A stretch of 64,000 nt of DNA from an uncultured Gammaproteobacteria bacterium (lineage in GTDB: Bacteria; Patescibacteriota; Microgenomatia; Levybacterales; UBA12049), in NCBI GenBank assembly GCA_964364105.1, contig CAYILI010000001.1, positions 14,465 to 78,464 of the forward strand, read 5' to 3'. The translations under genes were made by a program, and so were the position numbers. The notes under the pieces are model-generated. The model was not told where the DNA came from. It was given only the letters and a program-made list of their open reading frames with translations, and ran no database searches. This document shows positions 1 to 64,000 of this stretch, in pieces (positions within the stretch are counted from its first letter, which is position 1; each line of letters starts with the position of its first letter).

Positions 1-792
1 GTTATTAAGTAATCCAATAACAGCAAGCGACGCTCCAAGAGACATCGAACCTACATCTCCCAGCCAGATTCTAGCTTTATAAATATTAAAGTATAAAAAT
101 GCAGCGACACTTCCAATAAGAATCGCGATAAATATTGCGAGAGTTGAATCAAGTGCGGTTGAAGAGATTGCTAAAAATGCACCAAGACAAATTAACAGTA
201 AGCCTGGAGCAAGGCCATCTAAACCATCTGCTATGTTAAATGCATTTACAAAAGAAACAATTGCAAACATTGAGAGGAAAATATAGAAAATTCCTAAATC
301 TAAAGTTCCGATTCCAGTAATAAAAATTGACTGATACCCTAGCGGGAAATAAAGAATTAGAGAAATTAATAATGCTAGCCCCCATTGAATTAAAAACTTA
401 TGGCGAAATCTAAGGCCGAAAAAAGCATGTTTCGTAGAATTATTTACAAGCTTTTTTAAATCATCATAAAGACCAAGTATTCCAAAGCTTATAAATGAAA
501 AGAGAAGTGCTACCACTTCCCAGATCTTTATGTCTACGCTAAAAATCCCATAACTCCAAAGAGAGAGAACTGTAACTACCCCAATAATTAAAGCGCCCCC
601 TCCAAAGGGGGTTCCAACTTTCCACTTATTAGACTTATCAAAAAAGGGCGTAGGTTTATTAAAAATATCCATCGTCTTCTGATTTTGACGTCTAAGTTTT
701 ATTTTATAGAGAAAATCTATGAAGGGAATTATGAGAATTCCGGTCGCGACAGTAGACAAGAGCATAAGTCCCAACAGTTTTGCTAAATCCAT
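1..792 (-). CDS. mraY: Phospho-N-acetylmuramoyl-pentapeptide transferase MraY. Partial: the ATG is at 792 and the C-terminus lies beyond the window start.
   Basis: My own translation of the reverse strand from 792 gives MDLAKLLGL..., with KVGTPFGGG (the K.GTPTMGG motif), GLYDDLKK and NAFNIADGLDGLA (the NA.N.TDGLDGL motif of MraY/WecA). The frame is open to position 1. It is missing from the ORF track because it is truncated. Confidence 0.85.
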   Translation of the reverse strand, partial: MDLAKLLGLMLLSTVATGILIIPFIDFLYKIKLRRQNQKTMDIFNKPTPFFDKSNKWKVGTPFGGGALIIGVVTVLSLWSYGIFSVDIKIWEVVALLFSFISFGILGLYDDLKKLVNNSTKHAFFGLRFRHKFLIQWGLALLISLILYFPLGYQSIFITGIGTLDLGIFYIFLSMFAIVSFVNAFNIADGLDGLAPGLLLICLGAFLAISSTALDSTLAIFIAILIGSVAAFLYFNIYKARIWLGDVGSMSLGASLAVIGLLNN

Positions 793-842
793 AGGATATA
801 ATTATATCTTTTGATACACTTTTATTCAAATTTTTGGAGTTT

Positions 843-1583
843 TTATGAATTAACTTTTTGGTAGAGCTTTTCAGCTTCAAGTAACTCTTCAGGGGTGTTT
901 ACACCTCTCCAAGCCATAAATCCGCCTTTTACAGCCTCACACCTCTCATTGTTTTTTTGCGCAAGCTCAATAAGACTAACCAAATAATATTCCCCCGTTA
1001 CTGGACTTTTCTCTACAATTGGCAAATACTTTCTAAGAAATGAGACACTAAAAATATAACATGCGGGATTTATTTCTTTAATTTCTTTTTCTATCTCTGT
1101 CGCATCTTTTTCTTCAACAATTTTTAATACATTTCCGTTTTCATCTCTAACGACTCTCCCAAGCCCGGTTGAGTTTGATAATTCAACCGTCAAAAAAGTT
1201 AATGCATTTCCATTGGTAAGATGCACGTCTATCATTTTTCTAAGAGCTTCTTCTTTATAAAATGCTGAATCATCCCCTTGAATAACCAAAATGTTTTCAA
1301 TACCTTCTGGCAACTCGGTAATTGCAGTTTGAACTGCATGCGCAGTCCCAAGTCTTTCTAGCTGTTCAGCATAAATTACATTTTTCGTTACGGCTTTCAT
1401 CACTGATTCTTTTGCAAAACCTACTACAATAACAACCGGATCAACATTTAAACGCTCGAGAAGTTCTAGCGCATGAACAATCATAGGTTTACCGGCAAGA
1501 GGAAGAGCTACTTTATTTACAGTAGTTGAGTTCATCCTCTTTCCTTTGCCCGCAGCCAAAATTACTCCGCCTACGTTATTCAT
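843..1583 (-). CDS. Sugar-1-phosphate nucleotidyltransferase (GlmU N-terminal-domain-like, 246 aa)
   Basis: N-terminal GGVILAAGKGKRM signature of sugar nucleotidyltransferases. Only the NTase domain is present. Overlaps murA by 8 nt. Confidence 0.6.
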   Translation of the reverse strand: MNNVGGVILAAGKGKRMNSTTVNKVALPLAGKPMIVHALELLERLNVDPVVIVVGFAKESVMKAVTKNVIYAEQLERLGTAHAVQTAITELPEGIENILVIQGDDSAFYKEEALRKMIDVHLTNGNALTFLTVELSNSTGLGRVVRDENGNVLKIVEEKDATEIEKEIKEINPACYIFSVSFLRKYLPIVEKSPVTGEYYLVSLIELAQKNNERCEAVKGGFMAWRGVNTPEELLEAEKLYQKVNS

Positions 1584-2907
1584 TTTCGCGAGTTACAGAT
1601 GCTCCCAGACTATTAAGTCTATCTTCAAATTTTTCATAACCTCTATCTAAATGGTGGACTTCTAAAATAACACTTTCCCCTTCTGCCGCAAGCGCAGCTA
1701 AAACTAAAGTGGCTCCTGCTCTAAGATCAGTTATTGAGACAACAGCGTTATGCAAGCCTACTGGTCCCGTTATTTTTGCTGCGTGCTTATTATCTTTCTT
1801 ATCATCCTCAATATTAAAATTGTAAAACTCTTCCGGATTTTCTACTTCTGGATTAAATAATTCTATGTCTGCTCCCATTTTTTTAAGCTCTCTAACATAA
1901 CTAAACCTACTTTCATAAATTCTCTCATGAATTATAGACTCTCCTTTTGCCTGAGTCATAAGAACTGCCCAAGGCGCCTGCCAATCAGTCATAAATCCTG
2001 GATAAACCCATGTCTCAATATTTGTAGCTCTAATTTCTCCTTTATAGAAAAATCTTATTCCATTATCTTTTATCTCAACTCCCCCGCCAATCTCATCAAG
2101 TTTTTTTACAAACTCCAAGATGTCAGTTTTCTTTATGTTTTCAATAAAAATATCCCCTTTTGTGATAATTGCTGCAATAGCCAGAGTCACTGCCTCATTT
2201 CTGTCGGGACCTATTTCAAAAGTCGCTCCATTCAATTTTTCTACTCCTGTAATTTCAATTGTTCTTTTATCCCTTTTTATAATTTGAGCTCCCATCTTAC
2301 TTAAGAAAGAAATTAATTCATCGATTTCTGGTTCTTCTGCTGCATTTCTTAAAGTCGTTACACCCTTTGCTAGAACTGCGGCCATGAGTAAAGTTTCTGT
2401 TCCTGTGTGTGTGCTTTTTTTAAATGTATAATCTGCGCCTGTTAGACCATTTGGGGCTTTCATGTAAAAGTATCCATCAGAACTTCTATATTCGATGTCA
2501 ACTCCCATAGCAGTTAACCCTTCAATAGTTCTGTCAATTGGTCTTGCGCCAATTCGGCATCCTCCTGGATTTGGAATTACTGCCTCTCCCATTCTTGCAA
2601 GAAGAGGAGACATAAAAAGAGCTGAAGTTCGAATTTCAGCACTATTCTCTAAATCTATTTTTGTTTTTGAAAAATTTGATAAATTAACAATGAGCCTGTG
2701 ATCATCTTTTTTTACTCTCCCCCCTAGTTCTTCAATAATATCCACCATCGTGAATAAATCTGAAATCAGTGGTACATTTTCGATTACTATTTCCTCATTT
2801 GTTAAACATGCAGCAACTAGCGCCTTTAAAGCAACATTTTTTGCCCCGCTTACCTGAGTTACACCAGAAAGCGCTTTTCCTCCTGTAATTATAAATTTAT
2901 CATCCAT
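1576..2907 (-). CDS. murA: UDP-N-acetylglucosamine 1-carboxyvinyltransferase
   Basis: GGKALSGVTQVSGAKNVALKAL N-terminus and the active-site Cys loop NPGGCRIGARPID are typical of MurA. 443 aa. Confidence 0.9.
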   Translation of the reverse strand: MDDKFIITGGKALSGVTQVSGAKNVALKALVAACLTNEEIVIENVPLISDLFTMVDIIEELGGRVKKDDHRLIVNLSNFSKTKIDLENSAEIRTSALFMSPLLARMGEAVIPNPGGCRIGARPIDRTIEGLTAMGVDIEYRSSDGYFYMKAPNGLTGADYTFKKSTHTGTETLLMAAVLAKGVTTLRNAAEEPEIDELISFLSKMGAQIIKRDKRTIEITGVEKLNGATFEIGPDRNEAVTLAIAAIITKGDIFIENIKKTDILEFVKKLDEIGGGVEIKDNGIRFFYKGEIRATNIETWVYPGFMTDWQAPWAVLMTQAKGESIIHERIYESRFSYVRELKKMGADIELFNPEVENPEEFYNFNIEDDKKDNKHAAKITGPVGLHNAVVSITDLRAGATLVLAALAAEGESVILEVHHLDRGYEKFEDRLNSLGASVTRENE

Positions 2908-4324
2908 TTAAAATTTCCTTTCCAATTTTATATACGTCTCCTGCTCCCATTGTAATTATAATAGTATTCTTATCAAATTTTTGGGAAGTCACGTATTTTA
3001 CCACATCATGAATGGTTGGGAAATAAAATGCATCTTTGCCGAATTTTTTAACTTCCTCAACTAGTAAACTTGAAGAAAAATTTTCATCGATTTTTTCTCT
3101 AAATGATGGAAATATTTCTGAGATTAAAACTTGGTCTGCGTCAGAAAATGAAGAAGCAAACTCTCTAAAAAGAGCTTTTGTACGTGAATACATATGCGGC
3201 TGAAAAATAGGAATTATCTTGTGCTTAGGATATGCTTTCCTAAATGCTAAAAGCGTACATTTAATTTCTACTGGATGATGCGCATAATCATCATATAGAA
3301 GACCGCCTGATGAAAGATTTCCCACAAACTCAGATCGTCTCTTTGTTCCTTTGAAGTGACTCAATCCATTTTTTATTTGCTCAATTGTAAGCCCTGCTTC
3401 AATTCCTGCGACAATTGCACCAAGTCCGTTTATTGCATTCTGTTCTCCGAAAACATTCATTGAGAATTGTCCCAGAGAGGCGTTGTGAGACTTTACCCAA
3501 AAAAACATTTTATCTTCACTAAAATTTGCTCGCTCTAAAACATAATCATTATCAGGGGACTGTCCATATGTAATTTTTCTAACGCTTACTCTTTTTAGAA
3601 AATCTCTATTTTCCGCTCCATCACCACAAGCAATTAGAACTCCGCCTGGGGTAATTTTTTTTGTAAAATCTATAAAAACTTTTTTTATTTCTTCTAAATC
3701 AGAGTAGATGTCTGGATGATCAAAATCAATATTTGTAACTACTAAGATTTCAGGATTCTGATATAAAAATTTTGGCACTTTGTCATCTGTTACATCAGCA
3801 AAATATTCATCAGACTCAGTTATAAAATATTCACCTTTTCCGTAATGCCCTGAAGAACCAAGTGACGGAATATCAGAGGTGCCAATTACGTAAGAAGGTT
3901 TTAGTCCTGCGTTTTCAAATACAGTTGCGATCATTGCAGATGTAGTTGTCTTCCCATGAGAACCTGCGACCGATACGCCTTTTAATTTCTTTCCGAAAAC
4001 TTCTCCTTTTTGAAAAGCGCCAAGCGCTTGGCCTTGATTTAAAACTGGAATTTCAAGCTCCTGAGCTTTTAAAACTTCAAGGTTTTCTGACCCCCCGTGT
4101 GCAGCAGTAGCAATTACTAAATCAACATTTTCAACATTTAATGTATTAAACTCTACAATTTTTTCGATTCCAGCTTTTTTTAATTCTCTGTCAGTAATAA
4201 AAACATCTGCTACATCTGAACCAGTAACTTGAAACCCTGCTTCTTTAGCGATTATCGCAAGAGGCGTCATGCCAACCCCTTTTATTCCCGTAAAATGTAT
4301 TTTCTTAATTTTCTTATAGTCCAT
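2900..4324 (-). CDS. murC: UDP-N-acetylmuramate--L-alanine ligase
   Basis: IHFTGIKGVGMTPLAIIAKEAGFQVTGSDV N-terminus, P-loop VAGSHGKTTTSAM, and the DDYAHHP motif. Confidence 0.85.
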   Translation of the reverse strand: MDYKKIKKIHFTGIKGVGMTPLAIIAKEAGFQVTGSDVADVFITDRELKKAGIEKIVEFNTLNVENVDLVIATAAHGGSENLEVLKAQELEIPVLNQGQALGAFQKGEVFGKKLKGVSVAGSHGKTTTSAMIATVFENAGLKPSYVIGTSDIPSLGSSGHYGKGEYFITESDEYFADVTDDKVPKFLYQNPEILVVTNIDFDHPDIYSDLEEIKKVFIDFTKKITPGGVLIACGDGAENRDFLKRVSVRKITYGQSPDNDYVLERANFSEDKMFFWVKSHNASLGQFSMNVFGEQNAINGLGAIVAGIEAGLTIEQIKNGLSHFKGTKRRSEFVGNLSSGGLLYDDYAHHPVEIKCTLLAFRKAYPKHKIIPIFQPHMYSRTKALFREFASSFSDADQVLISEIFPSFREKIDENFSSSLLVEEVKKFGKDAFYFPTIHDVVKYVTSQKFDKNTIIITMGAGDVYKIGKEILNG

Positions 4325-4329
4325 AAATA

Positions 4330-5517
4330 TTATTTTCTAGTTCTGATAGCCGCCTCTACCACTCCGTATTCATCCCATGGCAAATCCTTATTTCCGTATG
4401 TCATGGATTTCTCGTGTGCTTTTCCAGTTATAACCACTAAATCTCCTTTTCCGGCCATTTCAACTGCAGCATTAATAGCATCTTTTCGGTCCATTAGCTT
4501 AAACACTTTTGCATCTTTTTTCTTAATTCCGCTTGAAATCTCCTCAATAATTTTATCCACATCTTCACTTCTTGGATCTTCAGCTGTTAGAATTAAAATG
4601 TCTGCATGCTTTGAAGAAGTCTCTCCCATAAAGGGCCTTTTCGAATGATCCCGTTCTCCCGCTGAGCCGAAAACATGAATTATTCTACCTTTTGTTTGAA
4701 CGCGGAGTGAACCCAAAAGCTGATCAAAAGCATTTGGAGTATGAGCAAAGTCTATGATTACTGCAAACTCTTTATCATAAACAAAATCCACTCTTCCGAG
4801 TGGCAATTTAAAAGTTTTCATTGCATTTCTTATCTCTGCAGGATTAAGCCCTAGTGATTTGCAAACAGTTACTGCTGCCAAAACATTGTATTTATTAAAA
4901 CTTCCAATCATGACGCGTGATTCGAACGGAAAATTAATTAAATTTACATCTGCGCTTTCTGAAAACCCATAAGTTATCCAATTCTTATTCTCTTTAGTGT
5001 TCTTTGCTTCAGATAAAAGCGTATATGATCCATCATCTCTATTGACTATTGCTATCTTTGCCATTTTCAAGAGCTTTTCTTTCGCGTGAAGATAATTATC
5101 GAATGTCTTGTGATAATCTAAATGTTCGCTAGTTATATTTGTCAAAGCTCCTATCCTAAAAGGAACACCCCAGGTTCTATATTGATCTAATGCGTGCGAT
5201 GTAACTTCCAAAACAAAATACTCGGATTTAGACTGCACAGCTCGCCTTAAAAATTTCTGAAGAGCAAAAGGATTTGGAGTTGTAACATGAAACCCGGTTT
5301 CAAATTCAGTTTTACCCACAGATGCGCCAATACTTGTTAACATGGATACTTTTTTTCCGTTTGACTTTAATATGTGGTAAATAAGATTAACTGTCGTAGT
5401 TTTTCCATCAGTTCCGGTAACTCCAATTACGGTCAGCTTTCTTCCCGGAAATAGATAAATTAGGTTAGCAAAAAAGGCAACCACAAGATGATAAACGTTT
5501 TTTATTTTTTGAAACAT
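4330..5517 (-). CDS. murE: Mur ligase, MurE-like. Lacks the canonical N-terminal UDP-binding domain.
   Basis: P-loop GVTGTDGKTTT and the DFAHTPNA motif (compare D[YF]AHTPDA of MurE). Only 395 aa. Confidence 0.55.
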   Translation of the reverse strand: MFQKIKNVYHLVVAFFANLIYLFPGRKLTVIGVTGTDGKTTTVNLIYHILKSNGKKVSMLTSIGASVGKTEFETGFHVTTPNPFALQKFLRRAVQSKSEYFVLEVTSHALDQYRTWGVPFRIGALTNITSEHLDYHKTFDNYLHAKEKLLKMAKIAIVNRDDGSYTLLSEAKNTKENKNWITYGFSESADVNLINFPFESRVMIGSFNKYNVLAAVTVCKSLGLNPAEIRNAMKTFKLPLGRVDFVYDKEFAVIIDFAHTPNAFDQLLGSLRVQTKGRIIHVFGSAGERDHSKRPFMGETSSKHADILILTAEDPRSEDVDKIIEEISSGIKKKDAKVFKLMDRKDAINAAVEMAGKGDLVVITGKAHEKSMTYGNKDLPWDEYGVVEAAIRTRK

Positions 5518-5537
5518 AGTTTAATTATACAAATTAT

Positions 5538-6857
5538 CTACGCGCGGCGCTTTTTATTCCAAAAACTTCCCCGTCTTGGTAAAAATTCTTCATCAGATTT
5601 ATTTTTAAGAAGCATTTCTACGACGCGTTCAAGGAAAAGTGTATTTTGTGATCCTTTAACTAATACCAAATCTCCTTTATTTATTTCATTTACTAAAATT
5701 TCTTTTGCTTCTTTAAAAGTTTCAAACTTTTTAAATTTAAAATTATTTTTTTCTAAAATTGGAGCTACATATTCTCCAGTTAATGGTCCAATCAAAATTA
5801 CGAAATCTAAATTTTTCAAAATTACTTTTGCAAGCTCTTCATGCTGAACTCGCCCAAGCGTACCTAACTCTCTCATATCTCCTAAAATTCCTACTCTTCT
5901 GCCCGGCTTAATATCCTTTAATATTTCAATTGCGCCTTTTGCAGCAGTAAGCGAAGAGTTATATGAAGAATCAATAATAGTCGTATCCTTTATTCCTTCG
6001 AATACTGAAAATCTTCCTGGAGGAAAAGAAAAATTTTCTTCAATTAATCTTACTGCTTCATTGATACTAAACTTACAAACAAATGCAGTGGCTACTGTTT
6101 CTAAAAGAGAATATGCAAAATATTTAGGAAGAGGTTTTGGAATATTAAGACTATAACGATCTTTAAGAAATATGAAATTAACCGTGAAACTTTTTTCAGA
6201 TACTTGAATACTTGAAATATAAAAATCAGCACTCTTGTCCAAAGCAGAAATTGTTACAACTTTCGATTTCAATGGTAAAAGATCTTTTATATTACTATCA
6301 TCCAAATTAACTATCGATGTGCCATTTGAATCAATGGACTTAAGAAGTTTTCCTTCTTCTTTAGCTGTTAAATTTAATATTTGTTCGCGTCTTTTTAATT
6401 CATCCTCCTCATTTATTAGGTTATCAAAATTAAAACTATGCTCAATATCTATATTAGTTAAAAGCCCAACATTTGGAGTAACTATTGAGAGAAGATACTC
6501 CATGTTTTTTGGAGGCTTTGGACTATCAATTCCCATTTCCAAAACTAAAAACTCATATTTTTTATTATTTGTAATAATTTTTAGTGGCGCTAAAAATAAA
6601 ACCCTTAACCATTCTTTAATCGTGTAGTTGTCTACGTCAATGTCCAGTATGTTTAGGGGGATCCCTGTCTCACTATTTTTTCCTTTTCCTTCTTTTACTC
6701 TAAATTTAGATCCCAGAACTTTTCCTATCAAAAGCGCAGTCGATGTTTTTCCGCTTGCTCCTCCGATTCCAATTATTACTGGATTAATTTTTTTAAGCTG
6801 AATCTTAGCAAAGTATCTAATGTAAGAAAGATATAATTTTATTAATAAATTCTTCAT
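5538..6857 (-). CDS. Mur ligase, MurF-like
   Basis: GIGGASGKTSTA P-loop and a DSSYNSS block resembling the DDSYNANP motif of MurF. Confidence 0.5.
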   Translation of the reverse strand: MKNLLIKLYLSYIRYFAKIQLKKINPVIIGIGGASGKTSTALLIGKVLGSKFRVKEGKGKNSETGIPLNILDIDVDNYTIKEWLRVLFLAPLKIITNNKKYEFLVLEMGIDSPKPPKNMEYLLSIVTPNVGLLTNIDIEHSFNFDNLINEEDELKRREQILNLTAKEEGKLLKSIDSNGTSIVNLDDSNIKDLLPLKSKVVTISALDKSADFYISSIQVSEKSFTVNFIFLKDRYSLNIPKPLPKYFAYSLLETVATAFVCKFSINEAVRLIEENFSFPPGRFSVFEGIKDTTIIDSSYNSSLTAAKGAIEILKDIKPGRRVGILGDMRELGTLGRVQHEELAKVILKNLDFVILIGPLTGEYVAPILEKNNFKFKKFETFKEAKEILVNEINKGDLVLVKGSQNTLFLERVVEMLLKNKSDEEFLPRRGSFWNKKRRA

Positions 6858-6870
6858 AATTTAAATCAAT

Positions 6871-8553
6871 CTATTTTTCGGGAGCTATACCATAATACGT
6901 GAAAAGTCCCTGTGCAATCCCGAAAAAGACAGGAGCGGCTGTCTCTGCACCGTAGATTCTAGCAGTTGGCCTGTCTAAAATCACTAGCATAACGAATTTT
7001 GGCTCCGTTGCAGGCGCAAATCCTATAAATGACGCAATCGTTTTATTAGGATCATATTTTCCCTCTACTGGAATCGAGGCAGTTCCGGTTTTTCCAGCTA
7101 CCCTATATCCATCAATCTTTGCCCATCTAGCTTCTCCCTTATCCACTGCATTTACTAAAACTTCAGTCATAACCTTTGCAGTAGCCGGATTTATAGGTTT
7201 TCCAATTTCTTTTGGCGGAATTTTCGAAACCTGCCCATGGATATCTGTAACTGAAGAAACAATATGAGGTTCCATCATGGTGCCATTATTTGCAATTGAA
7301 GAAAAAGCTGTTAAAAGCTCAATCGGAGTAATTGAAATTCCCTGTCCAAAACCAGTAGTTGCGAGGTCTACTACATACCAATTTTCTTTTGGTTTTATTT
7401 GAGCTACTACTTCTCCTTGAAGATCTATTCCGGTTAGTTTTCCGATTCCGAACCGGTCAAGATATTTTAACATTCTATCTAGGCCCAATTTTTGTGCAGT
7501 ATAGATCATTCCTGTGTTGTCAGAATGCTGAATGACTTCAAGCATTGTCGCATTTGGGTAATACTCATCATTCCACGTGCGCAAATCATACCCTCCAACT
7601 GAAACAGGGCCCGAACAAATCGGACACTTACTCTGAGGGGTTAAAAGTTTTTCATTAAAAGCAGCGGACATAACAAGAGGCTTAAAAGTAGAACCTGGTT
7701 CATAAAGATTTGTAACAAAAGTATTTTTATATAGATCGCTTGAATATTCGCCGTATTTTGCTGGATCAAATGATGGATAGTTTGCCATTGCAATTATGGC
7801 GCCAGTTTTAGGATCCATAATTCCTACCATCCCTCCTTCTGCTCCATATCTCTCAATTCCTTCTTTAAGTTTTTTTTCTACCAAAAACTGGATTGACCTA
7901 TTTATATGAAGATTCAAACTGCTTCCATCAGTTCCAAAAGATTTTTCGTCATCTACTCGGGCTAAAATTGGCCTACCTATCGCGTCATGTATTTGAACTG
8001 CTGAGCCATTTTTTCCTTTTAGAAGCCTGTCGTAATAACCTTCAATCCCAGAATAGCCCTTACTGCTTCCATTCTCATCTTTTCCCACAAACCCAAGTAG
8101 ATTTGCGGCCATAGAAGCTTCTGGATAAAATCTTTCAAACTGTTTTTCAAATCCGAGACCTAATATTTCTTCTTTTTCTATTTGTTCCCGAATTTGTGGA
8201 TCAATTCCATGAGCAATTGGCACCCAGAAAAGATCCTGATCAAGCTGAGCACTTATTGAAGCCTCATAAATTCCCAAAGTCTGGGATAAAACTCGGGATA
8301 CCTGCGTTTTATTTTTTACTTCTTTAGGATTTGCATACAAAAGATATGAGATTTTATTTGCAGCAATTGGAAAACCGTCAGAAGTCATAATTTCCCCTCT
8401 GACTGGCTCAATTTTTAATGCCTTTCCGTATTGAATTTGCCCAAGCTCTGATAATTCTTCAGCCTTAACGACTTGCCAGTAAAAGAGACGAAGTAAAATG
8501 ACCCCGAAAATTATAGTAAAAAAAAGTAGTACTGTACGATATCTTAAAATCAT
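6871..8553 (-). CDS. ftsI: Penicillin-binding protein / peptidoglycan transpeptidase (FtsI-like)
   Basis: N-terminal TM segment, then the transpeptidase motifs STFKP (SxxK), HSDN (SxN) and KTGTA (KTG). Confidence 0.85.
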   Translation of the reverse strand: MILRYRTVLLFFTIIFGVILLRLFYWQVVKAEELSELGQIQYGKALKIEPVRGEIMTSDGFPIAANKISYLLYANPKEVKNKTQVSRVLSQTLGIYEASISAQLDQDLFWVPIAHGIDPQIREQIEKEEILGLGFEKQFERFYPEASMAANLLGFVGKDENGSSKGYSGIEGYYDRLLKGKNGSAVQIHDAIGRPILARVDDEKSFGTDGSSLNLHINRSIQFLVEKKLKEGIERYGAEGGMVGIMDPKTGAIIAMANYPSFDPAKYGEYSSDLYKNTFVTNLYEPGSTFKPLVMSAAFNEKLLTPQSKCPICSGPVSVGGYDLRTWNDEYYPNATMLEVIQHSDNTGMIYTAQKLGLDRMLKYLDRFGIGKLTGIDLQGEVVAQIKPKENWYVVDLATTGFGQGISITPIELLTAFSSIANNGTMMEPHIVSSVTDIHGQVSKIPPKEIGKPINPATAKVMTEVLVNAVDKGEARWAKIDGYRVAGKTGTASIPVEGKYDPNKTIASFIGFAPATEPKFVMLVILDRPTARIYGAETAAPVFFGIAQGLFTYYGIAPEK

Positions 8554-8834
8554 CTAAGAGATGCGATTGGCTTAGCTTTTGTAAGGGCAAAATTTGACTT
8601 ACTGTCAACAAACCCAATTCTTGCAGCCTCAGAAGCTACGTGAGTTAAGGAGCTTAAAGAATAAATTTTTTCTCTTATGATTACATTTTCTGTTCTAACT
8701 TTAACCAATTCATCCTGAGTTTTTCCTAAAGCAACTCCTTTGGTAGAAATTTTATTAGAAATTGCAGTTCTAGTTATAAAAAGTCCTACAATTACTAATA
8801 TTAAAATGGCTAAAACAAATATTGGTTTTTTCAT
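8550..8834 (-). CDS. FtsL-like small bitopic division protein
   Basis: 94 aa with a single N-terminal TM helix and a charged C-terminal segment, in the conserved position between rsmH and ftsI. Confidence 0.4.
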   Translation of the reverse strand: MKKPIFVLAILILVIVGLFITRTAISNKISTKGVALGKTQDELVKVRTENVIIREKIYSLSSLTHVASEAARIGFVDSKSNFALTKAKPIASLR

Positions 8835-9721
8835 AATTTTTGAAATATCCTAAGCTTTGCGCTTTTACTCCTGCCATTTTCCCTAACTTCTTCTTCTGTT
8901 GGTAATATCGGTTTGTCTGTTAGAATTTTACCTTTCCCGTTTTTTTCAAACTCTATAAATGCTCTTTTTACAATCCTATCTTCCAAAGAATGGAATGTAA
9001 TTATCGCTATTCTGCCATTCTCTTCAAGTAAATCTAATGCCTTAGGAAGCGCTTCTTTTAAACTTCCTAATTCGTCGTTAACTGCAATTCGGAGCGCTTG
9101 AAAAACTCTTTTTCCTGATGTTGCTCTTGCAAAATCGTTTACTGTTCTGAATCCGTAAGCTGTTGCTAATGTTAGTGTTAAATCGTCTGTTGTTTTAAAT
9201 GGCGCTATTTTTCTTCTCTTAATAATTAGGTCCGCAACTCTATTCGCATTCGTCTCTTCGCCAAAGTTTCTAAATAAATCTATGAGTTCGCTTTTACCTA
9301 AGGCATTTACTAGATCGCTTGCCGCTACAGTTAGACTCTTATCCATTCTCATGTCCAATGGTCCAGGTAAAATGTATGAGAATCCTCGCTCCGGCGTATC
9401 AATTTGGTGTGAAGAGATTCCTAAATCAAAAAGAATTCCCCATGCTTTTTCAAATCCGTAATCCTTCGCAATTATGTCAATATTCCTGAAATTTCCCTTC
9501 GCAAGTTTTAATTCTTGATTCTTGATTCTTGATTCTTGATTCTTCTTAACAAACTCAATTGCCTCTGAATCTGCATCAATTCCTAAAACCAAACCACCCT
9601 TTTCGAGTATCGCTTTAGCATGTCCGCCGCCACCAAGAGTCGCATCTATATATTTTCGACCCTTAGTAACATTCAGTGCGTTAATTCCTTCGTTTAAAAG
9701 TACAGATTTATGATATTTCAT
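8831..9721 (-). CDS. rsmH: 16S rRNA (cytosine1402-N4)-methyltransferase RsmH
   Basis: VLLNEGINAL...YIDATLGGGGHAKAIL signature. Contains an in-frame heptanucleotide repeat (KNQESRI/KNQELK). Confidence 0.9.
   Translation of the reverse strand: MKYHKSVLLNEGINALNVTKGRKYIDATLGGGGHAKAILEKGGLVLGIDADSEAIEFVKKNQESRIKNQELKLAKGNFRNIDIIAKDYGFEKAWGILFDLGISSHQIDTPERGFSYILPGPLDMRMDKSLTVAASDLVNALGKSELIDLFRNFGEETNANRVADLIIKRRKIAPFKTTDDLTLTLATAYGFRTVNDFARATSGKRVFQALRIAVNDELGSLKEALPKALDLLEENGRIAIITFHSLEDRIVKRAFIEFEKNGKGKILTDKPILPTEEEVRENGRSKSAKLRIFQKL
9521..9554. repeat. Heptanucleotide microsatellite (ATTCTTG)x4.9 inside rsmH
   Basis: Read directly: attcttgattcttgattcttgattcttgattctt. Confidence 0.9.
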
Positions 9722-10145
9722 TATTTTTTGTTAGCCTTTCAGTAATTGGTTCTATTTTTTTAATTAATTCTAAGTTGTGTGTTTCCCAACGTTTCTTATC
9801 CCAAATTTGCACATATCTAATTACCCCCAACATACTTACCTCTTCATTTAAGCTCGCATATTCCCTTAAATAGTTAGGCACTATGAATCTTCCTTTGTCA
9901 TCTAGTGAAACTTCTTCTGCACTTCCCAAGAGAAATCTTTCTATCTCTCGTGCGTTTTTATCAATAATTGGTTTTCCTCTTGTTCCTTCGAGAAGAAGTT
10001 CAAATTTACTAACCGATATAACTATCAAAGAGCCTTCGAATCCCTGAGTAACAATTAAATTGTCGCCCAGTTCACGTCTAAATTTAGCGGGTAATATAAT
10101 TCTATTTTTCTCATCAATTTTAGTATCTTGCCTGCCTATTAACAT
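9708..10145 (-). CDS. mraZ: Transcriptional regulator MraZ
   Basis: MLIGRQDTKIDEKNRIILPAKFRREL and a second DDKGRFIVPNYLR repeat give the duplicated MraZ fold. It is the first gene of the dcw block. Confidence 0.9.
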   Translation of the reverse strand: MLIGRQDTKIDEKNRIILPAKFRRELGDNLIVTQGFEGSLIVISVSKFELLLEGTRGKPIIDKNAREIERFLLGSAEEVSLDDKGRFIVPNYLREYASLNEEVSMLGVIRYVQIWDKKRWETHNLELIKKIEPITERLTKNNEIS

Positions 10146-10170
10146 ATTTTACTTCAAACCATATCATTTG

Positions 10171-10192
10171 TCCCACTTTTTCCCACTTTGAA
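10171..10192 (-). promoter_or_regulatory. Putative MraZ operator: two GTGGG boxes with 10-bp periodicity upstream of mraZ
   Basis: The minus strand reads AAAGTGGGAAAAAGTGGGACAAA about 30 nt upstream of the mraZ ATG (10145). The boxes are flanked by AACCATAT direct repeats at 10157-10164 and 10191-10198. Confidence 0.4.
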
Positions 10193-10314
10193 CCATATTC
10201 TTATTTTGCTTTTTTCGCTGAAAAGTGTCAAGGGGCATTTCACAAAAATAGTGTGGTTTGGCAAGCTAATACACTAGATAAAGTAGGCTTATAGGAATTT
10301 ACTCCAAAGAGGAA

Positions 10315-10812
10315 TTAGAGTTTTACGATTTCTTGAACTTGATATTCTTTTCCGTCTTTTTTAGTAACTTTTAAATTAATTGTGATATCAGAGATTACGT
10401 TGTCATAGCGGCATTTTCCAGCTGAACAAGTTCCAAATTCTCTAAAATCAGTATCTGTTCTTCCGTCTTTTCCAATTTCCATAACTCCAAATATTCCTTC
10501 ATTTGCGGTCTCGCCCTCAACCTCTTTTTCGTATTCGATGGTATATTCGACTAGTTCAATGTCCGAAGCTTTTGTGAGTTCAAACATAAGAGCCTTATTA
10601 TCCTGTCTTACTGTAACTTCCATGCCTATATCTTCCGGGGTAAGGGTAGGTAGATCTGACTGCGTAATTTCATCAGATGGACTTTCGCTCCGTGATCCTT
10701 GCCTTGACCAGAGAAAAGCAGCACCTGCTAAAGCCAGAATTAAAAATACAGCCACCGCTGCAATAATCTTTTTTCCTCCAATGGCGGATTGAAAATTTTT
10801 TAATATTTCCAC
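10315..10812 (-). CDS. Hypothetical membrane-anchored protein
   Basis: N-terminal hydrophobic helix (IIAAVAVFLILALAGAAFLW) followed by a Ser/Glu-rich linker. No recognisable domain. Confidence 0.4.
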   Translation of the reverse strand: MEILKNFQSAIGGKKIIAAVAVFLILALAGAAFLWSRQGSRSESPSDEITQSDLPTLTPEDIGMEVTVRQDNKALMFELTKASDIELVEYTIEYEKEVEGETANEGIFGVMEIGKDGRTDTDFREFGTCSAGKCRYDNVISDITINLKVTKKDGKEYQVQEIVKL

Positions 10813-10860
10813 TAGATTTAGAATAGCTAAAAATTTAATCTTTTGTCAAGACTTGCAATC

Positions 10861-10975
10861 AAAAAAAAAAAAAAGCCGAAGACCCGCCGATGATCGCTCG
10901 GTGACCTGCCTGCCGGCAGGCAGGGCCGTGTTCGAATAGAACTGAAAAGCCGAACGGAAAGACATGGCTGGGTCA
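10861..10975 (-). terminator. GC-rich structured element containing a perfect 20-nt palindrome and a T13 tract (minus-strand sense). Candidate intrinsic terminator or small structured RNA.
   Basis: CCTGCCTGCCGGCAGGCAGG lies in an approximately 115-nt island of high GC within AT-rich DNA. On the minus strand it is followed about 30 nt later by GGC+T13, just downstream of the stop at 10973. Confidence 0.4.
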
Positions 10976-11416
10976 AGCAACTTTAGCTACAGGAGGAAAA
11001 ATGTCTGGAAATGCATTTGGAATTTCTCGAAGCGCTTCTTCTCCCGTAATTGGTTCATCTTTCCCTTCCATCATGAGTTCAATATCTGCAATCTTTAAAT
11101 CTGGATTTGATGTGGATCTAGAAATTTGCATAAATAAACTACTTGGTCCTTCTTTAAGTGCAACAGCGTCAATTGGAATTATACCCGCGCGTTCGCGAAT
11201 ATCCCCAGAATAACCATAGCTTTTATTATTATGGTCAAAGAGAACTAAAGATGGATAAGGCTCACCTGTATTAACTCCATGCAAGGCATGTGCCATGATT
11301 TGCCCTTGCGCTTCTGGAATCATTTCAAGCCTGCTTCCTAATAAATCAATGGCCTCTTCTACCTGCTCCTGAAATGTTAATTGGGGTTTTTCTGCTACCG
11401 CAGTGCTTTCAGCCAT
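10973..11416 (-). CDS. Hypothetical protein (147 aa)
   Basis: ORF with GC and codon usage distinct from its AT-rich flanks. No recognisable motif. Confidence 0.4.
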   Translation of the reverse strand: MAESTAVAEKPQLTFQEQVEEAIDLLGSRLEMIPEAQGQIMAHALHGVNTGEPYPSLVLFDHNNKSYGYSGDIRERAGIIPIDAVALKEGPSSLFMQISRSTSNPDLKIADIELMMEGKDEPITGEEALREIPNAFPDIFPPVAKVA

Positions 11417-12756
11417 TATTTTATTTTTTCAAATATAAAATCGTGGAGTTTACTTATTTCGATTCTTTCCTGAGCTGCGGTATCGCGGTCTCTGATGGTC
11501 ACAGTATCGTTTTCAAGAGTCTCAAAGTCCACAGTTATACAATACGGTGTTCCTGCTTCATCCTGAGAAAGATAGCGCTTTCCAATATTTCCCCTATCAT
11601 CCCACGCCACCATAAAGCTAGGCTTCAAACTATCGTAAATTCCTTTAGCTTTTTCTACCAACTCTGGCTTATTGGGTAGAAGTGGAAAAATAGCAGCTTT
11701 ATATGGTGCTAATTTCGGATGCAAACTTAACCAAGTTCTTTTTTCATCTTGCTTATATGCATTTAATAAAAAGAATAAGGTTGATCTGTCTACACCGCCT
11801 GATGCTTCTATAACCCAAGGAGTATATTTTTGACCCTGATCATCAAGATATTGTTGTTTGTGTCTAGACAAATCCCAATCTCCTCTGTGATGAATTCCTT
11901 CAAACTCACTCCAACCAAAAGGAGCCTCGAATTCTATATCTTCTGCGTATTTTGCATAATGCGCTTTTTCATCGTCCTCGTGCTTTCTAAAACGCAGCTT
12001 TGCGCCGTCCATTCCAAGCGATTTATACCAGCTCATTCTTTGTTCTTTCCAATACTGGAACCATTTATCTCCCTCGCTATCTTCCGGGCGGACAAAAAAC
12101 TCAAGCTCCATTTGTTCAAATTCACGACTTCTATACACGAAGTTTCCAGGCGTAATCTCATTCCTAAATGCTTTTCCTATCTGAGCAATTCCAAATGGAA
12201 TTTTGACACGAGTTGAAGAAATTACATTCTCAAAATTTACGAATGCCCCCTGCGTTATCTCTCCTCTTAAATAAATTTTCTGTTTTTGTCCCTCAACTAC
12301 TCCTAATTCAGCTTCTACAAGAAGATTAAATTTCTTAGGTTCAGTCCATGTAATTTTTACAGTCTTTCCCTCAACCTTGTGACCAGCTTCTTCATGCTCT
12401 TTTATTTCTTCTGCTTTATCTGCTCTAAATCTTTTGTGGCAAATCAAACATTCAATCAATGGGTCCGTGAACGCCTCAAGGTGACCTGAAACCTGCCAAA
12501 CCTGAGGATTCATCATAATTGCGGCATCAATTCCGACCACATCCGATCGCAACTGAACCATAGATTTCCACCACTCATTCTTAATATTTCTTTTGAGCTC
12601 CGACCCGAGGGGTCCGTAGTCCCATGTTCCTGTTAAGCCAGAATATATATCTGACCCAGGAAAAATAATCCCACGACGCTTACATAAAGCCACTATTTTT
12701 TCCATTAAATTCCCGTCCATACCGCAATGATAGCAAAAAAAACGTTTTCTTGTCAT
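11416..12756 (-). CDS. glyQS: Glycine--tRNA ligase (alpha2 dimeric class II type)
   Basis: MEKIVALCKRRGIIFPGSDIYSGLTGTWDYGPLGSELKRNIKNEWW is the hallmark GlyRS N-terminus. Class II core follows. Confidence 0.85.
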   Translation of the reverse strand: MTRKRFFCYHCGMDGNLMEKIVALCKRRGIIFPGSDIYSGLTGTWDYGPLGSELKRNIKNEWWKSMVQLRSDVVGIDAAIMMNPQVWQVSGHLEAFTDPLIECLICHKRFRADKAEEIKEHEEAGHKVEGKTVKITWTEPKKFNLLVEAELGVVEGQKQKIYLRGEITQGAFVNFENVISSTRVKIPFGIAQIGKAFRNEITPGNFVYRSREFEQMELEFFVRPEDSEGDKWFQYWKEQRMSWYKSLGMDGAKLRFRKHEDDEKAHYAKYAEDIEFEAPFGWSEFEGIHHRGDWDLSRHKQQYLDDQGQKYTPWVIEASGGVDRSTLFFLLNAYKQDEKRTWLSLHPKLAPYKAAIFPLLPNKPELVEKAKGIYDSLKPSFMVAWDDRGNIGKRYLSQDEAGTPYCITVDFETLENDTVTIRDRDTAAQERIEISKLHDFIFEKIK

Positions 12757-12774
12757 CTTGAACTTGATTCAGGA

Positions 12775-12810
12775 TCTAAAAAACAAAAGATGCTGAAATA
12801 AATTCAGCAT
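12775..12810 (-). terminator. Putative Rho-independent terminator after recO
   Basis: Hairpin ATGCTGAA-ATAA-TTCAGCAT (8-bp stem) followed on the minus strand by CTTTTGTTTTTT. Confidence 0.45.
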
Positions 12811-12840
12811 GACAAACGAGACGAACGAGGAGGGGAAGGA

Positions 12841-13377
12841 TTAGAAGATTTGGGGGAGGATTCTTTTAGTCTTTATCTTTTTCTCCATGATTCCTTCTAT
12901 AAAACTTTCTGAATCTTCTAGAAAAAGCTGCTCCCTTGGCCAAAATCCAAGTAAAACAATGAGTTCTTCTTCGAATCTTTTTATTCTTTTTCGGGGATCT
13001 GGAGTTATTTCTAAATCATAGAAAACTTGCTGAAGAAGATGAAAAGCTGCGCGGTTTTCCTGATGCTCTGGGAGCAAACCATCAACTAATTCACAAACAT
13101 AAAAAGCATATCCTGCTCTTTCAAGATCAGATTTTAATCCTGAATGATGATTTAGAGTTTCTATTTCTGTAAGAATTGGCATGCGGCCATCGTGAAGATT
13201 AAAAATACTTAAGTTAAGAAGCTCTATGTGGGATGATCTGCGGCTTGAAATCTTTCTAACTCCTTTTGCAATAACTGAGATTTTTCCTCTATTTTTTGTT
13301 AAAACTGTAAGAATCCTATCAGCCTCTCCGTAATTTTTTCTTTTTATGACAATTCCCTCAGTCTTAAAAGATCTCAT
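12841..13377 (-). CDS. recO: DNA repair protein RecO (short form)
   Basis: N-terminal OB-fold signature GIVIKRKNYGEADRILTVLTKNRGKISVIAKGVRK. Confidence 0.7.
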   Translation of the reverse strand: MRSFKTEGIVIKRKNYGEADRILTVLTKNRGKISVIAKGVRKISSRRSSHIELLNLSIFNLHDGRMPILTEIETLNHHSGLKSDLERAGYAFYVCELVDGLLPEHQENRAAFHLLQQVFYDLEITPDPRKRIKRFEEELIVLLGFWPREQLFLEDSESFIEGIMEKKIKTKRILPQIF

Positions 13378-13457
13378 ATATTATTCTGTTGTCATCCTGA
13401 GCGAAACGAAGGATCTTATTCACTGGCTCAAGATTCTTCACAACGCTGCGAATGACA

Positions 13458-15425
13458 TTACAAGCTTAGTTCAATTTCTTTATCCTGATCCAGTATAAAC
13501 TTTTGCTTTTGTTTACCATTCAATTTAATCGTATATTCATCTTCAGCTGTCCCCGGCTGTTTTTGAATCATCACTGGAAGAGGTGAGCCTTTTTCTACTT
13601 TAAATGGAAGAGTATATTCAAGAGTAAGTTTTCCAATTCCCAGAGGCCTTACCGTTAAGAATCCTTCGAAAACTGTTTTTCCAAACTCTTCATAAGTTGT
13701 CATTTTTACTTCTGATCCAGAGGAATCTTTAAGCTTAGCGCCTTTTGGCACATAAACCCTGAACCAGTTTCTCCATGGAGCATTAAGACAAAGGCTGTTC
13801 TCGGCTTCTAGATTACAGTTAGAAGGTTTATGCGGATTTCTGTAGTTAACAGTAACTTTTTTAGTAATGACTCCATTTCCGCCAACTGTATACTCCTGTA
13901 AAACACTCTGGTCTACGAATAGGTTAGATTTCGCTCCTCCAAAGTTAGCTTCATTAAGATGGAAATAGTCACCTTCAAAATCTCTAATTTGCCCAGTCGC
14001 ATTTACTGCTGAAAGCCCTTCCATAGCATCTTTATTTTCTAGGCTAAATAGGATATGCTTCTGACCAATCTCTGAGAACATTGCCTGCATAAGCGGTCCC
14101 CAATATTGCTTTGGTGAAGATTGAAAAGCTTTATTCATAATCGCAAGCATAAGATCTCCTATGATACTTTTCCTGTCTGATCGAATATATTGGACTCTGA
14201 TTCCAGCAAATTCTTCCAGCTCATAAATAACTTGCGGACAATCGCATCTCTCGTCAATTTTGGTTGTGTAAGTCTGACCATTTACCTGAACGTCTCCTAG
14301 AATTTCCATTGCAGCGACCAATGCATGTGTATCTATTGCGATAATCCCATCTACATCTACATATTTATCTGCTTCTCCATAAAGATCTCTAAATTCTTTC
14401 ATAGACTCCTGGAAATCAGGAGAAAGATTGCTATCGCGAAGATTAAGCACTGGCACTTTTGGAAGATATTTTAAGATAGGCTCTGGGGCCTTTTCCTTAC
14501 CTGAGATTGAATTATCCAAAACATAAATATCTTCTGAAGAATCCACTTTAATTACACCTTTATTAATTCTAAATATGGCGTAGGCTGTAAGAAATCCTCC
14601 AGTAGGCCTGAGCTCTTTGTCATTCTGGAAAAGCACAAAGTATTTCTTTTCTTCTTTTTCTCCAAGAAGCTGCGGAAGAACTTTGATAAATGGACTTGCG
14701 TCTTCTATAAATTTAGTCCCGTCCGTTGCTAAGGTTCTCATAGTCGTCATGCCGTTTCTAACTTTTCCTCCTGCTATAAATGCCGGATAGTCATTTGGAT
14801 TAACGTGATCTATTTCTTTTTGGGCCAGTTTTAGAGACTTTGCAATATCATCAATTCTAGGAGTAACTTTTCCCATAGTTTGAACTGCTGTCTCAATTCG
14901 CTGCTCAGCTGATCCCCCAACAAAACTTCCCTGACCTTTAAGTCCTAAAACGTCTGCATAAGGTTCTACAGACTCTACGAAAACATCAGCTGCATCAAGT
15001 CCATAGAATCCAGCGTTAACCATGTGTCTTGCATCGTTATAGTAAATATTTGGTCCTGGAATAAATCTCATTACCATTAAAAGATTTAATTTCTTCTGAG
15101 TATCTTTTAAGGCTTCACGTGTTTTTTTAAGTTCTTTACCTGTCGCTTCTATGTCCTGCTTCTTAAGCGCATCAACTGTGGCATTAACCTGCGCGTAAGT
15201 TTTCTTAGCAGAAAGATAAGTCAAGAATCCTGGAATTATAATTAGAACGATAAAAAGCATGAAAACTACAAGAAGCCCAATTCCTACTTTTTTATTCTTA
15301 ACTTTGCCAAGTTTTAAAAACCTCGATTTCAATTCTAGGCGCGAAGTTTGGGATTTTGCTTCTGGGTTAGGAGTTGTTTTTACGGGTAAATCAGAGCTTA
15401 GCTCAATCTTTTCGAATCCATCCAT
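13458..15425 (-). CDS. Large membrane-anchored extracytoplasmic protein (655 aa), possibly DUF4012-like
   Basis: Single TM (IGLLVVFMLFIVLIIIPGF) and a long coiled-coil/soluble domain. Lies immediately upstream of the priming sugar transferase, the usual neighbourhood of DUF4012 proteins. The family assignment is not verifiable here. Confidence 0.4.
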   Translation of the reverse strand: MDGFEKIELSSDLPVKTTPNPEAKSQTSRLELKSRFLKLGKVKNKKVGIGLLVVFMLFIVLIIIPGFLTYLSAKKTYAQVNATVDALKKQDIEATGKELKKTREALKDTQKKLNLLMVMRFIPGPNIYYNDARHMVNAGFYGLDAADVFVESVEPYADVLGLKGQGSFVGGSAEQRIETAVQTMGKVTPRIDDIAKSLKLAQKEIDHVNPNDYPAFIAGGKVRNGMTTMRTLATDGTKFIEDASPFIKVLPQLLGEKEEKKYFVLFQNDKELRPTGGFLTAYAIFRINKGVIKVDSSEDIYVLDNSISGKEKAPEPILKYLPKVPVLNLRDSNLSPDFQESMKEFRDLYGEADKYVDVDGIIAIDTHALVAAMEILGDVQVNGQTYTTKIDERCDCPQVIYELEEFAGIRVQYIRSDRKSIIGDLMLAIMNKAFQSSPKQYWGPLMQAMFSEIGQKHILFSLENKDAMEGLSAVNATGQIRDFEGDYFHLNEANFGGAKSNLFVDQSVLQEYTVGGNGVITKKVTVNYRNPHKPSNCNLEAENSLCLNAPWRNWFRVYVPKGAKLKDSSGSEVKMTTYEEFGKTVFEGFLTVRPLGIGKLTLEYTLPFKVEKGSPLPVMIQKQPGTAEDEYTIKLNGKQKQKFILDQDKEIELSL

Positions 15426-15431
15426 TAATAT

Positions 15432-15468
15432 ATGATACTAGGTCACAAACTGTCATGTCAAATTGACA
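15432..15468 (-). promoter_or_regulatory. Candidate sigma70-type promoter (TTGACA-18 nt-TATCAT) giving a near-leaderless mRNA for the 13458-15425 gene
   Basis: The minus strand reads TTGACAtgacagtttgtgacctagTATCATatattaATG. The -35 sits inside the palindrome TGTCAAATTGACA. Confidence 0.3.
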
Positions 15469-15509
15469 AAATGTGATATGGGAGGTTATAAATCAAACTA
15501 AATTGAGAG

Positions 15510-16175
15510 TTAGAGGGCGCCTTTGCCGGAGACCATTGCACCTGGAGTTTTCATTATTATAGATATGTCATATGCAATTGATCTCTTTTTAACATATTCT
15601 GCGTCCATTTTAATTCTTTTATCAAAGTTTATTTCCGATCGCCCGGAAACCTGCCAATATCCAGTTACACCGGGTCTAACTGAAAGTACTATTTTTACAG
15701 GCTCCCGAGTTTCAGGATATCTTACCTGCTGGTCACGGAGCTCATCTGGATAGTATGCACGGGGTCCCACAAGACTCATATCACCTTTTAAAATATTAAA
15801 AAATTGTGGAACCTCATCGAGAGAATGCTTTCTGATGAAATGCCCGACATTTGTGATCCTTGGATCATCCTTTAACTTATAACTTCCTTTTTTGTAGTCT
15901 CTATAAAGCTCTGCAAATTTAGGGTTTTCGCGCAAAAGTTCATGAGCGTTTTCGATCATTGAACGGAATTTATACATCTTAAAAAGCTTACCGTTTTTTC
16001 CAACTCGCTCAGGTGTATCAGCCAAAACTGGCCCTTTAGAATCAAGCTTAATTGCAATAGCGACCAAAACAATTACGGGAGAGAAGATAACGATAAGAAC
16101 CAAAGACAAAACTATATCGATAAGTCTTTTAAATAACTCATACAAGACACTTTTTCTGACTTCAATAATTGGCAT
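15510..16175 (-). CDS. Polyprenyl-phosphate sugar phosphotransferase (bacterial sugar transferase, WbaP/PglC C-domain type)
   Basis: Single N-terminal TM, then KMYKFRSM...PGVTGYWQVSGRSEI. This is the PF02397 signature. Confidence 0.85.
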   Translation of the reverse strand: MPIIEVRKSVLYELFKRLIDIVLSLVLIVIFSPVIVLVAIAIKLDSKGPVLADTPERVGKNGKLFKMYKFRSMIENAHELLRENPKFAELYRDYKKGSYKLKDDPRITNVGHFIRKHSLDEVPQFFNILKGDMSLVGPRAYYPDELRDQQVRYPETREPVKIVLSVRPGVTGYWQVSGRSEINFDKRIKMDAEYVKKRSIAYDISIIMKTPGAMVSGKGAL

Positions 16176-16180
16176 ATTTT

Positions 16181-16249
16181 ATCCTGCACTTTCTATCTCA
16201 CTCCTCCCAAACAAAACCCAAACCCTGACTGTAAATAAAAGTGCAGGAT
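16181..16249 (-). promoter_or_regulatory. 12-bp perfect inverted repeat (ATCCTGCACTTT / AAAGTGCAGGAT) spanning the intercistronic gap from the manC-like stop to 6 nt before the sugar-transferase ATG
   Basis: Arms at 16181-16192 and 16238-16249 with a 45-nt loop. The 3' arm on the mRNA contains AGGA (a likely SD) 9 nt before the ATG at 16175. Confidence 0.4.
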
Positions 16250-17323
16250 TTAGGTAAGATGTTCGTGAGGAGTTCCTGCTAGACTCTCGACTAATTTTTT
16301 AATTTTAGGAACCGATGATTTAGGACAAACTAAAACAACATCTTCTGTGTTAATTACTAGCATTTCAGAAAGATCGATTCCTACAGTAAGCTGATTAGTG
16401 TAGTTAAAAACAAGACTATCTCTTGAATCTTCTACCATAACTTTTCCTTTCGTAACGTTCTCGTCAGCTTTCTCGCTCAATGCCTCCTTTAGCGCTTCCC
16501 ATGCTCCGATATCGCTCCACCCTATGTCAACTGAAATAACAGAAATCTTACTTGTTGTAAATTTCTCAAGTATTGCATCATCAAAGCTAATTTTTTCCAA
16601 CGCTGGATAAATCTCATCCAGTGATTTTTCAAAGCTTGATGAATCAACTATTTTCATAAGCTCGGTATACATTTGTGGCGCAAATCTTTCAAACTTTTCA
16701 ATTAAATATGCAGGAGTCGTGACGAAATATCCCAAGTTCCAAACATAGTGTTCGTCTTGGAAAAAATCTTCTGCTTGAGATAATTTGGGACGATATTTAA
16801 GCTTTTTAAATTCAAGCGATTTCAAACCTCCCTCTTCCCGCAATTCATCTCCGCAATAAATCCATCCCACATTCTGATTAGCAAATCTTGGTTTTTGCCC
16901 TATAAAAACGAAGTCAGATTTTCCTTCTGTTATAGATTTCTCAGCCATTCGGAGTGCCCTTTGGAAAATCTTAACTTCCCTAACCATGTGATCACTCCAA
17001 ATAATAGCCATCGGTTCATTTGGAAATCTTTTATTAATTATGGCCGTTGTTAGTCCAATCGCAGGCCCGACATCGCGCATTTCAGGCTCGAATATAAAAT
17101 TCTCCTGGGGTATATCTGGAAGCTGATCTATCACAATATCTTTGTATCTTTTTCCAGTTGCCACATAAATATCAGAAGGATCAAACTCGGGCTGAAGTCT
17201 GGCAACCGCTTCTTGAAGTGTTGATTTATCGCCAATTAATTTTCCAAACTGCTTTGGAGTATTTTTCCTCGAAAGAGGCCAAAGCCTTGTTCCTACTCCT
17301 CCTGCAAAAATAACTACCTTCAT
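16250..17323 (-). CDS. manC: Mannose-1-phosphate guanylyltransferase (GDP-mannose pyrophosphorylase, ManC/CpsB-like, without a PMI domain)
   Basis: MKVVIFAGGVGTRLWPLSRKNTPKQF N-terminus. Confidence 0.75.
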   Translation of the reverse strand: MKVVIFAGGVGTRLWPLSRKNTPKQFGKLIGDKSTLQEAVARLQPEFDPSDIYVATGKRYKDIVIDQLPDIPQENFIFEPEMRDVGPAIGLTTAIINKRFPNEPMAIIWSDHMVREVKIFQRALRMAEKSITEGKSDFVFIGQKPRFANQNVGWIYCGDELREEGGLKSLEFKKLKYRPKLSQAEDFFQDEHYVWNLGYFVTTPAYLIEKFERFAPQMYTELMKIVDSSSFEKSLDEIYPALEKISFDDAILEKFTTSKISVISVDIGWSDIGAWEALKEALSEKADENVTKGKVMVEDSRDSLVFNYTNQLTVGIDLSEMLVINTEDVVLVCPKSSVPKIKKLVESLAGTPHEHLT

Positions 17324-17401
17324 CCCGTTAGAAAACCTCCTTTTCGGCTTTACTATCTAACATATTAAACTTGCTGGTTAAAATAAATTTTCTAACGGGA
17401 T
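17322..17401 (-). repeat. Intercistronic inverted-repeat element J1 (14-bp perfect arms ATCCCGTTAGAAAA / TTTTCTAACGGGAT)
   Basis: mRNA sense: TGAATCCCGTTAGAAAA-(52 nt)-AAAGGAGGTTTTCTAACGGGATGAAGGTAG. The 5' arm abuts the stop of the GT4 gene (17402). The 3' arm carries the SD and ATG of manC (17323). Confidence 0.6.
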
Positions 17402-18553
17402 TCATAAATTTGTATTCTTTTCTAAGAATTCTTCCAAATTTTTCTTAAAGTTTTTATAAGAAAATCTCTCCGAATTCCTTACTATGTCAGCAGTATTATA
17501 TAGTCTTTCATCGAATCTTTCCAATACCCTATTTAACGATTCAGGGCTTTGTTCCGAGAAAAACTCACCAGTTACCCCTGTTATTACTATGTCTAGTGCC
17601 CCTCCATTTTTAAAAGCTATTACAGGTTTTCCAAACAATTGCGCTTCTGCCATTACGAGTCCGAAGTCTTCATTTCCTGGAAAAATTAAAGCTTTGCAAT
17701 TTTTATAGTAATACCTAAGCTTCTCGTCTGTCAATTCTCCAAGAAACTGAATATTCTTATTTGAGCGTTTTTTTAAAGCTGACATCATGGGTCCTCCTCC
17801 AATTATTTTTAAAGGAAGTCTATTCTGATTAAACGCTTCGACAGCTAAATCCACTCGTTTATAATTACTAAACCGGGACATTCTGGACACTAAAAGAAAA
17901 TAATCATTTTTTCTTTTTTTTATATTTTTTGGCTTATCTATCATTAAAGGCGGAAAAATTATTTCACTGTCTCGGTCATAATATTTTTTAATTCTATTTT
18001 TTACTTCTGAGGAAATTGCAATCATGTGATCTGGTCTTTGAGAAGCCATCCTGTCCCAGTTTTTTAAATATTTAATAGAACCCTGAGCCAAAAATCTAGT
18101 AATAGGATTTGGGAAATACTCATCATAACCACTCCACAAATATCTTGTAGGCGTAAGACAATAACAAATGTGGACTGTGCCTGGATTTGTAATTATTCCT
18201 TTTGCTGCTTCACTTGTAACTGAGATTACCAGGTCATATTCATCGAATGAAAAATGCTCAAAAGCTATTGGCATAAAAAGCGCCAAGAGCTCATTATACT
18301 TACGAAGAGCCGAAGCAGATTGAAGAAAAGAGGTATTCACCTCAAACTCTTTTGCCCAAGAACTCCCTTCCTTACTATAAACTGAGGTATACAAAGGAGC
18401 TTCTGGGAAAATTTTATGCAGTGCTAAAAGTACTCTTTCTGCCCCGCCCCACTTATTTACTCTGTCATAAACGAGCGCTACTCGTAATCTTCTCGAATGA
18501 CTCAAATTACTATCTAATCTATTCGAATTCATCATCCCTCTCCGATAAATCAA
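17402..18553 (-). CDS. Glycosyltransferase family 4 (GT-B)
   Basis: VNKWGGAERVLLALHKIF and the C-terminal E.FG..MAEA motif. Confidence 0.7.
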   Translation of the reverse strand: MIYRRGMMNSNRLDSNLSHSRRLRVALVYDRVNKWGGAERVLLALHKIFPEAPLYTSVYSKEGSSWAKEFEVNTSFLQSASALRKYNELLALFMPIAFEHFSFDEYDLVISVTSEAAKGIITNPGTVHICYCLTPTRYLWSGYDEYFPNPITRFLAQGSIKYLKNWDRMASQRPDHMIAISSEVKNRIKKYYDRDSEIIFPPLMIDKPKNIKKRKNDYFLLVSRMSRFSNYKRVDLAVEAFNQNRLPLKIIGGGPMMSALKKRSNKNIQFLGELTDEKLRYYYKNCKALIFPGNEDFGLVMAEAQLFGKPVIAFKNGGALDIVITGVTGEFFSEQSPESLNRVLERFDERLYNTADIVRNSERFSYKNFKKNLEEFLEKNTNL

Positions 18554-18932
18554 TGTCTTTGAAATTAGGATTGATTATTCTTCTATAGCGAATTTTAGTC
18601 CCTCGAAAATTAACAATAATTGCGAGCGGCAGATTGGTTTGTTTTAAATAGGACAATGCTTGTTTGAAAAATTTTGGAGAATAATGCTGCTGAGCTTTTA
18701 CTTCAAGAATTAATAAATCTTCTACTATGAAATCAAGAAAGTATCTCCCGATACTTTGACCATCATATTCAAGCTTAACTGGAACCTCCCTTTTAAATGA
18801 AAGGCTATTTATATTTAATTCCTTTTCTATCGCTCTCTGGTAGTATTTTTCTAAAAGAGCGGAACCCAGTTCGTTGTGAACTTTAAATAAAACCCCCATG
18901 GTCTTGTAGCTTAATTTCGGAAGAACCAGCAT
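18519..18932 (-). CDS. GxxExxY-family (PD-(D/E)XK-like) small protein
   Basis: LGSALLEKYYQRAIEKEL...FLDFIVEDLLILEVKA...LAIIVNF matches the GxxExxY family pattern. Overlaps the upstream GT4 gene by 35 nt. Confidence 0.55.
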   Translation of the reverse strand: MLVLPKLSYKTMGVLFKVHNELGSALLEKYYQRAIEKELNINSLSFKREVPVKLEYDGQSIGRYFLDFIVEDLLILEVKAQQHYSPKFFKQALSYLKQTNLPLAIIVNFRGTKIRYRRIINPNFKDIDLSERDDEFE

Positions 18933-18953
18933 ATTAGGATATATTCGATTTTA

Positions 18954-20066
18954 TTAGATACTATTCGAAAAAGTATTGTAGACCCGAAGGGTCTGCCGGG
19001 CAGTTTTTTCCCATGAATATTTTTTTACTTGCTCATATCCTTTTTTAATTAACTTCTCCTTTTCCGAAGTTGATAAATTTAAAACGTGTTTCATTTTTGA
19101 AAGTATATCATCACTTTTAAATTGATCAAAATAAATAATTGAATCTCCAAATACCTCTCTATGGACTGGAATATCTGAGGCTAAAACCAAACATTCATTT
19201 TCCAAAGCTTCAAGAGGCGGGAGACTAAAGCCCTCCATCAAGCTTGTTCTCACCAAAGCATTTGCTCCCCTGTAGAGCTCTGACAACTTTTCATCACTTA
19301 CATTTTCTAAGAAAATAACTTTATCATTTCCCATATTTTTCTTAACATGTTCTTTTAGTTTTTTATATAAAAAGTCATTACTCCCGACAAACACCAAACG
19401 AAGTGTTGGATCTTCCTTTACTAAAGATTTAAATGACTCCAGAAGAAGTCCTACATTCTTATGCTGAAAAACATTTCCAACATACAAGAAATAATTTTTT
19501 ATTTTCTCTTCTTTCTTATTGGAAACCTTCATATCATCAGCAGCTTCATAAATCACTTCAATCTTAGACCTATTAGTTTTCAAGGTGTCCATGATATCTT
19601 TTCGTGTAAAGTCAGAAACTGCAATTATTTTTTTCGATACTCGTGCTGCATTTGCGACAACAATTCTATATGCGATTACTTTAAATCCTAAAAGCCAAAG
19701 CGGAAGAGTAGATGAGGCACCGCTTACAAAATGATGAAAAATTAAATCATGAATTGTCACAACATATGGCTTCCTGTATAAAACAGGTATGCTGAAATAT
19801 GGAAAATGCATTAGATCTACTTTTTCTTTTTTTATGATTCCAGGAAATCTTAATTGTTCCTTAATCGAGTGCCATTTAAGATTTGCGGCTACAATCTTCC
19901 ATTCTTTGTTTTTTATTTTTTCTTCAACTTCTTTTTTATCAGACTTTAAAACAAACAAAACATAAGAATTATTTTTATCAATCTTTGATAAATTTATAGT
20001 TAAATTTCTTATGTATCTTCCAACCCCTGTTTGACTCCAAAGCCTTCCATCAATTCCTATTTTCAT
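18954..20066 (-). CDS. Glycosyltransferase family 4
   Basis: MKIGIDGRLWSQTGVGRYIRNL start and a C-terminal EGFSLPPLEALE motif. Confidence 0.75.
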   Translation of the reverse strand: MKIGIDGRLWSQTGVGRYIRNLTINLSKIDKNNSYVLFVLKSDKKEVEEKIKNKEWKIVAANLKWHSIKEQLRFPGIIKKEKVDLMHFPYFSIPVLYRKPYVVTIHDLIFHHFVSGASSTLPLWLLGFKVIAYRIVVANAARVSKKIIAVSDFTRKDIMDTLKTNRSKIEVIYEAADDMKVSNKKEEKIKNYFLYVGNVFQHKNVGLLLESFKSLVKEDPTLRLVFVGSNDFLYKKLKEHVKKNMGNDKVIFLENVSDEKLSELYRGANALVRTSLMEGFSLPPLEALENECLVLASDIPVHREVFGDSIIYFDQFKSDDILSKMKHVLNLSTSEKEKLIKKGYEQVKKYSWEKTARQTLRVYNTFSNSI

Positions 20067-20173
20067 GCTCCTTCGCTCCTTTTCAATATTATAAATCTAA
20101 ACATACCGTTAAAATAGCCGAAACAATTCTAGCTTCGGACGCATGACCCTTCCGTAATTTTAATGAAGGCGGG

Positions 20174-21079
20174 TCATACAGTTTTTTTTCTTTTTGCTAA
20201 AAATAATTTAGTATCAATTCCGAGATATACCAACCAATTAATAATAAAAGGATATTTTCTAGCGTAATGTTTTTTATAGAAAATCTTCATAGTTGAGTAA
20301 AAATATCCCAGTGATTTATTTTTCGTAGACTTATCTGCGCCAGAATTCTCCTGACTATGTTTTTTAATGCCAGAGGAAACTCCCTTAACATGCAATATTT
20401 TTACTTGTGGAACATACATAACTTTAAACCCGGCTTTTTTTGCGCGAAAACACAAATCAATATCTTCTCCATAAAGAAAATAATCTTCATCAAAATATCC
20501 AATTTTCTCAACCATTGATTTTCTAATAAACATAAACGCTCCCACCACACTGTCAACCTCATGGGTTTTTGACATATCTCTATCTGTCAAATGATAAAGT
20601 CTATCGTTTTTAAAAAAGAAATGTAAAAAAGATGCAAGTGGAGTTGGAAAACCCCTGTGAGATGCGGCGTCAATTGAGCCATCCGCCTTCTCAATCTTGG
20701 AGGATGAAATTCCAACGTCCGGGTTTTTTTCCATAAAATCATAAATATATGAAAGGGTCCCACGCGGAACTTCTGTGTCAGGATTTAATGTCAAAATATA
20801 CGGTGAGTCTGATTTTCTTAAAACTAAATTGTGTGCTTTTCCAAAACCTAAATTCTCTTTATTAAAAATAAAATTAAACTGCGGAAATTTTTTCTTAGCT
20901 TTTTCTGCGCTTCCATCAGATGAAGCATTATCGACAATATAAACTTCAAAATCTAATTCTTGCTTGATTTTTCTTAAACTCCCCAAACAGCTAATTAAAT
21001 ATTCGCTAGCATTATAGTTAACAATTGAAATTGTAAGTTTTTTCATATTTCTTATGACACTAGCGTTGCTCCTTTCCAA
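20174..21079 (-). CDS. Glycosyltransferase family 2
   Basis: ISIVNYNASEYLISCLGSL...VDNASSDGS, and a DxD region. Confidence 0.8.
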   Translation of the reverse strand: MERSNASVIRNMKKLTISIVNYNASEYLISCLGSLRKIKQELDFEVYIVDNASSDGSAEKAKKKFPQFNFIFNKENLGFGKAHNLVLRKSDSPYILTLNPDTEVPRGTLSYIYDFMEKNPDVGISSSKIEKADGSIDAASHRGFPTPLASFLHFFFKNDRLYHLTDRDMSKTHEVDSVVGAFMFIRKSMVEKIGYFDEDYFLYGEDIDLCFRAKKAGFKVMYVPQVKILHVKGVSSGIKKHSQENSGADKSTKNKSLGYFYSTMKIFYKKHYARKYPFIINWLVYLGIDTKLFLAKRKKTV

Positions 21080-22235
21080 CTTCAGAATAAACAGAGTCTA
21101 ACTTCGCTGCTATATTTTTCCAGTCAAAATTTTTCTCAATAAATTTTCTACCATTTCTCGAAATTTTTTCATACAGATAATCATCAGTTAAAAGTAATGA
21201 TGTTTTATTTGAAAATTCTTCAGGCTTATCACAAATAATTATTTCTTCGTTTTCTTTTGCTTTTATTCCTTCATTTCCAAGCGATGTTGTTACAACGGGA
21301 GTACCCGAGGACATGGATTCTAAGATTTTAAAATTAGTTCCCCCGCCTACCCTAATGGGTGATAACAAAACATCTGCTTCTTGAAAAATCCTCTCTGTTT
21401 CATTTGGCGCATTTTCATCAAAGATTATGGAATCATCCTTTAAATTTTTTATGCTATCTGGGATTTTCTTCCCAACAATCCAGAGAGTAGTATCGGGATT
21501 TTTTGCGTAAACCTTCGGCCAGATATTTTTAATAATATAAACTATAGAATCTCTGTTTTGGATCCATTTAAAGTCTCCTATAAACAAAACTTTAGTACGC
21601 TTTTCTTTTACATTTTTTTTCATTTTAAACTTCTCTATGTCTACTCCGTTCGGAATAATTTCAACATCTCTACTCATTTCCTTAGCTTCAATTTCTGATA
21701 CTGCAACTAGTCTCGTAGCTTTTTTCCAATATGCTTTTTCCGCTCTTTTTAATTTTAAAACATCAAGATATAAAAGCGGGCGAACGATAATTAAACTTTT
21801 TTTAACAAATTTCTCATAAACTTTATACTCTACATTATGCTCTACTAAAACTACCGGTAAACTTGTCTTGGGTAAATTCTGCATTACATAAAAAGTCTCA
21901 ACGTGGATTAAATTAAACTTTTCTTCGGCAAGTAGTTTTGAGATTATTTTTCTCATTTCCAAGTTTTTATGTCCAGTAATAAGAAACGGGTCTAAAGAAA
22001 AACCAGTCTTAATAATATTTTTTGCGCTCCACTGTTTTTTTCGCTCCGTCGTATAAATTCTTTCACAAATCTTTGAAACCTCATCAATGTCTCTTTGAGT
22101 TTGTGACTCTCTTTTTTCACATACTAAAGTTATTGAATGTTTTTCTGATAGATTTTTTATTAAATTATAAAGACGAATTTGCCCGCCAGAAAAAAGAGGA
22201 AAAGGCAGATATGAAGAAACAATTAATATTTTCAT
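21060..22235 (-). CDS. Glycosyltransferase family 4. The start is more likely the MKILIVSS Met at 22235 than the ORF-track start at 22265.
   Basis: GT4 C-terminal motifs. The Met at 22235 is supplied by the J2 element 3' arm (CTAACGGGATGAAAATATTA). Confidence 0.7.
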   Translation of the reverse strand: MKILIVSSYLPFPLFSGGQIRLYNLIKNLSEKHSITLVCEKRESQTQRDIDEVSKICERIYTTERKKQWSAKNIIKTGFSLDPFLITGHKNLEMRKIISKLLAEEKFNLIHVETFYVMQNLPKTSLPVVLVEHNVEYKVYEKFVKKSLIIVRPLLYLDVLKLKRAEKAYWKKATRLVAVSEIEAKEMSRDVEIIPNGVDIEKFKMKKNVKEKRTKVLFIGDFKWIQNRDSIVYIIKNIWPKVYAKNPDTTLWIVGKKIPDSIKNLKDDSIIFDENAPNETERIFQEADVLLSPIRVGGGTNFKILESMSSGTPVVTTSLGNEGIKAKENEEIIICDKPEEFSNKTSLLLTDDYLYEKISRNGRKFIEKNFDWKNIAAKLDSVYSEVGKEQR

Positions 22236-22299
22236 CCCGTTAGAATTTTCATTTTTCTCAATCATAATTAAATGCTCCCGTAGAAATTACTAACGGGAT
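22234..22299 (-). repeat. Intercistronic inverted-repeat element J2 (ATCCCGTTAG-AATTT / AAATT-A-CTAACGGGAT)
   Basis: mRNA sense: TGAATCCCGTTAGTAATTTC-(loop)-GAAAATTCTAACGGGATGAAAATA. Runs from the stop at 22300-22302 to the probable ATG at 22235. Confidence 0.55.
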
Positions 22300-23742
22300 T
22301 CATGGATTTTTTCTTAAATCAAAAATTATATATTCAGAAGTTTCTTCTAAAACTGTATAGTCCTTTTTAAAATAATCGTCTGCCGGTTTTGGATTAGCAA
22401 TCACCAGATAATCGGTCCCTAAGTTTCTAACCATTATATTTAAATCATCCTGATAACTAGACCATCCTCTTCTTTTAGTCTGGTATAAAAGGGATGTATC
22501 TCCTTCATAATTTGCGATGACTAAGCTGTCCTTAGGCGTTAATCTATCTACTGCCGAACCCGCTGTAATAATTGCACGATTATTTATATTAAAATAATCC
22601 CTAACCTGATACCAGCTGAACATAAATGCAAAACCTAATGTTCCTATAAGAACAATTGGCGCTAGATATTTGTTTGCTAAATTTTTTCCGAGTGTTAATA
22701 AAAAATCTCCTCCAAGTCCAGCAAAAATACAAAGAGTTGGAAGAATAAGTATTTGGTAATAGTCGTGCTGGATGTTTCCCCTAGCTATTACAGTCACATA
22801 AAGAATTGAAGAAACAAGAAACGAATAAAAGAATAAATAACTGGATTTAGTTTTAGCAACTAGTCCCAATACCACTAGAAAAACTCCCCAATATCCCAGT
22901 ATTAGTTTTGAAATTCTTTCAGCAAAAATCCAATTAAAAAATGCCCCTTTAAAACGCATTCCGCCTCCATTAAAAAGCCAATTAGAGCTCGGGATTCCTT
23001 CCGGAAACTGTGTCATCCATTGTCTCCAAAGCATCATAGGAAAAAGGGATGTTATAGCAAAAACCCAAAGATATGGATTCATAATCATTCTCATACCAAA
23101 TGATTGATAAGCAAGATATAGCATTGGGAGTGTAAAAAACATTGCGAATGGTTTTAGTAAAAATGAAGTTAGGGTAAATAAAATTGATAAAAAATAATAG
23201 ATGAATTTTTTATATCTCACTTTTTCCTTAACCCATAAATCAAAAAAATAAATTCCTGCAATAATTGTTGCAGCTGTTGAAGTATCCGGCAAAATTGTTC
23301 TTCCGTAATAAATACTATATGGCAGAAGTGTAAAAACAAATGCTCCCATTAGACCTGCTCTTTCGTTTTGATGTTTTTTTAATATTAGAAAAATAAGTAA
23401 AGCAGTAGAAATAGATGCAAATATTGTTATTAGTCTACCCCATTCTTCAAGCGTAATGACTGGAAATAGTTTATATAAACCTGCCTGGAAAAAATTATAT
23501 ATTGGGAATTCTACAAATCTGTATCCTTGTGGATTATTTAAACCTGACGGAACATTTGATAAATCGTGATATTTAGGATGTAGTAAATCAAATCCATTTT
23601 CTACGAAAATTCTTGAAACTGATGAAGTATCTGCTTGCCGCCAGGAATGCCAATCAGCAATTGGGCTATCTAATTTATAAAGTCTTAGAATAAATCCTAA
23701 AACGAGTATACCTACGAGAAGCACCAGGTGAATTCTTTTCAT
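22300..23742 (-). CDS. Polytopic GT-C-type membrane glycosyltransferase (ArnT/PMT-like)
   Basis: About 12 predicted TM segments, 480 aa, with the aromatic-rich loops typical of the family 39/83 fold. The assignment is by architecture. Confidence 0.5.
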   Translation of the reverse strand: MKRIHLVLLVGILVLGFILRLYKLDSPIADWHSWRQADTSSVSRIFVENGFDLLHPKYHDLSNVPSGLNNPQGYRFVEFPIYNFFQAGLYKLFPVITLEEWGRLITIFASISTALLIFLILKKHQNERAGLMGAFVFTLLPYSIYYGRTILPDTSTAATIIAGIYFFDLWVKEKVRYKKFIYYFLSILFTLTSFLLKPFAMFFTLPMLYLAYQSFGMRMIMNPYLWVFAITSLFPMMLWRQWMTQFPEGIPSSNWLFNGGGMRFKGAFFNWIFAERISKLILGYWGVFLVVLGLVAKTKSSYLFFYSFLVSSILYVTVIARGNIQHDYYQILILPTLCIFAGLGGDFLLTLGKNLANKYLAPIVLIGTLGFAFMFSWYQVRDYFNINNRAIITAGSAVDRLTPKDSLVIANYEGDTSLLYQTKRRGWSSYQDDLNIMVRNLGTDYLVIANPKPADDYFKKDYTVLEETSEYIIFDLRKNP

Positions 23743-23763
23743 TAAGTTTATTTTAATTTATCC

Positions 23764-26700
23764 CTAGGGCATTATCAAATCAGGAGGTGGACCGATTGGC
23801 CTCTCAATCTCAACAACGTTTCCGTCAGGTATAAACCTGAACACTGGATGCGAAAGAGAAAGTCCAGCGCTTTCAAGAGCTGCTTCATCCGATCCATGAA
23901 TAAACACCTTCGCATCGGGATTCTTAAATGCAAACCAGACCGCATCCGGTAGCCCTACTGGAAATACCCATGCTTGCCCATCTTTTGTTGGAACGTTTAC
24001 AAAGTGAATTTGTGTGTCTTTTTGTGACCAATATAATGTGTATTGAGACTCCATAGATATAAAGAATCTTTTTGTTTTATTTCCAGCCTCATGCCAATTA
24101 AATAAAGTGCTTTGAATTTGGATTATGTGAAATAATGCGAAAACCAATAGCGTAATACTCATAAATCCGGCTGAAATCTCCCTGCCGCTTTCTTCAAGAT
24201 ATCCATATGCCTTCTTAAATAGGATTACAAGAATAAAAACCACGCCCATAGATGAAAGGTAACTATATCGGGAAGTTATGTTGCCTAGACCTAAGAACGG
24301 TAAAAGTGAAATTACGAAGAACATAAGACCAAACACAATTATTCTCTTTTCCCATGAGCTAAATCTGTGAGCGAATAATTTGTAGACGACCCAGCCAACT
24401 AAAACAAAAACGGGAATCATGAAAAGAGAAATAATAATATTTTCCCTGGCAAAATTTCTAAGTGACTCGTATAGTGGAAATGACATCGGCCCCAAAATAC
24501 CCAATGAAAGATAACCAAAAATATTGCCCATCAAATTAAATGGAAGATTTAAGGGATCATAACTATAATCGCCGCTAAACCAATGACTCTTAGAAACTAC
24601 CCGAAGGATAAGATATCCTGAAATTGGAAGCCAGAGAATTAAATAATCAAACTTTTTAGGGAGCACTTTTACGCTATCCATAAATCCATCTTTAAACATT
24701 TTATATGCAAGAATTAGAAGTGGTGCTATTACTCCTAACTCATGAAATGTTAACGCAGCGCAAATGGACAATACAGAACCTGCTAAATAATATATTTTCT
24801 TTTTCTCTTCCCAATAGATAAACGCGAGGATCGCTAAAAGTGAAAATACACCGTTAAATAAATGCCCAATTGAAGAAATCCAAAATACATTTTCCAAAGG
24901 TCCGCTTAAAATCAGGAATGTGAAAGCGGCTAATGCCGCTAGCTTAACTTCGCCAAATATCTTTCTTGCTATTAAGAAGAACAATGATGCAGCCAAAAAA
25001 TGCAGGATCAAAGAAGAAAGATGATAAACGACTTGATTTAACCAGAACAATTGATACATCAGATAAAAATAAATTTTCATTCCGGGTCTATAGAAAAATC
25101 CATCTGAATTTGTAAAGTAATTAATAAATAAATTAGGAACAGAACAATTCGTACAATCTGCTGCCCACTTAAGCCATGTAAAATCATCAGCTACGAAATA
25201 ATTTCCGAGCATTGGGGCAAATAAAACAAGACAGAACACGAATAGATATGCTATTACTGCGTAACTCGAGGTAAGTGATTTTTTAATTTCGTTTAATAGA
25301 GTAAATGAATGCCTTCGGTACATTTCAAGGGTGGCAAATGAAATTCCGACTAAGATCCAAAGTATAAATGCTATTTTAGAAGCCTCAAAAACATCAATAA
25401 GTGTCGCATTTAAAAATAGCCCTATAATCCCTGCAGACAACCCAAGAATAAAGCTTTTTGCTAGAGGTGAATCGATATCAGGATATATTTTTCTGGTATA
25501 AATTCCAAGAATCAGGAATAAAAGAAGAAATGAGATAAATCCTAAAATCCCAGTTTCGCCTAATATTCTTAAGTAATTGTTATCAACTGCAAGACTTACC
25601 GATCCATAACCGCTTCCTACAAGCAAGTTTCTTTTAAAAGCATCGATTGCCCTTGGCCATTCACCCTGAAATCTTGTTGTGAAGGACAAATCGTAGGCAG
25701 ATGCCCGCTTTACTATAAAGTTACCCCGGAATATTAAAGCCTGAGCAGAAACCGAAGATTTAAGATCAGTAGGTAATTCTATAAAAAAACTATTTGATCT
25801 TTTTATAACAGGCGACAAATATAAATTCGTATACCCTGTCCCTTGTGGAAGATTTTCCCCATTCGATACATTTACAGCAGTTAATATTACCGGCTCTGGC
25901 GGAATATATTTATATGGTAAAACTATAGTTGAATCGGCAGTAGCAATCTCTTTCTTGCTGTTTTTAATAGCCTCCGCAAGTTGAATTTGATCCTTAACTG
26001 TTCCCTGAAGAACAACTTTTTCTTTAAAGAAATCTTTTTTAACAAATCGCACATGTCCAATTGACTCTCCTGTTATAGCGTCTACCAACACATCAGCCTC
26101 TGAAACAGTACTTTTAAATCTATCAAAAAGAGAAGATTGAAGAATTAGAAATAAGATTCCTCCAACCAAAACTACTGGAATAAGAGCAAAGAGTAATTTC
26201 TTTTTTTGGAAAAGTAAAACAAAACCCAGTGAAATAAATAAAACAAAAAAAGAAACGCGAGACACAGTCATGAGAAGTAGTGCAACTCCCGCAAGAGAAA
26301 TAACAATTAAGGCTATTCTTACAAACCAATTCTTAAGTCCGAAGGCTAAGCTAATAAGAATTGGGATTACCAAGACTAAATATGCAGCCAGGTCGTAATG
26401 GCCCGCAAAAGTTGAAGGAACCCGGGAAAGCGCTGAAAGAGTAATGGGAGTTCCTTTCGCAAACTCCTCGTTCATAGTTAAGAATGCTGGGAAACCTAAA
26501 TATTTTTGACCAAACCCATAAAAAATAACTCCTACCAAAGCTATGATCATAGCTGACACTACATATGGCAAATACTTCTTGTCTTTCATACCATGATAGC
26601 CGATGAAAAATAAACTCATATATTCAATGTGACGAACCAAACTTAAGAAAGCGACATTCGCAAAAGCGTTTGAAATAGTGGGAAAAATAAGAAGAATTCC

Positions 26701-26997
26701 GTGAATCGTAGCTATTGCTCCAATAATCCAGAATATTAAGATAGGAATAGTTAGCGGAGTTTTTAAAGTAATTTTTTTTCTGACAAGTAAAGTTAGCCAC
26801 GAAAGAATCACAAAAAATACTAAAAAGTCCTCAACTCTTATGTAAACCCATGTATTTTGAATATCTAAAAGAGGCAGTTTTGGATAGAGCGGAATAAAAA
26901 TTAGCAAAAAGAGACTCTCGAGAAGTAAAATATTTTCCCAAGTCCATTTAAATATTTTTTTTGTCTTGTTATTTAAAAAGTTCGAGAGCTTGCCCAT
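23764..26997 (-). CDS. 1077-aa polytopic fusion protein: an O-antigen ligase/Wzy_C-like N-terminal half and a GT-C-like C-terminal half
   Basis: The N-half ends with AVDNNYLRILGETGILGFISFLLLF, which matches the H-N-x-YL...E.G..G end of the Wzy_C/O-antigen ligase domain. The C-half has many TM helices and a VADDFTW loop. Confidence 0.45.
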   Translation of the reverse strand: MGKLSNFLNNKTKKIFKWTWENILLLESLFLLIFIPLYPKLPLLDIQNTWVYIRVEDFLVFFVILSWLTLLVRKKITLKTPLTIPILIFWIIGAIATIHGILLIFPTISNAFANVAFLSLVRHIEYMSLFFIGYHGMKDKKYLPYVVSAMIIALVGVIFYGFGQKYLGFPAFLTMNEEFAKGTPITLSALSRVPSTFAGHYDLAAYLVLVIPILISLAFGLKNWFVRIALIVISLAGVALLLMTVSRVSFFVLFISLGFVLLFQKKKLLFALIPVVLVGGILFLILQSSLFDRFKSTVSEADVLVDAITGESIGHVRFVKKDFFKEKVVLQGTVKDQIQLAEAIKNSKKEIATADSTIVLPYKYIPPEPVILTAVNVSNGENLPQGTGYTNLYLSPVIKRSNSFFIELPTDLKSSVSAQALIFRGNFIVKRASAYDLSFTTRFQGEWPRAIDAFKRNLLVGSGYGSVSLAVDNNYLRILGETGILGFISFLLLFLILGIYTRKIYPDIDSPLAKSFILGLSAGIIGLFLNATLIDVFEASKIAFILWILVGISFATLEMYRRHSFTLLNEIKKSLTSSYAVIAYLFVFCLVLFAPMLGNYFVADDFTWLKWAADCTNCSVPNLFINYFTNSDGFFYRPGMKIYFYLMYQLFWLNQVVYHLSSLILHFLAASLFFLIARKIFGEVKLAALAAFTFLILSGPLENVFWISSIGHLFNGVFSLLAILAFIYWEEKKKIYYLAGSVLSICAALTFHELGVIAPLLILAYKMFKDGFMDSVKVLPKKFDYLILWLPISGYLILRVVSKSHWFSGDYSYDPLNLPFNLMGNIFGYLSLGILGPMSFPLYESLRNFARENIIISLFMIPVFVLVGWVVYKLFAHRFSSWEKRIIVFGLMFFVISLLPFLGLGNITSRYSYLSSMGVVFILVILFKKAYGYLEESGREISAGFMSITLLVFALFHIIQIQSTLFNWHEAGNKTKRFFISMESQYTLYWSQKDTQIHFVNVPTKDGQAWVFPVGLPDAVWFAFKNPDAKVFIHGSDEAALESAGLSLSHPVFRFIPDGNVVEIERPIGPPPDLIMP

Positions 26998-27847
26998 AAG
27001 TACTTATGTAATAACTATTATTAGTGATCTTTCCTAATAAGTAAACACTTTTTGCTTTAGTAAAGAGAACTGTTCTAACTATTTTATAACTAATCTGACT
27101 TTTATGTTTTTTATAAAAATAAAGAATTCCTTTATAAATATTTACAATCGCAAAGTTTCTATTACTACTTCCTTGCTCTTTGTGCATTACCAAAATATCC
27201 GGGAAAAAATATGTATCAAATCCGTTCTTCTTAGCTCTATAAGAAATTTCCATATCCTCCATATACATAAAAATGTTTTTATCAAATCCGCCAATCTGCT
27301 CATATACATTTCTAGAAATCATCAAACACGCCCCTGCTACCCAATCAACTTTTGAAATCTTATCTGGACTGCTTTTTAAAAGCCCAAGTCTTTCTCCACC
27401 AAGTATAAGAAGGAAAAAATTAAAAAGATTATAAAATTTTCCAGCTGAAGCCTGAGGAGTACCATCTGGATTCATAAGTCTTCCCCCGAGAATTCCGGTC
27501 TTAGGATTTTCTTTAAGAAAGTCAGCCATCTTAAGAAATCCCCTGTCTTCAACTTTAGTATCTGAATTCAAGAACAATATATAGTCACCTTTAGAATTTT
27601 GGGCGCCTAAATTACACCCACGGCCAAAACCTAGATTTTCTTTGCTCTTAACTAGCTTTATGTGGCTTTTACCTGAAAGATATTTTTCAATGCCTGTTAC
27701 CACTTCTTTTCCTGAGGCATTATCAACAACGACTATTTCAACAACTTCTTCTTTTAGTTCCTGAGCAAATTGCTCTCTAAGTGAATCCAGGCAATCAACA
27801 ATCAAATCCAGCGTGTTATAGCTTAATATTACAATTGAAAGTGTCAT
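26969..27847 (-). CDS. Glycosyltransferase family 2
   Basis: LSIVILSYNTLDLIVDCLDSL...VVDNASGK. Confidence 0.8.
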   Translation of the reverse strand: MTLSIVILSYNTLDLIVDCLDSLREQFAQELKEEVVEIVVVDNASGKEVVTGIEKYLSGKSHIKLVKSKENLGFGRGCNLGAQNSKGDYILFLNSDTKVEDRGFLKMADFLKENPKTGILGGRLMNPDGTPQASAGKFYNLFNFFLLILGGERLGLLKSSPDKISKVDWVAGACLMISRNVYEQIGGFDKNIFMYMEDMEISYRAKKNGFDTYFFPDILVMHKEQGSSNRNFAIVNIYKGILYFYKKHKSQISYKIVRTVLFTKAKSVYLLGKITNNSYYISTYGQALELFK

Positions 27848-28401
27848 TATCTAAACCAAGCAGCTCTACCTAATTTATATTGAGGATCTTTATTTGTACG
27901 AATCCCAATCTCTTTTGCGGGAATTCCACCCACTATCTTAAACTCGCCAACATCTTTGGTAACTACTGCTCCTGCAGCGATAATTGCTCCCTTTCCAATC
28001 TTAACCCCGGGCAAAATTATTGCGCGGGGTCCGATAAAAACATAATCTTCGACTTCTACGGGAGCTGTGACAGCTTTAAATTTTTCATCATTTATGTCGT
28101 GCTCTGAATTATAAATCATGACTCCGGTCGCGATATCTACATGATTTCCAATTTTAAGCTTATCTCTTCCATCCAAAACTGCCCACTCACCAACAATCGT
28201 GTCGTTACCAATCTCAATACCACGAGGATTATATATAGAAAGGGCCATATGAATAGTAGAACTTCGCCCTATTTTCATTCCAAAAACTCTATAAGAAAAG
28301 CGTCTTAAATGGTGACTTGGAATAAATCCAACTATCCAAATTAAAAATCCATTAATAAATTCCAAGATTATCGCATTCATTCTTCTGTTCATCTTATCCA
28401 C
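27847..28401 (-). CDS. Hexapeptide-repeat (LbH) sugar O-acetyltransferase
   Basis: IGNDTIVGEWAVLDGRDKLKIGNHVDIATGVMIY...IGPRAIILPGVKIGKGAIIAAGAVV gives left-handed beta-helix repeats. Confidence 0.75.
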   Translation of the reverse strand: MDKMNRRMNAIILEFINGFLIWIVGFIPSHHLRRFSYRVFGMKIGRSSTIHMALSIYNPRGIEIGNDTIVGEWAVLDGRDKLKIGNHVDIATGVMIYNSEHDINDEKFKAVTAPVEVEDYVFIGPRAIILPGVKIGKGAIIAAGAVVTKDVGEFKIVGGIPAKEIGIRTNKDPQYKLGRAAWFR

Positions 28402-29530
28402 GTCCTACCTCCTCTAAAACCGCTAAAGTCTCCCTAGTAGATTTTTCCCAGGAAAACTTTTCTACTTGCTTCTTACCTTTTTCAATAAGCTGCTTCTTAA
28501 GATTATCATCTTCTAATAATTTTTTCATTTTTTCCGATATGTCACTTACGCTATTTGGATCTACATAAAGCGCTGCGTCTCCTCCCGCCTCAGGAAGACT
28601 TGAAACATTACTGGTTATTACTGGCGTTCCATAATTCATGGCTTCAAGAACTGGGATTCCAAATCCTTCATAAAGACTTGGAAGAATAAAAAATTCTGCG
28701 TTTTTATATAAAACTGGAAGCTCTTCGTCCGTTACATTTTCTAAAAACAAAACTTTGTCTTTTACATTATATTTTTCAGGAGCGTTAAGTATTTCCTCAT
28801 ATTTCCATCCCCGTCTTCCAACGATAATCAAACTAACGTCAGTCTCAATTTTTGAATATGCTTCAATAAGACGAGTAATATTTTTTCTTGGTTGAAGAGT
28901 CCCAACAAATAATATGTATTTTCCATTAATTCCAAACTTCTTTCCTAATTTGTCCATACTTAATACACGATACTTACTACTTGATACTTTATTGATTCCC
29001 GGGTAAATTACCTCTACTTTTTCCTCTTTTACTCCGTATTCTTTAATTATATCATTCTTACTTGACTCACTAATTGTTAAGATTTTCATAGATTTTTTTG
29101 CAGAGTAACTAGTCCATTTCTTAAGCTGAATTAAGTCTTTTTTCTTAAAAAGCTCTGGAAAATATAAGTAAGAAACGTCTAAAATTGAAACGACAGATTT
29201 CTTAGGTGCGAAGATTGGTAAATAATGAGTTGGGGTAAAAAAAACATCAAGCGATCTATCTTTTAATAAATTTAAAGATAGAGAAGTAATTGTCCACATT
29301 TTTCTAGAAGGGAGAATTCTGTATTTCCATGTGTCAGTTGCTTTAGGTAAATCATTCGTAGGGCTTTGAGGTAAAAATATTTCGTAGTTATTTTTAACAT
29401 CAATTTTTGCAAGATTTTTTAATAGCTCAAAACAATAGACACTACTCCCAACTCTATTTGGAAGATTTGTAGTTTTGTTATAACCAAATCTCGGAACTAC
29501 CGCTTCGTAACCATTAATTCCAATTTTCAC
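28394..29530 (-). CDS. Glycosyltransferase family 4. Its GTG start is supplied by the end of GIY-YIG element copy 1.
   Basis: EGFGIPVLEAMNYGTPVITSNVSSLPE. The first codon is GTG at 29528-29530, which overlaps the stop of the GIY-YIG ORF. Confidence 0.75.
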   Translation of the reverse strand: MKIGINGYEAVVPRFGYNKTTNLPNRVGSSVYCFELLKNLAKIDVKNNYEIFLPQSPTNDLPKATDTWKYRILPSRKMWTITSLSLNLLKDRSLDVFFTPTHYLPIFAPKKSVVSILDVSYLYFPELFKKKDLIQLKKWTSYSAKKSMKILTISESSKNDIIKEYGVKEEKVEVIYPGINKVSSSKYRVLSMDKLGKKFGINGKYILFVGTLQPRKNITRLIEAYSKIETDVSLIIVGRRGWKYEEILNAPEKYNVKDKVLFLENVTDEELPVLYKNAEFFILPSLYEGFGIPVLEAMNYGTPVITSNVSSLPEAGGDAALYVDPNSVSDISEKMKKLLEDDNLKKQLIEKGKKQVEKFSWEKSTRETLAVLEEVGRG

Positions 29531-29784
29531 CCTGTTAAATAAGATTTAAGTCTATTTCTTAAAAACATCTTTCCATGATATGTTTTAAGATATTTTTCTC
29601 TATGAGTGGCATCTTGCTGATTTAGACAAGCTTCATAGTAAATGAGCTTAAACTTCCCCCTTTCTTTAGTGGATGCAACTTGTTTATTTTCATGCTGCTT
29701 AAATCTTAATTTTAAATCCTTGGTATAACCAGTATAAAACATTTTATCTTTGTCGGATCTAAGAATATAAATGTAGTAAAACAT
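29527..29784 (-). CDS. Stand-alone GIY-YIG nuclease (85 aa), copy 1
   Basis: MFYYIYILRSDKDKMFYTGYTKDLKLRFKQHENKQ contains the GIY-x(10)-YIG core. The C-terminal YLTG is encoded by the TIR. The ORF-track 126-aa version adds an unlikely N-extension. Confidence 0.8.
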   Translation of the reverse strand: MFYYIYILRSDKDKMFYTGYTKDLKLRFKQHENKQVASTKERGKFKLIYYEACLNQQDATHREKYLKTYHGKMFLRNRLKSYLTG

Positions 29785-29811
29785 TCTGGATTTAAAATTA
29801 TTTAACAGGGT
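29529..29811 (-). mobile_element. Miniature TIR element copy 1 (283 bp) encoding a GIY-YIG nuclease
   Basis: Perfect 14-bp terminal inverted repeats: ACCCTGTTAAATAA at 29529-29542 and TTATTTAACAGGGT at 29798-29811. A second copy lies 1.8 kb away. Confidence 0.75.
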
Positions 29812-30346
29812 AAACTGCAGGATAAATAACTTTAACTTTAGATGCTTCAATACCCAAAATTTCTTCAATATCTTTTTTACTCGACTCAGAAATCGTAAAA
29901 ATAACATCTGACTCTTTTTTGAGCCATTTAATTTTCCTTTTTTGTGTATCTATTATTTTCCTGGCAGTTTCTTCTGGATTCTTGTAAACAATAAGGTCAT
30001 ATATAATGGTCGCCTTCTTAGCTTTTTTTGTGGGTGGCTCTGTCCAGTCAGATGTAATAAATAAATCAACCGGACCAATCAGCCATTCGATAGGTAAAAT
30101 GTGCAGCCTGTTCCAGAGTAAATCTAATAATAATGGCGGGAATTTAAATTGTTTAATTTTTACATTTTTAGGAATTGAATGAAAATTGAAAATTGAAAAT
30201 TGAAAATTTCTTCTCATTGATGAGAAGAATAGAATATATTCATTTTTTTTGTCTTCTTTAAGTAAATTTTCAACTAAATTTATCAGGTAGTTTGATACAC
30301 CAGTTTTTGAATAGACAACCTGACTAACATCAATTCCAATTCTCAT
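29798..30346 (-). pseudogene. N-terminal half of a GT4 glycosyltransferase, truncated after ...KVKVIYPAV by a stop inside the TIR of GIY-YIG element copy 1
   Basis: MRIGIDVSQVVYSKTGVSNYLINL is a typical GT4 start. The reading frame ends YPVK-TAA inside the TIR at 29798-29812. The C-terminal catalytic domain is absent. Contains a (GAAAATT)x4 repeat. Confidence 0.6.
30181..30208. repeat. Heptanucleotide microsatellite (GAAAATT)x4 inside the truncated GT4 fragment
   Basis: Read directly: gaaaattgaaaattgaaaattgaaaatt, preceded by a degenerate unit. Confidence 0.9.
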
Positions 30347-31119
30347 AAATTAATTCTAGCAGTATTTAGCTTTCTCGCGTCCACCCGCTCCATAAATTTT
30401 CCTTTTAGAAATTCTGGTAAATCAGAAGGATCACCGCTAAATCCTAACCTCTCTGAAAATTCTCTGCCAATTCTATCCCCAACTTCTCTTTGAATTTCAT
30501 ACAAAGACCTGCCTCCAAACTTTGGTTTATAACTATTACTAAAACCCGCATTTCTTTTAGCCCTTTCTGGATCCTCCTTATTTCCATCCCATCCTCTTTC
30601 TAAATTATCAAAACGCTCGCTAATTCTAACTGGCTTAGTATCCGAAAGCATCGCATCCACAAACCATACGATTTTTTGCTCGTCATCAATTGGCCCTGAA
30701 ACATCATCTGGAACATTTGCACCCGTGAGCTGGATCGTTGCCTCATCTATTCCTAACTCTCTTAAAAGTTGGAAATCTCTATCTCTAATATCATCAAAAG
30801 TTTGCAAACTTAGTGTTCCTGATTCTGCTGCCGCTCTTTGGGCAGTCTGTTCATGCTTTTTATACCAATCATGTAAGATTGCAGCGTGTACGACTCTTTT
30901 CCTTTTTTCTGGCAATAGGTCTAACTGTGCAGCTAAAATATCTGCAAACACACCCGCACCCAAGCAATGCGACGAAACATTTCTCCAGACCTCGGGCCTC
31001 CTACCTAGTGTTTCACCGGTTTTATGAGGCTTAAATGCACTGAGGTGAGAAGCTGCAAATTCAGCCATATATGCTACTTTCGCCCTATCTAAATTTTGCG
31101 GTTCAGTACTATTTTCCAT
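30343..31119 (-). CDS. HD-domain phosphohydrolase-like protein
   Basis: H...HD metal-binding pattern (SSHCLGAGVFADIL ... VHAAILHDWYKKH). The gene is clearly GC-richer (about 42%) than its flanks. Confidence 0.55.
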   Translation of the reverse strand: MENSTEPQNLDRAKVAYMAEFAASHLSAFKPHKTGETLGRRPEVWRNVSSHCLGAGVFADILAAQLDLLPEKRKRVVHAAILHDWYKKHEQTAQRAAAESGTLSLQTFDDIRDRDFQLLRELGIDEATIQLTGANVPDDVSGPIDDEQKIVWFVDAMLSDTKPVRISERFDNLERGWDGNKEDPERAKRNAGFSNSYKPKFGGRSLYEIQREVGDRIGREFSERLGFSGDPSDLPEFLKGKFMERVDARKLNTARINL

Positions 31120-31345
31120 GCTTAAATCTTGAATCTTTGATAATCGATAATAAAACAGCGATTACGAAAAAAACAAAAGAAAACCAAACTAAGCGCTGGG
31201 CTGTAAAAAATATCCATTGGGCAAATAAAGGAATTGAAAGAACCAAACACGAAAGCCCTGCAATCACAAAAAATTTAGGATCTCTTTTTATCAAGAGCAA
31301 AAGAAAAACAATTATAAACAATAAATCCTGTGGTTTAAAATCCAT
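31109..31345 (-). CDS. Small membrane protein (78 aa, 2-3 TM)
   Basis: Hydrophobic ORF. Its ATG is 2 nt downstream of the GIY-YIG copy 2 TIR. Confidence 0.35.
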   Translation of the reverse strand: MDFKPQDLLFIIVFLLLLIKRDPKFFVIAGLSCLVLSIPLFAQWIFFTAQRLVWFSFVFFVIAVLLSIIKDSRFKHGK

Positions 31346-31603
31346 TTACCCTGTTAAATAAGATTTAAGCCTATTTCTTAAAAACATCTTTCCTAAGTAT
31401 GTTTTAAGATACTTTTCTCTATGAGTTGCATCTTGTTGGTTTAAACAAGCTTCATAGTATATAAGCTTAAATGGCCCCCTTTCTTTAGTTGATTGAACCT
31501 GCTTATTCTCATGCTGCTTAAATCTTAATTTTAAATCTTTTGTGTAGCCAGTATAAAACATTTTGTCCTTATCTGATCTTAGTACATATACGTAGTAAAA
31601 CAT
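31346..31603 (-). CDS. Stand-alone GIY-YIG nuclease (85 aa), copy 2
   Basis: MFYYVYVLRSDKDKMFYTGYTKDLKLRFKQHENKQVQSTKERGPFKLIYYEA.... Differs from copy 1 at 5 of 85 residues. Confidence 0.8.
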   Translation of the reverse strand: MFYYVYVLRSDKDKMFYTGYTKDLKLRFKQHENKQVQSTKERGPFKLIYYEACLNQQDATHREKYLKTYLGKMFLRNRLKSYLTG

Positions 31604-31629
31604 ACTAATTTAAAATTATTTAACAGGGT
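31348..31629 (-). mobile_element. Miniature TIR element copy 2 (282 bp) encoding a GIY-YIG nuclease
   Basis: The same 14-bp TIRs, at 31348-31361 and 31616-31629. About 85% nt identity to copy 1. Confidence 0.75.
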
Positions 31630-31633
31630 GAAT

Positions 31634-32560
31634 CTAGCTGGAATATTTTAATAGAATTTTAGATTCGTTTTCGCTTTTACTTGAGATATTGAGAACTAAA
31701 TCCGCGATAAGACCAGTAAGTCCGACTTGGAGCCCAGCTATGATAAGAAGCATTCCTAAAACCAGCAAAGGCCTTGTCCCAATCGCCTCACCCAAAAAAT
31801 GCAGGATTGATAGATATAAGGAAATCAAAATCCCCAAACCAAATAAGATAGCTCCTATAAATCCGAAAAAATGAAGTGGTCGCTTACCGTATTTGCTTAA
31901 AAAAATCATGGTCATCATATCAGGCATCTGCGTTAATACTTTAAGAGCTCCATATTTACTCTTACCCCAGCGTCTTTCATCATGAACGACTGCAACTTCT
32001 GTTACCCTAAATCCTTCCTGTGCTACTAAAAGCGGTATGAATCTATGCATTCCACCATATAAATTTACCGACTTTGCTGCATCACTGGTGTAAAGTTTTA
32101 GTCCGCAATTATAATCATGAAGTCTTACTCCCCAAAACATTGAAGCGACTAAGTTAAATGCTTTTGAAAATATAATCTTGGCAAAAGAATCTTTTCTTTC
32201 TTTTCTCCATCCGGAAACCATGTCATATCCTTCTTTATGTTTCTCGATCAATTTGTGGACTTCTGAAGGCTTGTCCTGAAGATCAGCATCCATTGTAACT
32301 ATCAAATCCCCCTTGGCTTTTTGGAAACCAAAAGTTAAAGCTTCTGCTTTACCATGATTTCTTCGGAAAGAGTAAACCCTAATATTTGAATCTTTCTTCT
32401 CAAGATCCCTGATCAAACTCAATGTATTATCAAATGACCCATCATCAATAAAAATTATTTCGTATTCCTTTGATAGAATTTTTGCGTGCTTTAGGAGCTC
32501 TTCATAGAAATGAAGAATACTCTCCTCCTCATTAAAAACTGGCACTACATAACTAATCAT
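31634..32560 (-). CDS. GT2 polyprenyl-phosphate glycosyltransferase (DPM1/GtrB/ArnC-like, with C-terminal TM helices)
   Basis: ISYVVPVFNEEESILHFYEELL...EIIFIDDGSFDNT and a two-helix C-terminal anchor. Confidence 0.8.
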   Translation of the reverse strand: MISYVVPVFNEEESILHFYEELLKHAKILSKEYEIIFIDDGSFDNTLSLIRDLEKKDSNIRVYSFRRNHGKAEALTFGFQKAKGDLIVTMDADLQDKPSEVHKLIEKHKEGYDMVSGWRKERKDSFAKIIFSKAFNLVASMFWGVRLHDYNCGLKLYTSDAAKSVNLYGGMHRFIPLLVAQEGFRVTEVAVVHDERRWGKSKYGALKVLTQMPDMMTMIFLSKYGKRPLHFFGFIGAILFGLGILISLYLSILHFLGEAIGTRPLLVLGMLLIIAGLQVGLTGLIADLVLNISSKSENESKILLKYSS

Positions 32561-32587
32561 GAATTGCGGAATCTAAACCTAATTTTA

Positions 32588-34630
32588 TCATTTCCTCACT
32601 CTTTTTGCTAAATTCACAATTAGAAAAAGAATAATTACTACAAAAGCTGACAGACTCACTATAATCCCTTTATTCACCCAGTCTTGAGGCTTGTAGTAGA
32701 CTTTTAGGTCATAGATACCATCTCTGGGCAGGATAAAGCTATTGATTTTATTTTTATATATAGCACTACCAATCACCACGTCCCCATCTACTGCAACCCA
32801 GCCAGGGTCATAATTTTCAGAAAAAATAACTGAATCTCCTCTCTTGCCTCCTTCAATATTAATTCTGTATTCAACAGGACTAATGTATTGATAATTTATT
32901 TTTGCATCGATATTTTCAGAACCAGTACCAGAATTAAAAATATAAAAACGACTTTTTGGTTGCTTAACCTCAAATAAAACTATTTTCCCGAATTTACTTT
33001 TTTCTTCTAAAAAACTCGATTTTCTAAGACTATTAATTGTATTTTCGTATAAAGCTATATCGGGATTACCATCATTTACAAAAATTTGGTTATTGATATC
33101 ATCTGCAACTACTATATATTTAACTGAAGAAAGATCCACTAATTCCCTATCTAAACTAACTTGGTTAACTAATTTTTTGTTGTCGTAAATTTCATACAAT
33201 GCACGAGCAGGAATAATTGGATTTGTAGGGGAATAGTAGGAATAAGGAGTAAAATTCGGAACCCAAAGAGTTCGATAATAATCTTTATCTTTAATTAGAT
33301 AGTTTGTCAACTCAACATAGTTTTTAGGAACACTCCTTGATGCAAATGTCCCTGTTAATCCTCCTGTAAACGCTTGATGAATCAATAAGCTCCAAATTAT
33401 AATAAAAATTAACATTATGATTTCTTGATTTAAAGGTTTTGACTTAATCTTTATTAGCTTTGCGAGCAGGAAAATACTATATGGTATAAGAACTGAATAA
33501 GCGATAGATATTAAGCCATACCATTTTGTAGGATCTCGAAACATCAGGAATCCAGGAATATTATTAAACATCCACAGGTATATGTTTCCGAACGGAGTCG
33601 TTGAACCCTTTGCCAAAAAAATACCCAAAATCCCAATAATTGAAAATGTTACAACGATTCTCTTTTCAAATAAATTTCTGGTGTTAAGTAAAAATAAGCC
33701 CAAAAATCCAATCAGGGGAATTATCAAAAATTCTGGACGCATAAAGTGTGTTTTGCCAAAAATATTTTCAGGCCAATTAGGATGAAGTAACGATATAGTA
33801 TTCTCCAGTCGCGCAAAGCTTAAATAATCAACCATACCTTGATTTGTATAAGATTCCCCTAAATTACTTAAAGGATTCTGTCCTATAAAAACGAATGGGA
33901 CAATCCAAAAGAAATTTAAAAACACAATTACAGTTCCAGGAATAATCAAAAAGGAAACTAGAGTTTCTCTTAAGCTTTTAAAAAAATTATTGCTCAAGAG
34001 AAAAGTAACGTAATAAATCCCTACTATAAATAATGATATATAGCCAATTCTGGGATCAATCATCAACTGGACAGAATATATAATCCCAGCGATAATTGAA
34101 ATATTTATAATCTGTTTTGAAGCTAAGTTTTTTAAAATGTTCGCAAAACTAAATAAAACTAGGGGGATTAGTGAGTATGCTACCCCAACACCTATTTGAC
34201 CACCTCCAATCGTCATCAAAATATATGTATTTGTTGTAAATATCAGAACAGATAGTACAGCAAGAACATTGTTATTTATAATTATTTTTTTAAAAAAAGC
34301 GAATGATCCAATAAGCGAGAGCAATAAAAATGGAAAATACCAAACTATTTTTTCTGAAATATTCCATTCGAATCCTGCCAGTCTTAAAAGAATTGCCGGA
34401 GCAAACTGTGCATAGGTGCTTAAGGGAAGTAAAAATGTTATATTGTTACCCATTCCATTAGAAAAGTTAGCATCCCATGCATAAAAATAAAGCGGAGAAG
34501 CAAGGATAGCTTGGGGAAATTTAAAAGTCCAATCGCCTGTAGACAAAGACTCTAATGAAAACCAATCTTTAAATATAAAAATAAAAACAATAATGACTGT
34601 GAAGAAGATTAATCTATTAATATTTAGCAT
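32588..34630 (-). CDS. Polytopic GT-C-like membrane protein (680 aa)
   Basis: About 13 TM helices plus a large C-terminal extracytoplasmic domain. Family not assignable from sequence alone. Confidence 0.4.
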   Translation of the reverse strand: MLNINRLIFFTVIIVFIFIFKDWFSLESLSTGDWTFKFPQAILASPLYFYAWDANFSNGMGNNITFLLPLSTYAQFAPAILLRLAGFEWNISEKIVWYFPFLLLSLIGSFAFFKKIIINNNVLAVLSVLIFTTNTYILMTIGGGQIGVGVAYSLIPLVLFSFANILKNLASKQIINISIIAGIIYSVQLMIDPRIGYISLFIVGIYYVTFLLSNNFFKSLRETLVSFLIIPGTVIVFLNFFWIVPFVFIGQNPLSNLGESYTNQGMVDYLSFARLENTISLLHPNWPENIFGKTHFMRPEFLIIPLIGFLGLFLLNTRNLFEKRIVVTFSIIGILGIFLAKGSTTPFGNIYLWMFNNIPGFLMFRDPTKWYGLISIAYSVLIPYSIFLLAKLIKIKSKPLNQEIIMLIFIIIWSLLIHQAFTGGLTGTFASRSVPKNYVELTNYLIKDKDYYRTLWVPNFTPYSYYSPTNPIIPARALYEIYDNKKLVNQVSLDRELVDLSSVKYIVVADDINNQIFVNDGNPDIALYENTINSLRKSSFLEEKSKFGKIVLFEVKQPKSRFYIFNSGTGSENIDAKINYQYISPVEYRINIEGGKRGDSVIFSENYDPGWVAVDGDVVIGSAIYKNKINSFILPRDGIYDLKVYYKPQDWVNKGIIVSLSAFVVIILFLIVNLAKRVRK

Positions 34631-34668
34631 AAACTTCTAATGTTATAATGTAAGAAATTTAAATCCTG

Positions 34669-36519
34669 ATGAACAAAAAAACGTTATTATTATTCTTAAT
34701 ATTTGCATTTATCTTCTCCGTTCAATTTATCTTTAATCCTAATTTTTTTGTTAACAATGATCTTAACGGAAATATTGTACCACTTCTACACTTTAAACAA
34801 TCAATATTAACCTACCATCAATTTCCTTTATGGAACACTTATATTAATCAGGGGATTCCAAGTGTCGCTGATCCACTTTATGGAATTTATAATCCCCTTG
34901 TTAGCATTCCAATACTATTATTGCCTTATGAAATTGCAATTAAAATAATGTACCTGCTCGCAATATTTTTATCCTGCATTTCAATGTACATGCTTTTAAA
35001 GCTTTACAAAGTATCAAGCTTAGTTTCTTCTATCATAGCAATTACATACGCAAGCGGAACCTACATATCCTCAAGGATTAACGCTGGACATTTAGAAAAA
35101 ATAATTTCTTTCCCACTTCTTCCACTATTACTATTTAGCTTGATAAAATTAACTCAAGAAAAAAATATTTTGTGGTCAGGAATAACTGCAATTATCCTCT
35201 CTTTAATTCTCTTTAGTGGCGATATTTATAATGCACAATATTATCTTTATTCTATAGCTAGTATATTTTTATTATTCTTATTTAAAGATAGGAAAACATC
35301 TTTATACTTGATGCTCTCAGTTATTTTGTTTTTCCTATTTTCCTCGATAAAAATTCTTCCAATGCTGCAGTTACCAGATTATATTTCAAAAATAAAAGAA
35401 CCCTTTGTTGGAGGATTAAACTTAATAAGTCTAACATATAATTTATTCCTTCCAGTAGATCCTATATTTTTAAATTTATTTTCAACAAGCGACTATTCTA
35501 CTGGTTTTGGGTGGTGGGAAAGTCTTTCGTTTATTGGTCCTTTCTCTGCGCTTGGATTACTATACATTTTAAAATCATCTTTCTCTAAAATTGATACTGA
35601 AAAGTTAATTATAATCATATTATCAATTTTATTCCTACTTCTCTCTGCTCCTGATTCCTTACTCAATCCATATCACTATCTTATTAGTAATGTAGAAACA
35701 TTAAAGTTTTTTCATGTCCCAAGTAGAATCTTAGCTTTATGGGGAATGATTATTCTATTGTTTTTCGGTATTTTCCTTGATAAATTTAAAGATAAAAAGC
35801 TTGCAATTGCTATTTTATTAATAAACTTTTTGATAGTTTTTATTTACTCGCAAAATATTTTAAGAGAAAAACAATTTGTTAAAATTGACCAGGACTACAT
35901 TGCTCCATTGAATTGGATAGCAAGCAATAATAATGATAATTATCTTACTGTTCATGAATATGATCAAGGTAAAATCCCCCAAGATAAATTGTATTTAGCT
36001 AACATTCGTCCACTACTTTCAAATTATGGTTTTATTCTAAAAAATAGTCTGAGTGAAAAGTATAATTTCAAAGGAAATAATAAATATAACGATGTAAAGC
36101 CTGGTTTTGTGATTACGGATAAGATAAAAAATGATGCTAGTCTTAAAGAAATAAAGAAATTTAATAATAAAATTTATATATATAAAGACCTGAAAGCATT
36201 ACCATATGCTAGTATAGACGGAAAGCCACAGCAAGTATTTTTTTATCCAAATAAAATTTCCGTTATAGGGGACTCTGAAGAAAATAGTCGTCTTAAATTA
36301 TTGGAAAGTACATATCCCGGCTGGACAGTATTTATAGATGATAAAGAATCAAGAATTATTAGCGGGAGATTTTTGGAAGCTGAAACCCTCAAGGGAATTC
36401 ATAAATATGAATTTATTTATTTTTCAAAACTTTTTAATCTTGGTTTATTTGTCTCTAGTATTTCTATTCTTGTATGGGTATTCTATTTGATAAGAAAAAT
36501 AAAAATTAAACCACATTAA
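34669..36519 (+). CDS. Polytopic YfhO-like GT-C membrane protein (616 aa)
   Basis: Early YHQFPLWNTYINQGIPSVADP motif resembling the YfhO-family N-terminus, with multi-TM and a C-terminal soluble domain. One of only two plus-strand genes in the window. Confidence 0.4.
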   Translation: MNKKTLLLFLIFAFIFSVQFIFNPNFFVNNDLNGNIVPLLHFKQSILTYHQFPLWNTYINQGIPSVADPLYGIYNPLVSIPILLLPYEIAIKIMYLLAIFLSCISMYMLLKLYKVSSLVSSIIAITYASGTYISSRINAGHLEKIISFPLLPLLLFSLIKLTQEKNILWSGITAIILSLILFSGDIYNAQYYLYSIASIFLLFLFKDRKTSLYLMLSVILFFLFSSIKILPMLQLPDYISKIKEPFVGGLNLISLTYNLFLPVDPIFLNLFSTSDYSTGFGWWESLSFIGPFSALGLLYILKSSFSKIDTEKLIIIILSILFLLLSAPDSLLNPYHYLISNVETLKFFHVPSRILALWGMIILLFFGIFLDKFKDKKLAIAILLINFLIVFIYSQNILREKQFVKIDQDYIAPLNWIASNNNDNYLTVHEYDQGKIPQDKLYLANIRPLLSNYGFILKNSLSEKYNFKGNNKYNDVKPGFVITDKIKNDASLKEIKKFNNKIYIYKDLKALPYASIDGKPQQVFFYPNKISVIGDSEENSRLKLLESTYPGWTVFIDDKESRIISGRFLEAETLKGIHKYEFIYFSKLFNLGLFVSSISILVWVFYLIRKIKIKPH

Positions 36520-36525
36520 TAGGAT

Positions 36526-37239
36526 TTACTTTTTATTCTTTATAATAGCCGCATTGTAAGAAAAGAAGGAGCGAAGAAAAGTCATGCCACTTATTAATCT
36601 TTCGATTTTTATAACAAATTTATAAATTATCATTGGAAATCGAAATGGAGGATAGGCTTCGAAACTCATGTATTTACTATTGGGGAAATATTTGGAAATT
36701 AAATTTTTAAATTCTTTTTGAGTTAAATGATCATGTCCTCTTACTGTAGTCACGTAGAAATAAAATATAGGGTTATATCTATTACCCTCAAGTATTATAA
36801 TATCTCCTCCTGTTTTTGTTACTCTTAGAACCTCTTTTAGCATTCTATCCATATCCTTAAGATGATGCAAAACATCTTTTATGAAAACTCCATCAAACGT
36901 GCTATCTTTAAAGGGAAGTCTTCCGGTGCTTGTTTTTTTAAAAGAAACATTTTTAGTCTTTAAGGAATCCCATTCCTTATATTTAACAATATCAGTCCCA
37001 ATTACTGATTTTGCAAACTCACCGATGACCACAGAACCAGTTCCAAAACCACATCCTAAATCCAAAATCTTCTTATTAGAGAATAACTTTTTAACACCTA
37101 TGCGGTCGTTATAATCTTTGATAAATAGTTTACTTTCTTTTTCGAAGATATATTCATATTTATACTCCTTGCTTAATTTTCTTTTTCTCATCCTATTTTT
37201 TTTATTGATTTTACTTGCTCGTAAAGTAATTGTAAACAT
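36526..37239 (-). CDS. Class I SAM-dependent methyltransferase
   Basis: Motif I ILDLGCGFGTGSVVIG, then DIV and FDGVF motifs. Confidence 0.7.
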   Translation of the reverse strand: MFTITLRASKINKKNRMRKRKLSKEYKYEYIFEKESKLFIKDYNDRIGVKKLFSNKKILDLGCGFGTGSVVIGEFAKSVIGTDIVKYKEWDSLKTKNVSFKKTSTGRLPFKDSTFDGVFIKDVLHHLKDMDRMLKEVLRVTKTGGDIIILEGNRYNPIFYFYVTTVRGHDHLTQKEFKNLISKYFPNSKYMSFEAYPPFRFPMIIYKFVIKIERLISGMTFLRSFFSYNAAIIKNKK

Positions 37240-38252
37240 CCAAATATAAAAAGGGCGTAAACTAATTCATTAGCAATTTTCTGCACACTATTAAAACCAA
37301 ATGGAATTATAGCAATCCAAAAAATTACAATAATTAAACTTACTTTAAATGAAACAATACTCTTTAATTTGAAATAATAAACAAAACAAGTCCAGGAAAA
37401 TAAAACAATCATGAACTCATTTAGAATCAGATTTTTTGGCGAAATAATTATTAAAAGAATTATAAAAATATATATCTTTAAATATTTTCTTTTAAATGGC
37501 ACAACTATATGCTTTGCATTTATTGGAAAACGTTTAAAAAATAAGAATAAAATAAATGGCACAACTATATGCTTTGCATTTATTGGAAAACGTTTAAAAA
37601 ATAAGAATAAAATAGAATATAAAATCAGTGGAATAAGATAAATTGAAGATTTAATCAATAATTCTAAATCAGTAATTAACCCAAAAATCTTATTTGAAGC
37701 AAATTCTATTGTTTTTAACCCTCTTCCCATTATTTCAGATTTTGAATATTGATAACCTGTAATAAACACTAAAGGTGATTTTAATTTTATAGGATTATTA
37801 CTATCGCCTCTTGTAGAAGATAACTCAAACTGATAAATTTTATTTTTGGAATTAGAAATTACCGGAATTCCAAATGGAAAATGTGACTGGCTATCAAAAA
37901 GAAATGAGGAATATTCCATCTTGTAGTCCCAATCAATTCTACCTTTCTCTTTAAACTTAAAAATTAATATATCTTCGTTTCCAGCTTTTTGTCTCTTGTA
38001 ATCGTCGATGCTTATAATCAAAATTCCCAAGTTATTATCTTTTGCTTTAAACTCCCACTTGTAAGTCTTATTCTTAGATAAATTAAATTCATTATTACTA
38101 GAATTTACTAAATTTTTCGTTTGATAAGTTAATACAGAAAAGCTAACCCTATTCAACAATAAAACTGATGCAATAAGCCAGAATAATATTAATAAGGGAA
38201 ATATAACCAACGCTAAATTACTTAGAAAATTATTTTTTATCTTTATCTTCAT
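37188..38252 (-). CDS. Membrane protein, paralog A of 41745-42815. Contains a perfect 60-bp tandem duplication.
   Basis: N-terminal TM, an extracytoplasmic domain (LGILIISIDDYKRQKAGNEDILIFKFKE...FPFGIPVI) and a C-terminal multi-TM region. Homologous along its length to 41745-42815. Confidence 0.4.
   Translation of the reverse strand: MKIKIKNNFLSNLALVIFPLLILFWLIASVLLLNRVSFSVLTYQTKNLVNSSNNEFNLSKNKTYKWEFKAKDNNLGILIISIDDYKRQKAGNEDILIFKFKEKGRIDWDYKMEYSSFLFDSQSHFPFGIPVISNSKNKIYQFELSSTRGDSNNPIKLKSPLVFITGYQYSKSEIMGRGLKTIEFASNKIFGLITDLELLIKSSIYLIPLILYSILFLFFKRFPINAKHIVVPFILFLFFKRFPINAKHIVVPFKRKYLKIYIFIILLIIISPKNLILNEFMIVLFSWTCFVYYFKLKSIVSFKVSLIIVIFWIAIIPFGFNSVQKIANELVYALFIFGCLQLLYEQVKSIKKIG
37495..37614. 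repeat. Perfect 2 x 60-bp tandem duplication inside a CDS (in frame, duplicating 20 aa: LFLFFKRFPINAKHIVVPFI)
   Basis: aatggcacaactatatgctttgcatttattggaaaacgtttaaaaaataagaataaaata occurs twice consecutively with 100% identity. Confidence 0.9.
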
Positions 38253-40600
38253 TTTCTCTTACTTAAGATGATAGCAATTAAAATCAAAAATACAATTATG
38301 GTTATCGTTATTCCTATATAAAAATAAACTTGAGATTTATAATAAAGGACTAATTCTAAATCAATTGAACCATCTTCATTAATTTCATAATAATCTTTAC
38401 TTAAGTTATTTATTATCCAATCAAAATCAATTGTCCATTTGTTTGAAAAATTATTATTCACAACATGAGAGGACCTAAATAAATCTTTTGACCAAAGATA
38501 ATTTAGATCTCCTAATTCAAAAAATATTATTTCCGGGGCGCATTCGACAGTTTTAAGATTGTCTAATCTCCTGGGACTATTGCATGTAAAATTATTAGTT
38601 AGATGACTTGGATAAAGTTCCCATTGCTCATGAAATGAATCATTAAATAAAATTTCTTGATCTTGTTTAATATTTTCGATTCTTATTTTGTATTTGACCC
38701 TATTTAATTTTTTATATGTTGTGTTATGAGACGTGATTATAAAATTTTGTCTTTTTGTACTATAAAGTTCATAATTGCCCTCTGAACTCGAAATAATTTT
38801 CTCATTAGTAATATTTGAAATAAATTTGCTATCTTGAGCACTAATCGCATCTGGTAAATATAAAACTGATTTTTTTATTTCTTCTGGGATATTTTTCGTT
38901 AATAATACGTAATTTATATTATCTATAAACAAAACATTATTTAACGTATTGTAATCTCTATTAATTATTGAATTTTCTACTATCTTAGCTTGTGGAGAAA
39001 AATTAAATGAAAGATTGCCGGATATATCGTTTACGCCACTAAAAATTACCACAGGAGATACTCCAGCATATACATTATCTGAATCTACATCCTTAATAAT
39101 TGTATATAAAGCAATTCCATATGGAATACTAAGTATATTATTCGTCGAAGGAACAGTTTCTTTAATATCAGTCATAAAATCTAAATACTCGTCAGGAATA
39201 GTAATATTTTTATATATGTTTTCAGATGCAGCATACAAAGGTGAGATTATTATTTTCTTAATCGGAAGAATATTTACAACAATTGTCACTAAAAAAAGAA
39301 AATATACAACTAAGACTAGTTTATTTTTCGATTTATACTTCCGTCTAAATATAACAAGAGAACATGTAATTAAAAGTGAATAAATCAGCACATATCCCAT
39401 TGCAAATTTATCCACAGGAATTCTAAACATAACAAATCCAGGAATATGACCGAAAAGAATATATAAATTAAGAAGTGGTCCAATGTTTACCGTAAAAAAA
39501 TAAATTGAGAGAGAAAAAGCAATTAGAATAATGATAAATATTTTTTTCTCCCAAATGTTGGTATATTTTTTGAAATTAAAAATTCCTAAGAAAACAATTA
39601 CAGGATAAAGCAAATTTATAAAATAAGTTTTATCATAAAAGGATTCATATATATTCTTTAAATTCCATCCGAAATCAAAAGCAATTTGTCTAGGATAAAG
39701 GTTTAATAATGGGTAGATAATACTCCCCCTTGAAGTTGCAAGTACAGATCGCGAGAAATCCTCAGCCATGCTCTCAGATAATACTTTTGCAGTAAAATTA
39801 CTCGAGCTTGGAACTATGAGATTCATCAAGAAAACAAATAACCAAAAAGACTGAGATAGTAAAATAATTGAAAAAAATAGAATAAATCTTTTTATAAATA
39901 AATAAATATTTTGTTTTTTAAATAAACATGAACTTATAATTAGCGATATAGATATAGGTAAAATAAATCCCATAGCCCATGGAGAATTATGAGCTCCGAA
40001 AGAAAAAACTGTGACAAGAATTGCTGCTTTAAAAATATTGCTAATTCTTCCCGATTTAACAAATCTTAAAAAATAATAACAAACTGCGGGAATTAAACCT
40101 ATCAACCAAATCGGTATTAAAGGATTAACAAAATGATTATTAATTAAAATCGGAGAAAATATATAGAAAAGTGAGCCTAAGATTGCCTCAGATTTATATT
40201 TATAAGAATCAATAATAATTAATTCTTTTACAAATAATTGAAAATAGACAAGCCCGAAGATAAAAGGAAGTGAAAAAGAAAAATACCCCAAGACTATTTT
40301 TGATTTAATTATTTCTGCTAGAATGGTCCAGATGAAAACAAATGGAATGAATGATTGATATGAAAAATTCCACCCCACAGATGATAAATTAATCCAAGAA
40401 AAAAACTGTGTATTTATTAAATACTCTTTTGGATATACATAAAATAATCTTGTGTCGTCTCCCCCCAAAGAAATCTTTCCCTCAAACAAAAAATAAGGAA
40501 ACAATAATAAGAAAATGACAACTATTACATTTAAACTTTGGGAATAGTGATTTTTAAAAAATACGAATAAATTATTTATAATATGATTAATTCTTGTCAT
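38249..40600 (-). CDS. Large polytopic GT-C-like membrane protein (783 aa), paralog A of 42808-45078
   Basis: LFEGKISLGGDDTRLFYVYP motif shared with the paralog (LFDGRLFLGGDDTRFYYYYP). More than 12 TM helices plus a C-terminal soluble domain and a terminal TM. Confidence 0.45.
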   Translation of the reverse strand: MTRINHIINNLFVFFKNHYSQSLNVIVVIFLLLFPYFLFEGKISLGGDDTRLFYVYPKEYLINTQFFSWINLSSVGWNFSYQSFIPFVFIWTILAEIIKSKIVLGYFSFSLPFIFGLVYFQLFVKELIIIDSYKYKSEAILGSLFYIFSPILINNHFVNPLIPIWLIGLIPAVCYYFLRFVKSGRISNIFKAAILVTVFSFGAHNSPWAMGFILPISISLIISSCLFKKQNIYLFIKRFILFFSIILLSQSFWLFVFLMNLIVPSSSNFTAKVLSESMAEDFSRSVLATSRGSIIYPLLNLYPRQIAFDFGWNLKNIYESFYDKTYFINLLYPVIVFLGIFNFKKYTNIWEKKIFIIILIAFSLSIYFFTVNIGPLLNLYILFGHIPGFVMFRIPVDKFAMGYVLIYSLLITCSLVIFRRKYKSKNKLVLVVYFLFLVTIVVNILPIKKIIISPLYAASENIYKNITIPDEYLDFMTDIKETVPSTNNILSIPYGIALYTIIKDVDSDNVYAGVSPVVIFSGVNDISGNLSFNFSPQAKIVENSIINRDYNTLNNVLFIDNINYVLLTKNIPEEIKKSVLYLPDAISAQDSKFISNITNEKIISSSEGNYELYSTKRQNFIITSHNTTYKKLNRVKYKIRIENIKQDQEILFNDSFHEQWELYPSHLTNNFTCNSPRRLDNLKTVECAPEIIFFELGDLNYLWSKDLFRSSHVVNNNFSNKWTIDFDWIINNLSKDYYEINEDGSIDLELVLYYKSQVYFYIGITITIIVFLILIAIILSKRK

Positions 40601-40682
40601 TAACCCAAATCACTATATCAGTAAGTTATTTTTTTGTAAACCTTAAAATAGCCGCATATCAATTGAGTCTTAATACAATTTA

Positions 40683-40712
40683 TTGTTACACTGTATTTAG
40701 TGATGATATAAT
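40683..40712 (+). promoter_or_regulatory. Candidate sigma70 promoter for the SGNH hydrolase gene (TTGTTA-18 nt-TATAAT)
   Basis: -35 at 40683-40688 and -10 at 40707-40712, about 17 nt upstream of the ATG at 40729. Confidence 0.35.
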
Positions 40713-40728
40713 TAACAACATATAAAAT

Positions 40729-41715
40729 ATGGAAAATATTACGGGTTTAAGGAAAGTCTTTTTTTTATTTTTAGTTTTAATAATTTTTTTCCTAACCATC
40801 TATTTAGTTAAAAGTGACTCGAATAAAAATATTCTTGGTGACACTAACATAAACACTGGCAATGGGTGGAAAAATTATCAAAGTTATTACTCAGGAAGTG
40901 AGATTAGTTTTAGCTTCAAAAATAGCAATGAGATTTCATTTACCGTTGAAACAGATTCAAATTCAGATCAGGGTATTGAAATCTTTATTGATAACGAAAA
41001 ATATATTCTTTCATCTCCAAATTTAAATAATCAAAAACTTTCAATAACTGTGGACAAAAATAAACCCCACACAGTTGCAATTCGACATTTTTGTAGCTTC
41101 TTCAATAACCCATGTCAAATTAAATTATCGGGTATATTTCTTGAATCAAGTGCAGTTATTACGCCATACCAAAAACACAGCAAGGTTCTCTCTGTACTTG
41201 GCGATTCTATTTCAACGATTTACGGGAGATATAATTATTCTCAAATTTTAGCCGATAATCTAGGCTATGAACTTCATAATGCAAGCATCATGGGTTCAAC
41301 ATTATCCAATACGGAAAGGGCTGATGATGGAATTGATCGCTATAAAAAGGACCTTATGCAATCAAATTCCGATGCAATAATAATTTTTATGGGTTCTAAC
41401 GATATTAAAGGAGGAATCAGTCTATCTGACTTCAGTAAAGATTATTCAAAGATTGTTACTGATGTTAAAACTTTTAATTCAAAAAGCAAAATATTTTTAG
41501 TAGGAATTTTGCATAGAAAAGACTTAAATGACGCCATTATTTATAAGTATAACGAAATTATTAAAGACATTGCGAAAATTAATAAGGCTTATTATATTGA
41601 TACCAACAGTTGGCTTGAAGAGAATGATTACGCCGATGAAATTCATCCCTCTATTGAAGGTCAGAAAAAAATATTAGATAATTTTGGAAATTTTTTATAT
41701 CCAATATTAAAATGA
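40729..41715 (+). CDS. Secreted/membrane-anchored SGNH (GDSL-like) hydrolase with an N-terminal accessory domain. Probable glycan O-acetyl esterase.
   Basis: Block I VLGDSIS, block III MGSNDI, block V DEIHPS. N-terminal TM/signal. Confidence 0.65.
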   Translation: MENITGLRKVFFLFLVLIIFFLTIYLVKSDSNKNILGDTNINTGNGWKNYQSYYSGSEISFSFKNSNEISFTVETDSNSDQGIEIFIDNEKYILSSPNLNNQKLSITVDKNKPHTVAIRHFCSFFNNPCQIKLSGIFLESSAVITPYQKHSKVLSVLGDSISTIYGRYNYSQILADNLGYELHNASIMGSTLSNTERADDGIDRYKKDLMQSNSDAIIIFMGSNDIKGGISLSDFSKDYSKIVTDVKTFNSKSKIFLVGILHRKDLNDAIIYKYNEIIKDIAKINKAYYIDTNSWLEENDYADEIHPSIEGQKKILDNFGNFLYPILK

Positions 41716-41744
41716 ATATTTAATTTCTGAGTATATAAATATAA

Positions 41745-42815
41745 TTATTTCTTTCTTTTATTTTTTTTAAATTCTAACAAATCCTGAAATAAGCCAATTA
41801 ATAAAATCATGTATCCAAATGCTGACACATCATCAACAAATAGGCTCCAATTAAAATATGTAGCAATTACTGATATACAAATTATCACAAGCGCCAATAA
41901 ATAAGTTATCTTTGAACTAAATTTATTTATATATACTGCTATAATCCATAACCCTAATAAACCTAGTGTTAATCCAGTTGTAATTATATCAATGGCAAAT
42001 AAATAAACTAATATCAGCGTTAAACACAATAAAGCGTAAGAATATTTTTTCTTGCTCAAGAATTGCTCTTTCAATCGTTTAATGACCCCAGAAACAAGCT
42101 TATTTTTTTTTATAAAACTAGATAATGTATTTTCCTGAACAAAAATAATATATACAATGTAAAAAATAAAAGGCAATAAAAAGAACGAACTGTCAAGCAA
42201 ATAATCTTTATTTGTAAAAATCGCTATGATCTTGCTGATAGTAAAGTCGACGAATTCATTTTTTTCTTTTAAAATTTCTCCTTTGCTGAATTTGTATTTG
42301 GTTGTGAATTTTAAATTCGAACCATGTATTTGTATAGCATTAGATGGATCTCCATTTAGTGAAGAGATTTCAAACACATAACTTTTATCTTTAGAATCTT
42401 CAATTATTCCAAATCCAAAAGGAAAATACGAATCAGGCTTCATTTGTCCTGATCTATACTTATTTGTATAAAGCCACTCATCCATACCCTCTTCTTTAAT
42501 CCTAAATATCAAAATATCCTCTTGCTTATAGTCAACCCTTGTTACATCCTCGATCTTAACTGTTACTATTCCTAAATTGTTTTTCTTTGCTAAAAATTTA
42601 CCACTAATTTTCTCATTTTTTAAAATTTTACCATCAATAGGATTCTTTGCAATTTCTTGGCTATGTAAATACTCTAATACAGAGGGACTCTCATACGATC
42701 CGTTAATTAGAGATGGGAAGAACCATAAAAACAATAGAAGAAATGGAATAAGTATCCACTTAACTAGCTTAAACGATATAATTACTTTAAATGATTTTGA
42801 AAGATTTTTATGCAT
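41745..42815 (-). CDS. Membrane protein, paralog B of 37188-38252
   Basis: LGIVTVKIEDVTRVDYKQEDILIFRIKEEG...FPFGFGII, collinear with the paralog A partner. Confidence 0.4.
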   Translation of the reverse strand: MHKNLSKSFKVIISFKLVKWILIPFLLLFLWFFPSLINGSYESPSVLEYLHSQEIAKNPIDGKILKNEKISGKFLAKKNNLGIVTVKIEDVTRVDYKQEDILIFRIKEEGMDEWLYTNKYRSGQMKPDSYFPFGFGIIEDSKDKSYVFEISSLNGDPSNAIQIHGSNLKFTTKYKFSKGEILKEKNEFVDFTISKIIAIFTNKDYLLDSSFFLLPFIFYIVYIIFVQENTLSSFIKKNKLVSGVIKRLKEQFLSKKKYSYALLCLTLILVYLFAIDIITTGLTLGLLGLWIIAVYINKFSSKITYLLALVIICISVIATYFNWSLFVDDVSAFGYMILLIGLFQDLLEFKKNKRKK

Positions 42816-45078
42816 TTTTATTTTTCTTAATCTTTTTGATTAAAACAAATGTAAAAATTAGAAAAAACACAGATAGCATCACCCCTAAATAAAAGTATAC
42901 CTGAGGAAGAAAATATAATGTTAAAACAATGTCAATATCTCCATTCTTATTTTCTACAAAATAAGAATTTTGTAATTTACTTTTAACTTCATCTTCACTT
43001 ATTATCCATTCATTACCATATACTTTAATCGGCCTATGAGACTCATCAAATATTGGCTTCTTAAATAGATATAAAATATCACCAATATTGCTAGACATTG
43101 TGTTTTCGTAAGTTTTATCCCCTGAAAAAATCTTCCATCCTGAATTGTAAGTTTCATGAAAGTATAGAAATTCTTGTTGATTTAAATTTTTTATTGTGAC
43201 TTTATATTTAACTGGACTTATCTTTTCATATGATACATTTCCTGTTGAATCGATAACCTCTGGAGAGTTCTTTAATTTATATATTACATATTTTCCTGAA
43301 TCACTTTGAACTAACTCCCGGTCTGAGATTGACCTGATTAATTCATCATCTTGAAATTTCAAATAATCATGATCAAATAAATACGATTTCTTGACTTCCT
43401 TAGGAATGTTTTTTGTCACCATGACATAACCTACATTAACTTGTTCGAGAACATTTAAAAGCTTGTTGTAGTCTCTTTTCGTCACTGATTCAACAACTAA
43501 ATTAGAGATGCTGCTAGGATACGAGGCGGTTCCGCTCAGGTCATTCACGCCTGTTAAAAATTTGAATGGGGATGTTCCTACATATGCATTTTTCCCATTT
43601 TCTTCTGTTATTATTGCGTAAGATGCAATATTTTGCGGAAATCCAATCACATTCTCAGTCTTAGGTAACTTGTTACCTGTTTCTCTTGCAAAAGATAAAT
43701 ATTCATCAGGAAAATGAACAGTTTGATAAATATTGTTAGTTCTCCAAACTGGCCTATTAATTACTTGTTTTACGGGAATAAAATTAATTATAACCACTAA
43801 AATAACTAAAGCTAAAAAAAGAGAATAAAATCTGAAAAATTTCTTTATTACAAATAAACATTGTGTCAGGAAAATTGCGTAAATAAAAATGTAACCTAAT
43901 GAAAATTTATCAATAAAATTTCTAAATACAGAAAACCCTGGGATGTTACCAAGAAATAAAAAAATGTTTTTCAGTACTCCTACATTAATAGTAAAGAAAT
44001 AAAGTGCTGCTAAAAATGCTATAAAGAAAAATATAAACTTATTTTTCTCATCCTTCTTTAATACTTGTTTGTATTTAACTAGCCCCAAGAACAAAACTAC
44101 AACAAAAACTAAGCTGAGAGGCAGAACATAATCATAATAATTAAGAAAGACATTTTTTAATTGACCATCGAAATCAAACAAAATCTGTCTATGATAAAAA
44201 GTTAAGAGAGGATTAATGATATTTCCAGTTGCAATAGAAAGAACTGTGGGCGCAAAGCTATCAACAATTTCCTTAGAAACCGGCCTTACGCCAAGACCAC
44301 CATCACCTACATTTCTTAAAGACATCACGAATGGGAATAACCAAAATAATTGACTAGAGAAAATAGAAAAAATAAAAATTGAAGTCTTTCTTGCTCTGTT
44401 TTTAAGTGGATTTTTAATAAAAACGAGGAAAATAATAAAAGCACTCAATAAAGGTAATAATAATCCTGCTATCCATACAACCGCATAAAATGCTAATGAA
44501 AGAAATATGCACCAGAGCACAACTTTAAAAACATCTTGGGTCTCACCTCTATGAAGGAAGCATAAGTAATAGTAGAAAATGATCGGCACCAAACATACTA
44601 ACCAAACAGGGCTTAAAAAATAAGCAAGATGACTTGCGGCAATTATAGGCGAGAATATATAAAACACAGCCCCTACTATGGAAATTAAATATTCCTTACC
44701 AATAATCTCTCTAACCAATTTTTGGAAATAAATAAAACCTAAAACCAAAACCATTGAAAATGATGAATAAGAAAGTATGATTTTTGAATTTAATAAATTA
44801 TCAAAAAACGCAGAAGCAAGTAAAAAGGGGATGTACTGATGATTTGGAATATATAGCGGAAGCGATGAGATATTATTCCAGGAAAATAAGGACAAACTTT
44901 TTAACAAGGCTGATGGATAATAATAATAAAATCTAGTGTCGTCCCCTCCCAAAAAAAGCCTACCGTCGAACAAATAATAAGGAAGATATATTAGATATCC
45001 AACAATAATTGAATTTATTATTACAATTGCTACAAAGTAAGCTTTTTTACTATTAAATAAGTTAAGATTAAACCCCAT
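42808..45078 (-). CDS. Large polytopic GT-C-like membrane protein (756 aa), paralog B
   Basis: GGDDTRFYYYYP motif and global collinearity with 38249-40600. Confidence 0.45.
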   Translation of the reverse strand: MGFNLNLFNSKKAYFVAIVIINSIIVGYLIYLPYYLFDGRLFLGGDDTRFYYYYPSALLKSLSLFSWNNISSLPLYIPNHQYIPFLLASAFFDNLLNSKIILSYSSFSMVLVLGFIYFQKLVREIIGKEYLISIVGAVFYIFSPIIAASHLAYFLSPVWLVCLVPIIFYYYLCFLHRGETQDVFKVVLWCIFLSLAFYAVVWIAGLLLPLLSAFIIFLVFIKNPLKNRARKTSIFIFSIFSSQLFWLFPFVMSLRNVGDGGLGVRPVSKEIVDSFAPTVLSIATGNIINPLLTFYHRQILFDFDGQLKNVFLNYYDYVLPLSLVFVVVLFLGLVKYKQVLKKDEKNKFIFFFIAFLAALYFFTINVGVLKNIFLFLGNIPGFSVFRNFIDKFSLGYIFIYAIFLTQCLFVIKKFFRFYSLFLALVILVVIINFIPVKQVINRPVWRTNNIYQTVHFPDEYLSFARETGNKLPKTENVIGFPQNIASYAIITEENGKNAYVGTSPFKFLTGVNDLSGTASYPSSISNLVVESVTKRDYNKLLNVLEQVNVGYVMVTKNIPKEVKKSYLFDHDYLKFQDDELIRSISDRELVQSDSGKYVIYKLKNSPEVIDSTGNVSYEKISPVKYKVTIKNLNQQEFLYFHETYNSGWKIFSGDKTYENTMSSNIGDILYLFKKPIFDESHRPIKVYGNEWIISEDEVKSKLQNSYFVENKNGDIDIVLTLYFLPQVYFYLGVMLSVFFLIFTFVLIKKIKKNKNA

Positions 45079-45113
45079 AAATTAATTTTTGCTTTGTAAA
45101 ACTTGCGAAGTAT

Positions 45114-45719
45114 TTAGATTTGCTTTATTACTTTTGCCGGGTTTCCAACTGCAATTGAATTGCTTGGTATATTCTTCGTAACTATCGAACCTGCACCAAT
45201 TACTACTCTATCTCCTATTACTACGCCTGGCAATACCACAGAGTGCGTACCAATCCACACATCTTCTCCGATTGACACTGGACTAGTTTCATATCCTTGC
45301 TTATCGATAGGAAGAGATTTATTTTGAAATTTATGATTAAAATCAGTAACAAAACAAAAAGCAGCAATCTTAGTATTTCTACCGATTGAAATAGATTCGT
45401 GAGCCATTATAAAAGTATTATCATCAATTAATGAATTTTCCCCTATAAATATTTTTCCGTTATCCCCGCAGGTTATCCTTGTCTCTTTACCAAGTATCGT
45501 ATGATTTGAAATTTCAACAGCGTGTTTAGTGCTTTGAAAAAAATGATTATGCCCTCTTAAAACCACAGACTTACTTATTTTGTAACCCCTAATATTCAGA
45601 AAGAAAATCTTAATCAAGGAACAAATATGAAGCAAAATATGCTTAATGATCTGAACCGTTGTTTCAGCAGATCCTCTTTTTTTAAATGATTTTAAAATTA
45701 AATTAAGATTTTTCAACAT
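45114..45719 (-). CDS. Hexapeptide-repeat acetyltransferase (maltose/galactoside O-acetyltransferase-like)
   Basis: IGENSLIDDNTFIMAHESISIGRNTKIAAFCFV...VWIGTHSVVLPGVVIGDRVVIGAGSIV. Confidence 0.75.
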   Translation of the reverse strand: MLKNLNLILKSFKKRGSAETTVQIIKHILLHICSLIKIFFLNIRGYKISKSVVLRGHNHFFQSTKHAVEISNHTILGKETRITCGDNGKIFIGENSLIDDNTFIMAHESISIGRNTKIAAFCFVTDFNHKFQNKSLPIDKQGYETSPVSIGEDVWIGTHSVVLPGVVIGDRVVIGAGSIVTKNIPSNSIAVGNPAKVIKQI

Positions 45720-45728
45720 ACTTACTAT

Positions 45729-47003
45729 TTATTTTCTCTTATTCATTTGTCTAAAGGCACCTGCAAATGAATTTTCCCATGTATTATGCTTTGCAAATTC
45801 CATAGCATTTTTTCTAAGCCTCAAGTAAAGTTTTTTATCTGAGAATATATTCATAACAGCATCTGCAAAACTTTTCGGATCATCATGCACCCTCAAGGCA
45901 GCTCCTCTATCTGCCGCATCAATACCCAATGGTGGAACTTGTGAACTAACAATAGAAATTCCAGCCGCCGCATATACACGAATTTTACCAGCATCCGCAT
46001 AATATCTCAGAGACCCAGGTATATCCCTATAAGGAGCTAATCCTACAGTACAATTTTTAATTAGATCAGACATATCTGAACTCTTTTCAACAAAACCATG
46101 CACATAAACAGACTCTTTAAGTCCTTTTTTTTGAACAATTTTCCTAAGCCATTCAAAATCTTGCTCTGTGCCACCTATCATATGCAATTTAGCATCTGGG
46201 AATTTTTTTAACACCAAATCCAGTGCTAAAATTGCTACATCAGGACCATTCTCGCGTCCTAAAGTTCCCATATATACCATTGAATGATTTTCAATTTTCG
46301 AGACGGGATTTGCCTTAATTTGATCTGGATACAAACCATTCGGTACGTGTATGACTGATGCAGATTTATTTGAATTAAGACCAACACTTATTCTTGCTGG
46401 TTGCATTGCCTTAGAAACATCCCAAATGTAATCAGCGTGCATCGCACAAAAACGATCCAGCAAAAGATATACAGTATTAAACCATTTACTTGGGTATCTA
46501 TTTGGGGAATAATCTGAAACGTAATAAACTACAACTTTAACACGCCGAATTTTTCTCAAAAAAATAGCAGCCAGCGTATTTATACTTTCGAGACATATAC
46601 AATAATCAAATGAAGTCTTATCTCTTAATGACCAATCAATTACTGAGAGGAAATCTCTAATTTTAAATATTGGCTGAGTAGTACTCTTATTAAACTTATT
46701 AAGGAGTGGCTTCAGTAAATATAAAATTTTAGAACTTTTATAAGATTTAAAGTTCTTATTATTCCTAGAATAGACTTCTATCTTAGGCATGACTTCATCG
46801 CTTCCCGGATGAGCCTGATCAATAAGGACAAACTTCTTTACTCGTGGTACAAGAAAATCTCTCATAGGCTCAATACTTCCATTAGTGGGCATACGACTAC
46901 CATTAATCCATTTGGAGAAGCTAACAAAAAGAACGGTTTTATCTTCTAATAATTCACCAATCTCTTTTTTAGCCATTTTTAAGTTTTTTTCTAGCTTCGG
47001 CAA
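45729..47003 (-). CDS. GT-B glycosyltransferase (GT4/GT1-like)
   Basis: C-terminal Rossmann half with HMIGGTEQDFEWLRKIV...HGFVE pattern. Confidence 0.5.
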   Translation of the reverse strand: MPKLEKNLKMAKKEIGELLEDKTVLFVSFSKWINGSRMPTNGSIEPMRDFLVPRVKKFVLIDQAHPGSDEVMPKIEVYSRNNKNFKSYKSSKILYLLKPLLNKFNKSTTQPIFKIRDFLSVIDWSLRDKTSFDYCICLESINTLAAIFLRKIRRVKVVVYYVSDYSPNRYPSKWFNTVYLLLDRFCAMHADYIWDVSKAMQPARISVGLNSNKSASVIHVPNGLYPDQIKANPVSKIENHSMVYMGTLGRENGPDVAILALDLVLKKFPDAKLHMIGGTEQDFEWLRKIVQKKGLKESVYVHGFVEKSSDMSDLIKNCTVGLAPYRDIPGSLRYYADAGKIRVYAAAGISIVSSQVPPLGIDAADRGAALRVHDDPKSFADAVMNIFSDKKLYLRLRKNAMEFAKHNTWENSFAGAFRQMNKRK

Positions 47004-47781
47004 TCATCTGCTCTAACCCTTCCTCCAACGACACCTGAGGCAACCAACCAGGTATCCTTCCCATATTATCTGAGGGGAGCGGATCTCTTCCTTTAAGTTT
47101 TCCGGGGTAGCACTTAGCTCCTGTCATTTTAGATATCATTGTAGCTATATCGATTATCCTTACCCATTCATAACTGCTTGCATCATATACAGTTTTTCTT
47201 AAATTATTTGAATTTAAAGCCAAATAAAACGCGCTACTCAGATCATTTATATGGGTGAACTGCCTCCACTCTTCACCATTTGTCATCATTTCTATCTTTT
47301 TTGTTTTAAGTGCCTGATATATAAAGTCTGATATAACATGACTTTTTACACTCTCTTCCTCCATAACTCCATACGCATTCCAAACCCTCACGCATTTTCC
47401 TCCCAACTGATCCGTCCATACTTCACCTAGTCTTTTGGTAACTCCATAAACAGTATCCACCTCTTCTGATAACTGACTTGAAATAAACAGAAAATCTTTC
47501 TTTCCATGAAGCTGATCAAATACATTCCTCATGAGGTCCAAATTCCATTTAAGCTGTGACATCTGTCGATTTGGGTCATATAAATATTTTGATCCCCCTA
47601 CATCCCATGCTAAAAAATATATTTTGTCTACTTCATTAAAACTGAATTTATAAGTTCTCCCGTCCTCGTTTTTACTTCTTTTAATATCGAAACGTATTAC
47701 TTTTTCTCCTTTGTCTTCAAGAAATTTTGAGAATGGTTTTCCAATAAAACCCTCAGATCCAATAACTAAATTTTTTGTCAT
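46969..47781 (-). CDS. Short NAD(P)-dependent epimerase/reductase (SDR superfamily, 270 aa)
   Basis: N-terminal VIGSEGFIGKPF Rossmann motif. YGVTK (YxxxK). Confidence 0.5.
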   Translation of the reverse strand: MTKNLVIGSEGFIGKPFSKFLEDKGEKVIRFDIKRSKNEDGRTYKFSFNEVDKIYFLAWDVGGSKYLYDPNRQMSQLKWNLDLMRNVFDQLHGKKDFLFISSQLSEEVDTVYGVTKRLGEVWTDQLGGKCVRVWNAYGVMEEESVKSHVISDFIYQALKTKKIEMMTNGEEWRQFTHINDLSSAFYLALNSNNLRKTVYDASSYEWVRIIDIATMISKMTGAKCYPGKLKGRDPLPSDNMGRIPGWLPQVSLEEGLEQMIAEARKKLKNG

Positions 47782-47795
47782 AATTTCAATTAGTT

Positions 47796-48788
47796 TTACT
47801 TCTTGGACTTATCAACTTGCTCAAGAATCCACGAATAAGTCTTAGTTAAACCATCTACTAGCGGAGCATCTGGAGCCCAACCTAACTTCTTTTTAATCAA
47901 TTTATTATCTGATTTTCTTCCTCTAACGCCAAGAGGACCAGGGATATGTTTTATTTTCACTTTTTTCCCAGCAATCTTCATCACCATTCCTGCTAATTCA
48001 TTAAGGGTTACCATCTCTTCTGATCCAATATTAACGGGGCCTGTAAAGTCACTATCCATCAGCCTTCTAACTCCTTTTAAGCATTCATCTATATACAAAA
48101 ATGTTCTTGTTTGCTTTCCATCTCCCCACATATCTATCACTCCACCTTCTTTTGTTTCAGCTACCTTCCTACACATCGCTGCTGGAGCTTTTTCTTTGCC
48201 ACCCTTCCATGTACCCTCTGGACCGAATATATTATGGAACCTAGCAATTCTTACTTCTAATCCATAGTTTCTATAGTACGAAAGATATAATCTTTCTGAG
48301 AATAACTTCTCCCAACCATATTCGCTGTCTGGTGCCGCTGGATACGCTGATTCTTCTGATAATTTTGGATTTTTAGGATCTAGCTGATTATAAGCTGGGT
48401 AAATACAGGCTGAGGAAGAATAGAATATTTTTTTTGATTTCGTCTCTAAGGCTTTTTGCAAAACGTTTAAATTAATCAGAGCAGAATTTGTCATTATGTT
48501 TGCGTCATTTTCACCTGTAAAAATATATCCAGCTCCTCCCATATCTGCTGCAAGCTGATAGATCTCATCATATTTTCGATCAAAGATCTTTTTGACTACC
48601 TTTTGATCCGTTAAATTTCCGATAACGAATTTTTCCGCTTCTGTTTTACTATATTCAGGCTTCTTAAGATCAACGCCAACTACGAAAAATCCTTCTTTTT
48701 TTAATTTCTTAACTAAGTGGCTACCTATAAATCCACCAGCTCCACAAACCAGTGCTGTTTTATTTAATTTCTTTACTTCTCTATTCAT
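47796..48788 (-). CDS. GDP-mannose 3,5-epimerase-like NAD-dependent epimerase (GME family)
   Basis: CGAGGFIGSHL Rossmann motif. The blocks LAADMGGAGYI, SSSACIYP, RFHNIFGPEGTWKGGKEKAPAAMCRK, MWGDGKQTRTFLYIDEC, HIPGPLGVRGRKSDN and KLGWAP match my recollection of GDP-mannose 3,5-epimerase block by block. Confidence 0.6.
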   Translation of the reverse strand: MNREVKKLNKTALVCGAGGFIGSHLVKKLKKEGFFVVGVDLKKPEYSKTEAEKFVIGNLTDQKVVKKIFDRKYDEIYQLAADMGGAGYIFTGENDANIMTNSALINLNVLQKALETKSKKIFYSSSACIYPAYNQLDPKNPKLSEESAYPAAPDSEYGWEKLFSERLYLSYYRNYGLEVRIARFHNIFGPEGTWKGGKEKAPAAMCRKVAETKEGGVIDMWGDGKQTRTFLYIDECLKGVRRLMDSDFTGPVNIGSEEMVTLNELAGMVMKIAGKKVKIKHIPGPLGVRGRKSDNKLIKKKLGWAPDAPLVDGLTKTYSWILEQVDKSKK

Positions 48789-48870
48789 TTCGGATTACTT
48801 GGTATAATTTAGCATATTTATTTGAAACTTTAAAGTGTTTCCAAATTTAATTCATGTTCAATAGAACTAA

Positions 48871-49734
48871 TCAGTTCAAATTAATATTTTTATATAAAAA
48901 ATCTCCCAGTGGCAGTCTCCCTTGACTCACATCAGCATAGTTCCTGAATCCAACTAGCTGAAAATTATAACTCTGACTATACAGCATTGAATTTATTTCA
49001 CTAAAAGTATAGTTTTTATTTCCTTCAATCGTAATTTCGATTAATAAATATCTTGTCTTCATTAAGGTTTTCTTTGCACCTTTCAAAACCTGCTTTTCAA
49101 ACGATTCAACATCAATTTTCAAAATATCTATAATTGAAAACTTTGATACTAATAAATCCAGCGGCAAAACCTTCACCCTCTCAACGATAAGTTTTCCACT
49201 TTTTTTGCCTCGTGTTAAACCCCTCAATGAGCTTATAGCTGAGGATTGCGTATCAATTGTAAGCCTAGCAAATCCACTCCGGTCAGAAGCTGCTTTTTTG
49301 ACTAAAAAAACATTTTTATCTTTATTAAGGTTCATAAACAATGCCTTATAAGTCTGCTCTGCGGGTTCGACTGCGATAATCTTGCATCTTGGGAATAGCT
49401 CTCTCATCAGTAAAGAGAAAAATCCAACATTCGCTCCCACATCAACAACATATTTTACATTACGAATATTTGCTATCTTAATTAAATTATTGTGCCTTGT
49501 TAAAATGCTTTGATATCCGCTAATACCAAGATGAGAATCGTAATAAATATCTTTGCCAAAAAGTGAAACAAAACTTTCGCCTAATCTGAAATTCTTCAGC
49601 CTCAAAATATATTTTAATATCTCTATATATTTCTTAATTAAAAACGTAAATTTCCATTTATATGACCAGGAACATACTTTTAAGAAAATTAAATCTAAAA
49701 TAATGGATTTCTTAACAAACCAATAGAAACTCAT
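48871..49734 (-). CDS. FkbM-family methyltransferase
   Basis: VVDVGANVGFFSLLM...KIIAVEPAEQTYKAL. Confidence 0.7.
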   Translation of the reverse strand: MSFYWFVKKSIILDLIFLKVCSWSYKWKFTFLIKKYIEILKYILRLKNFRLGESFVSLFGKDIYYDSHLGISGYQSILTRHNNLIKIANIRNVKYVVDVGANVGFFSLLMRELFPRCKIIAVEPAEQTYKALFMNLNKDKNVFLVKKAASDRSGFARLTIDTQSSAISSLRGLTRGKKSGKLIVERVKVLPLDLLVSKFSIIDILKIDVESFEKQVLKGAKKTLMKTRYLLIEITIEGNKNYTFSEINSMLYSQSYNFQLVGFRNYADVSQGRLPLGDFLYKNINLN

Positions 49735-49737
49735 CCC

Positions 49738-50904
49738 TTATTTCCTCCTTGAATACTCGATGGAAATTCTTTCAAAAGTTTTATTTAGAATTTTTTCTAT
49801 ATCTCTCTCTGATGCAAGCTCTAATGCATTAGCTCTAAGCTCTAAGTATAATTTTTTATTTTCTACTATTTTTTTAATTGCTGATATAAGTTCTTTTTCA
49901 TTGGCTTTTATATTAATCCCAGCATGGCTTTCAACTATATCATCTGCTGTCCCATTGTCCCCCGAAATTATAACTGGTAATCCCAAAGCTAAATAATCTC
50001 TTGCCTTCATTGAATCCATATAATATTCCCCGGAGTAGCTGTTAACATAGAACGCTAAACCAATTCCATGACTTGCTATTATTTTGAAAAGCTCATCATG
50101 TGACATTGATCCAAGGAATAAAATATTTTTTTGTAATTTTTTTTTCTTAACTAAAGCTTTTATTTTTTTTTCCATCAACGGCAAACAAACAAATGTTAAT
50201 CTTATTCGCGGAATGTCCTTTATTAATATCTCCATAGCATTTAGGAGCATGATAAATTCACTAACTGATTTTCTAGCTGATACCACAATTAGCTTATTGG
50301 GATTACCTGACTTTAAAACTAATTTTTTTGTACGTGAAATTGCCGGAGAATTTGGAATCCAAACTAATTTTTCACTTGGAATCCCATCTCTTCTTCTAAT
50401 ATCCAATATGCGTTTGGAAACAGCTAAAATTATGTCTGAGTTTTTATTTGTTAGCTTATCTAAAAAATGATAAAAAATATTTAATAAATAATTAGGGTAT
50501 CTCGTCTTTGTATAGTCAGGATTAAAGGTGATAAAAATACGCACCTTATTCATTTTTTTTAATATAAGTCCCCAAAATGCATTCAAAGGATCTTCACCTA
50601 TATAAACTATCTCTGACTTCTTGAAAAACATAAAGACCGCTGTAAATGTTATCCATCCCTCTAAAAGTCTTATTCCCAATTCTCCAAAATAGGGCTTATG
50701 CTCAATAATTTTTTCAATTCTGTTTATCCCATCAAAAAAAGTAATAAATGTAATTCCTTCATTGTAGATAGAGTGTCTTATGAATAAATAAGGCTGTTTT
50801 TCTCTTTCTAAATGGTACGCGAGGGAGTGTCCTGGACCGGGATTATCAGTTTTATTTTTTCCAATCGCCGTATGCGATACTACACAATAATTAATTTTCT
50901 TCAT
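49738..50904 (-). CDS. GT-B glycosyltransferase (GT4-like)
   Basis: Two-Rossmann architecture with a C-terminal E...LGLPVIISGDNGTADDIV motif. Confidence 0.5.
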   Translation of the reverse strand: MKKINYCVVSHTAIGKNKTDNPGPGHSLAYHLEREKQPYLFIRHSIYNEGITFITFFDGINRIEKIIEHKPYFGELGIRLLEGWITFTAVFMFFKKSEIVYIGEDPLNAFWGLILKKMNKVRIFITFNPDYTKTRYPNYLLNIFYHFLDKLTNKNSDIILAVSKRILDIRRRDGIPSEKLVWIPNSPAISRTKKLVLKSGNPNKLIVVSARKSVSEFIMLLNAMEILIKDIPRIRLTFVCLPLMEKKIKALVKKKKLQKNILFLGSMSHDELFKIIASHGIGLAFYVNSYSGEYYMDSMKARDYLALGLPVIISGDNGTADDIVESHAGINIKANEKELISAIKKIVENKKLYLELRANALELASERDIEKILNKTFERISIEYSRRK

Positions 50905-51802
50905 TTTTCATCAATCTTAAGCCATCTTTAACAGAAACAGGATCCACATCTAAAAGCCTCTTTATTTTTGTTATGTTAAGATATGTGTTCTTAGGTCTAG
51001 GTGTAATGTTTGGAAAATAATCACTTGAAACAGGGACCAACAATTCACTTCTAAATCCAAACACTGATGATAATTTTTTTGCAAATTCATAACGACTAAT
51101 ACATTCTGATCCTGCGACATTATATATACTTTTATTTTCTAATTTATTTTTTTTATTCAATAAAATCTCCCATATAATTTTCGCTGCATCATTTGCATAG
51201 ATAAAATTATTATAAATATCATCAACTACCTTAATTTCTCTTTCTTTTCTTAGCTCTTCTATCATCCATGTTGCAAGATTAGATCTTTCATATTTATTAT
51301 TCCAACCATACATCGTCATTAATCGTATAATTGAGTAAACATTAAGCCCGTTTTTTACCAACTCTTCAGCTTCCAATTTTGTCTTACCGTAATATCCCAC
51401 CGGAGATGGTTTGCTTTTTTCAGAAAATGGATGTCCGATCCCATTAAATACTGCGTTTGATGAAATATATAGGATTGATGAGTTTATCTTCTTAGCTTCA
51501 TCTATAATATTTTTTGTTCCTCCTACATTAATCTTCCATGCTTCTTTTTTATGAGACTCACAATAATCTACATTTCCCATTGAGGCTGCATGAACAATTA
51601 AATCTGGTTTATATTCGCGAAATATTTTTTTTACATCTCTCTTTTTCGTAATATCTAGTTGGATATATTTTATGTTTTTATTTTTTAATTGGTCTTTTTT
51701 ATTATTTAAAAATGTAGCAAAAACAAACTGGTCTTCAGGTATTTCTTTTAAGAAATATTTTCCCAGTAAACCTTTTCCGCCTGTAAAAAGAATTTTTTTC
51801 AT
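50891..51802 (-). CDS. SDR-family sugar-nucleotide 4-reductase (RmlD-like)
   Basis: KKILFTGGKGLLGKYF, LDITK, HAAS and YGKTK (YxxxK). Length and order are RmlD-like. Confidence 0.55.
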   Translation of the reverse strand: MKKILFTGGKGLLGKYFLKEIPEDQFVFATFLNNKKDQLKNKNIKYIQLDITKKRDVKKIFREYKPDLIVHAASMGNVDYCESHKKEAWKINVGGTKNIIDEAKKINSSILYISSNAVFNGIGHPFSEKSKPSPVGYYGKTKLEAEELVKNGLNVYSIIRLMTMYGWNNKYERSNLATWMIEELRKEREIKVVDDIYNNFIYANDAAKIIWEILLNKKNKLENKSIYNVAGSECISRYEFAKKLSSVFGFRSELLVPVSSDYFPNITPRPKNTYLNITKIKRLLDVDPVSVKDGLRLMKNEEN

Positions 51803-51814
51803 TAAATACGATAC

Positions 51815-52570
51815 TTATCTTTTCTTAAAAACAATTTCCCAATCATAATATCCCAATATCGGAATACTTATTCTTCTGATTTGTCTTAGCAAACTATTAT
51901 TATTAAAAAAATTTGTATTATTAATTGACATTCTCCTCAAAGCGAAATCCATAATCGGAAACCAGATCTGCTGTTTGTTAGTTTCTAAAATTTTGAATTT
52001 CTTACTATCTATTAAGCCTAAAAGCTCCTCATCCTTTTTGTATTCCCTTAAATGAGTTACATCTAAAACCCATTTTCCGCTTCTCCTATAAAAATACCAT
52101 CCATACCATTTCTTAAATACTGTCGTAACATATGCAGTTCCATCTTTTTTAAGCACTCTATCTATGGAATTCAGCATTTTTTTATCGTCAACATGTTCTA
52201 TTACTTGCGTGGAAATAAAGAAATCGATAGATTTATCCTTAATTGTAACCAAATCCTCAGCACTATCTATGAATGCGTTTATAGATTTATTTAATTTCCT
52301 TATATTCTCAATTCTTTTTCTAGACAAATCAACGGCAATAATCTTCTTATTTAGTAGATATTTATTTCTTATTAGGGCATCAAGAAGAATACCATCACCA
52401 CAACCACAATCCATTATTGTATTAAATTTTGTTTTTTTTAAATATTTTGCTAAAAGAGCTGGAACATCGATACCATAATACTGAACAAATTTTTCTGAAT
52501 GTATTTCCAGATTTCTGCTAGTCGAAATCTTTCTGACATTTTTCTTAACGCTTAAGTTATTTTTTTTCAT
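51815..52570 (-). CDS. Class I SAM-dependent methyltransferase
   Basis: Motif I IMDCGCGDGILLDAL, then IIAVDLS. Confidence 0.7.
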   Translation of the reverse strand: MKKNNLSVKKNVRKISTSRNLEIHSEKFVQYYGIDVPALLAKYLKKTKFNTIMDCGCGDGILLDALIRNKYLLNKKIIAVDLSRKRIENIRKLNKSINAFIDSAEDLVTIKDKSIDFFISTQVIEHVDDKKMLNSIDRVLKKDGTAYVTTVFKKWYGWYFYRRSGKWVLDVTHLREYKKDEELLGLIDSKKFKILETNKQQIWFPIMDFALRRMSINNTNFFNNNSLLRQIRRISIPILGYYDWEIVFKKR

Positions 52571-53417
52571 ATTTATTCTGAATATAATTTAAGATCATTC
52601 CACAGAATCCTGCGAAGTATTCAATAATACGCATTACTATAAAACAAATGGCAACTACTGGCTCCCTAGCGAACAACCTCCAATTTCTTATATAGGAGGC
52701 TTTAATCGGATTATAACTTGAAATCCATGACTTTGGTCTTTTGTTGAAATAATTTACCATTTCTTTTCCGTACATAAAACGCTTCTTGAATAACTTTACA
52801 ATCGACAGATTACCTTCATTATGCATAACAATACTTTTTGCTCTCCCAATGCTATAGTTTTTTTCCTTTAATTTTTGAGACAAATCAATATCATCTCCAC
52901 CTGCCCCTAAAGATAAATCAAATCCGCCTATACTAAACCAGACACTTTTTTTAAAAAAACGCGGACTCTCAACAGTATCATCTCCCCAATAACAGCGCCT
53001 CTCTAATTGTTTTGCCTTAGCCCAAATCCCCACCCCGAATGAATCCTCTCGCAAAATAACAGAATCTACTCCCTTCTCACATATACCTACAGCTTCCTTA
53101 ATAAGATTCTTGGACAACTCCATATCAGCATCTAACCAGTAGACAAATTCTCCTTTTGCCTTTTTCATCCCAAAATTTCTCTTATGAGGCGCATCAAAAA
53201 TACCACTCTTAACCCTTGGTACGTATGTATAAAATTCACACTTATATTTTTCAGCTAACTCCTTAACATTATCTGTAGATTTTCCATCAATTATAAGTAT
53301 TTCTATATTGGGATATGACTGAGATCTAATATGCCTCAGGCAGCTATCGAGAAATGCAGCTGAATTTCTGGTTGGAATTATTATGGAAACTAGTTTGTGA
53401 TTATCGCTTGTTTTCAT
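52557..53417 (-). CDS. Glycosyltransferase family 2
   Basis: VSIIIPTRNSAAFLDSCLRHIRSQSYPNIEILIIDGKSTDN. Confidence 0.8.
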   Translation of the reverse strand: MKTSDNHKLVSIIIPTRNSAAFLDSCLRHIRSQSYPNIEILIIDGKSTDNVKELAEKYKCEFYTYVPRVKSGIFDAPHKRNFGMKKAKGEFVYWLDADMELSKNLIKEAVGICEKGVDSVILREDSFGVGIWAKAKQLERRCYWGDDTVESPRFFKKSVWFSIGGFDLSLGAGGDDIDLSQKLKEKNYSIGRAKSIVMHNEGNLSIVKLFKKRFMYGKEMVNYFNKRPKSWISSYNPIKASYIRNWRLFAREPVVAICFIVMRIIEYFAGFCGMILNYIQNKYEKK

Positions 53418-53512
53418 TTATTTAGTATGGACAATATTATTGCATAAAAAGCTTTTTCCTAAAAGAATTAATTCAACACTTTTAAAATAACTCATATAGT
53501 CTTTACTAAATG

Positions 53513-54769
53513 TCATGACAGTATACGAATTATCTTATTAATTTCTCTCTTAGTTAACTCAGGATTGTTTCCAACGTAGAACCCTTGATCATGCGCGATT
53601 CCTGAATTCTTATTATTAAGATGCGTTTTAATATATTTCCTAAAGAAAGGTTGTCTTGTTAAATCACCACCCACGATTGGCCTAGTTTCAATTACGCTTT
53701 CACATTTTCCCAATAACTCATCTCTTATCTTGCTTGACTTACAAATTATAGGAATAGCAAAATTAGATACAAAATCTATGTGATCATATTTAAGTGGAAA
53801 ATAATTTTTATTGTTATAAATAGCTTTCGCAATGGTTAGGAAATTACAATTTCTTTTTTTATTAATCTCATCAATATATTTTATTCCGATATTACCCACG
53901 AAACCATTTATCTCAGTTGGCCTTAAATTGAATCCTAAATCATAAAATGTGTATCTTGAGTAAAAAGTTGAATTAACTTTAAATTTTTTCCTAATCTGAT
54001 CTTGTTTTGCAAAATTAAGATTTCTATCCCATCCATGCGCTCTAACCATAGAAAGCATATTCATTAGCTCTTCGTCATCAGTGCTGATAACTCCCCCTTC
54101 AATTGTTGAAAGGTGATGCCCAACATAAAAAGAGCATGTACTTGCTAAACCAAAATTACCGAGTTTTCTACCTTTATAAACTGTCCCTAAAGATTCACAA
54201 TTATCTTCAATAAGTATTATTTTGTTTTTTTTGCAAATCTTTTGAATATTTTCCAAATCACTACAAAACCCTAGCGCATTTGTAACAAACAGTGCTTTTA
54301 ACTTTTTTTTATTAATTATTGCGCCAAGCTTTTGACTCGAAATGTTTAGTGTCTCAATTTCAATATCAATAGGGACGGGGTTTAAACCTAGCTGGATTAA
54401 TGGCATAACATTTGTACTCCAAGATAGAGCAGAAAATCCCACACTATCTCCTTTTCTTAGTCTTTTTAAATTTAAAAGGGATTGAATCAGTGCTAAATTT
54501 GCGGAACTTCCACTATTTACAAATACACAATACTTTCGCTCTTGATATTTTGCAAAATTTTTTTCAAACTTCTCACACTCAACTCCAAAGCTTAATTTTT
54601 TTGATCTTTTTATGAATTTTTGCAGATCATTTTTTACATTCTCTTCCCTATAGAATGTCGACTTAATTAACGGAATCATATAATTTTCTAAACCTAAAGA
54701 AACTATATCGAATTCATGGCAGAAGTGAACCTGATATTGCCTTACTATTCTTAATCTATATATTAACAC
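53513..54769 (-). CDS. DegT/DnrJ/EryC1/StrS-family PLP/PMP enzyme with His in the Schiff-base Lys position. Likely a sugar 3-dehydratase (ColD/E1-like). The real start is probably the MIPLIKS Met near 54679.
   Basis: The motif SFYVGHHLSTIEGG aligns to the family consensus SFHxxKxxxxGEGG. H replaces K at the PLP-binding position, which is the known hallmark of ColD-type and E1-type 3-dehydratases. Confidence 0.65.
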   Translation of the reverse strand: MLIYRLRIVRQYQVHFCHEFDIVSLGLENYMIPLIKSTFYREENVKNDLQKFIKRSKKLSFGVECEKFEKNFAKYQERKYCVFVNSGSSANLALIQSLLNLKRLRKGDSVGFSALSWSTNVMPLIQLGLNPVPIDIEIETLNISSQKLGAIINKKKLKALFVTNALGFCSDLENIQKICKKNKIILIEDNCESLGTVYKGRKLGNFGLASTCSFYVGHHLSTIEGGVISTDDEELMNMLSMVRAHGWDRNLNFAKQDQIRKKFKVNSTFYSRYTFYDLGFNLRPTEINGFVGNIGIKYIDEINKKRNCNFLTIAKAIYNNKNYFPLKYDHIDFVSNFAIPIICKSSKIRDELLGKCESVIETRPIVGGDLTRQPFFRKYIKTHLNNKNSGIAHDQGFYVGNNPELTKREINKIIRILS

Positions 54770-54827
54770 AAGAAATTAATTTTTACAGAGCAGCTTTACA
54801 ATTTAGTTTGTTATCAAGTTTTGAATC

Positions 54828-55940
54828 TTAGATTAACGCAAATTCTAAAAATTTACCTGCAGTATTAGACCATGTATGTTTCTTTCTTTCACTTACTGCG
54901 CCCTTCTGTAATTTAGCGTAAAAATTATCATCCTGTAAAATTTTTTGTATATTATCTGAAAGACTTTCAGGACTATTTTCTTGACAAATTATTCCATTAA
55001 CATTATCCTTTACGATGTCTCTAAGACCTGGAACGTTATAAACTACCGCTGGGGTCCCCCTAGCTCCTGCCTCATGCACAGTTAACCCCCACCCCTCCTT
55101 AACTGATGGAGCAATAAGAATATGCGCTCTAGTTAATAATTCTTCCTTCTTTTCTTCGGTAACATAATCAAAAAACTTAATATTTTCACTAAGATCTAAA
55201 TCTTTGACAAGTTTCTGAAGCTCAATTACAAACTCACCCTCTCCCCGGCCAATTATCCATAGTTTAATATCTGGAATAATTTTCTTGATAATTTCTACTG
55301 CTTTAATTGCGTCAATTACTCCTTTTGTTTTAGAAAGACGTGACACAAAAATTAATGTTTTTTCTTTTTCTTTTTTTGGAAGATTACTTACTATTTTTGA
55401 ATTTGAACCCATAGGAATTACTTTTACTTGTGAGTTTGAAAAACCGTTCTTTTCGATTTCTTTTTTTGAAGATTCTGAAATAGTTATTATTGGAATATTT
55501 TTATATAAATTTGGATATATTTTTTCAATTATTTTTCCAAATATATTAAATGGAAAACCTACTGCAATATTCCAAAGGTCACCAGCAATTTCGCAAATTA
55601 AAGCAACCTTTTTTTCCTTAACATAAAGGGTTGTAAAAAAAGGTATTCCATGCACTTCATCAATTACTAAGTCAACTTTTCCTTGAAAATTCTTTTTATA
55701 TAATCTGTATGCAGCAAAATGAACTGATTTAAATAGTCTTCTCGCATCCGGATCTCCAGACCTAATTATTCTAACTCCATCTATAATTTCTTCATTTCTT
55801 GAACCTTTAAAATGAGCGCTGATTTGAGTTACAACGTGTCCTTTTTTAACAAATCCTGATGCTAATTCCTGAGTCAGTATTTCTGCGCCCCCAGATGAAG
55901 GGTTTTTAATATCTCTCCAATTTAAAATTAATATTTTCAT
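54828..55940 (-). CDS. Glycosyltransferase family 4
   Basis: MKILILNWRDIKNPSSGGAEI... start and EGWGLTVHEAGARGTPAVV. Confidence 0.8.
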   Translation of the reverse strand: MKILILNWRDIKNPSSGGAEILTQELASGFVKKGHVVTQISAHFKGSRNEEIIDGVRIIRSGDPDARRLFKSVHFAAYRLYKKNFQGKVDLVIDEVHGIPFFTTLYVKEKKVALICEIAGDLWNIAVGFPFNIFGKIIEKIYPNLYKNIPIITISESSKKEIEKNGFSNSQVKVIPMGSNSKIVSNLPKKEKEKTLIFVSRLSKTKGVIDAIKAVEIIKKIIPDIKLWIIGRGEGEFVIELQKLVKDLDLSENIKFFDYVTEEKKEELLTRAHILIAPSVKEGWGLTVHEAGARGTPAVVYNVPGLRDIVKDNVNGIICQENSPESLSDNIQKILQDDNFYAKLQKGAVSERKKHTWSNTAGKFLEFALI

Positions 55941-57271
55941 AAATCTCTATAAAGAATAACAGCCAGAAAACTTAATGAAAAAATTCCAATTAAAAATAAA
56001 TAGTTGAGAGAAAATATTTGTTTTTTAAATTTAATGTTTGGAAAAAATAATGGTAAAAGAGTTAAGCTAGACAGAATTAAAAATCCTCTAAAAGCAGCAA
56101 ATGAAAATCCAAACATATTAGTCCACGTAAGTTCCAGGAGCGAAAGACTTAAAAATAAAATAAATAAGAATGTAAGAAGTATATTTTTATTAAAGTATTC
56201 CCTTATAAAAATTGCTAAAGAAATTGCCAGAAACGGATAAAATGGATATCTATACCAACCATGTCCCGGCTCGTTTGGAATAGCAAAAATGAATACTCCA
56301 AGGTAAGCAAATAATCCCAAAATAATAACAAAATTTTTTTTAAAATCTTTAGCTAAAAGAAGAAAGAAAGATATCCATCCGAAATATATCCACCCGTCAA
56401 TCATGTGCCTATCGACTAAGAAAGGCTCTTTAAAAAGCGCGTATACACTATTAAATGTCAGATCATATCTTTCTATCTGAAGCTTCCATAAACTCACGAA
56501 CAAATCCCAATCATAATAATATCCGTAAGCAATATATCCTAGGAAAAAAGCCAAAACTATTCCAAAAACAGCAATCGACTCTTTATATTTTTTAGAATAA
56601 ACTAAAATAGAAATTACAGCTACGCTTGCAGCGATCCAAGGAACTTTAGAAATAATAAGAAGACCACACAAAAGGGAAACTATTACAATATAAATTCTTT
56701 TCTTATTCTTTATATATTTTATCGTAAATAAAAGCGCAGTTAAGAATCCCGGAATGAAAAAATTCTCGTTCTGAACGATCCTGGATCCAATCGCAACAGT
56801 TGGAATAATCGCATAAATAAAACTTGCAAGAAGAGCGGTTTGTTTATCATAAATTTCTTTTACCAGAAAAAATAAAACTCCTATTGATATTACACCAAGA
56901 AGAATTGCAAGCGGACGAATCCTTCCAACATCAACATCATACATATCATCTACCCCATTTAAAAGAGCAAATGAACCTGCTACGATTCCAAAAAATGGTG
57001 GATGCTCTAGATATGGTTTTACAATCCAGAAAGCTGCACCTTTATAAATTAGATGTTCTCTTTCAGAATCTATATACTGCGGATGCGAAGACCAGGACTT
57101 AGGAGTCCCCTCCTGAATCAGATTTATTCCAAGCCATGTCCAGGCAAACTCATCCATGGTAGCACCAAAACGGGGCGTTATCGAATAATTATGAACTCGT
57201 AAAACTAGCCCTATCAATAAAATTGATGCAAGAATAATAATTGTTTTTCTTTTTAAAATTTCAGTCACCAT
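55937..57271 (-). CDS. Polytopic GT-C-type membrane glycosyltransferase (ArnT/PMT-like, 444 aa)
   Basis: About 12 TM helices. The first extracytoplasmic loop is rich in D/E and aromatic residues. Confidence 0.45.
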   Translation of the reverse strand: MVTEILKRKTIIILASILLIGLVLRVHNYSITPRFGATMDEFAWTWLGINLIQEGTPKSWSSHPQYIDSEREHLIYKGAAFWIVKPYLEHPPFFGIVAGSFALLNGVDDMYDVDVGRIRPLAILLGVISIGVLFFLVKEIYDKQTALLASFIYAIIPTVAIGSRIVQNENFFIPGFLTALLFTIKYIKNKKRIYIVIVSLLCGLLIISKVPWIAASVAVISILVYSKKYKESIAVFGIVLAFFLGYIAYGYYYDWDLFVSLWKLQIERYDLTFNSVYALFKEPFLVDRHMIDGWIYFGWISFFLLLAKDFKKNFVIILGLFAYLGVFIFAIPNEPGHGWYRYPFYPFLAISLAIFIREYFNKNILLTFLFILFLSLSLLELTWTNMFGFSFAAFRGFLILSSLTLLPLFFPNIKFKKQIFSLNYLFLIGIFSLSFLAVILYRDL

Positions 57272-58002
57272 TATTTATAATAATTTAGAAATCTTAATCT
57301 ATAAAATACCGCTAATGTATCGACAAGCGTCAAAAAGGATATTTTCCAGAAGTTAGTACTAGTTACACTTCCTTGTTTAAAAGTTAATTTTATAGGAGCC
57401 TCTATTATTTTCGTATAACCTAACATCCTTGCTACAGCAAGAACTTCAACATCGAACGCAAACGCTTTAACAATTATTTTTGGGAATACTTCCTTCGCTG
57501 TTTTTCTTCTAAAGAATTTAAGCCCAACCTGAGTATCTCTAACACTAAGCCTGAAAAGTAGCTTAATAAGACTTCTATATCCCCAGGATAATATTTTTCT
57601 ACTTAACGGATACTGAATAATAGAGTCCGGATGAAGCTTACTTCCTATGACTATATCTGCCTTATTCCATTCCATCATATTTAACATGAGCGATATTTCT
57701 GAAGGACTTAGATCCATACCAGCATCTATAAATCCGATTACGTCTCCCTTTGCCTTTTCCACACCAAGCTTTATCGCAAATCCTTTACCTTTATTTAATT
57801 CGTAGCCGAGAGGAATAACCTTACTGTTTTTAATGTGCTTTAATTTTTCAAATGTTTGATCTAAAAATCCATCAACAACAACTATTATTTCATACTCAGA
57901 TGTTATCGAACTCAATGCTAAATTAAGACTTTTTACATCCTCTGTTATTGTTTTTTCCTGTTTGTAAGCAGGAACTATTAAAGAAATAAAATTAGCAGAC
58001 AT
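57271..58002 (-). CDS. GT2 glycosyltransferase (polyprenyl-phosphate sugar synthase-like)
   Basis: ISLIVPAYKQEKTI...YEIIVVVDGFLDQT. Confidence 0.8.
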   Translation of the reverse strand: MSANFISLIVPAYKQEKTITEDVKSLNLALSSITSEYEIIVVVDGFLDQTFEKLKHIKNSKVIPLGYELNKGKGFAIKLGVEKAKGDVIGFIDAGMDLSPSEISLMLNMMEWNKADIVIGSKLHPDSIIQYPLSRKILSWGYRSLIKLLFRLSVRDTQVGLKFFRRKTAKEVFPKIIVKAFAFDVEVLAVARMLGYTKIIEAPIKLTFKQGSVTSTNFWKISFLTLVDTLAVFYRLRFLNYYK

Positions 58003-58007
58003 AAACG

Positions 58008-58277
58008 TTATTTAAGGCTAAATTTGAACTCATTTATTTTTAAATAATACAGTACTAAAGAAATCATTAGCAATACCGACGAGAAAATTGAAACATAGAT
58101 AATCTGACTGAAAGTTGAGTGGAAAATCCACATTAAAATTATCTGAACAAACGCAAATAAAAGCGTGATTAAAAATACTTTTGTTTTTTTAATAGAGAGA
58201 AAAAAGCTGATGAACACATTATTAACGCTATAGATTGTAAGAAATATTCCGAAGAGTCCTAGATATGGGGCAATCAT
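58008..58277 (-). CDS. C-terminal 2-3 TM segment that probably belongs to the upstream Wzx-like flippase (split ORF)
   Basis: The 89-aa hydrophobic ORF starts at ATG 58275-58277, which shares nt 58277 with the TAA stop (58277-58279) of the flippase ORF in a TAATG junction. Confidence 0.4.
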   Translation of the reverse strand: MIAPYLGLFGIFLTIYSVNNVFISFFLSIKKTKVFLITLLFAFVQIILMWIFHSTFSQIIYVSIFSSVLLMISLVLYYLKINEFKFSLK

Positions 58278-59368
58278 TAAGTAATCCCCTCTCCTAAAAA
58301 CAGTGAAACGGTAAAGTTGGAAAACAGGAAGTAAAAACCTGTCATAAAAATTGATGGTACAAGAACAAGAGCAAGGGCAATATAAAAAAGATTGTTATAG
58401 TTTTCTTTATTTGTATGGCGCTTAACAATTAATGGAAACATAGCAATTGGAATTGGTCCAGTAAAATAGAAAATTACTTTTCCAATTAAAGAAAGTCCTC
58501 CGTAAAATCCTGCATCATGTGAATTAAAGAAATGTTTAACAATTAAAACATCCGTTGAAATAAAGGATGATAAAGAAAAGATTGCGATCGACGTAGGAAC
58601 TGCATATAGAGCTATGTCTGACCTACCTATATTTACTTTTTTACTTGCTCCACGAATTACCTTTCTTAGAACCACCAAACTGATCATAAACCCTATTATT
58701 GAAGAGATAATAACAGCGCCTAATGCTCCAAAAACCTTAAATCCTAAAACTATAAAAAGTACGCCAAATGCAAGCTTTCCTATTCCCCCCAACAGATAAA
58801 GGATGCCTAAAAGTTTAAATCTTAACATACTTTGAACAAATGCCATATTTAAAGTCGCAATGTAAAAAATTGCTATTGAAAATCCAACCATAATAACTAG
58901 TCCAATCTCATCAATTCTTAAGAATGACATAATTAGCCCAGACACTAAAACAATCCCAATATTAAGAACTGCACTGAAGATCAGTATGTATTTAAATGCT
59001 TTAATGTAAAATGCTCCAGCTCTTTCATTTTCATTTTTAGAGAAAAATTGCGCCGCGTATCTAACGATTACTGATGACAACGAACTTGCAGGAATTGTTA
59101 CGAGAGTTATTAAAGACATTAGGCTCGCAAATGTTCCGTAGTCTGAATAGCTTAAGCTTCTTGCAAAATAAACATTTAGGATAAATGCAAGAAAACTTGA
59201 TGCAGTAGTTCCAATAAGCACAAAAAAACTCCCAGAAATTAAATCATGCTTTATGCTTCTTCTTATTATTTTTTTTATTTTATCCATTACTTGTTTCAGA
59301 AATCTTTTTGTATACTTCATAAGTTTCCATTGCTGTTTTTTCCCATGTGAATTTTTTAGCATTTTCAA
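58277..59368 (-). CDS. Wzx-like polysaccharide flippase (MOP superfamily). Appears truncated at about 10 TM and continues in the next ORF. The real start is probably the internal Met (MDKIKK) near 59287.
   Basis: The SGSFFVLIGTTASSFLAFILNVYFARSLSYSDYGTFASLMSLI pattern is typical of Wzx/PST-family N-termini. Confidence 0.55.
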   Translation of the reverse strand: MKMLKNSHGKKQQWKLMKYTKRFLKQVMDKIKKIIRRSIKHDLISGSFFVLIGTTASSFLAFILNVYFARSLSYSDYGTFASLMSLITLVTIPASSLSSVIVRYAAQFFSKNENERAGAFYIKAFKYILIFSAVLNIGIVLVSGLIMSFLRIDEIGLVIMVGFSIAIFYIATLNMAFVQSMLRFKLLGILYLLGGIGKLAFGVLFIVLGFKVFGALGAVIISSIIGFMISLVVLRKVIRGASKKVNIGRSDIALYAVPTSIAIFSLSSFISTDVLIVKHFFNSHDAGFYGGLSLIGKVIFYFTGPIPIAMFPLIVKRHTNKENYNNLFYIALALVLVPSIFMTGFYFLFSNFTVSLFLGEGIT

Positions 59369-60347
59369 ATCCCATCTTAATTAGCTTATCTCGTAGATCA
59401 TGGTCTTCAAGAACTTTTTCAATTCCATCTTTAATTGAGTCGATGCTAAGCGGATCAACATAATAAGCCGCTTTCCCCGCTACTTCTGGGAGTGAACCTG
59501 ATTTCGAAGTAATAACTGGACAACCTGACTGCATTGCTTCGAGAATTGGCAGCCCAAACCCTTCATACAGAGACGGCATACAAAGAGCTATGGCTGCATT
59601 ATAAAGTCCTACAAGATCTTCATTTTCAACAAATCCCAGTGAAATAATATTTTTGTTTCTAGCGGCTAATTCTTGAGATTTCTTAAGGTCTTTATTCCAT
59701 AAATTACTTTTGTCATAATCCTCATTTTCAAAAGCTTGTCCCACAATTACAAGCGGATAACTAGTCCGATTTACTGCCTCAATTAACCTTGGGAGATTTT
59801 TATTTGATGTAACATCGCCTACATAAAGCGCAAACTTCTGTGGAAGATTAAATTTCCTTATAATCTCCCGCTTTTTTTCATCTGAAACTGGTCTAAAATG
59901 CTTTCCTGCTGCGAGATATATCACTTTTATCTTAGATTCATTATAATTTGTGACCTTAACAATATCTTTCTTCGAGGACTCTGAGTCGGTAATAATAAAA
60001 TCTGAATTTTTAAGAATTTGTTTTTGAATTTGCCACTTCACTTCGCCTTTTAATCCTGATGGAAAATCATCCCTAAAAACTATTGGAGTTAAATCGTGAA
60101 CTGTAATTATTGTTTTAACAGGCTTTCTTAAAGAAAGTGTTAAAAAAAATGGTTCAAAATATGGATAATGAATTAGATCAATTTTCTTATCTAATTTATC
60201 CCCTCTTTTTGTGAAGACAAACTCATCTTCACCATATTTGTCCAGAAGAGCCTCTTTTAGGTTATTTAGATAAAATCCTGTTCCTCTTACTCTATGCTGA
60301 AGAAAATGACCTGATGTAATAGGAGATATATCAATTGCTACCTTCAT
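59280..60347 (-). CDS. Glycosyltransferase family 4
   Basis: [15 protein letters not shown]...[27 protein letters not shown]. The ATG is supplied by the J3 element. Confidence 0.75.
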
Positions 60348-60411
60348 CCCGTTAGAAAAGCCTCCTTCTGTGATATTTCAAATTTGGAATATATTATTTT
60401 TCTAATAGGAC
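60346..60411 (-). repeat. Intercistronic inverted-repeat element J3 (a diverged copy of J1)
   Basis: mRNA sense: TGAGTCCTATTAGAAAAA-(loop)-GAAGGAGGCTTTTCTAACGGGATGAAGGTAG. The 3' 35 nt are nearly identical to J1. The 5' arm differs at 3 positions, 2 of which keep pairing as G-U. Confidence 0.55.
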
Positions 60412-62061
60412 TCATTTCTTAATTTTAATGTATTTATCCCACATAAACAAACAAAATAAAGTGAGTGCGGAAAAAATAGTAATGACAAGTGAGATAGTCT
60501 GGAGTTTGGTACTTTTCAAAACTACTTCAAGAATGTGTTCGCCACTTGGGACTCTTACCTTAAAGATTCCGTCCTTTGTGATTACTGCGGGAACGGTGGC
60601 TCCATCAATCTTTACTATCCAGCCAGGGAAATGGGCTATATTTATTAAAACTTCCCCTTCCCTACTCCCCTTCAAAATAAATTTTTCTTTTGTTACGTTG
60701 CTTGAAATTGGGTTAATCTTAAAACTATTCGATAATACTCTTTCTTTTGCTGTAGGGAGTTTTGCGTTGAAATTAAGCGTGTTAAAAACATTCCCAGGAC
60801 TATTTGTACCATAAATGAAGTTCTCTCTTTTTAGGTAGTACTGATCATCTCTAATGTGGTGGAATGGTGCCTTAATGTAATTTATTGAAAACCCGATAGA
60901 AAACACTATCAGCGATATTGAGATAATTATCCTCAAGTGTTTACTTTTTATTAATTTTTCAGATACTATAAATCCCGCTAAAAAGGATGAAGCTAAAATC
61001 ACAACGCTTAAAAGTCTCCATGGAAATTGAATATAAGAAACAAAAGGAACATTTTTCCAGACAAATTCAGACAAAGGTGTTATTAAAAAAACCGTAAAAA
61101 TAAATATGAACAAGAAGTACCCAATTATATTAATTCTTTTTTTTAAGATAAAAATAAGTAAACAAACTATGACTACTAAAATATTTGCAATACCAATTTG
61201 AAATGACATTTGATCTGGAACATTTATCCCCGAAAAACCATATCCCCAGGAAGAATAAATTAATTTATAGATAACCGGAAAATGCTGGGTTGGATCAAAA
61301 ATTTGAAGCCCTCTGACGTATTTAGTTTCGAGAATTGCAGGCAGCCAAAAAATTGCTGAAAGTCCAGTTCCCAAAACTGAAATAAAAATCGCAGAACTAA
61401 ATTCCTTTAATTTATTTCGAGCATTTTGTTTTTTAATAAAAGACTGAAAAAATGCATATGAAAGAAAAAAAGCAAAAAATACAACCGCCAGGATATTATG
61501 CGCAAGAACGATAAGAGCCATCGAGAATGATGAAAACACAAAATATTTTATTTTTCTTGATTCGAAATATGATTGATATCCCCATAAAAGGATTGGAGCT
61601 AAACCAAGACTCCACACTTCCCCTACAGAACCCCTAACATATATATCTAGGAGATGGTAAGGTGAGTAAGCATAAAAAACAGTGCTAACCAATGCCCCCC
61701 ATTCGCCCCAAAACTTTTTAGTCCATAGATAAAAGAAAATTGACCCTATAATTGTCGCAAAAATCATATTTAACTTTAAAGATTCTATAAAACTAAATCC
61801 CAGTAAATGAGTAAATGCTGCTACATAATTAGGCAGCGGATAAACATAATTAAAAAGTGGAATTCCGTAGCCATTATTAAAGTCTTGTGCCCATCTGGGA
61901 TAGAGTGTTCCTTCGTTTATAGACTTAAAAAACTGCTCAAATCTAAGAACATGGAACTCTCCATCATGAGTTGGCGGAAGTCCGGGTTTCAGAAGAGAAA
62001 TTACAGAAAACAACGATATGAATATTGAAGCAATTAAAAATTTATAATTACTTATTTTCAT
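60412..62061 (-). CDS. Polytopic GT-C-like membrane protein (549 aa)
   Basis: N-terminal PTHDGEFHVLRFEQF...LYPRWAQDFNNGYGIPLFNYVYPLPNY motif followed by about 12 TM helices and a C-terminal extracytoplasmic domain. Confidence 0.4.
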   Translation of the reverse strand: MKISNYKFLIASIFISLFSVISLLKPGLPPTHDGEFHVLRFEQFFKSINEGTLYPRWAQDFNNGYGIPLFNYVYPLPNYVAAFTHLLGFSFIESLKLNMIFATIIGSIFFYLWTKKFWGEWGALVSTVFYAYSPYHLLDIYVRGSVGEVWSLGLAPILLWGYQSYFESRKIKYFVFSSFSMALIVLAHNILAVVFFAFFLSYAFFQSFIKKQNARNKLKEFSSAIFISVLGTGLSAIFWLPAILETKYVRGLQIFDPTQHFPVIYKLIYSSWGYGFSGINVPDQMSFQIGIANILVVIVCLLIFILKKRINIIGYFLFIFIFTVFLITPLSEFVWKNVPFVSYIQFPWRLLSVVILASSFLAGFIVSEKLIKSKHLRIIISISLIVFSIGFSINYIKAPFHHIRDDQYYLKRENFIYGTNSPGNVFNTLNFNAKLPTAKERVLSNSFKINPISSNVTKEKFILKGSREGEVLINIAHFPGWIVKIDGATVPAVITKDGIFKVRVPSGEHILEVVLKSTKLQTISLVITIFSALTLFCLFMWDKYIKIKK

Positions 62062-63175
62062 TTCTTAAGATTTTTTTTGAAATATTTTTAAAATCTTTTA
62101 ATAAATATAATAAGAATCCAATTATTGGTGTGTAAGTTGCAAGAATTTTAATTAAAGGTGTTATTCCAAAATGAGTTCCTAGATACATAAAAGGCACATA
62201 TCTAAGCATCAAACCAAAGGATAGCACAAAACCCAATATCTTAAGTTTCTTATTGTTTGTTAGGGCAATAAAAGTAAAAAACCATATTCCATACCATGGA
62301 TATATTTCTTCTCTTATTGGAGAGAGTAATAACACGATAAGCATTAAAAGTGCACTAGATATGTAAATTTTTTCCCAGTTAATTTTTCTTTTTTTAATTT
62401 TCTGAAAAATATAATAAACAAAAACTGGAATAAGAAATATTGTGGCGTATTTTATAAAAATCGAGATAATTAAAAAACCAAGCGCTAGATAGACTTTTTC
62501 TTTTTTTAAAAAATAAATTGAAAGAATCGCAAAAAACATCATGGAAACATCATTATGTCCTGAAACAAATGTTTCAATTAAAACTAACGGGCTTAAAGCA
62601 AAATATGCTACGTTTTCAGTTTTCCCGGTCAATTTATAAATCAAATATAATATTCCAAAATAAAAAGCCACTACAAAAAGCTTTAAGTTAAATAAAGTGA
62701 AAATAAAATTATTAAATCCCAGTAAATAAGGAAGGCCTGTCATGATCACCCATGAAGGACCATATAATGCCACTTTATTCGCTGCATGGGTAAAGCTTAA
62801 ATATGGATCTCCTAAAAATTCAATTGGCATCACTATAAATGGATTCTCCTGGTACCAGACTAAAATTTTAGCTGTGAAAATATAATTAAAAATGTCATAT
62901 GACAAAATCGCAGGATAAGATAAGAATAAGAAAACCACAGAAAGAATAATGAGATTCATTAGAATTTTTTGATTAATATTTCTTAAGAAGAAAAAATAAA
63001 AGAGAAAAAATACAGAAATAAAAACCACATAAATAATACTTACCAACTCTCTATTGTGATTTGCAAAACCAGTATAGATACTTTCCATGTAAATCAAATT
63101 TAGATCTACAAATAAATATGTAAAAAGAGTAAATCCTAAGAGAAATATCCCGTAGCCTAAAATCAATACTTTCAT
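62048..63175 (-). CDS. Polytopic membrane protein (375 aa), possibly a DUF2029/GT-C-like mannosyltransferase
   Basis: About 10-11 TM helices. No soluble catalytic domain. Context only. Confidence 0.3.
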   Translation of the reverse strand: MKVLILGYGIFLLGFTLFTYLFVDLNLIYMESIYTGFANHNRELVSIIYVVFISVFFLFYFFFLRNINQKILMNLIILSVVFLFLSYPAILSYDIFNYIFTAKILVWYQENPFIVMPIEFLGDPYLSFTHAANKVALYGPSWVIMTGLPYLLGFNNFIFTLFNLKLFVVAFYFGILYLIYKLTGKTENVAYFALSPLVLIETFVSGHNDVSMMFFAILSIYFLKKEKVYLALGFLIISIFIKYATIFLIPVFVYYIFQKIKKRKINWEKIYISSALLMLIVLLLSPIREEIYPWYGIWFFTFIALTNNKKLKILGFVLSFGLMLRYVPFMYLGTHFGITPLIKILATYTPIIGFLLYLLKDFKNISKKILRNENK

Positions 63176-63702
63176 AAAACGCTATTTCTTGTGTTTATCG
63201 AACTTTCTATTATTTCTTTTAATTTTAAATTTGTACGAGTTGAATCTTCCGGATTCCAATCTACCTCCTCTGGCAAATGTTCCCCCAAATGCCCCAGTGT
63301 TTCCATGTGTTTTCTGGAAGCTTCCTTGAGCTTTAGTTCTCGTTCTGAAATATCTTTTCCATTTCTCTTAGCATTTTCAAGGTTAGGATAAATTTTCCCA
63401 AAATATTCATCTGATTTTTTAAGGGCATTTGTCGCAAGTAAATACTGCTTATAATCAAATAATATTTTTGCTTCTACTAAATAATGATCTGATTCCTTAA
63501 GATTGTAGTCGTACTTACCGAAGTCTCCAAAGTAAATATATTTACTTATTTTAGAGATAATTAGCCTAGGCTGATAAAAAAAATTACCCGGCATGTAGGA
63601 AGGGTAAGGAAGTACATAACTTGATTCAGCAAATACAAATCGTGGGATTGTTAAGTTAAGAGAGAAGATTACAAGAAAAATTAAAAGTATTTTCTTAACC
63701 AT
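63172..63702 (-). CDS. Secreted hypothetical protein (signal peptide, 176 aa)
   Basis: MVKKILLIFLVIFSLNLTIPRFVFA signal-like N-terminus. Confidence 0.35.
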   Translation of the reverse strand: MVKKILLIFLVIFSLNLTIPRFVFAESSYVLPYPSYMPGNFFYQPRLIISKISKYIYFGDFGKYDYNLKESDHYLVEAKILFDYKQYLLATNALKKSDEYFGKIYPNLENAKRNGKDISERELKLKEASRKHMETLGHLGEHLPEEVDWNPEDSTRTNLKLKEIIESSINTRNSVL

Positions 63703-64000
63703 TTTTACTATGCCACTGCCAAGCGGTTTTTACAATTGTTTCAATATCTGAATATTTTGCTTCAAAACCTAATTCCCCCCTAATCCTTGATGGATCTGCA
63801 ATAAGTCTGTCTGCGTCCCCGGGTCTTCTTGGACAAGCTTCTACATCGGTAGTTAAACCACTTATATTCATCACTGTCTCAATCACTTCTTTGTTAGATA
63901 CCCCTTTTCCAGTGCCTACATTATAAAAATACCCGCCACTATTATTTAAAACTTTATTAAGAGCTAAAATATGAGCTTCTACTAGATCTAATACATGTAT
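63695..64000 (-). CDS. galE: UDP-glucose 4-epimerase GalE, C-terminal part only. The N-terminus lies beyond the window end.
   Basis: Translated through the window end with no stop: IHVLDLVEAHILALNK...YNVGTGKGVSNKEVIETVMNISGL...CPRRPGDADRLIADPSRIRGELGFEAKY...AWQWHSKN. This matches the GalE C-terminus. Confidence 0.8.
   Translation of the reverse strand: MHVLDLVEAHILALNKVLNNSGGYFYNVGTGKGVSNKEVIETVMNISGLTTDVEACPRRPGDADRLIADPSRIRGELGFEAKYSDIETIVKTAWQWHSKNG

Follow-up and report, generated by a model that had tools for sequence, protein, structure and literature searches.

GIY-YIG units and their hairpin relatives as a candidate minimal kind of mobile DNA in an uncultured groundwater bacterium

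We analyzed a stretch of 64,000 nucleotides (hereafter the window) from an uncultured groundwater bacterium. It holds two units with a GIY-YIG gene (G1 and G2) and three nuclease-less hairpin units (J1 to J3), that is five copies in 64 kb. We consider it probable that G1 and G2 represent copies of a minimal mobile element that is site-specific and that J1 to J3 are nuclease-less hairpin elements from a sister lineage of the same family. The direct evidence consists of element boundaries, target sites, presence and absence in close relatives, covariation of the terminal inverted repeats (TIRs) and deletion intermediates. The GIY-YIG units and their hairpin relatives would represent mobile DNA of a minimal kind, for which the literature has so far offered no more than hints.

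The TIR strings that an initial annotation of this DNA had given for both kinds of element were found in the window as written. The same annotation had described a single GIY-YIG element. Such an element is indeed present, but searching the window gave two units (29529-29811 and 31348-31629), since ACCCTGTTAAATAA occurs four times, in two inverted pairs. The features of the two G units, in which the TIRs are perfect and 14 nt long, are as follows:

29529..29811, minus strand: G1, GIY-YIG element of 283 bp, perfect 14-nt TIRs at 29529-29542 and 29798-29811
29527..29784, minus strand: G1 nuclease ORF, 85 aa, Pfam PF01541 with E=1e-15
29812..29815, minus strand: left target half-site GTTT of G1 (minus-strand reading), partner GAAA at 29525-29528
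31348..31629, minus strand: G2, GIY-YIG element of 282 bp, perfect 14-nt TIRs at 31348-31361 and 31616-31629
31346..31603, minus strand: G2 nuclease ORF, 85 aa, Pfam PF01541 with E=1.2e-15
31630..31633, minus strand: left target half-site ATTC of G2 (minus-strand reading), partner AAAT at 31344-31347, consensus over 66-77 sites

The ORF of the G type does not contain a complete stop codon but borrows AA or GA from the target. In G1 the last T of the element and a target GA together give the stop TGA; in G2 the last T and a target AA give TAA. Furthermore, the conserved C-terminus of the nuclease, YLTG, is encoded by the right TIR. The right end of G1 reads GGGTGA, and its GTG is the start of the downstream GT4 gene; that of G2 reads GGGTAA and is followed by ATG. 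Elements of the G type were found in both orientations. At the left ends, the view that the elements begin at or next to the preceding stop codon had to be corrected: the ORF upstream of G1 runs into the left TIR, whose last TAA ends it, while the stop upstream of G2 lies 4 nt 5' of the TIR.

The nuclease is a single-domain protein of 85 aa, with PF01541 covering residues 3-71. It is the sole ORF of the G units, in which no transposase of the DDE, HUH, serine or tyrosine class was found. An AF2 model of the G2 nuclease (pLDDT 85) adopts the GIY-YIG fold, and the predicted structure resembles UPF0213, Slx1 and the catalytic domain of I-TevI. The best PDB match was UPF0213 (1zg2, E=2.6e-8), and no NCBIfam model scored above its own cut-off. 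The protein sequence is very highly conserved; among 5027 homologues, the best 120 are 75-95% identical and are spread across CPR phyla.

Comparison with relatives revealed exact insertions. In one relative (L249) the G2 site is empty and reads CCAGCTAGATTC joined to AAATGGATTTTAAACC; the window differs from it by exactly the TIR-bounded 282 bp and a few flank substitutions. The insertion point of G2 falls exactly between ATTC and AAAT at this empty site, and its TIRs are the exact ends of the inserted segment. The G1 site is empty in four relatives (L245, L246, L247 and L250), which read GCAATATGAAAATAGG. The sequence ATTCAAAT likewise represents an empty target of a G-type element. In a related organism, G elements occupy other junctions of the syntenic cluster, and elsewhere G-type insertions split a DGR Avd gene or are accompanied by TIR-to-TIR deletions. 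Some of the rearrangements apparent at G copies in L009 and L013 may be assembly chimeras at the 283-bp repeat.

Flanks of 66 G-type sites gave the consensus A54 T64 T65 Y followed by R A66 A66 T36, that is an asymmetric 8-bp target ATTY^RAAT (for example ATTC^AAAT, which is ATTT^GAAT on the other strand). The two central bases are anticorrelated (C/A 30 and T/G 29 vs T/A 8 and C/G 2; p=8e-10). Neither the flanks nor the comparison of empty and filled sites revealed a target-site duplication at G-type insertions.

The three J units were located as follows:

17322..17401, minus strand: J1, hairpin element of 80 nt, perfect 14-nt TIRs ATCCCGTTAGAAAA, ATGA on both sides
22234..22299, minus strand: J2, hairpin element of 66 nt, TIRs of the ATCCCGTTAGAAAA type with 2 mismatches per arm
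60346..60411, minus strand: J3, element of 66 nt, right TIR intact, left arm decayed (GTCCTATTAGAAAA), GGAGG inside

J1 and J2 lie outside the range 29529-60411 that the initial annotation had considered. All three units extend from just past the upstream TGA to the downstream ATG (ATGA/ATCCCG...CGGG/ATGA, 3/3) and lie within a long operon, in its direction of transcription. In J1 a GGAGG stands immediately 5' of the right TIR, and in both J1 and J3 this motif is placed 12 nt 5' of the ATG. The GT4 gene downstream of J2 has its true start at the ATG 22235-22233, within GGGATG. Folding as DNA gave z-scores of -5.2 for J1 and -4.3 for J2, whereas J3 folds no better than shuffled sequence (z +0.4). 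No Rfam match was obtained for J-type elements. An integron attC site was rejected for these units, as their arms read GTTAGAA at the 5' and TTCTAAC at the 3' side, the reverse of the attC order of R'' (RYYYAAC) 5' and R' (GTTRRRY) 3'.

J elements are also polymorphic among relatives in which the adjacent protein is 94% identical and the flanks are only a few substitutions apart. J2 interrupts an ATGA stop/start overlap as an insertion of 66 nt; a close relative (L240) has a clean empty site with few flank substitutions, and L241 and L005 have an empty site as well. The J1 junction was found in four states: empty (L241-L244), carrying J1 as in the window, carrying an unrelated J element (L240) and carrying a G element (L005).

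Both types target start-codon junctions, as had been proposed, and this habit extends to other genomes. The terminal ATG of the J type starts an ORF of at least 60 codons in 66 of 80 elements from other genomes, compared to 31% of all ATGAA in the same loci. At 45 of 66 G-type sites a long ORF starts between -4 and +37 nt from the right end. The J-type junction is ATGA^A at start or stop/start codons, with ATGA on both sides, a repeat that could be a 2-4-nt duplication or sequence borne by the element. Since the G type shows no duplication and the J type is flanked by ATGA, the junctions argue against a single enzyme with a single mode.

The TIRs of G and J agree at 10 of 14 positions, as first noticed; for one fixed alignment and the given base composition, the chance of this is about 1e-3. 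Three of the four differences are transitions. The similarity persists when more copies are aligned (77 G-type and 80 J-type elements). At the 77 distinct G-type sites, which are those passing a filter for a matching left arm, TIR arms occur on both sides in 77/77, with near-complete Watson-Crick pairing between them. Four stem positions show double changes, all fully compensated. In one element (L239) the compensating change even converts the C-terminal Leu of the nuclease to Pro.

GIY-YIG-bearing elements show a continuum of TIRs that includes every intermediate state between the two types. It runs from ACCCTG..AAAT of the G type over ATCCTG in a further GIY-YIG element (P0057) and ACCCCGTTAGAT in a subfamily with an 86-aa nuclease to the J-like ATCCCGTTAGAGAT, which belongs to one copy, a frameshifted pseudogene (L131). 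Elements with nuclease-less derivatives share the form A[CT]CC[CT]GTTA[AG]A. In J-type elements the TIRs ATCCCGTTAGAAAA alone are conserved; interiors are hypervariable, with lengths that do not come in multiples of 3.

Nuclease-less copies (minis) exist for both types. At least 9 minis with the exact G-type TIR were found beside G-type nucleases, in loci that were chosen for these nucleases. J-type minis number at least 80, in at least 118 stretches, about half from CPR genomes. The same TIR recurs in many phyla, several genomes contain multiple J-type copies, and L083 contains nested and tandem ones. Elements of intermediate length with an internally deleted nuclease ORF, which the annotation had asked for, exist: a 201-nt element with J TIRs (L128) aligns with positions 2-55 of the GIY-YIG profile and from there skips to FLTG*. 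Judged from its sequence, it is an internally deleted GIY-YIG remnant.

By the definition of a MITE as a short, non-coding element whose TIRs match those of a protein-bearing element, the minis qualify, with an exact match for those with G TIRs; for the J type the matching elements are L131 and L128, not G1 or G2. The suggestion that J elements are MITEs of a GIY-YIG parent therefore holds at the level of the family, in view of shared TIRs, the L128 remnant, insertions absent in relatives and start-codon targets. It does not hold for descent of J1-J3 from G1 or G2, from which they differ in 4 of 14 TIR positions, in their unrelated interiors and in their junctions. An autonomous/non-autonomous pairing thus applies to the family, and the interpretation first given is supported in part. 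We recovered no intact GIY-YIG gene whose TIR is exactly that of the J type, the L131 copy being frameshifted, and in only 3 of 118 8-kb loci around J minis was any GIY-YIG gene present. Most likely, the nuclease on which J1-J3 depend, or whose relics they are, is a J-cognate one and not the resident G nuclease.

We propose that the GIY-YIG protein would be the mobilizing enzyme. The structure it recognizes may be a hairpin or cruciform formed by the paired TIRs, in analogy to Ssn nucleases, which cut ssDNA beside cognate hairpin repeats. Minis would be moved in trans by a nuclease with matching TIRs, and host repair or ligation would complete the reaction. Insertions inside operons can survive because G and J elements give the gene upstream a stop codon and the gene downstream an ATG or GTG. 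GIY-YIG enzymes are hydrolytic and we know of no strand-transfer chemistry among them, thus a complete transposition pathway cannot be written. A bolder reading, which we regard as a serious possibility while stopping short of favoring it, is that of a true class of mobile elements whose one protein is the stand-alone 85-aa GIY-YIG nuclease, a relative of the Slx1, UPF0213 and Ssn groups. This class would combine 14-bp TIRs, duplication-free insertion at ATTY^RAAT, a target-completed ORF and numerous accompanying hairpin MITEs in the Candidate Phyla Radiation as well as in other phyla, and would move through cleavage of TIR hairpins or junctions and host repair. If true, such elements would transpose by a chemistry that belongs to none of the DDE, HUH, serine and tyrosine classes.

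Among other explanations, ordinary homing fares best, but we consider it unlikely. Here, G units would be free-standing GIY-YIG homing endonuclease genes spread by double-strand-break repair, and J units unrelated hairpins with coincidental or convergent TIR likeness. The GIY-YIG superfamily protein with its I-TevI-like model, the interruption of a specific target without duplication and the unlike junctions of G and J would all fit. However, 77 distinct non-allelic sites share just 8 bp, far too little homology for classical homing, and the 85-aa protein has no DNA-binding domain. TIRs are not needed for homing, yet they are the best-conserved and covarying part of the G type. Moreover, minis carry the identical G TIR, TIRs of the J type are present at GIY-YIG genes and at a deletion remnant, and the same junction is taken by G and J in related genomes.

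Somewhat less probable still is a domesticated Ssn-like system. Its nuclease would restrict ssDNA, either incoming or replicating, wherever cognate hairpins are dispersed, and would in this way modulate recombination or transformation, a role proposed for Neisseria, while the host spreads and keeps the repeats. The architecture is that of Ssn/NTS, a repeat-flanked single-domain GIY-YIG gene with dispersed hairpins (PMC11893778), and the very strong conservation of the nuclease would fit as well. Against this, the copy number per genome appears low (5 in 64 kb), the insertions act as selfish DNA, splitting the Avd gene and causing TIR-to-TIR deletions, and the SRM consensus is absent.

Least likely, and rather improbable, are J hairpins as immobile host regulatory elements kept for translational coupling, mRNA processing or stability: their exact position at start codons, the GGAGG of J1 and J3, the strong hairpins of J1 and J2 and their common direction in the operon would fit, but they come and go between close relatives, one site holds J elements with unrelated interiors in two different genomes, the interiors vary freely in sequence and length, the TIR recurs across many phyla in multiple, even nested or tandem, copies, and Rfam has no match. 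Secondary exaptation of J hairpins by the host may occur.

Several known systems resemble this family in part. With TIR-type insertion sequences it shares terminal TIRs and presence/absence polymorphism, but not a target duplication (G type) or a known transposase class. Neisseria Correia elements and Rickettsia palindromic elements are MITEs that tolerate genic contexts, with parent enzymes that are unknown or of the DDE type. They are likewise short TIR-bounded hairpins transcribed with host genes, sometimes giving expression signals or reading into ORFs; here, in contrast, the TIRs match GIY-YIG-bearing elements and the insertion point is the start codon (ATGA^A). REP/RAYT (REPtrons) and IS200/IS605 also combine a small nuclease gene between inverted hairpin-forming repeats with many nuclease-less copies and use a short specific target without duplication (as the G type). 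They rely on HUH Y1 transposases with covalent intermediates, whereas the domain here is a hydrolytic GIY-YIG, and one stem is formed from two ends without a subterminal hairpin at each end. T4 Seg proteins and the I-TevI family share the GIY-YIG domain, the intergenic position by gene starts and a site that is split without duplication. Homing enzymes, however, have long DNA-binding domains, spread from allele to allele via flanking homology and have neither TIRs nor minis; as a class, homing endonuclease gene was rejected on the catalytic-domain-only protein of 85 aa, the conserved target of 8 bp and the 77 unrelated contexts. GIY-YIG ORFs have also been reported in CPR rRNA genes, within insertions that belong to neither the group I nor the group II introns (Tsurumaki et al., 2024; PMC11270868), a likeness in non-intron CPR insertions for which TIRs, targets and minis were not analyzed there.

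The closest known system are the Ssn nucleases (family cd10448) with their hairpin repeats. Single-domain GIY-YIG Ssn nucleases carry cognate hairpin repeats on both sides, and their IS-like layout was remarked on, although mobility was not shown (Chenal et al., 2025, Nat Commun; PMC11893778). The element is therefore only partly "so far uncharacterised", as it had been called. Both systems have a small single-domain protein (~90 aa there, 85 aa here), a gene flanked on both sides by a cognate inverted repeat that is also dispersed as short hairpins, and covariation of nuclease and repeat between lineages. The repeat feet (GTCATTCCCG in NTS vs TTCATCCCG in J) look alike, which is a resemblance and not a test. 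In contrast to the whole hairpins that flank Ssn genes, half-sites with one TIR arm per side flank the gene here. Mini loops are 0-80 nt instead of 0-5 nt, and the elements reside in CPR bacteria and further uncultured phyla. The SRM consensus HGTCWYN(0-2)YYVSBRHN(0-5)WNVSBRGN(0-2)RNCYNB does not fit either type, as there is no GTC foot and the ends are TTCA/TTTA (G type) and TGAA/TTCA (J type). Beyond the Ssn work, the GIY-YIG/J elements add polymorphic insertions, precise boundaries and a target site.

The window is gene-dense, with a GC content of 26-39% and nearly all genes on the minus strand. It carries a long glycosyltransferase cluster, a PBP and DUF4012. Exact protein matches trace it to groundwater metagenomes of Hainich (well H52, 0.1 um fraction), and the named organisms closest to it are Patescibacteria, Roizmanbacteria and Levybacteria among them. 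A scan of the window for tRNA and Rfam families found none. Its lowest-GC part (34000-45000, 26-29%) holds several large ORFs (616-783 aa) without a Pfam match and two plus-strand genes amid an otherwise minus-strand cluster. The sequence ACCCTGTTAAATAA was found four times, as two inverted pairs that delimit two GIY-YIG units (G1 and G2), and three short hairpin units without a nuclease (J1 to J3) are bounded by ATCCCGTTAGAAAA or its variants. The TIR strings are as the initial annotation described them, and the units lie as follows:

G1, 29529-29811: unit bounded by an inverted ACCCTGTTAAATAA pair, with an 85-aa minus-strand ORF that has a clear PF01541 match.
G2, 31348-31629: unit bounded by an inverted ACCCTGTTAAATAA pair, with an 85-aa minus-strand ORF that has a clear PF01541 match.
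J1, 17322-17401: unit with ATCCCGTTAGAAAA at both ends.
J2, 22234-22299: variant of the ATCCCGTTAGAAAA-bounded unit.
J3, 60346-60411: variant of the ATCCCGTTAGAAAA-bounded unit, left arm decayed.

Alignment of G1 with G2 runs from TIR to TIR, and similarity fades just beyond. Relatives of the window gene cluster were reached via homologues of two window proteins. In one of them (L249) the G2 site is empty, CCAGCTAGATTC being directly followed by AAATGGATTTTAAACC; between these the window carries ACCCTG...282 bp...CAGGGT, an insert that is exactly the TIR-bounded unit with nothing duplicated. At the G1 site of four relatives (L245, L246, L247 and L250), a stand-alone gene for a GT4 N-domain (177 aa) simply overlaps the following GT4 gene by ATGA. 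That G1 had disrupted a GT4 gene was ruled out, because these relatives share the same stand-alone gene ending at the overlap. The J2 site is empty in L240 (CCCATGAAAATATTAATTG), whose adjacent protein is 94% identical to that of the window; here TCCATGA precedes, and AAATATTAATTG follows, the insert ATCCCG...CGGGATGA. Judged by these empty and filled sites, the G and J units are insertions. In the L005/L006 lineage, G elements also occupy further junctions of the syntenic cluster. L248 and L249 (5891-6000) carry at the G1 junction a 110-nt insert between ATGA...ATGA without J or G TIR, which opens with a small GACCCT...AGGGTC hairpin and has AGGAG inside.

The 85-aa protein has 5027 homologues. 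The best 120 of these are 75-95% identical and span Levy-, Davies-, Falkow- and Staskawiczbacteria as well as further groups; many sit on short contigs, as repeats would be expected to. From the window and the fetched loci we gathered 77 distinct G-type insertion sites. Their 14-nt arms pair almost perfectly, and variable arms show fully compensated double changes at four stem positions. P0057 elements have the TIRs ATCCTG...CAGGAT; an 86-aa subfamily has ACCCCGTTAGAT...ATCTAACGGGGT and still encodes YLTG, via synonymous codons. In the sole relative on a viral contig, a compensating TIR change converts the C-terminal Leu to Pro. This pattern of compensation indicates that DNA pairing of the arms is at least as constrained as the protein sequence.

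Next to the G-type arms the flanking sequence is (A)TTY / RAA(T), and the Y and R bases are strongly anticorrelated: C is combined with A at 30 sites and T with G at 29, whereas Watson-Crick combinations number 10 (p=8e-10). A mispaired foot of an ssDNA hairpin was considered and ruled out, since the empty G2 site holds the same bases; the outer Y and R are therefore pre-existing target sequence. As deduced from the flanks, the G target is the asymmetric 8-mer ATTC^AAAT (empty target sequence: ATTCAAAT), which an element with symmetric ends enters in either orientation. Because the element lies between the ATTC and AAAT halves, it encodes no complete stop codon for its nuclease ORF. The right TIR is translated within the ORF (TCT TAT TTA ACA GGG, SYLTG), and the last T of the element together with target AA or GA completes a stop, TAA or TGA, that overlaps or adjoins the next start codon. 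Over the 77 sites, the longest direct repeats were no better than shuffled pairings, giving no sign of a target duplication; repeats of at least 7 nt occur at 5 of the 77 (1 expected), and of these five, three come from contigs of a single lineage and one is a homopolymer run. Seven perfect targets in the window are unoccupied, and the 8-mer is not significantly depleted there (7 copies versus 15 in dinucleotide shuffles, 10.1 under an order-3 and 7.6 under a maximal-order Markov model). Set against L005 and L006, the loci L009 and L013 show the upstream flank of one G copy fused with the downstream flank of a second; they are genuine products of recombination at the 283-bp repeats or else chimeras of metagenome assembly.

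The ssDNA folds of J1 (z -5.2) and J2 (z -4.3) are far better than those of shuffled sequence, and that of J3 is no better; J1 on its own had no Rfam match. In gene direction all J units of the window read ATGA/ATCCCG...CGGG/ATGA, the left TGA being the upstream stop and the right ATG the downstream start. The J1 junction was met in four states: an empty ATGA overlap in L241-L244, the 80-nt J1 in the window, in L240 (9885-10000) a J-type element that is about 120 nt long and shares the ends of J1 but has an unrelated interior, and a full G-type GIY-YIG element in L005. The difference between L240 and the window implies that elements inserted here repeatedly and independently, or that the interior was replaced. 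The 66-nt J2 insertion can be decomposed in five equivalent ways, which range from a duplication of 4 nt to one of 2 nt (GA) that encloses a symmetric element. The genes after J1 (17321-17312) and J3 (60345-60336) start with the identical 10 nt ATGAAGGTAG, where ATGAAAGTAG stands in relatives whose J1 site is empty; the common start could be due to co-conversion of the flank or to chance.

A scan for the J right end followed by GAA, using one genome per species, returned at least 118 stretches. A left arm lay within 201 nt in 80 of the 123 matches listed, and these 80 elements fall into size clusters of 28-54 nt, 62-83 nt and, most prominently, 101-113 nt. Among the matches listed, about 19 nt of the TIR are conserved and interiors are unrelated; several genomes hold at least three to six copies. 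About 62 of the 118 stretches listed are from CPR genomes, the others from Omnitrophota, Thermodesulfobacteriota, Planctomycetota and more. According to the initial annotation, the elements begin at or beside the stop codon of one gene and end exactly at the start codon of the next. The second half of this habit extends to the J-type family, as the terminal ATG opens a long ORF in 66 of the 80 elements listed, compared with 31% of control ATGAA sites, and ATGA stands immediately left of 53 of them. The stop/start overlap is not general: just 15 of the 80 also end a long upstream ORF. A GIY-YIG gene of any kind was present in 3 of 118 8-kb loci around J elements among the matches listed, which is expected for dispersed non-autonomous copies. 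No J-type element was found in viral contigs, the only match being one distant GIY-YIG relative.

Two other identities for the J units were rejected. In attC-like sites the core motifs would stand in the reverse order, and genes for small peptides (MNPVRK...FLTG) are ruled out by the 101-113-nt lengths, which lack a 3-nt periodicity. The interior of this size class is hypervariable, yet a small hairpin whose loop is GTCG or GTC has been retained in many copies, about 25 nt ahead of the right TIR (for example TTTAGTCGCAAGG and GGTTTGTCGAACC). Miniature elements, that is, nuclease-less TIR-bounded hairpins, also occur nested and in tandem in L083 (about 2460-2760), L200 (at the right end of a G element) and L183. 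Examples are ...CTAACGGGATGAATCCCATTAGAAAA..., with an ATGA common to two elements, and GGGTGA/ACCCAGTTAAATAA, where two G-type elements abut.

The initial annotation proposed that the short elements are non-autonomous partners of the GIY-YIG element, based in part on a 10/14 match between G and J TIRs. This match is real, with a chance probability of about 1e-3 by itself, and for the family at large the proposal holds. Contigs picked solely for G-type nucleases contain 33-64-nt miniatures with the exact G-type TIR and G-type target flanks. In Bacteroidota-like DGR loci (L015-L024, e.g. L020 1688-2300 and L019 438-960) with an Lcl_C target gene, bAvd and RT, the Avd gene is cut into 71-aa and 47-aa pieces by a G-type element and again by a 50-nt miniature with the G-type TIR. 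A second GIY-YIG element (86 aa) lies just upstream, and in the variant contigs L017, L019 and L024 the segment between two right TIRs is deleted. Three of the differences between J and G TIRs are transitions, and each of these was found, with its compensating partner, on some GIY-YIG-bearing element. In an Omnitrophota locus (L131), ATCCCGTTAGAGAT...ATCTCTAACGGGAT surround a frameshifted GIY-YIG gene, and L191 has a miniature with ACCCCGTTAGAAAA. The right J arm, as CTA ACG GGA TGA, reads LTG-stop in the nuclease frame. The suggested search for an internally deleted element turned up a 201-nt Kerfeldbacteria element with J TIRs (L128), whose frame fits GIY-YIG profile positions 2-55 and then jumps to FLTG*, identifying it as an internally deleted intermediate. 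No intact GIY-YIG gene with the exact J TIR was among the genome-scan matches listed, and a metagenome scan gave just close G-type relatives. For the G-J pair of the window itself the proposal fails in detail. Here the TIRs differ at four positions, the interiors are unrelated, and ATGA stands on both sides of J where G has no duplication. From these differences we regard the J copies of the window as a sister lineage, not as offspring of G1 or G2.

The AF2 model of the 85-aa protein (pLDDT 85) shows a beta-beta-alpha-beta-alpha fold in which the C-terminal helix is long, and matches include UPF0213 BH0048, the structure-selective nuclease Slx1, the I-TevI catalytic domain and UvrC. For G and J elements the ends, the target, two orientations, the lack of a duplication (G), the ATGA flanks (J), TIR covariation and decay intermediates are direct observations. 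On this basis, the nuclease would recognise both arms paired with each other, since there is hardly another explanation for compensated changes in two arms that lie 250 bp from each other. It would then cut at the junctions of element and target, and host functions would complete the reaction. The substrate may be ssDNA, as with Ssn, or a cruciform, and this hydrolytic enzyme may act in cut-and-paste movement or in copy-in following target cleavage. Such selfish DNA can persist inside tightly packed operons because the element brings a stop and a start codon for its neighbours. The elements also explain a recurrent annotation artefact in CPR genomes, with starts extended into hairpins, small genes seemingly "split" and contigs broken at 283-bp repeats. 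In the window, the mechanical call at 21060-22265 gives 401 aa, the start being pulled into J2 (the true gene after J2 has about 391 aa), and that at 29527-29907 yields a 126-aa ORF spanning G1. ORF calls extended in this way are a likely source of mis-annotation in such genomes.

To our knowledge, no established insertion-sequence family has a GIY-YIG enzyme as its sole protein, and a literature search for the G and J TIR strings found no paper with them. GIY-YIG ORFs have been described within non-intron insertions of CPR rRNA genes (Tsurumaki et al., 2024, PMC11270868). Locus L035 (minus strand, about 2517-2832 in reversed coordinates) has a GIY-YIG ORF that is longer than, and different from, those described here. 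On either side of it stands a copy of the 5' part of a tRNA-like sequence (GCGGGTATGGTTTAGTGGCAGAA...), suggestive of a further type of GIY-YIG insertion located at a tRNA gene. Single-domain GIY-YIG proteins of cd10448 (Ssn) cleave ssDNA site-specifically, next to a cognate hairpin repeat that is present on both sides of the gene and in hundreds of dispersed copies (Chenal et al., 2025, PMC11893778). That paper remarks on the IS-like layout and leaves mobility open; it shows no mobility, ends or targets and does not mention CPR bacteria. A plasmid tblastn search for a bridge to proteobacterial Ssn genes gave four weak matches only. The window elements do not match the published consensus of the Ssn repeats (SRM), and it is by layout that we liken G and J elements to the Ssn-type nuclease-plus-hairpin systems, of which they appear to be a new, well-defined relative. 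They would provide the first evidence, at the sequence level, that Ssn-type units move. New beyond the Ssn paper are the exact ends of the elements, a target of 8 bp, sites seen both cleanly empty and filled, intermediates of deletion and matching miniature copies; these make it directly testable whether, and how, a bare GIY-YIG domain can drive transposition.

Follow-up and report, generated by a model that had tools for sequence, protein, structure and literature searches.

Gene Organization of the Locus

The stretch of DNA analyzed here (the window, 64,000 nt; all coordinates are positions within it) carries on its minus strand a gene for a 330-residue homolog of GDP-mannose 3,5-epimerase (GM35E, hereafter GME; Table 1). 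The ORF begins with ATG, and the plus strand over the same interval is rich in stops; an initial annotation had proposed a GME-like gene at this position, leaving its strand unstated, and the ORF is real. The leftmost 13 kb of the window are occupied by a dcw cluster (Mur ligases, PBP, and RsmH), together with an aminoacyl-tRNA synthetase and RecO, and from ~13.5 kb to the window end there extends a single cell-surface glycan region of roughly 50 kb. This region encodes a DUF4012 protein, an initiating sugar transferase, ManC, more than 12 glycosyltransferases, membrane proteins of the PMT_2/YfhO type, methyltransferases, acetyltransferases, an RmlD-like reductase, an RfbH/DegT-like enzyme, and a flippase. 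Within it, GME sits in a minus-strand run of glycosyltransferase, methyltransferase, and acetyltransferase genes; the FkbM-family methyltransferase gene immediately upstream has no counterpart in 80 GME-anchored loci of other genomes. No tRNAs were found within the window. A promoter and terminator scan over 41–56 kb returned 76 promoter-like signals (75 in shuffled sequence) and 5 terminator-like signals (5.9 in shuffled sequence), counts so close to those of shuffled DNA that the scan is uninformative with respect to operon boundaries.

Table 1. Features of the window discussed in the text
Feature	Position	Strand	Basis or remark
RsmH	8831–9721		dcw cluster
ManC, monofunctional mannose-1-phosphate guanylyltransferase, GMP domain only, 357 aa	16250–17323	−	Pfam NTP_transferase and ManC β-helix
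1077-aa ORF	23764–26997	−	
Large membrane protein	32588–34630	−	
Large membrane protein	34669–36519	+	
~355-aa membrane protein	37188–38252		
Large membrane protein	38249–40600	−	
~355-aa membrane protein	41745–42815		
756-aa polytopic membrane protein	42808–45078	−	No Pfam family; ~11 N-terminal TM segments and 1 C-terminal TM segment
Hexapeptide-repeat O-acetyltransferase, WbbJ/WcaF-like	45114–45719	−	Pfam Hexapep; NCBIfam WbbJ 120 bits, below cutoff
GT4-type glycosyltransferase, 415 aa (ATG 46976) or 424 aa (TTG 47003)	45729–46976	−	Pfam Glycos_transf_1
SDR270, predicted extended-SDR nucleotide-sugar enzyme, 270 aa	46969–47781	−	14 nt downstream of GME
GDP-mannose 3,5-epimerase (GME) homolog, 330 aa	47796–48788	−	ORF, PDB phmmer, residue mapping, tree, model and Foldseek
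FkbM-family methyltransferase	48871–49734	−	Pfam Methyltransf_21, TIGR01444; 82 nt upstream of GME
RmlD-like reductase	50891–51802	−	TIGR01214 182 bits, below cutoff
RfbH-like DegT-family enzyme	53513–54769	−	NF011936 233 bits, below cutoff

ManC aligns with the bifunctional TIGR01479 over positions 3–347 of 467 (225 bits), shows 31% identity to CpsB of E. coli, and is likely the source of the GDP-mannose substrate. Contrary to the initial annotation, GME is not next to ManC: a distance of ~30.5 kb, occupied by some 25 genes, separates it from the sole ManC-like gene of the window.

Other parts of the glycan region have features of their own. The RmlD-like and RfbH-like genes, which share an operon, point to a putative second deoxy- or amino-sugar branch; RmlA, RmlB, RmlC, and the CDP-glucose pathway genes are absent from the window. 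Four large membrane proteins (616–783 residues, including the 756-residue protein) have no Pfam match, and each has ~8–11 N-terminal TM-like segments and one C-terminal TM segment; two of the four are followed by a membrane protein of ~355 residues. GC content falls to 26%–29% over 34–44 kb. The four proteins may be repeats of one GT-C/polymerase-like module, or may stem from horizontal acquisition. The 1077-residue ORF, also inside the glycan region, has ~21 TM-like segments and belongs to no Pfam family.

Assignment of the Epimerase

Neither Pfam nor NCBIfam contains a GME-specific model, and NCBIfam has no equivalog for GME: Pfam returns only the generic families Epimerase (1.5e-41) and GDP_Man_Dehyd, and no NCBIfam model scores above its cutoff, the best being that of Fcl (GDP-fucose synthase; NF047922) with 119 bits against a cutoff of 500. 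The assignment therefore used PDB sequences, defining residues, phylogeny, and fold. The best match of the window GME in the PDB (phmmer) is the Arabidopsis thaliana enzyme (AtGME; 2c59, E = 2e-100, 340 bits, query residues 13–329), and the top five matches, with E values from 1e-97 to 2e-100, are all GMEs (Arabidopsis 2c59, 2c54, 2c5a, and 2c5e, and Myrciaria 8sg0, the last at 1e-97). Matches to other enzymes begin only after a gap of 70 orders of magnitude in E, with UDP-xylose synthase (UXS; 3e-30, 109 bits), UDP-Glc 4-epimerase (3e-26), and Fcl (1e-20, 78 bits). The window GME is 52% identical to AtGME over 310 aligned residues, and its similarity to plant GME, as judged from sequence, is far beyond chance. 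All six GME motifs listed in the initial annotation are present: LAADMGGAG (residues 79–87), SSSACIYP (124–131), and KLGWAP (301–306) match exactly, and RFHNIFGPEGTWKGGKEKAPAAMCRK (183–208), MWGDGKQTRTF (220–230), and HIPGPLGVRGRKSDN (281–295) differ from the plant consensus quoted there by three, one, and two residues, respectively, with conservative substitutions (one to three in each).

The residues that define GM35E and set it apart from GMER/Fcl and GalE are, in AtGME numbering, Ser143, Cys145, Tyr174, Lys178, Asn203, Lys217, Arg243, and Arg306, of which Ser143, Tyr174, and Lys178 form the catalytic triad, Cys145 and Lys217 the acid-base pair, Arg243 binds the diphosphate, and Arg306 acidifies the Cys; in GMER, His and Lys occupy the positions of Lys217 and Arg306 (PMC8787198). 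All eight are present in the window GME (Ser126, Cys128, Tyr157, Lys161, Asn186, Lys200, Arg228, and Arg291) and are invariant across 29 relatives (alignment A2). Ser126, Tyr157, and Lys161 of the [ST]xnYxxxK triad align with Ser143, Tyr174, and Lys178 of AtGME; Cys128 is paired with Lys200, at which column E. coli Fcl has a His; Arg291, in the sequence GVRGR291KSDN, is the Cys-acidifying Arg, at which column Fcl has a Lys; Arg228 corresponds to the diphosphate-binding Arg243, and Asn186 to Asn203, the “orange-wall” Asn. The NAD motif, G16AGGFIG22, is a canonical GxxGxxG, whereas that of AtGME is GxxGxxA, both conforming to GxxGxx[G/A].

An AF2 model of the window GME (pLDDT 81.5) contains low-confidence loops at approximately residues 83–92 and 129–134, adjoining the active site. 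In Foldseek searches with the model, ranks 1–14 are held by GME structures only (E values 5e-36 to 8e-32, TM scores 0.82–0.85), and the first match to another enzyme is a UDP-Glc 4-epimerase (6e-24). AtGME (PDB 2C59, 2C54, 2C5A, and 2C5E) has the same extended-SDR fold (TM score 0.84) and an identical catalytic set; it differs in having an N-terminal extension of ~20 residues and ~30 C-terminal residues that are both absent from the window GME, and its role lies in ascorbate or cell-wall synthesis, as opposed to the glycan building predicted for the window enzyme. A neighbor-joining tree (100 bootstraps) was constructed from the window GME, six bacterial homologs, AtGME, and Fcl, Gmd, and GalE of E. 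coli K-12, the last three drawn from the annotated genome. In 100/100 bootstraps the window GME falls into a single clade with the bacterial homologs and AtGME, and Fcl is the sister group.

The generic Pfam matches and the rank of Fcl as top NCBIfam model speak for another reading, in which a GDP-fucose synthase, a UDP-hexose 4-epimerase, or a GDP-mannose dehydratase has been misassigned as GME. That the protein is any of these appears so improbable as to be negligible given the 100/100 support for the GME clade and identities of 25.5%, 21%, and 19% to Fcl, Gmd, and GalE, respectively, against 51% to AtGME in the tree set. Fcl (GMER/WcaG) resembles GME in catalyzing 3,5-epimerization of a GDP-sugar and in having its Cys acid in an SxC motif, but at the positions of Lys200 and Arg291 has a His, which serves as the base, and a Lys, acts on a Gmd-derived 4-keto-6-deoxy substrate, and performs a net reduction with NADPH. 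An Fcl identity was rejected on the model score, the identity, and these two residues, and the window contains no Gmd to supply the substrate of Fcl. GalE was likewise rejected (TIGR01179, 73 bits against a cutoff of 262), as was Gmd (TIGR01472, 24 bits against a cutoff of 415), in which Thr and Glu stand at the positions of Ser126 and Cys128 of the window protein. The initial annotation had called the gene a GME and not Gmd or Fcl, and had suggested a comparison with characterized GMEs and a phylogeny with Gmd, Fcl, and GalE; the scores, with plant GMEs as the closest solved relatives, the eight residues, the grouping with AtGME, and a fold that retrieves GMEs first all bear out that call, and the outcome that the annotation named as a refutation, a placement with UDP-sugar 4-epimerases or GDP-fucose synthases, did not occur. 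In every respect that could be assessed from sequence and model the protein is a member of the GME family, and its catalytic activity is predicted. Conversion of GDP-D-mannose to GDP-L-galactose (plus GDP-L-gulose) has been demonstrated for plant enzymes and for MfGM35E from Methylacidiphilum fumariolicum only (PMC6678494).

A finer question concerns specificity, since the product profile and ratio are not readable from sequence. Related SDRs carry out single or double epimerizations (PMC8787198), and BlmG-type homologs have been proposed to give L-gulose specifically. Enzymes of this BlmG/MtdM type (bleomycin and A201A), compared here by description, are bacterial GME homologs that provide L-gulose or L-galactose to a glycosyltransferase, BlmG being 42% identical to AtGME; they occur in actinomycete secondary-metabolite clusters, in contrast to the cell-envelope glycan locus of the window GME. 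The window protein could on these grounds be a GME-fold enzyme of other specificity, i.e., a single C3- or C5-epimerase (a GDP-D-altrose or GDP-L-gulose synthase), or an enzyme for another GDP-hexose or a GDP-heptose. We consider this improbable: both partners of the acid/base pair are kept, as are the Arg that tunes the pKa and the Arg that binds the diphosphate, the blocks in contact with the substrate are almost the same as those of AtGME, and, with the window GME 52% identical to AtGME, MfGM35E at 50.5% identity gives the canonical product mix (PMC6678494).

SDR270 and the Conserved Module

The gene directly downstream of GME encodes SDR270, which has a GxxGxxG motif, an Asp of the NAD type that ends β2 and is invariant (Asp32), a YxxxK motif, and a diphosphate Arg. 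The invariant His of an “SHVI” sequence aligns with Lys200 of GME and with the catalytic His of Fcl, and the ~20-residue Ser-to-Tyr loop that bears the catalytic Cys is absent. The SDR270 family is populous and highly conserved (895 database matches), and no characterized relative of SDR270 was found.

GME lies directly upstream of SDR270, at a distance of 7–24 nt, in all seven SDR270-anchored metagenome loci that are at least 62% identical and include enough upstream DNA, and the pair is also found in loci L003, L021, L102, and L103. Members of the SDR270 family, which occur in L083–L089 as well as in these four loci, nearly always directly follow a GME. In L103 (5053–6023) GME is split into ORFs of 92 and 230 residues, either as a frameshifted pseudogene or through an assembly error. 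For ~18 of the 26 closest GME matches (contigs ≥6 kb), the longest contig is as long as that of an SDR270 match, which is a proxy for pairing only. SDR270 is missing from 68 of the 77 informative GME-anchored loci, and the pair thus marks a sub-clade, mostly of Patescibacteria and groundwater bacteria. Comparison of SDR270-paired with unpaired GMEs at specificity-determining positions gave no active-site differences, only an enrichment in Lys that is consistent with AT-rich genomes; the GME itself therefore looks canonical.

The conserved order continues from GME and SDR270 through the GT4-type glycosyltransferase, the O-acetyltransferase, and the 756-residue membrane protein to a membrane protein of 356 residues. 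The start of the GT4 gene, which the gene call for L001 sets at the 415-residue form, overlaps the end of SDR270, and GT4 genes of 54%–70% identity occupy the same position in L083, L085, L086, L087, L088, and L102. The O-acetyltransferase, which is 29% identical to E. coli WcaF, has copies of 57%–58% identity in L083, L087, and L088; the 756-residue protein has copies of 53%–58% identity in L087 and L088, and the copies of the 356-residue protein at the module end are 44% identical. The GT4 is a candidate transferase for the L-hexose. A role for it as a fucosyltransferase was considered and rejected, its 424-residue form showing similarity to neither WcaI nor WcaE of E. coli, and the donor sugar can therefore not be derived from the glycosyltransferase. 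The searchable literature yielded no description of the GME-SDR270-GT4-acetyltransferase module, and the conservation of the module suggests that the final sugar may be a further-modified L-hexose.

The same arrangement would fit an obligate two-enzyme system, in which GME and SDR270 together give a GDP-L-hexose, or an epimer ratio, different from that of stand-alone GMEs. [quoted passage not shown] The invariable 7–24 nt spacing in the seven loci and the recurrence of the pair elsewhere, the contig-length proxy, and the overlap of the GT4 start with SDR270 are in keeping with such a system, and a review of GM35E asks whether single 3- or 5-epimerases exist (PMC8787198). We entertain this reading tentatively, as a genuine possibility. 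The more specific proposal that SDR270 is a GDP-L-hexose mono-epimerase (3-, 4-, or 5-), coupled to the GME sub-clade and yielding a GDP-L-hexose so far undescribed as a precursor of bacterial glycans, is slightly more doubtful; if true, the GT4 and the O-acetyltransferase would install the sugar of this GDP-L-hexose on the CPR cell surface.

Genes near GME in other genomes offer a further view of the sugar. L-Galactose is 6-hydroxy-L-fucose. GT11 genes resembling α-1,2-fucosyltransferases occur near GME in 10 of the 80 GME-anchored loci (L008, 4383–5273, and nine others), and WcaI-like GT4 genes, a representative of which matches E. coli WcaI at 1.9e-18, in 15 of the 80 (L025, 6671–7966, and 14 others); because of the relationship between the two sugars, such fucosyltransferase-like neighbors fit a GDP-L-galactose donor. 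The GT11 or WcaI-like glycosyltransferase genes that flank bacterial GMEs include one in L103 (10402–11193). In 19 of 80 genomes an SDR of ~339 residues (L063, 11777–12796, and 18 other loci) lies within 6 kb of GME; by its motifs it is putatively CDP-tyvelose/paratose 2-epimerase-like (TyvE-like). Its function might be to convert GDP-glucose and GDP-mannose into each other, or to alter the products of GME; no such gene is present in this window.

Distribution of Bacterial GMEs

At least 8000 database proteins match the window GME at E ≤ 1e-20. The best 120 of these are 72%–97% identical to it, and many are named “GDP-D-mannose 3',5'-epimerase” by JGI. A relative of GME is encoded by at least 480 GTDB species-representative genomes, the best 80 of which (65%–75% identity) include Patescibacteria lineages, Bacteroidota, Planctomycetota, Gamma-, Alpha-, and Deltaproteobacteria, Acidobacteria, Nitrospinae, Ignavibacteria, Chloroflexi, Verrucomicrobium sp. 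3C, Emticicia agri, and a Nanoarchaeia MAG. The statement that bacterial GME homologs are uncommon does not hold against this breadth of proteins, species genomes, and phyla, nor against the existence of a biochemically characterized one (PMC6678494). The core GME call of the initial annotation thus stands, its claims of ManC adjacency and of rarity among bacteria do not, and the conserved SDR partner had been overlooked.

The sole biochemically characterized bacterial GME is MfGM35E (UniProt I0K0X9), likened here by its published description: it is ~50% identical to AtGME, has the same conserved residues as the window GME, and its gene adjoins those of a glycosyltransferase and a methyltransferase; a role in the synthesis of a surface glycan or LPS was hypothesized (PMC6678494). 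Its host, in contrast, is a thermoacidophilic Verrucomicrobium, and a partner of the SDR270 type is not described in that paper (PMC6678494).

A protein identical to the window GME is present in ENA assemblies of 0.1-µm filter fractions of Hainich groundwater, and the host belongs to the groundwater Patescibacteria (CPR), being Microgenomates/Levybacteria-like. Named relatives of the RsmH of the window are found in Candidatus Levybacteria, Microgenomates, and Patescibacteria. GME is 65%–75% identical to copies in very distant phyla, whereas RsmH of the window is ~65% identical to that of named Levybacteria relatives from the same superphylum, a comparison that suggests unusually strong conservation of GME, frequent horizontal transfer, or both.

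Proposed Pathway

We think it very probable that the window gene codes for a genuine bacterial GDP-mannose 3,5-epimerase that is fed by ManC and whose product is drawn off by the downstream genes. Family membership, catalytic residues, fold, and conserved gene order are observed; we infer the substrate and products of GME, the role of SDR270 and its coupling to GME, and the acceptor glycan. GDP-mannose would be made by ManC, whose gene lies within this glycan region at a distance of ~30 kb. The mechanism proposed here is transferred by analogy from the enzymes of Arabidopsis and Methylacidiphilum: GME would act as an extended SDR with tightly bound NAD+, in which Tyr157, Lys161, and Ser126 promote oxidation of GDP-α-D-mannose at C4. 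The Cys128/Lys200 acid-base pair would then invert C5 and C3 via enolate intermediates, with Arg291 lowering the pKa of the Cys, before the 4-keto group is re-reduced. [quoted passage not shown]

The L-hexose, being thermodynamically unfavorable, would be drawn off by the products of the co-transcribed downstream genes. SDR270 probably modifies the GDP-L-hexose further, perhaps by epimerization, after which the GT4 would transfer the L-hexose and O-acetylation would follow. Given the conserved SDR270 partner, the sugar made in the end may differ from both L-Gal and L-Gul. Literature searches (L-galactose/Patescibacteria, GDP-L-galactose/O-antigen, and GM35E) returned no report of L-galactose or L-gulose in CPR glycans and nothing on CPR GMEs or their partner SDR.

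Implications

Both the enzyme family and its mechanism are already established, as is its occurrence in bacteria, and the sole novelty of the GME itself is the CPR lineage in which it occurs. It is of little import in its own right, as another member of a large and recognized bacterial family of which one bacterial enzyme has been assayed. The family is nonetheless under-annotated, most database entries being labeled “NAD-dependent epimerase/dehydratase”. SDR270 is a tractable target in the search for a new nucleotide-sugar reaction, with a possible use in the biocatalysis of rare L-sugars. For the organism, the locus means that a reduced-genome CPR bacterium spends ~50 kb on a surface-glycan region, probably with L-hexoses among its building blocks.

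Follow-up and report, generated by a model that had tools for sequence, protein, structure and literature searches.

A probable ColD-type nucleotide-sugar 3-dehydratase encoded among the cell-surface glycan genes of an ultrasmall bacterium from groundwater

The dehydratase gene and its neighbourhood

The window, by which we mean the whole stretch of 64,000 nucleotides analysed here, comes from an ultrasmall groundwater bacterium, and the gene described below lies within a large cluster of cell-surface glycan genes. The longest open reading frame, 53513..54769 on the minus strand, encodes 418 amino acids opening at GTG 54769, and its residues 46–417 match the Pfam family DegT_DnrJ_EryC1 (PF01041, E = 3.2e-60). 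Relatives of the protein are 388–392 aa long with the N-terminus MIxLIK, so the true start is likely ATG 54679, with the 30 additional N-terminal residues encoded from GTG 54769 probably left untranslated. The gene would then span 53513..54679 (minus strand) and encode 388 aa, for which Pfam, PDB and AF2 comparisons point to a PMP-dependent sugar 3-dehydratase of the ColD type.

On one side of this gene is a co-directional block of sugar-modification genes (45114..53417, minus strand), the entirety of which is syntenic in one relative (locus L001; such handles denote the loci of relatives) at 75–91% identity. Pfam and NCBIfam matches identify in it a hexapeptide O-acetyltransferase (45114-45719), two GT4 enzymes (45729-47003 and 49738-50904), an FkbM methyltransferase (48871-49734), a class-I methyltransferase (51815-52570), and a GT2 enzyme (52557-53417), all on the minus strand. 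The same interval encodes an RmlD-like, NAD(P)H-dependent SDR (50891..51802, minus strand; Pfam RmlD_sub_bind, 2.7e-57), which scores 182 bits on the TIGR01214 rmlD model, under its cutoff of 224, and is our candidate 4-ketoreductase for the dehydratase product. The gene at 47796..48788 (minus strand) is an orthologue of GDP-mannose 3,5-epimerase (GME), matching the Arabidopsis enzyme (PDB 2c59) at E = 2.1e-100 and keeping the catalytic motifs SSACIYP, Y..K, and EKAPAA. Next to it, a compact 270-aa extended SDR (46969..47781, minus strand; Pfam Epimerase, 4e-17) carries a GSEGFIG Rossmann motif and a YGVTK catalytic motif, is 91% conserved in L001, and is possibly a reductase or epimerase of the same branch.

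Elsewhere in the window, a ManC-type mannose-1-phosphate guanylyltransferase that could supply GDP-mannose is encoded at 16250..17323 (minus strand; Pfam NTP_transferase and ManC_GMP_beta-helix). It shares 30% identity with E. coli CpsB across 353 aa and scores 225 bits on TIGR01479, where the match is confined to positions 3–347 of 467, so it is without the PMI domain. An earlier note on this DNA, made from its letters, had named ManC, a GME-like enzyme, and an RmlD-like SDR; all three were borne out, ManC as a guanylyltransferase type and the GME-like enzyme as a genuine GME. ManC and GME both handle GDP-mannose. On the other side of the dehydratase gene, Pfam matches define a GT4 (54828-55940), a PMT_2 GT-C (55937-57271), and a small GT2 (57271-58002), again on the minus strand. 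This block (54828..58002) accompanies the dehydratase gene in the closest subclade, with orthologues 43–96% identical adjoining the gene in L001, L003, L004, and L006, and its products are likely users of glycan precursors.

Active site and kinship to known 3-dehydratases

The translation of the 53513..54769 frame includes LASTCSFYVGHHLSTIEGG, within which the active-site block SFYVGHHLSTIEGG is encoded at 54092..54133 (minus strand). The first His of this block has the codon CAT at 54116-54118 (minus strand) and, if translation starts at ATG 54679, is residue 188, the same number as the catalytic His of ColD. The claim of the earlier note that a His replaces the Schiff-base Lys held in three comparisons. 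HMMER places GHH of the query opposite SHH of ColD, and the column of the first His is precisely where two PDB entries for mutants, 3b8x (H188N) and 2r0t (H188K), depart from the wild type. In a MAFFT alignment that combined 88 family members with ColD, E1, and 19 DegT paralogues from the same loci, the Schiff-base column holds His, not Lys, in 88 of 88 members (87 HH, 1 HQ), whereas 15 of the 19 paralogues carry Lys; the His is therefore neither chance nor an alignment artefact. This column tells dehydratases from aminotransferases at these loci and is useful for annotation. The motifs SGSSAN, SWST, EDNCESLG, and RAHGW-RNL are common to the query and ColD in the pairwise HMMER alignment, and the cofactor-binding motifs (the Gly/Ser loop SGSxAN, the Asp of EDNCE, and the Ser before the His loop) are identical or nearly identical to those of ColD and invariant in family alignments A1 and A2. 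The roles of the individual residues in these motifs we take to be those of their counterparts in the ColD structures.

The closest solved proteins are the two 3-dehydratases to which the earlier note had related this enzyme: ColD of E. coli O55 (2gms; 194.9 bits, E = 1.9e-56, 36% identity), followed by E1 (158 bits, E = 2.5e-45, 31% identity). An AF2 model made with alignment A2 has a mean pLDDT of 82.9, with low confidence in the active-site loop (residues 187–193). The top 12 Foldseek matches of this model in the PDB are all ColD chains (TM 0.79–0.82), and E1 aligns at TMq 0.76 and TMt 0.71. The family is a large, well conserved group from CPR bacteria and DPANN archaea, with 50–87% identity among the sampled members, and a neighbour-joining tree without support values places it as sister to ColD and groups E1 with other His-bearing paralogues. 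Because identity to ColD is only about 36%, we take the family, on sequence grounds, to be a separate, deep clade sister to the enterobacterial enzyme. Characterised GDP-hexose and GDP-heptose 3-dehydratases are 62–67% identical to one another (PMC10440746), so against 36% here, specificity is not transferable by similarity alone.

The kinship to E1 raises the question of which type of dehydratase this is, since an enzyme of the E1/SpnQ type would use an iron–sulfur cluster and an external reductase (E3 or a ferredoxin/flavodoxin reductase), as in the CDP-3,6-dideoxyhexose or forosamine pathways. We find this hardly credible. RfbH (NF011936, CDP-6-deoxy-L-threo-D-glycero-4-hexulose 3-dehydrase) is the best NCBIfam model for the query at 232.7 bits, and JGI labels on relatives read 'CDP-6-deoxy-D-xylo-4-hexulose-3-dehydrase' or 'E1', yet that score is far under the equivalog cutoff of 423, E1 has 437 aa against 388 in the query, and the tree sets E1 on another branch. 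Of the four cysteines in the [2Fe-2S] motif of E1, the three downstream of the His loop are also missing: the E1 segment RDCYCAPGCDNTC lies opposite the Cys-free RAHGWDRNLNFAKQDQIRKKF of the query, a segment resembling that of ColD, and Cys is absent between query residues 183 and 279 (in a 389-aa numbering, one higher than the 388-aa numbering). Likewise, no ferredoxin-reductase-type (FNR) or 2Fe-2S protein was detected among the 61 window ORFs scanned with Pfam. It is very unlikely, too, that the protein is no dehydratase and instead a sugar aminotransferase that dispenses with an internal aldimine, or a paralogue devoid of catalysis. Its fold is the fold-type I aminotransferase fold and SpnQ can transaminate when its reductase is absent (review PMC8987622), but neither ColD nor E1 transaminates the sugar in wild-type form, only E1 H220K being reported to do so (PMC8987622). 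True, Lys-bearing DegT aminotransferases share the loci of the family, the query falls far below cutoff on all NCBIfam aminotransferase equivalog models, and the invariant His in 88 members, together with very high overall conservation (mean column identity 78% in alignment A2), points to a selected catalytic role.

Gene context in relatives and the probable substrate

We counted gene context in 90 loci of the dehydratase family. A Gmd or Gmd-like gene is present in 26 loci, less than 100 bp from the dehydratase gene in 20, and an Fcl/ColC-like gene is present in 36, less than 130 bp away in 26. Where both flanks extend for 5 kb or more, as they do in 27 loci, Gmd and/or an Fcl-like gene is present in 21. 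A frequent operon in the relatives is gmd – colD-like – (nudix) – fcl/colC-like, with the order Gmd, ColD-like, Fcl-like found in, for example, L009, L010, L027, L046, and L062, and the Fcl-like neighbours score 214–286 bits on the GDP-L-fucose synthase model. This recurrent operon makes GDP-4-keto-6-deoxy-D-mannose the most likely substrate, and the position of many relatives between gmd and an fcl/colC-like gene indirectly supports the GDP-linked sugar suggested in the earlier note.

Other loci bring the reductases of the window into this context. In L013, a locus of a DPANN archaeon, a 669-aa ORF fuses the dehydratase to an RmlD-like domain (Pfam DegT 31–405, Epimerase/RmlD 417–624) and adjoins gmd, and in L012 an RmlD-like homologue overlaps the dehydratase stop. 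L013 also has a GME copy, 66% identical to that of the window, beside gmd and the fusion gene, and a 270-aa SDR at the equivalent place that is a weak homologue of the window SDR (21% identity, E = 3e-8). Because GME, a 270-aa SDR, Gmd, and the fusion occur together there, we link the window's RmlD-like enzyme, 270-aa SDR, and GME with a Gmd-dependent branch.

The earlier note had recognised no clear 4,6-dehydratase in the window, and our searches agree. With E. coli Gmd as query, tblastn returned nothing at E <= 1e-8 in the 64-kb window, RfbB as query found no match there, and no Fcl/ColC-type gene was found in it either. Neither Gmd nor Fcl lies within 10 kb on either side of the dehydratase gene in L001, L003, L004, and L006, or on L021, where the whole contig is only 7 kb, and a search with a CPR-type Gmd (L026) gave no match that could be assigned, by an indirect assignment, to the long contigs of the closest relatives. 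Two candidates for this step were rejected. One, an SDR cut off by the window edge (63704-64000), is GalE, as its full-length homologues score 383–400 bits on the GalE equivalog, above its cutoff; a GalE-type gene of this kind accompanies the dehydratase gene in L003, L004, and L006. The other, a 312-aa SDR considered as a compact 4,6-dehydratase, is encoded directly upstream of the gene in L028, L036, L043, and L050 and has STSQ rather than the ST(S/D)E acid motif. It is about equally like dTDP-glucose 4,6-dehydratases (best match, E = 5e-36), epimerases, and Rmd (GDP-4-keto-6-deoxymannose reductase), and no orthologue of it was found in the window. Most simply, the gap in the pathway is filled by a 4,6-dehydratase gene elsewhere in the genome.

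The missing Gmd and Fcl also bear on another reading, in which the closest subclade carries out the same ColD-type 3-dehydration on CDP- or dTDP-4-keto-6-deoxy-D-glucose or a UDP-4-keto sugar, with ManC and GME serving another glycan residue. Both genes are missing from the window and from the surroundings of the gene across this subclade (the window, L001, L003, L004, L006, and L021), where it lies amid GalE, the small GT2, the PMT_2 GT-C, and GT4. CDP-glucose 4,6-dehydratase-type genes occur within 5–9 kb in a few relatives, bona fide in L094 (500 bits on TIGR02622) and borderline in L028 (223 bits, below cutoff); in L004, an SDR follows a G1P-cytidylyltransferase-like gene (238 bits, cutoff 300); and FdtA/aminotransferase genes in L003 and L006 imply dTDP-4-keto-6-deoxyglucose at those loci. 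We nevertheless consider a different nucleotide unlikely. The tree makes ColD, not E1, the sister of the family, and canonical gmd – colD – fcl operons occur in members whose identity to the query is only 2–8 points lower (L027 65%, L046 63%, L060 61%). Directly downstream of the gene in the next subclade is a member of the Fcl family, one of GDP-sugar enzymes, which scores 214 bits on the GDP-fucose synthase model, and L013 joins the same set of GME, 270-aa SDR, and RmlD-like enzyme to Gmd. We also rejected the G1P-cytidylyltransferase-like genes near relatives as a sign of a CDP pathway: in L034 and L039 they accompany a UXS/ArnA-like SDR and a UDP-glucose dehydrogenase and so belong to a UDP-GlcA branch, not to deoxy-sugar synthesis, leaving L094 and L028 as weak counter-examples.

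Proposed pathway and comparison with known systems

We conclude that the gene probably encodes a ColD-type, PMP-dependent nucleotide-sugar 3-dehydratase that works independently of an iron–sulfur cluster, with GDP-4-keto-6-deoxy-D-mannose as its most probable substrate and the RmlD-like SDR as the most likely reductase for its product. In the proposed route, ManC would supply GDP-mannose, and a Gmd presumed to be encoded elsewhere in the genome would convert it to GDP-4-keto-6-deoxy-D-mannose. By analogy with ColD, PMP would form a ketimine with the C4 carbonyl of the NDP-4-keto-6-deoxyhexose, His188 would take the C4' proton of PMP and thereby bring about expulsion of the C3 hydroxyl, and hydrolysis of the resulting ene-amine would give NDP-4-keto-3,6-dideoxyhexose and ammonia. 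With the proposed substrate, the product would be GDP-4-keto-3,6-dideoxy-D-mannose. PLP would then be returned to PMP by transamination with L-glutamate, as expected from ColD, so no reductase partner would be needed. The 4-keto product would most likely be reduced by the nearby RmlD-like SDR, a step for which relatives often have a ColC/Fcl-type epimerase-reductase downstream, and the 270-aa SDR and the GME homologue may also take part. This would yield a GDP-3,6-dideoxyhexose, colitose or one of its stereoisomers, which the surrounding GT4, GT2, and GT-C enzymes may place in a methylated, acetylated surface glycan.

It is possible, if speculative, that the closest subclade uses an undescribed route to a GDP-3,6-dideoxyhexose, in which ColC/Fcl is replaced by the RmlD-like 4-ketoreductase, possibly with the GME-type SDR as 5-epimerase. 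The product could then be colitose reached by another enzyme logic or a D-series GDP-3,6-dideoxyhexose such as GDP-tyvelose, which is not known to occur in nature; in a bolder version, the 4-keto sugar would not come from Gmd. An RmlD-like reductase fused or adjacent to the dehydratase would be an alternative to ColC for the last step.

The gene is an ordinary further ColD-like enzyme of a type already known, and its mechanism is not new. The comparisons of sequence and modelled fold suggest a concrete step, C3 deoxygenation of an activated 6-deoxyhexose, for a large unnamed clade from CPR bacteria and from DPANN archaea annotated as 'DegT aminotransferase', and 3,6-dideoxyhexoses are therefore predicted on the surface of ultrasmall, host-attached cells. 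Elsewhere, 3,6-dideoxyhexoses are familiar chiefly as immunodominant sugars in the O-antigens of enteric bacteria.

ColD (WbdK), the GDP-4-keto-6-deoxy-D-mannose 3-dehydratase of E. coli O55 (PDB 2GMS, 3B8X, 2R0T, 3GR9), is the known system most like the query. Both have the same fold, similar lengths (388 aa in the query, 388–390 aa in ColD), His188 at the Lys position followed by a second His, the motifs SGSxAN, SWST, EDNCES, and RAHGW-RNL, and no iron–sulfur cysteine cluster, and in relatives of the query the gene is flanked by gmd and an fcl/colC-like gene, the arrangement of colitose clusters. They differ in the residue preceding the His, which is Ser187 in ColD and Gly in the query family, and in that the query gene does not adjoin gmd or colC and instead lies inside a GT4/GT-C/GT2 block with the RmlD-like reductase, the 270-aa SDR, and GME nearby. 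E1 (DdhC, RfbH, or AscC), the CDP-4-keto-6-deoxy-D-glucose 3-dehydrase of Yersinia pseudotuberculosis (PDB 3BCX), shares the DegT fold and the His-His pair at the Lys position, and its PMP-dependent C3 deoxygenation of a 4-keto-6-deoxyhexose would by analogy be shared as well. E1 is longer, binds a [2Fe-2S] cluster through the cysteines that the query lacks, acts on a CDP-sugar, and needs the reductase E3. GDP-perosamine synthase (Per), ArnB, and PseC have the same fold (TM 0.76–0.80) at only 19–25% identity; they keep the Schiff-base Lys, which in DegT sugar aminotransferases, WecE included, lies in an SxxxK loop, where the query has His, and transaminate C4, Per acting on the very substrate proposed for the query, GDP-4-keto-6-deoxymannose.

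Similar chemistry serves heptoses in Campylobacter jejuni, where the partner epimerase is, we presume, a cupin (RmlC-like) and not a GME-type SDR. The C. jejuni enzymes resemble the query in chemistry, which for the query is predicted from its sequence and modelled structure. According to PMC10440746, the GDP-heptose C3-dehydratases of C. jejuni HS:5, HS:11, and HS:45 are 62–67% identical to E. coli ColD, which places them in the classical clade, and they act on heptose substrates. The same paper describes a PLP/PMP-dependent, glutamate-recycled C3-dehydration of a GDP-4-keto-6-deoxy sugar, followed by a separate epimerase and reductase, and assigns a His/Tyr catalytic dyad to the epimerase (PMC10440746).

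Active site and closest relatives of the dehydratase gene

The open reading frame (ORF) that an earlier note had claimed at 53513-54769 (-) proved to be real, comprising 418 aa counted from GTG, and its translation includes LASTCSFYVGHHLSTIEGG. Homologues were 388-392 aa long with the N-terminus MIxLIK, and the called length of the syntenic orthologue at L001, the locus of a relative, was 388 aa, leaving 152 nt between it and the upstream gene, so the start of our query is probably ATG 54679, giving 388 aa. The motif singled out in that note mapped to 54092-54133 and its first His codon, CAT, to 54116-54118, which makes the critical His residue 188 if ATG 54679 is the start.

Pfam placed the query in DegT_DnrJ_EryC1 (3.2e-60), and against all PDB sequences its best four matches were ColD/WbdK of E. 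coli O55 and mutants thereof (1.9e-56, 194.9 bits), followed by the Yersinia E1 enzyme (2.5e-45), with true aminotransferases only from 1e-26 downwards. The query GHH aligned to the SHH of ColD in HMMER, and the ColD mutants H188N (3b8x) and H188K (2r0t) differ from the wild type exactly at the column of the query's first His, which fixes the register. When 88 family members were aligned in MAFFT with ColD, E1 and 19 DegT paralogues from the same loci, His occupied the Schiff-base Lys column in all 88 members (87 HH, 1 HQ), while 15 of the 19 paralogues carried Lys there. The earlier reading of a His in place of the PLP-binding Lys was thus borne out, and its interpretation as a 3-dehydratase is supported by ColD, then E1, being the closest PDB sequences. 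Query and ColD also share the motifs SGSSAN, SWST, EDNCESLG and RAHGW-RNL.

The features tested contradict both a plain aminotransferase and an E1-type Fe-S enzyme. The NCBIfam RfbH equivalog scored 232.7 bits on the query against a cutoff of 423. The E1 segment RDCYCAPGCDNTC holds three of the four [2Fe-2S] ligands (PMC8987622), whereas the query stretch aligned to it is Cys-free and ColD-like in sequence. An AlphaFold2 model built with 30 homologues as input (mean pLDDT 82.9, pTM 0.85; His loop of low confidence) matched only ColD chains among its best 12 Foldseek hits in the PDB (TM 0.79-0.82); aminotransferases and E1 came after them. A neighbour-joining tree rooted on Lys-bearing paralogues, without support values, placed the clade as sister to ColD and grouped E1 with four other His-bearing paralogues of these loci. 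In these CPR loci we also observed a second His-for-Lys DegT set, at L027:13231-14466 (SHVIT at the Lys position), L046:899-2212 (AHQIT), L075:16219-17430 (SHIIT) and L094:5590-6795 (SHIIN), which may be another 3-dehydratase type because in that tree it clusters with E1 and not with ColD.

The clade is very large and tightly conserved: the best 120 database matches were 66-87% identical over 387-404 aa, with a mean column identity of 78% over 30 of them. Named members came from Levybacteria, Yanofskybacteria, Saccharibacteria, other Patescibacteria and DPANN-type archaea, with a few more in MAGs labelled Gammaproteobacteria or Niabella. The window sequence was matched in Hainich groundwater 0.1-um-fraction assemblies, and the window encodes the CPR-typical domains DUF5667 and DUF4012. 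Identity of the query was 35.7% with E. coli ColD and 30.9% with E1, and characterised C. jejuni GDP-heptose C3-dehydratases are 62-67% identical to ColD (PMC10440746), so the CPR/DPANN clade is, judged by sequence identity, distinct from the classical one. A full-text literature search returned no paper bringing colitose together with CPR or DPANN. The query thus adds to a known kind of enzyme, and the CPR/DPANN clade to which it belongs is deep and uncharacterised.

Gene context and likely substrate

We scored the neighbours of family members at 90 loci against E. coli K-12 Gmd, Fcl and RmlABCD (from L019) and against the window proteins. A Gmd or Gmd-like 4,6-dehydratase gene was present at 26 loci, directly abutting the dehydratase gene in 20, and an Fcl/ColC-family epimerase-reductase gene at 36, adjacent in 26; of the 27 loci whose flanks reached 5 kb or more on both sides, 21 had one or both. 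RmlB was found at 1 of the 90. The order Gmd - ColD-like - (Gmm nudix) - Fcl-like recurred at L009, L010, L027, L046, L060, L062, L068, L069, L076, L081, L083 and L085, among others, with Gmds 51-67% identical to E. coli Gmd; the GDP-L-fucose synthase model gave 214-286 bits for Fcl-like neighbours. Since this is the GDP-colitose gene order, the clade most likely acts on GDP-4-keto-6-deoxy-D-mannose.

The absence of a 4,6-dehydratase from the window, as noted earlier, was upheld: tblastn with E. coli Gmd gave nothing at E <= 1e-8, an RfbB query found none, an Fcl query matched the GDP-mannose 3,5-epimerase (GME) gene only, and Pfam and NCBIfam revealed no dehydratase besides the query among 62 window ORFs of at least 120 aa plus a truncated GalE. 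ManC lies 36 kb from the dehydratase gene. In the nearest subclade (the window, L001, L003, L004, L006, L021), Gmd and Fcl were absent within 10 kb of the gene, which adjoins a GT4, a PMT_2-type GT-C and a small GT2 glycosyltransferase and lies near a flippase-like gene and GalE. The sole serious alternative, which we consider unlikely, is that the nucleotide carrier differs in this subclade; the missing Gmd and Fcl and the CDP-glucose 4,6-dehydratase-type genes within 5-9 kb at L094 and L028 speak for it. The glucose-1-phosphate cytidylyltransferase-like genes of L034 and L039 go together with a UXS/ArnA-like SDR and a UDP-glucose dehydrogenase and so are no evidence for a CDP route. We infer that the window's organism probably has gmd elsewhere in its genome.

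The edge-cut SDR at 63704-64000 (-), whose gene runs off the window end so that only its last 99 aa are encoded here, was rejected as the missing dehydratase: it is GalE, with full-length homologues at L003, L004 and L006 scoring 383-400 bits, above cutoff, and it travels with the GT2/GT-C/GT4 block. Separately, one subclade carries an SDR of 312-318 aa directly upstream of the dehydratase gene (L028:9012-9950, L036:9015-9971, L043:6268-7221, L050:5700-6647; 182 bits on PF16363), with STSQ in place of the ST(S/D)E of 4,6-dehydratases, a candidate reductase or atypical dehydratase.

Proposed downstream steps and mechanism

The window and the 87% identical L001 locus share an RmlD-like SDR (50891-51802), a compact 270-aa SDR (46969-47781), a GME (47796-48788), an FkbM methyltransferase, a class-I methyltransferase and an O-acetyltransferase. 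The RmlD-like SDR recognised earlier is present at 182 bits, below the cutoff of 224, and the epimerase-like enzyme is a bona fide GME (2e-100 to Arabidopsis GME) that keeps the catalytic Cys, Tyr-Lys and Lys motifs. At the archaeal locus L013 (MAG contig JBDRJI010000039.1), a single 669-aa ORF (4110-6119) joins a ColD-like domain (residues 31-405, Pfam DegT) and, at residues 417-624, an RmlD-like SDR, which argues that the latter would reduce the dehydratase's 4-keto product; at L012 the dehydratase gene and an RmlD-like gene overlap at the former's stop codon. Beside the fusion lie Gmd, a 270-aa SDR, a WecG/TagA-type glycosyltransferase and a GME 66% identical to the window copy, and this Gmd argues that the RmlD-like/270-aa SDR/GME set still relies on a Gmd. 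The downstream half of the pathway is possibly a variant, and is the sole part with real potential for novelty.

By analogy with ColD chemistry (PMC8987622, PMC10440746), PMP would form a ketimine at sugar C4, His188 would take the PMP C4' proton with expulsion of the C3 hydroxyl, hydrolysis would yield a 4-keto-3,6-dideoxy sugar and ammonia, and L-glutamate would regenerate PMP. The RmlD-like SDR, perhaps with the 270-aa SDR, may then reduce C4. GME may supply GDP-L-galactose or GDP-L-gulose for another glycan residue, or may act in a putative C5 epimerisation of the 3,6-dideoxy sugar; in stereochemical terms, 5-epimerised 3,6-dideoxy-D-arabino-hexose would be the L-xylo isomer, colitose.

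Other features of the window

At 28394-30346 (-), a 126-aa GIY-YIG nuclease ORF (29527-29907) is placed between two GT4 ORFs and overlaps both, one of 182 aa with the N-terminal domain only (29798-30346) and one complete (28394-29530), and may be a homing-endonuclease insertion splitting or duplicating a glycosyltransferase gene. Another nuclease-family ORF, PD-(D/E)XK_3 (18519-18932 (-), 137 aa, E 1.5e-30), has a GT4 gene on each side and extends into the beginning of the downstream one. The 1077-aa ORF at 23764-26997 (-) in the glycosyltransferase region matched no Pfam family at E <= 1e-4.

Paralogous two-gene cassettes at 37188-40600 and 41745-45078 (-), encoding 354 + 783 and 356 + 756 aa, gave no hit in Pfam; homologues (320 + 766 aa) stand on the flanks of the glycan loci L003 and L006 and at the end of L001. 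The cassettes lie in the lowest-GC part of the window. GC is 26-29% over 34001-44000 compared with 32-39% in most of the window, and this interval contains mostly unannotated large ORFs and both of the window's plus-strand genes that encode 300 aa or more. The division/cell-wall (dcw) cluster at 1-10145 (-) comprises mraZ, mraW, a PBP gene, three Mur ligase genes, murA and mraY (truncated by the window start), together with a 246-aa nucleotidyltransferase homologous to the N-terminal domain of GlmU only (843-1583), an unusual place for a stand-alone uridylyltransferase domain.
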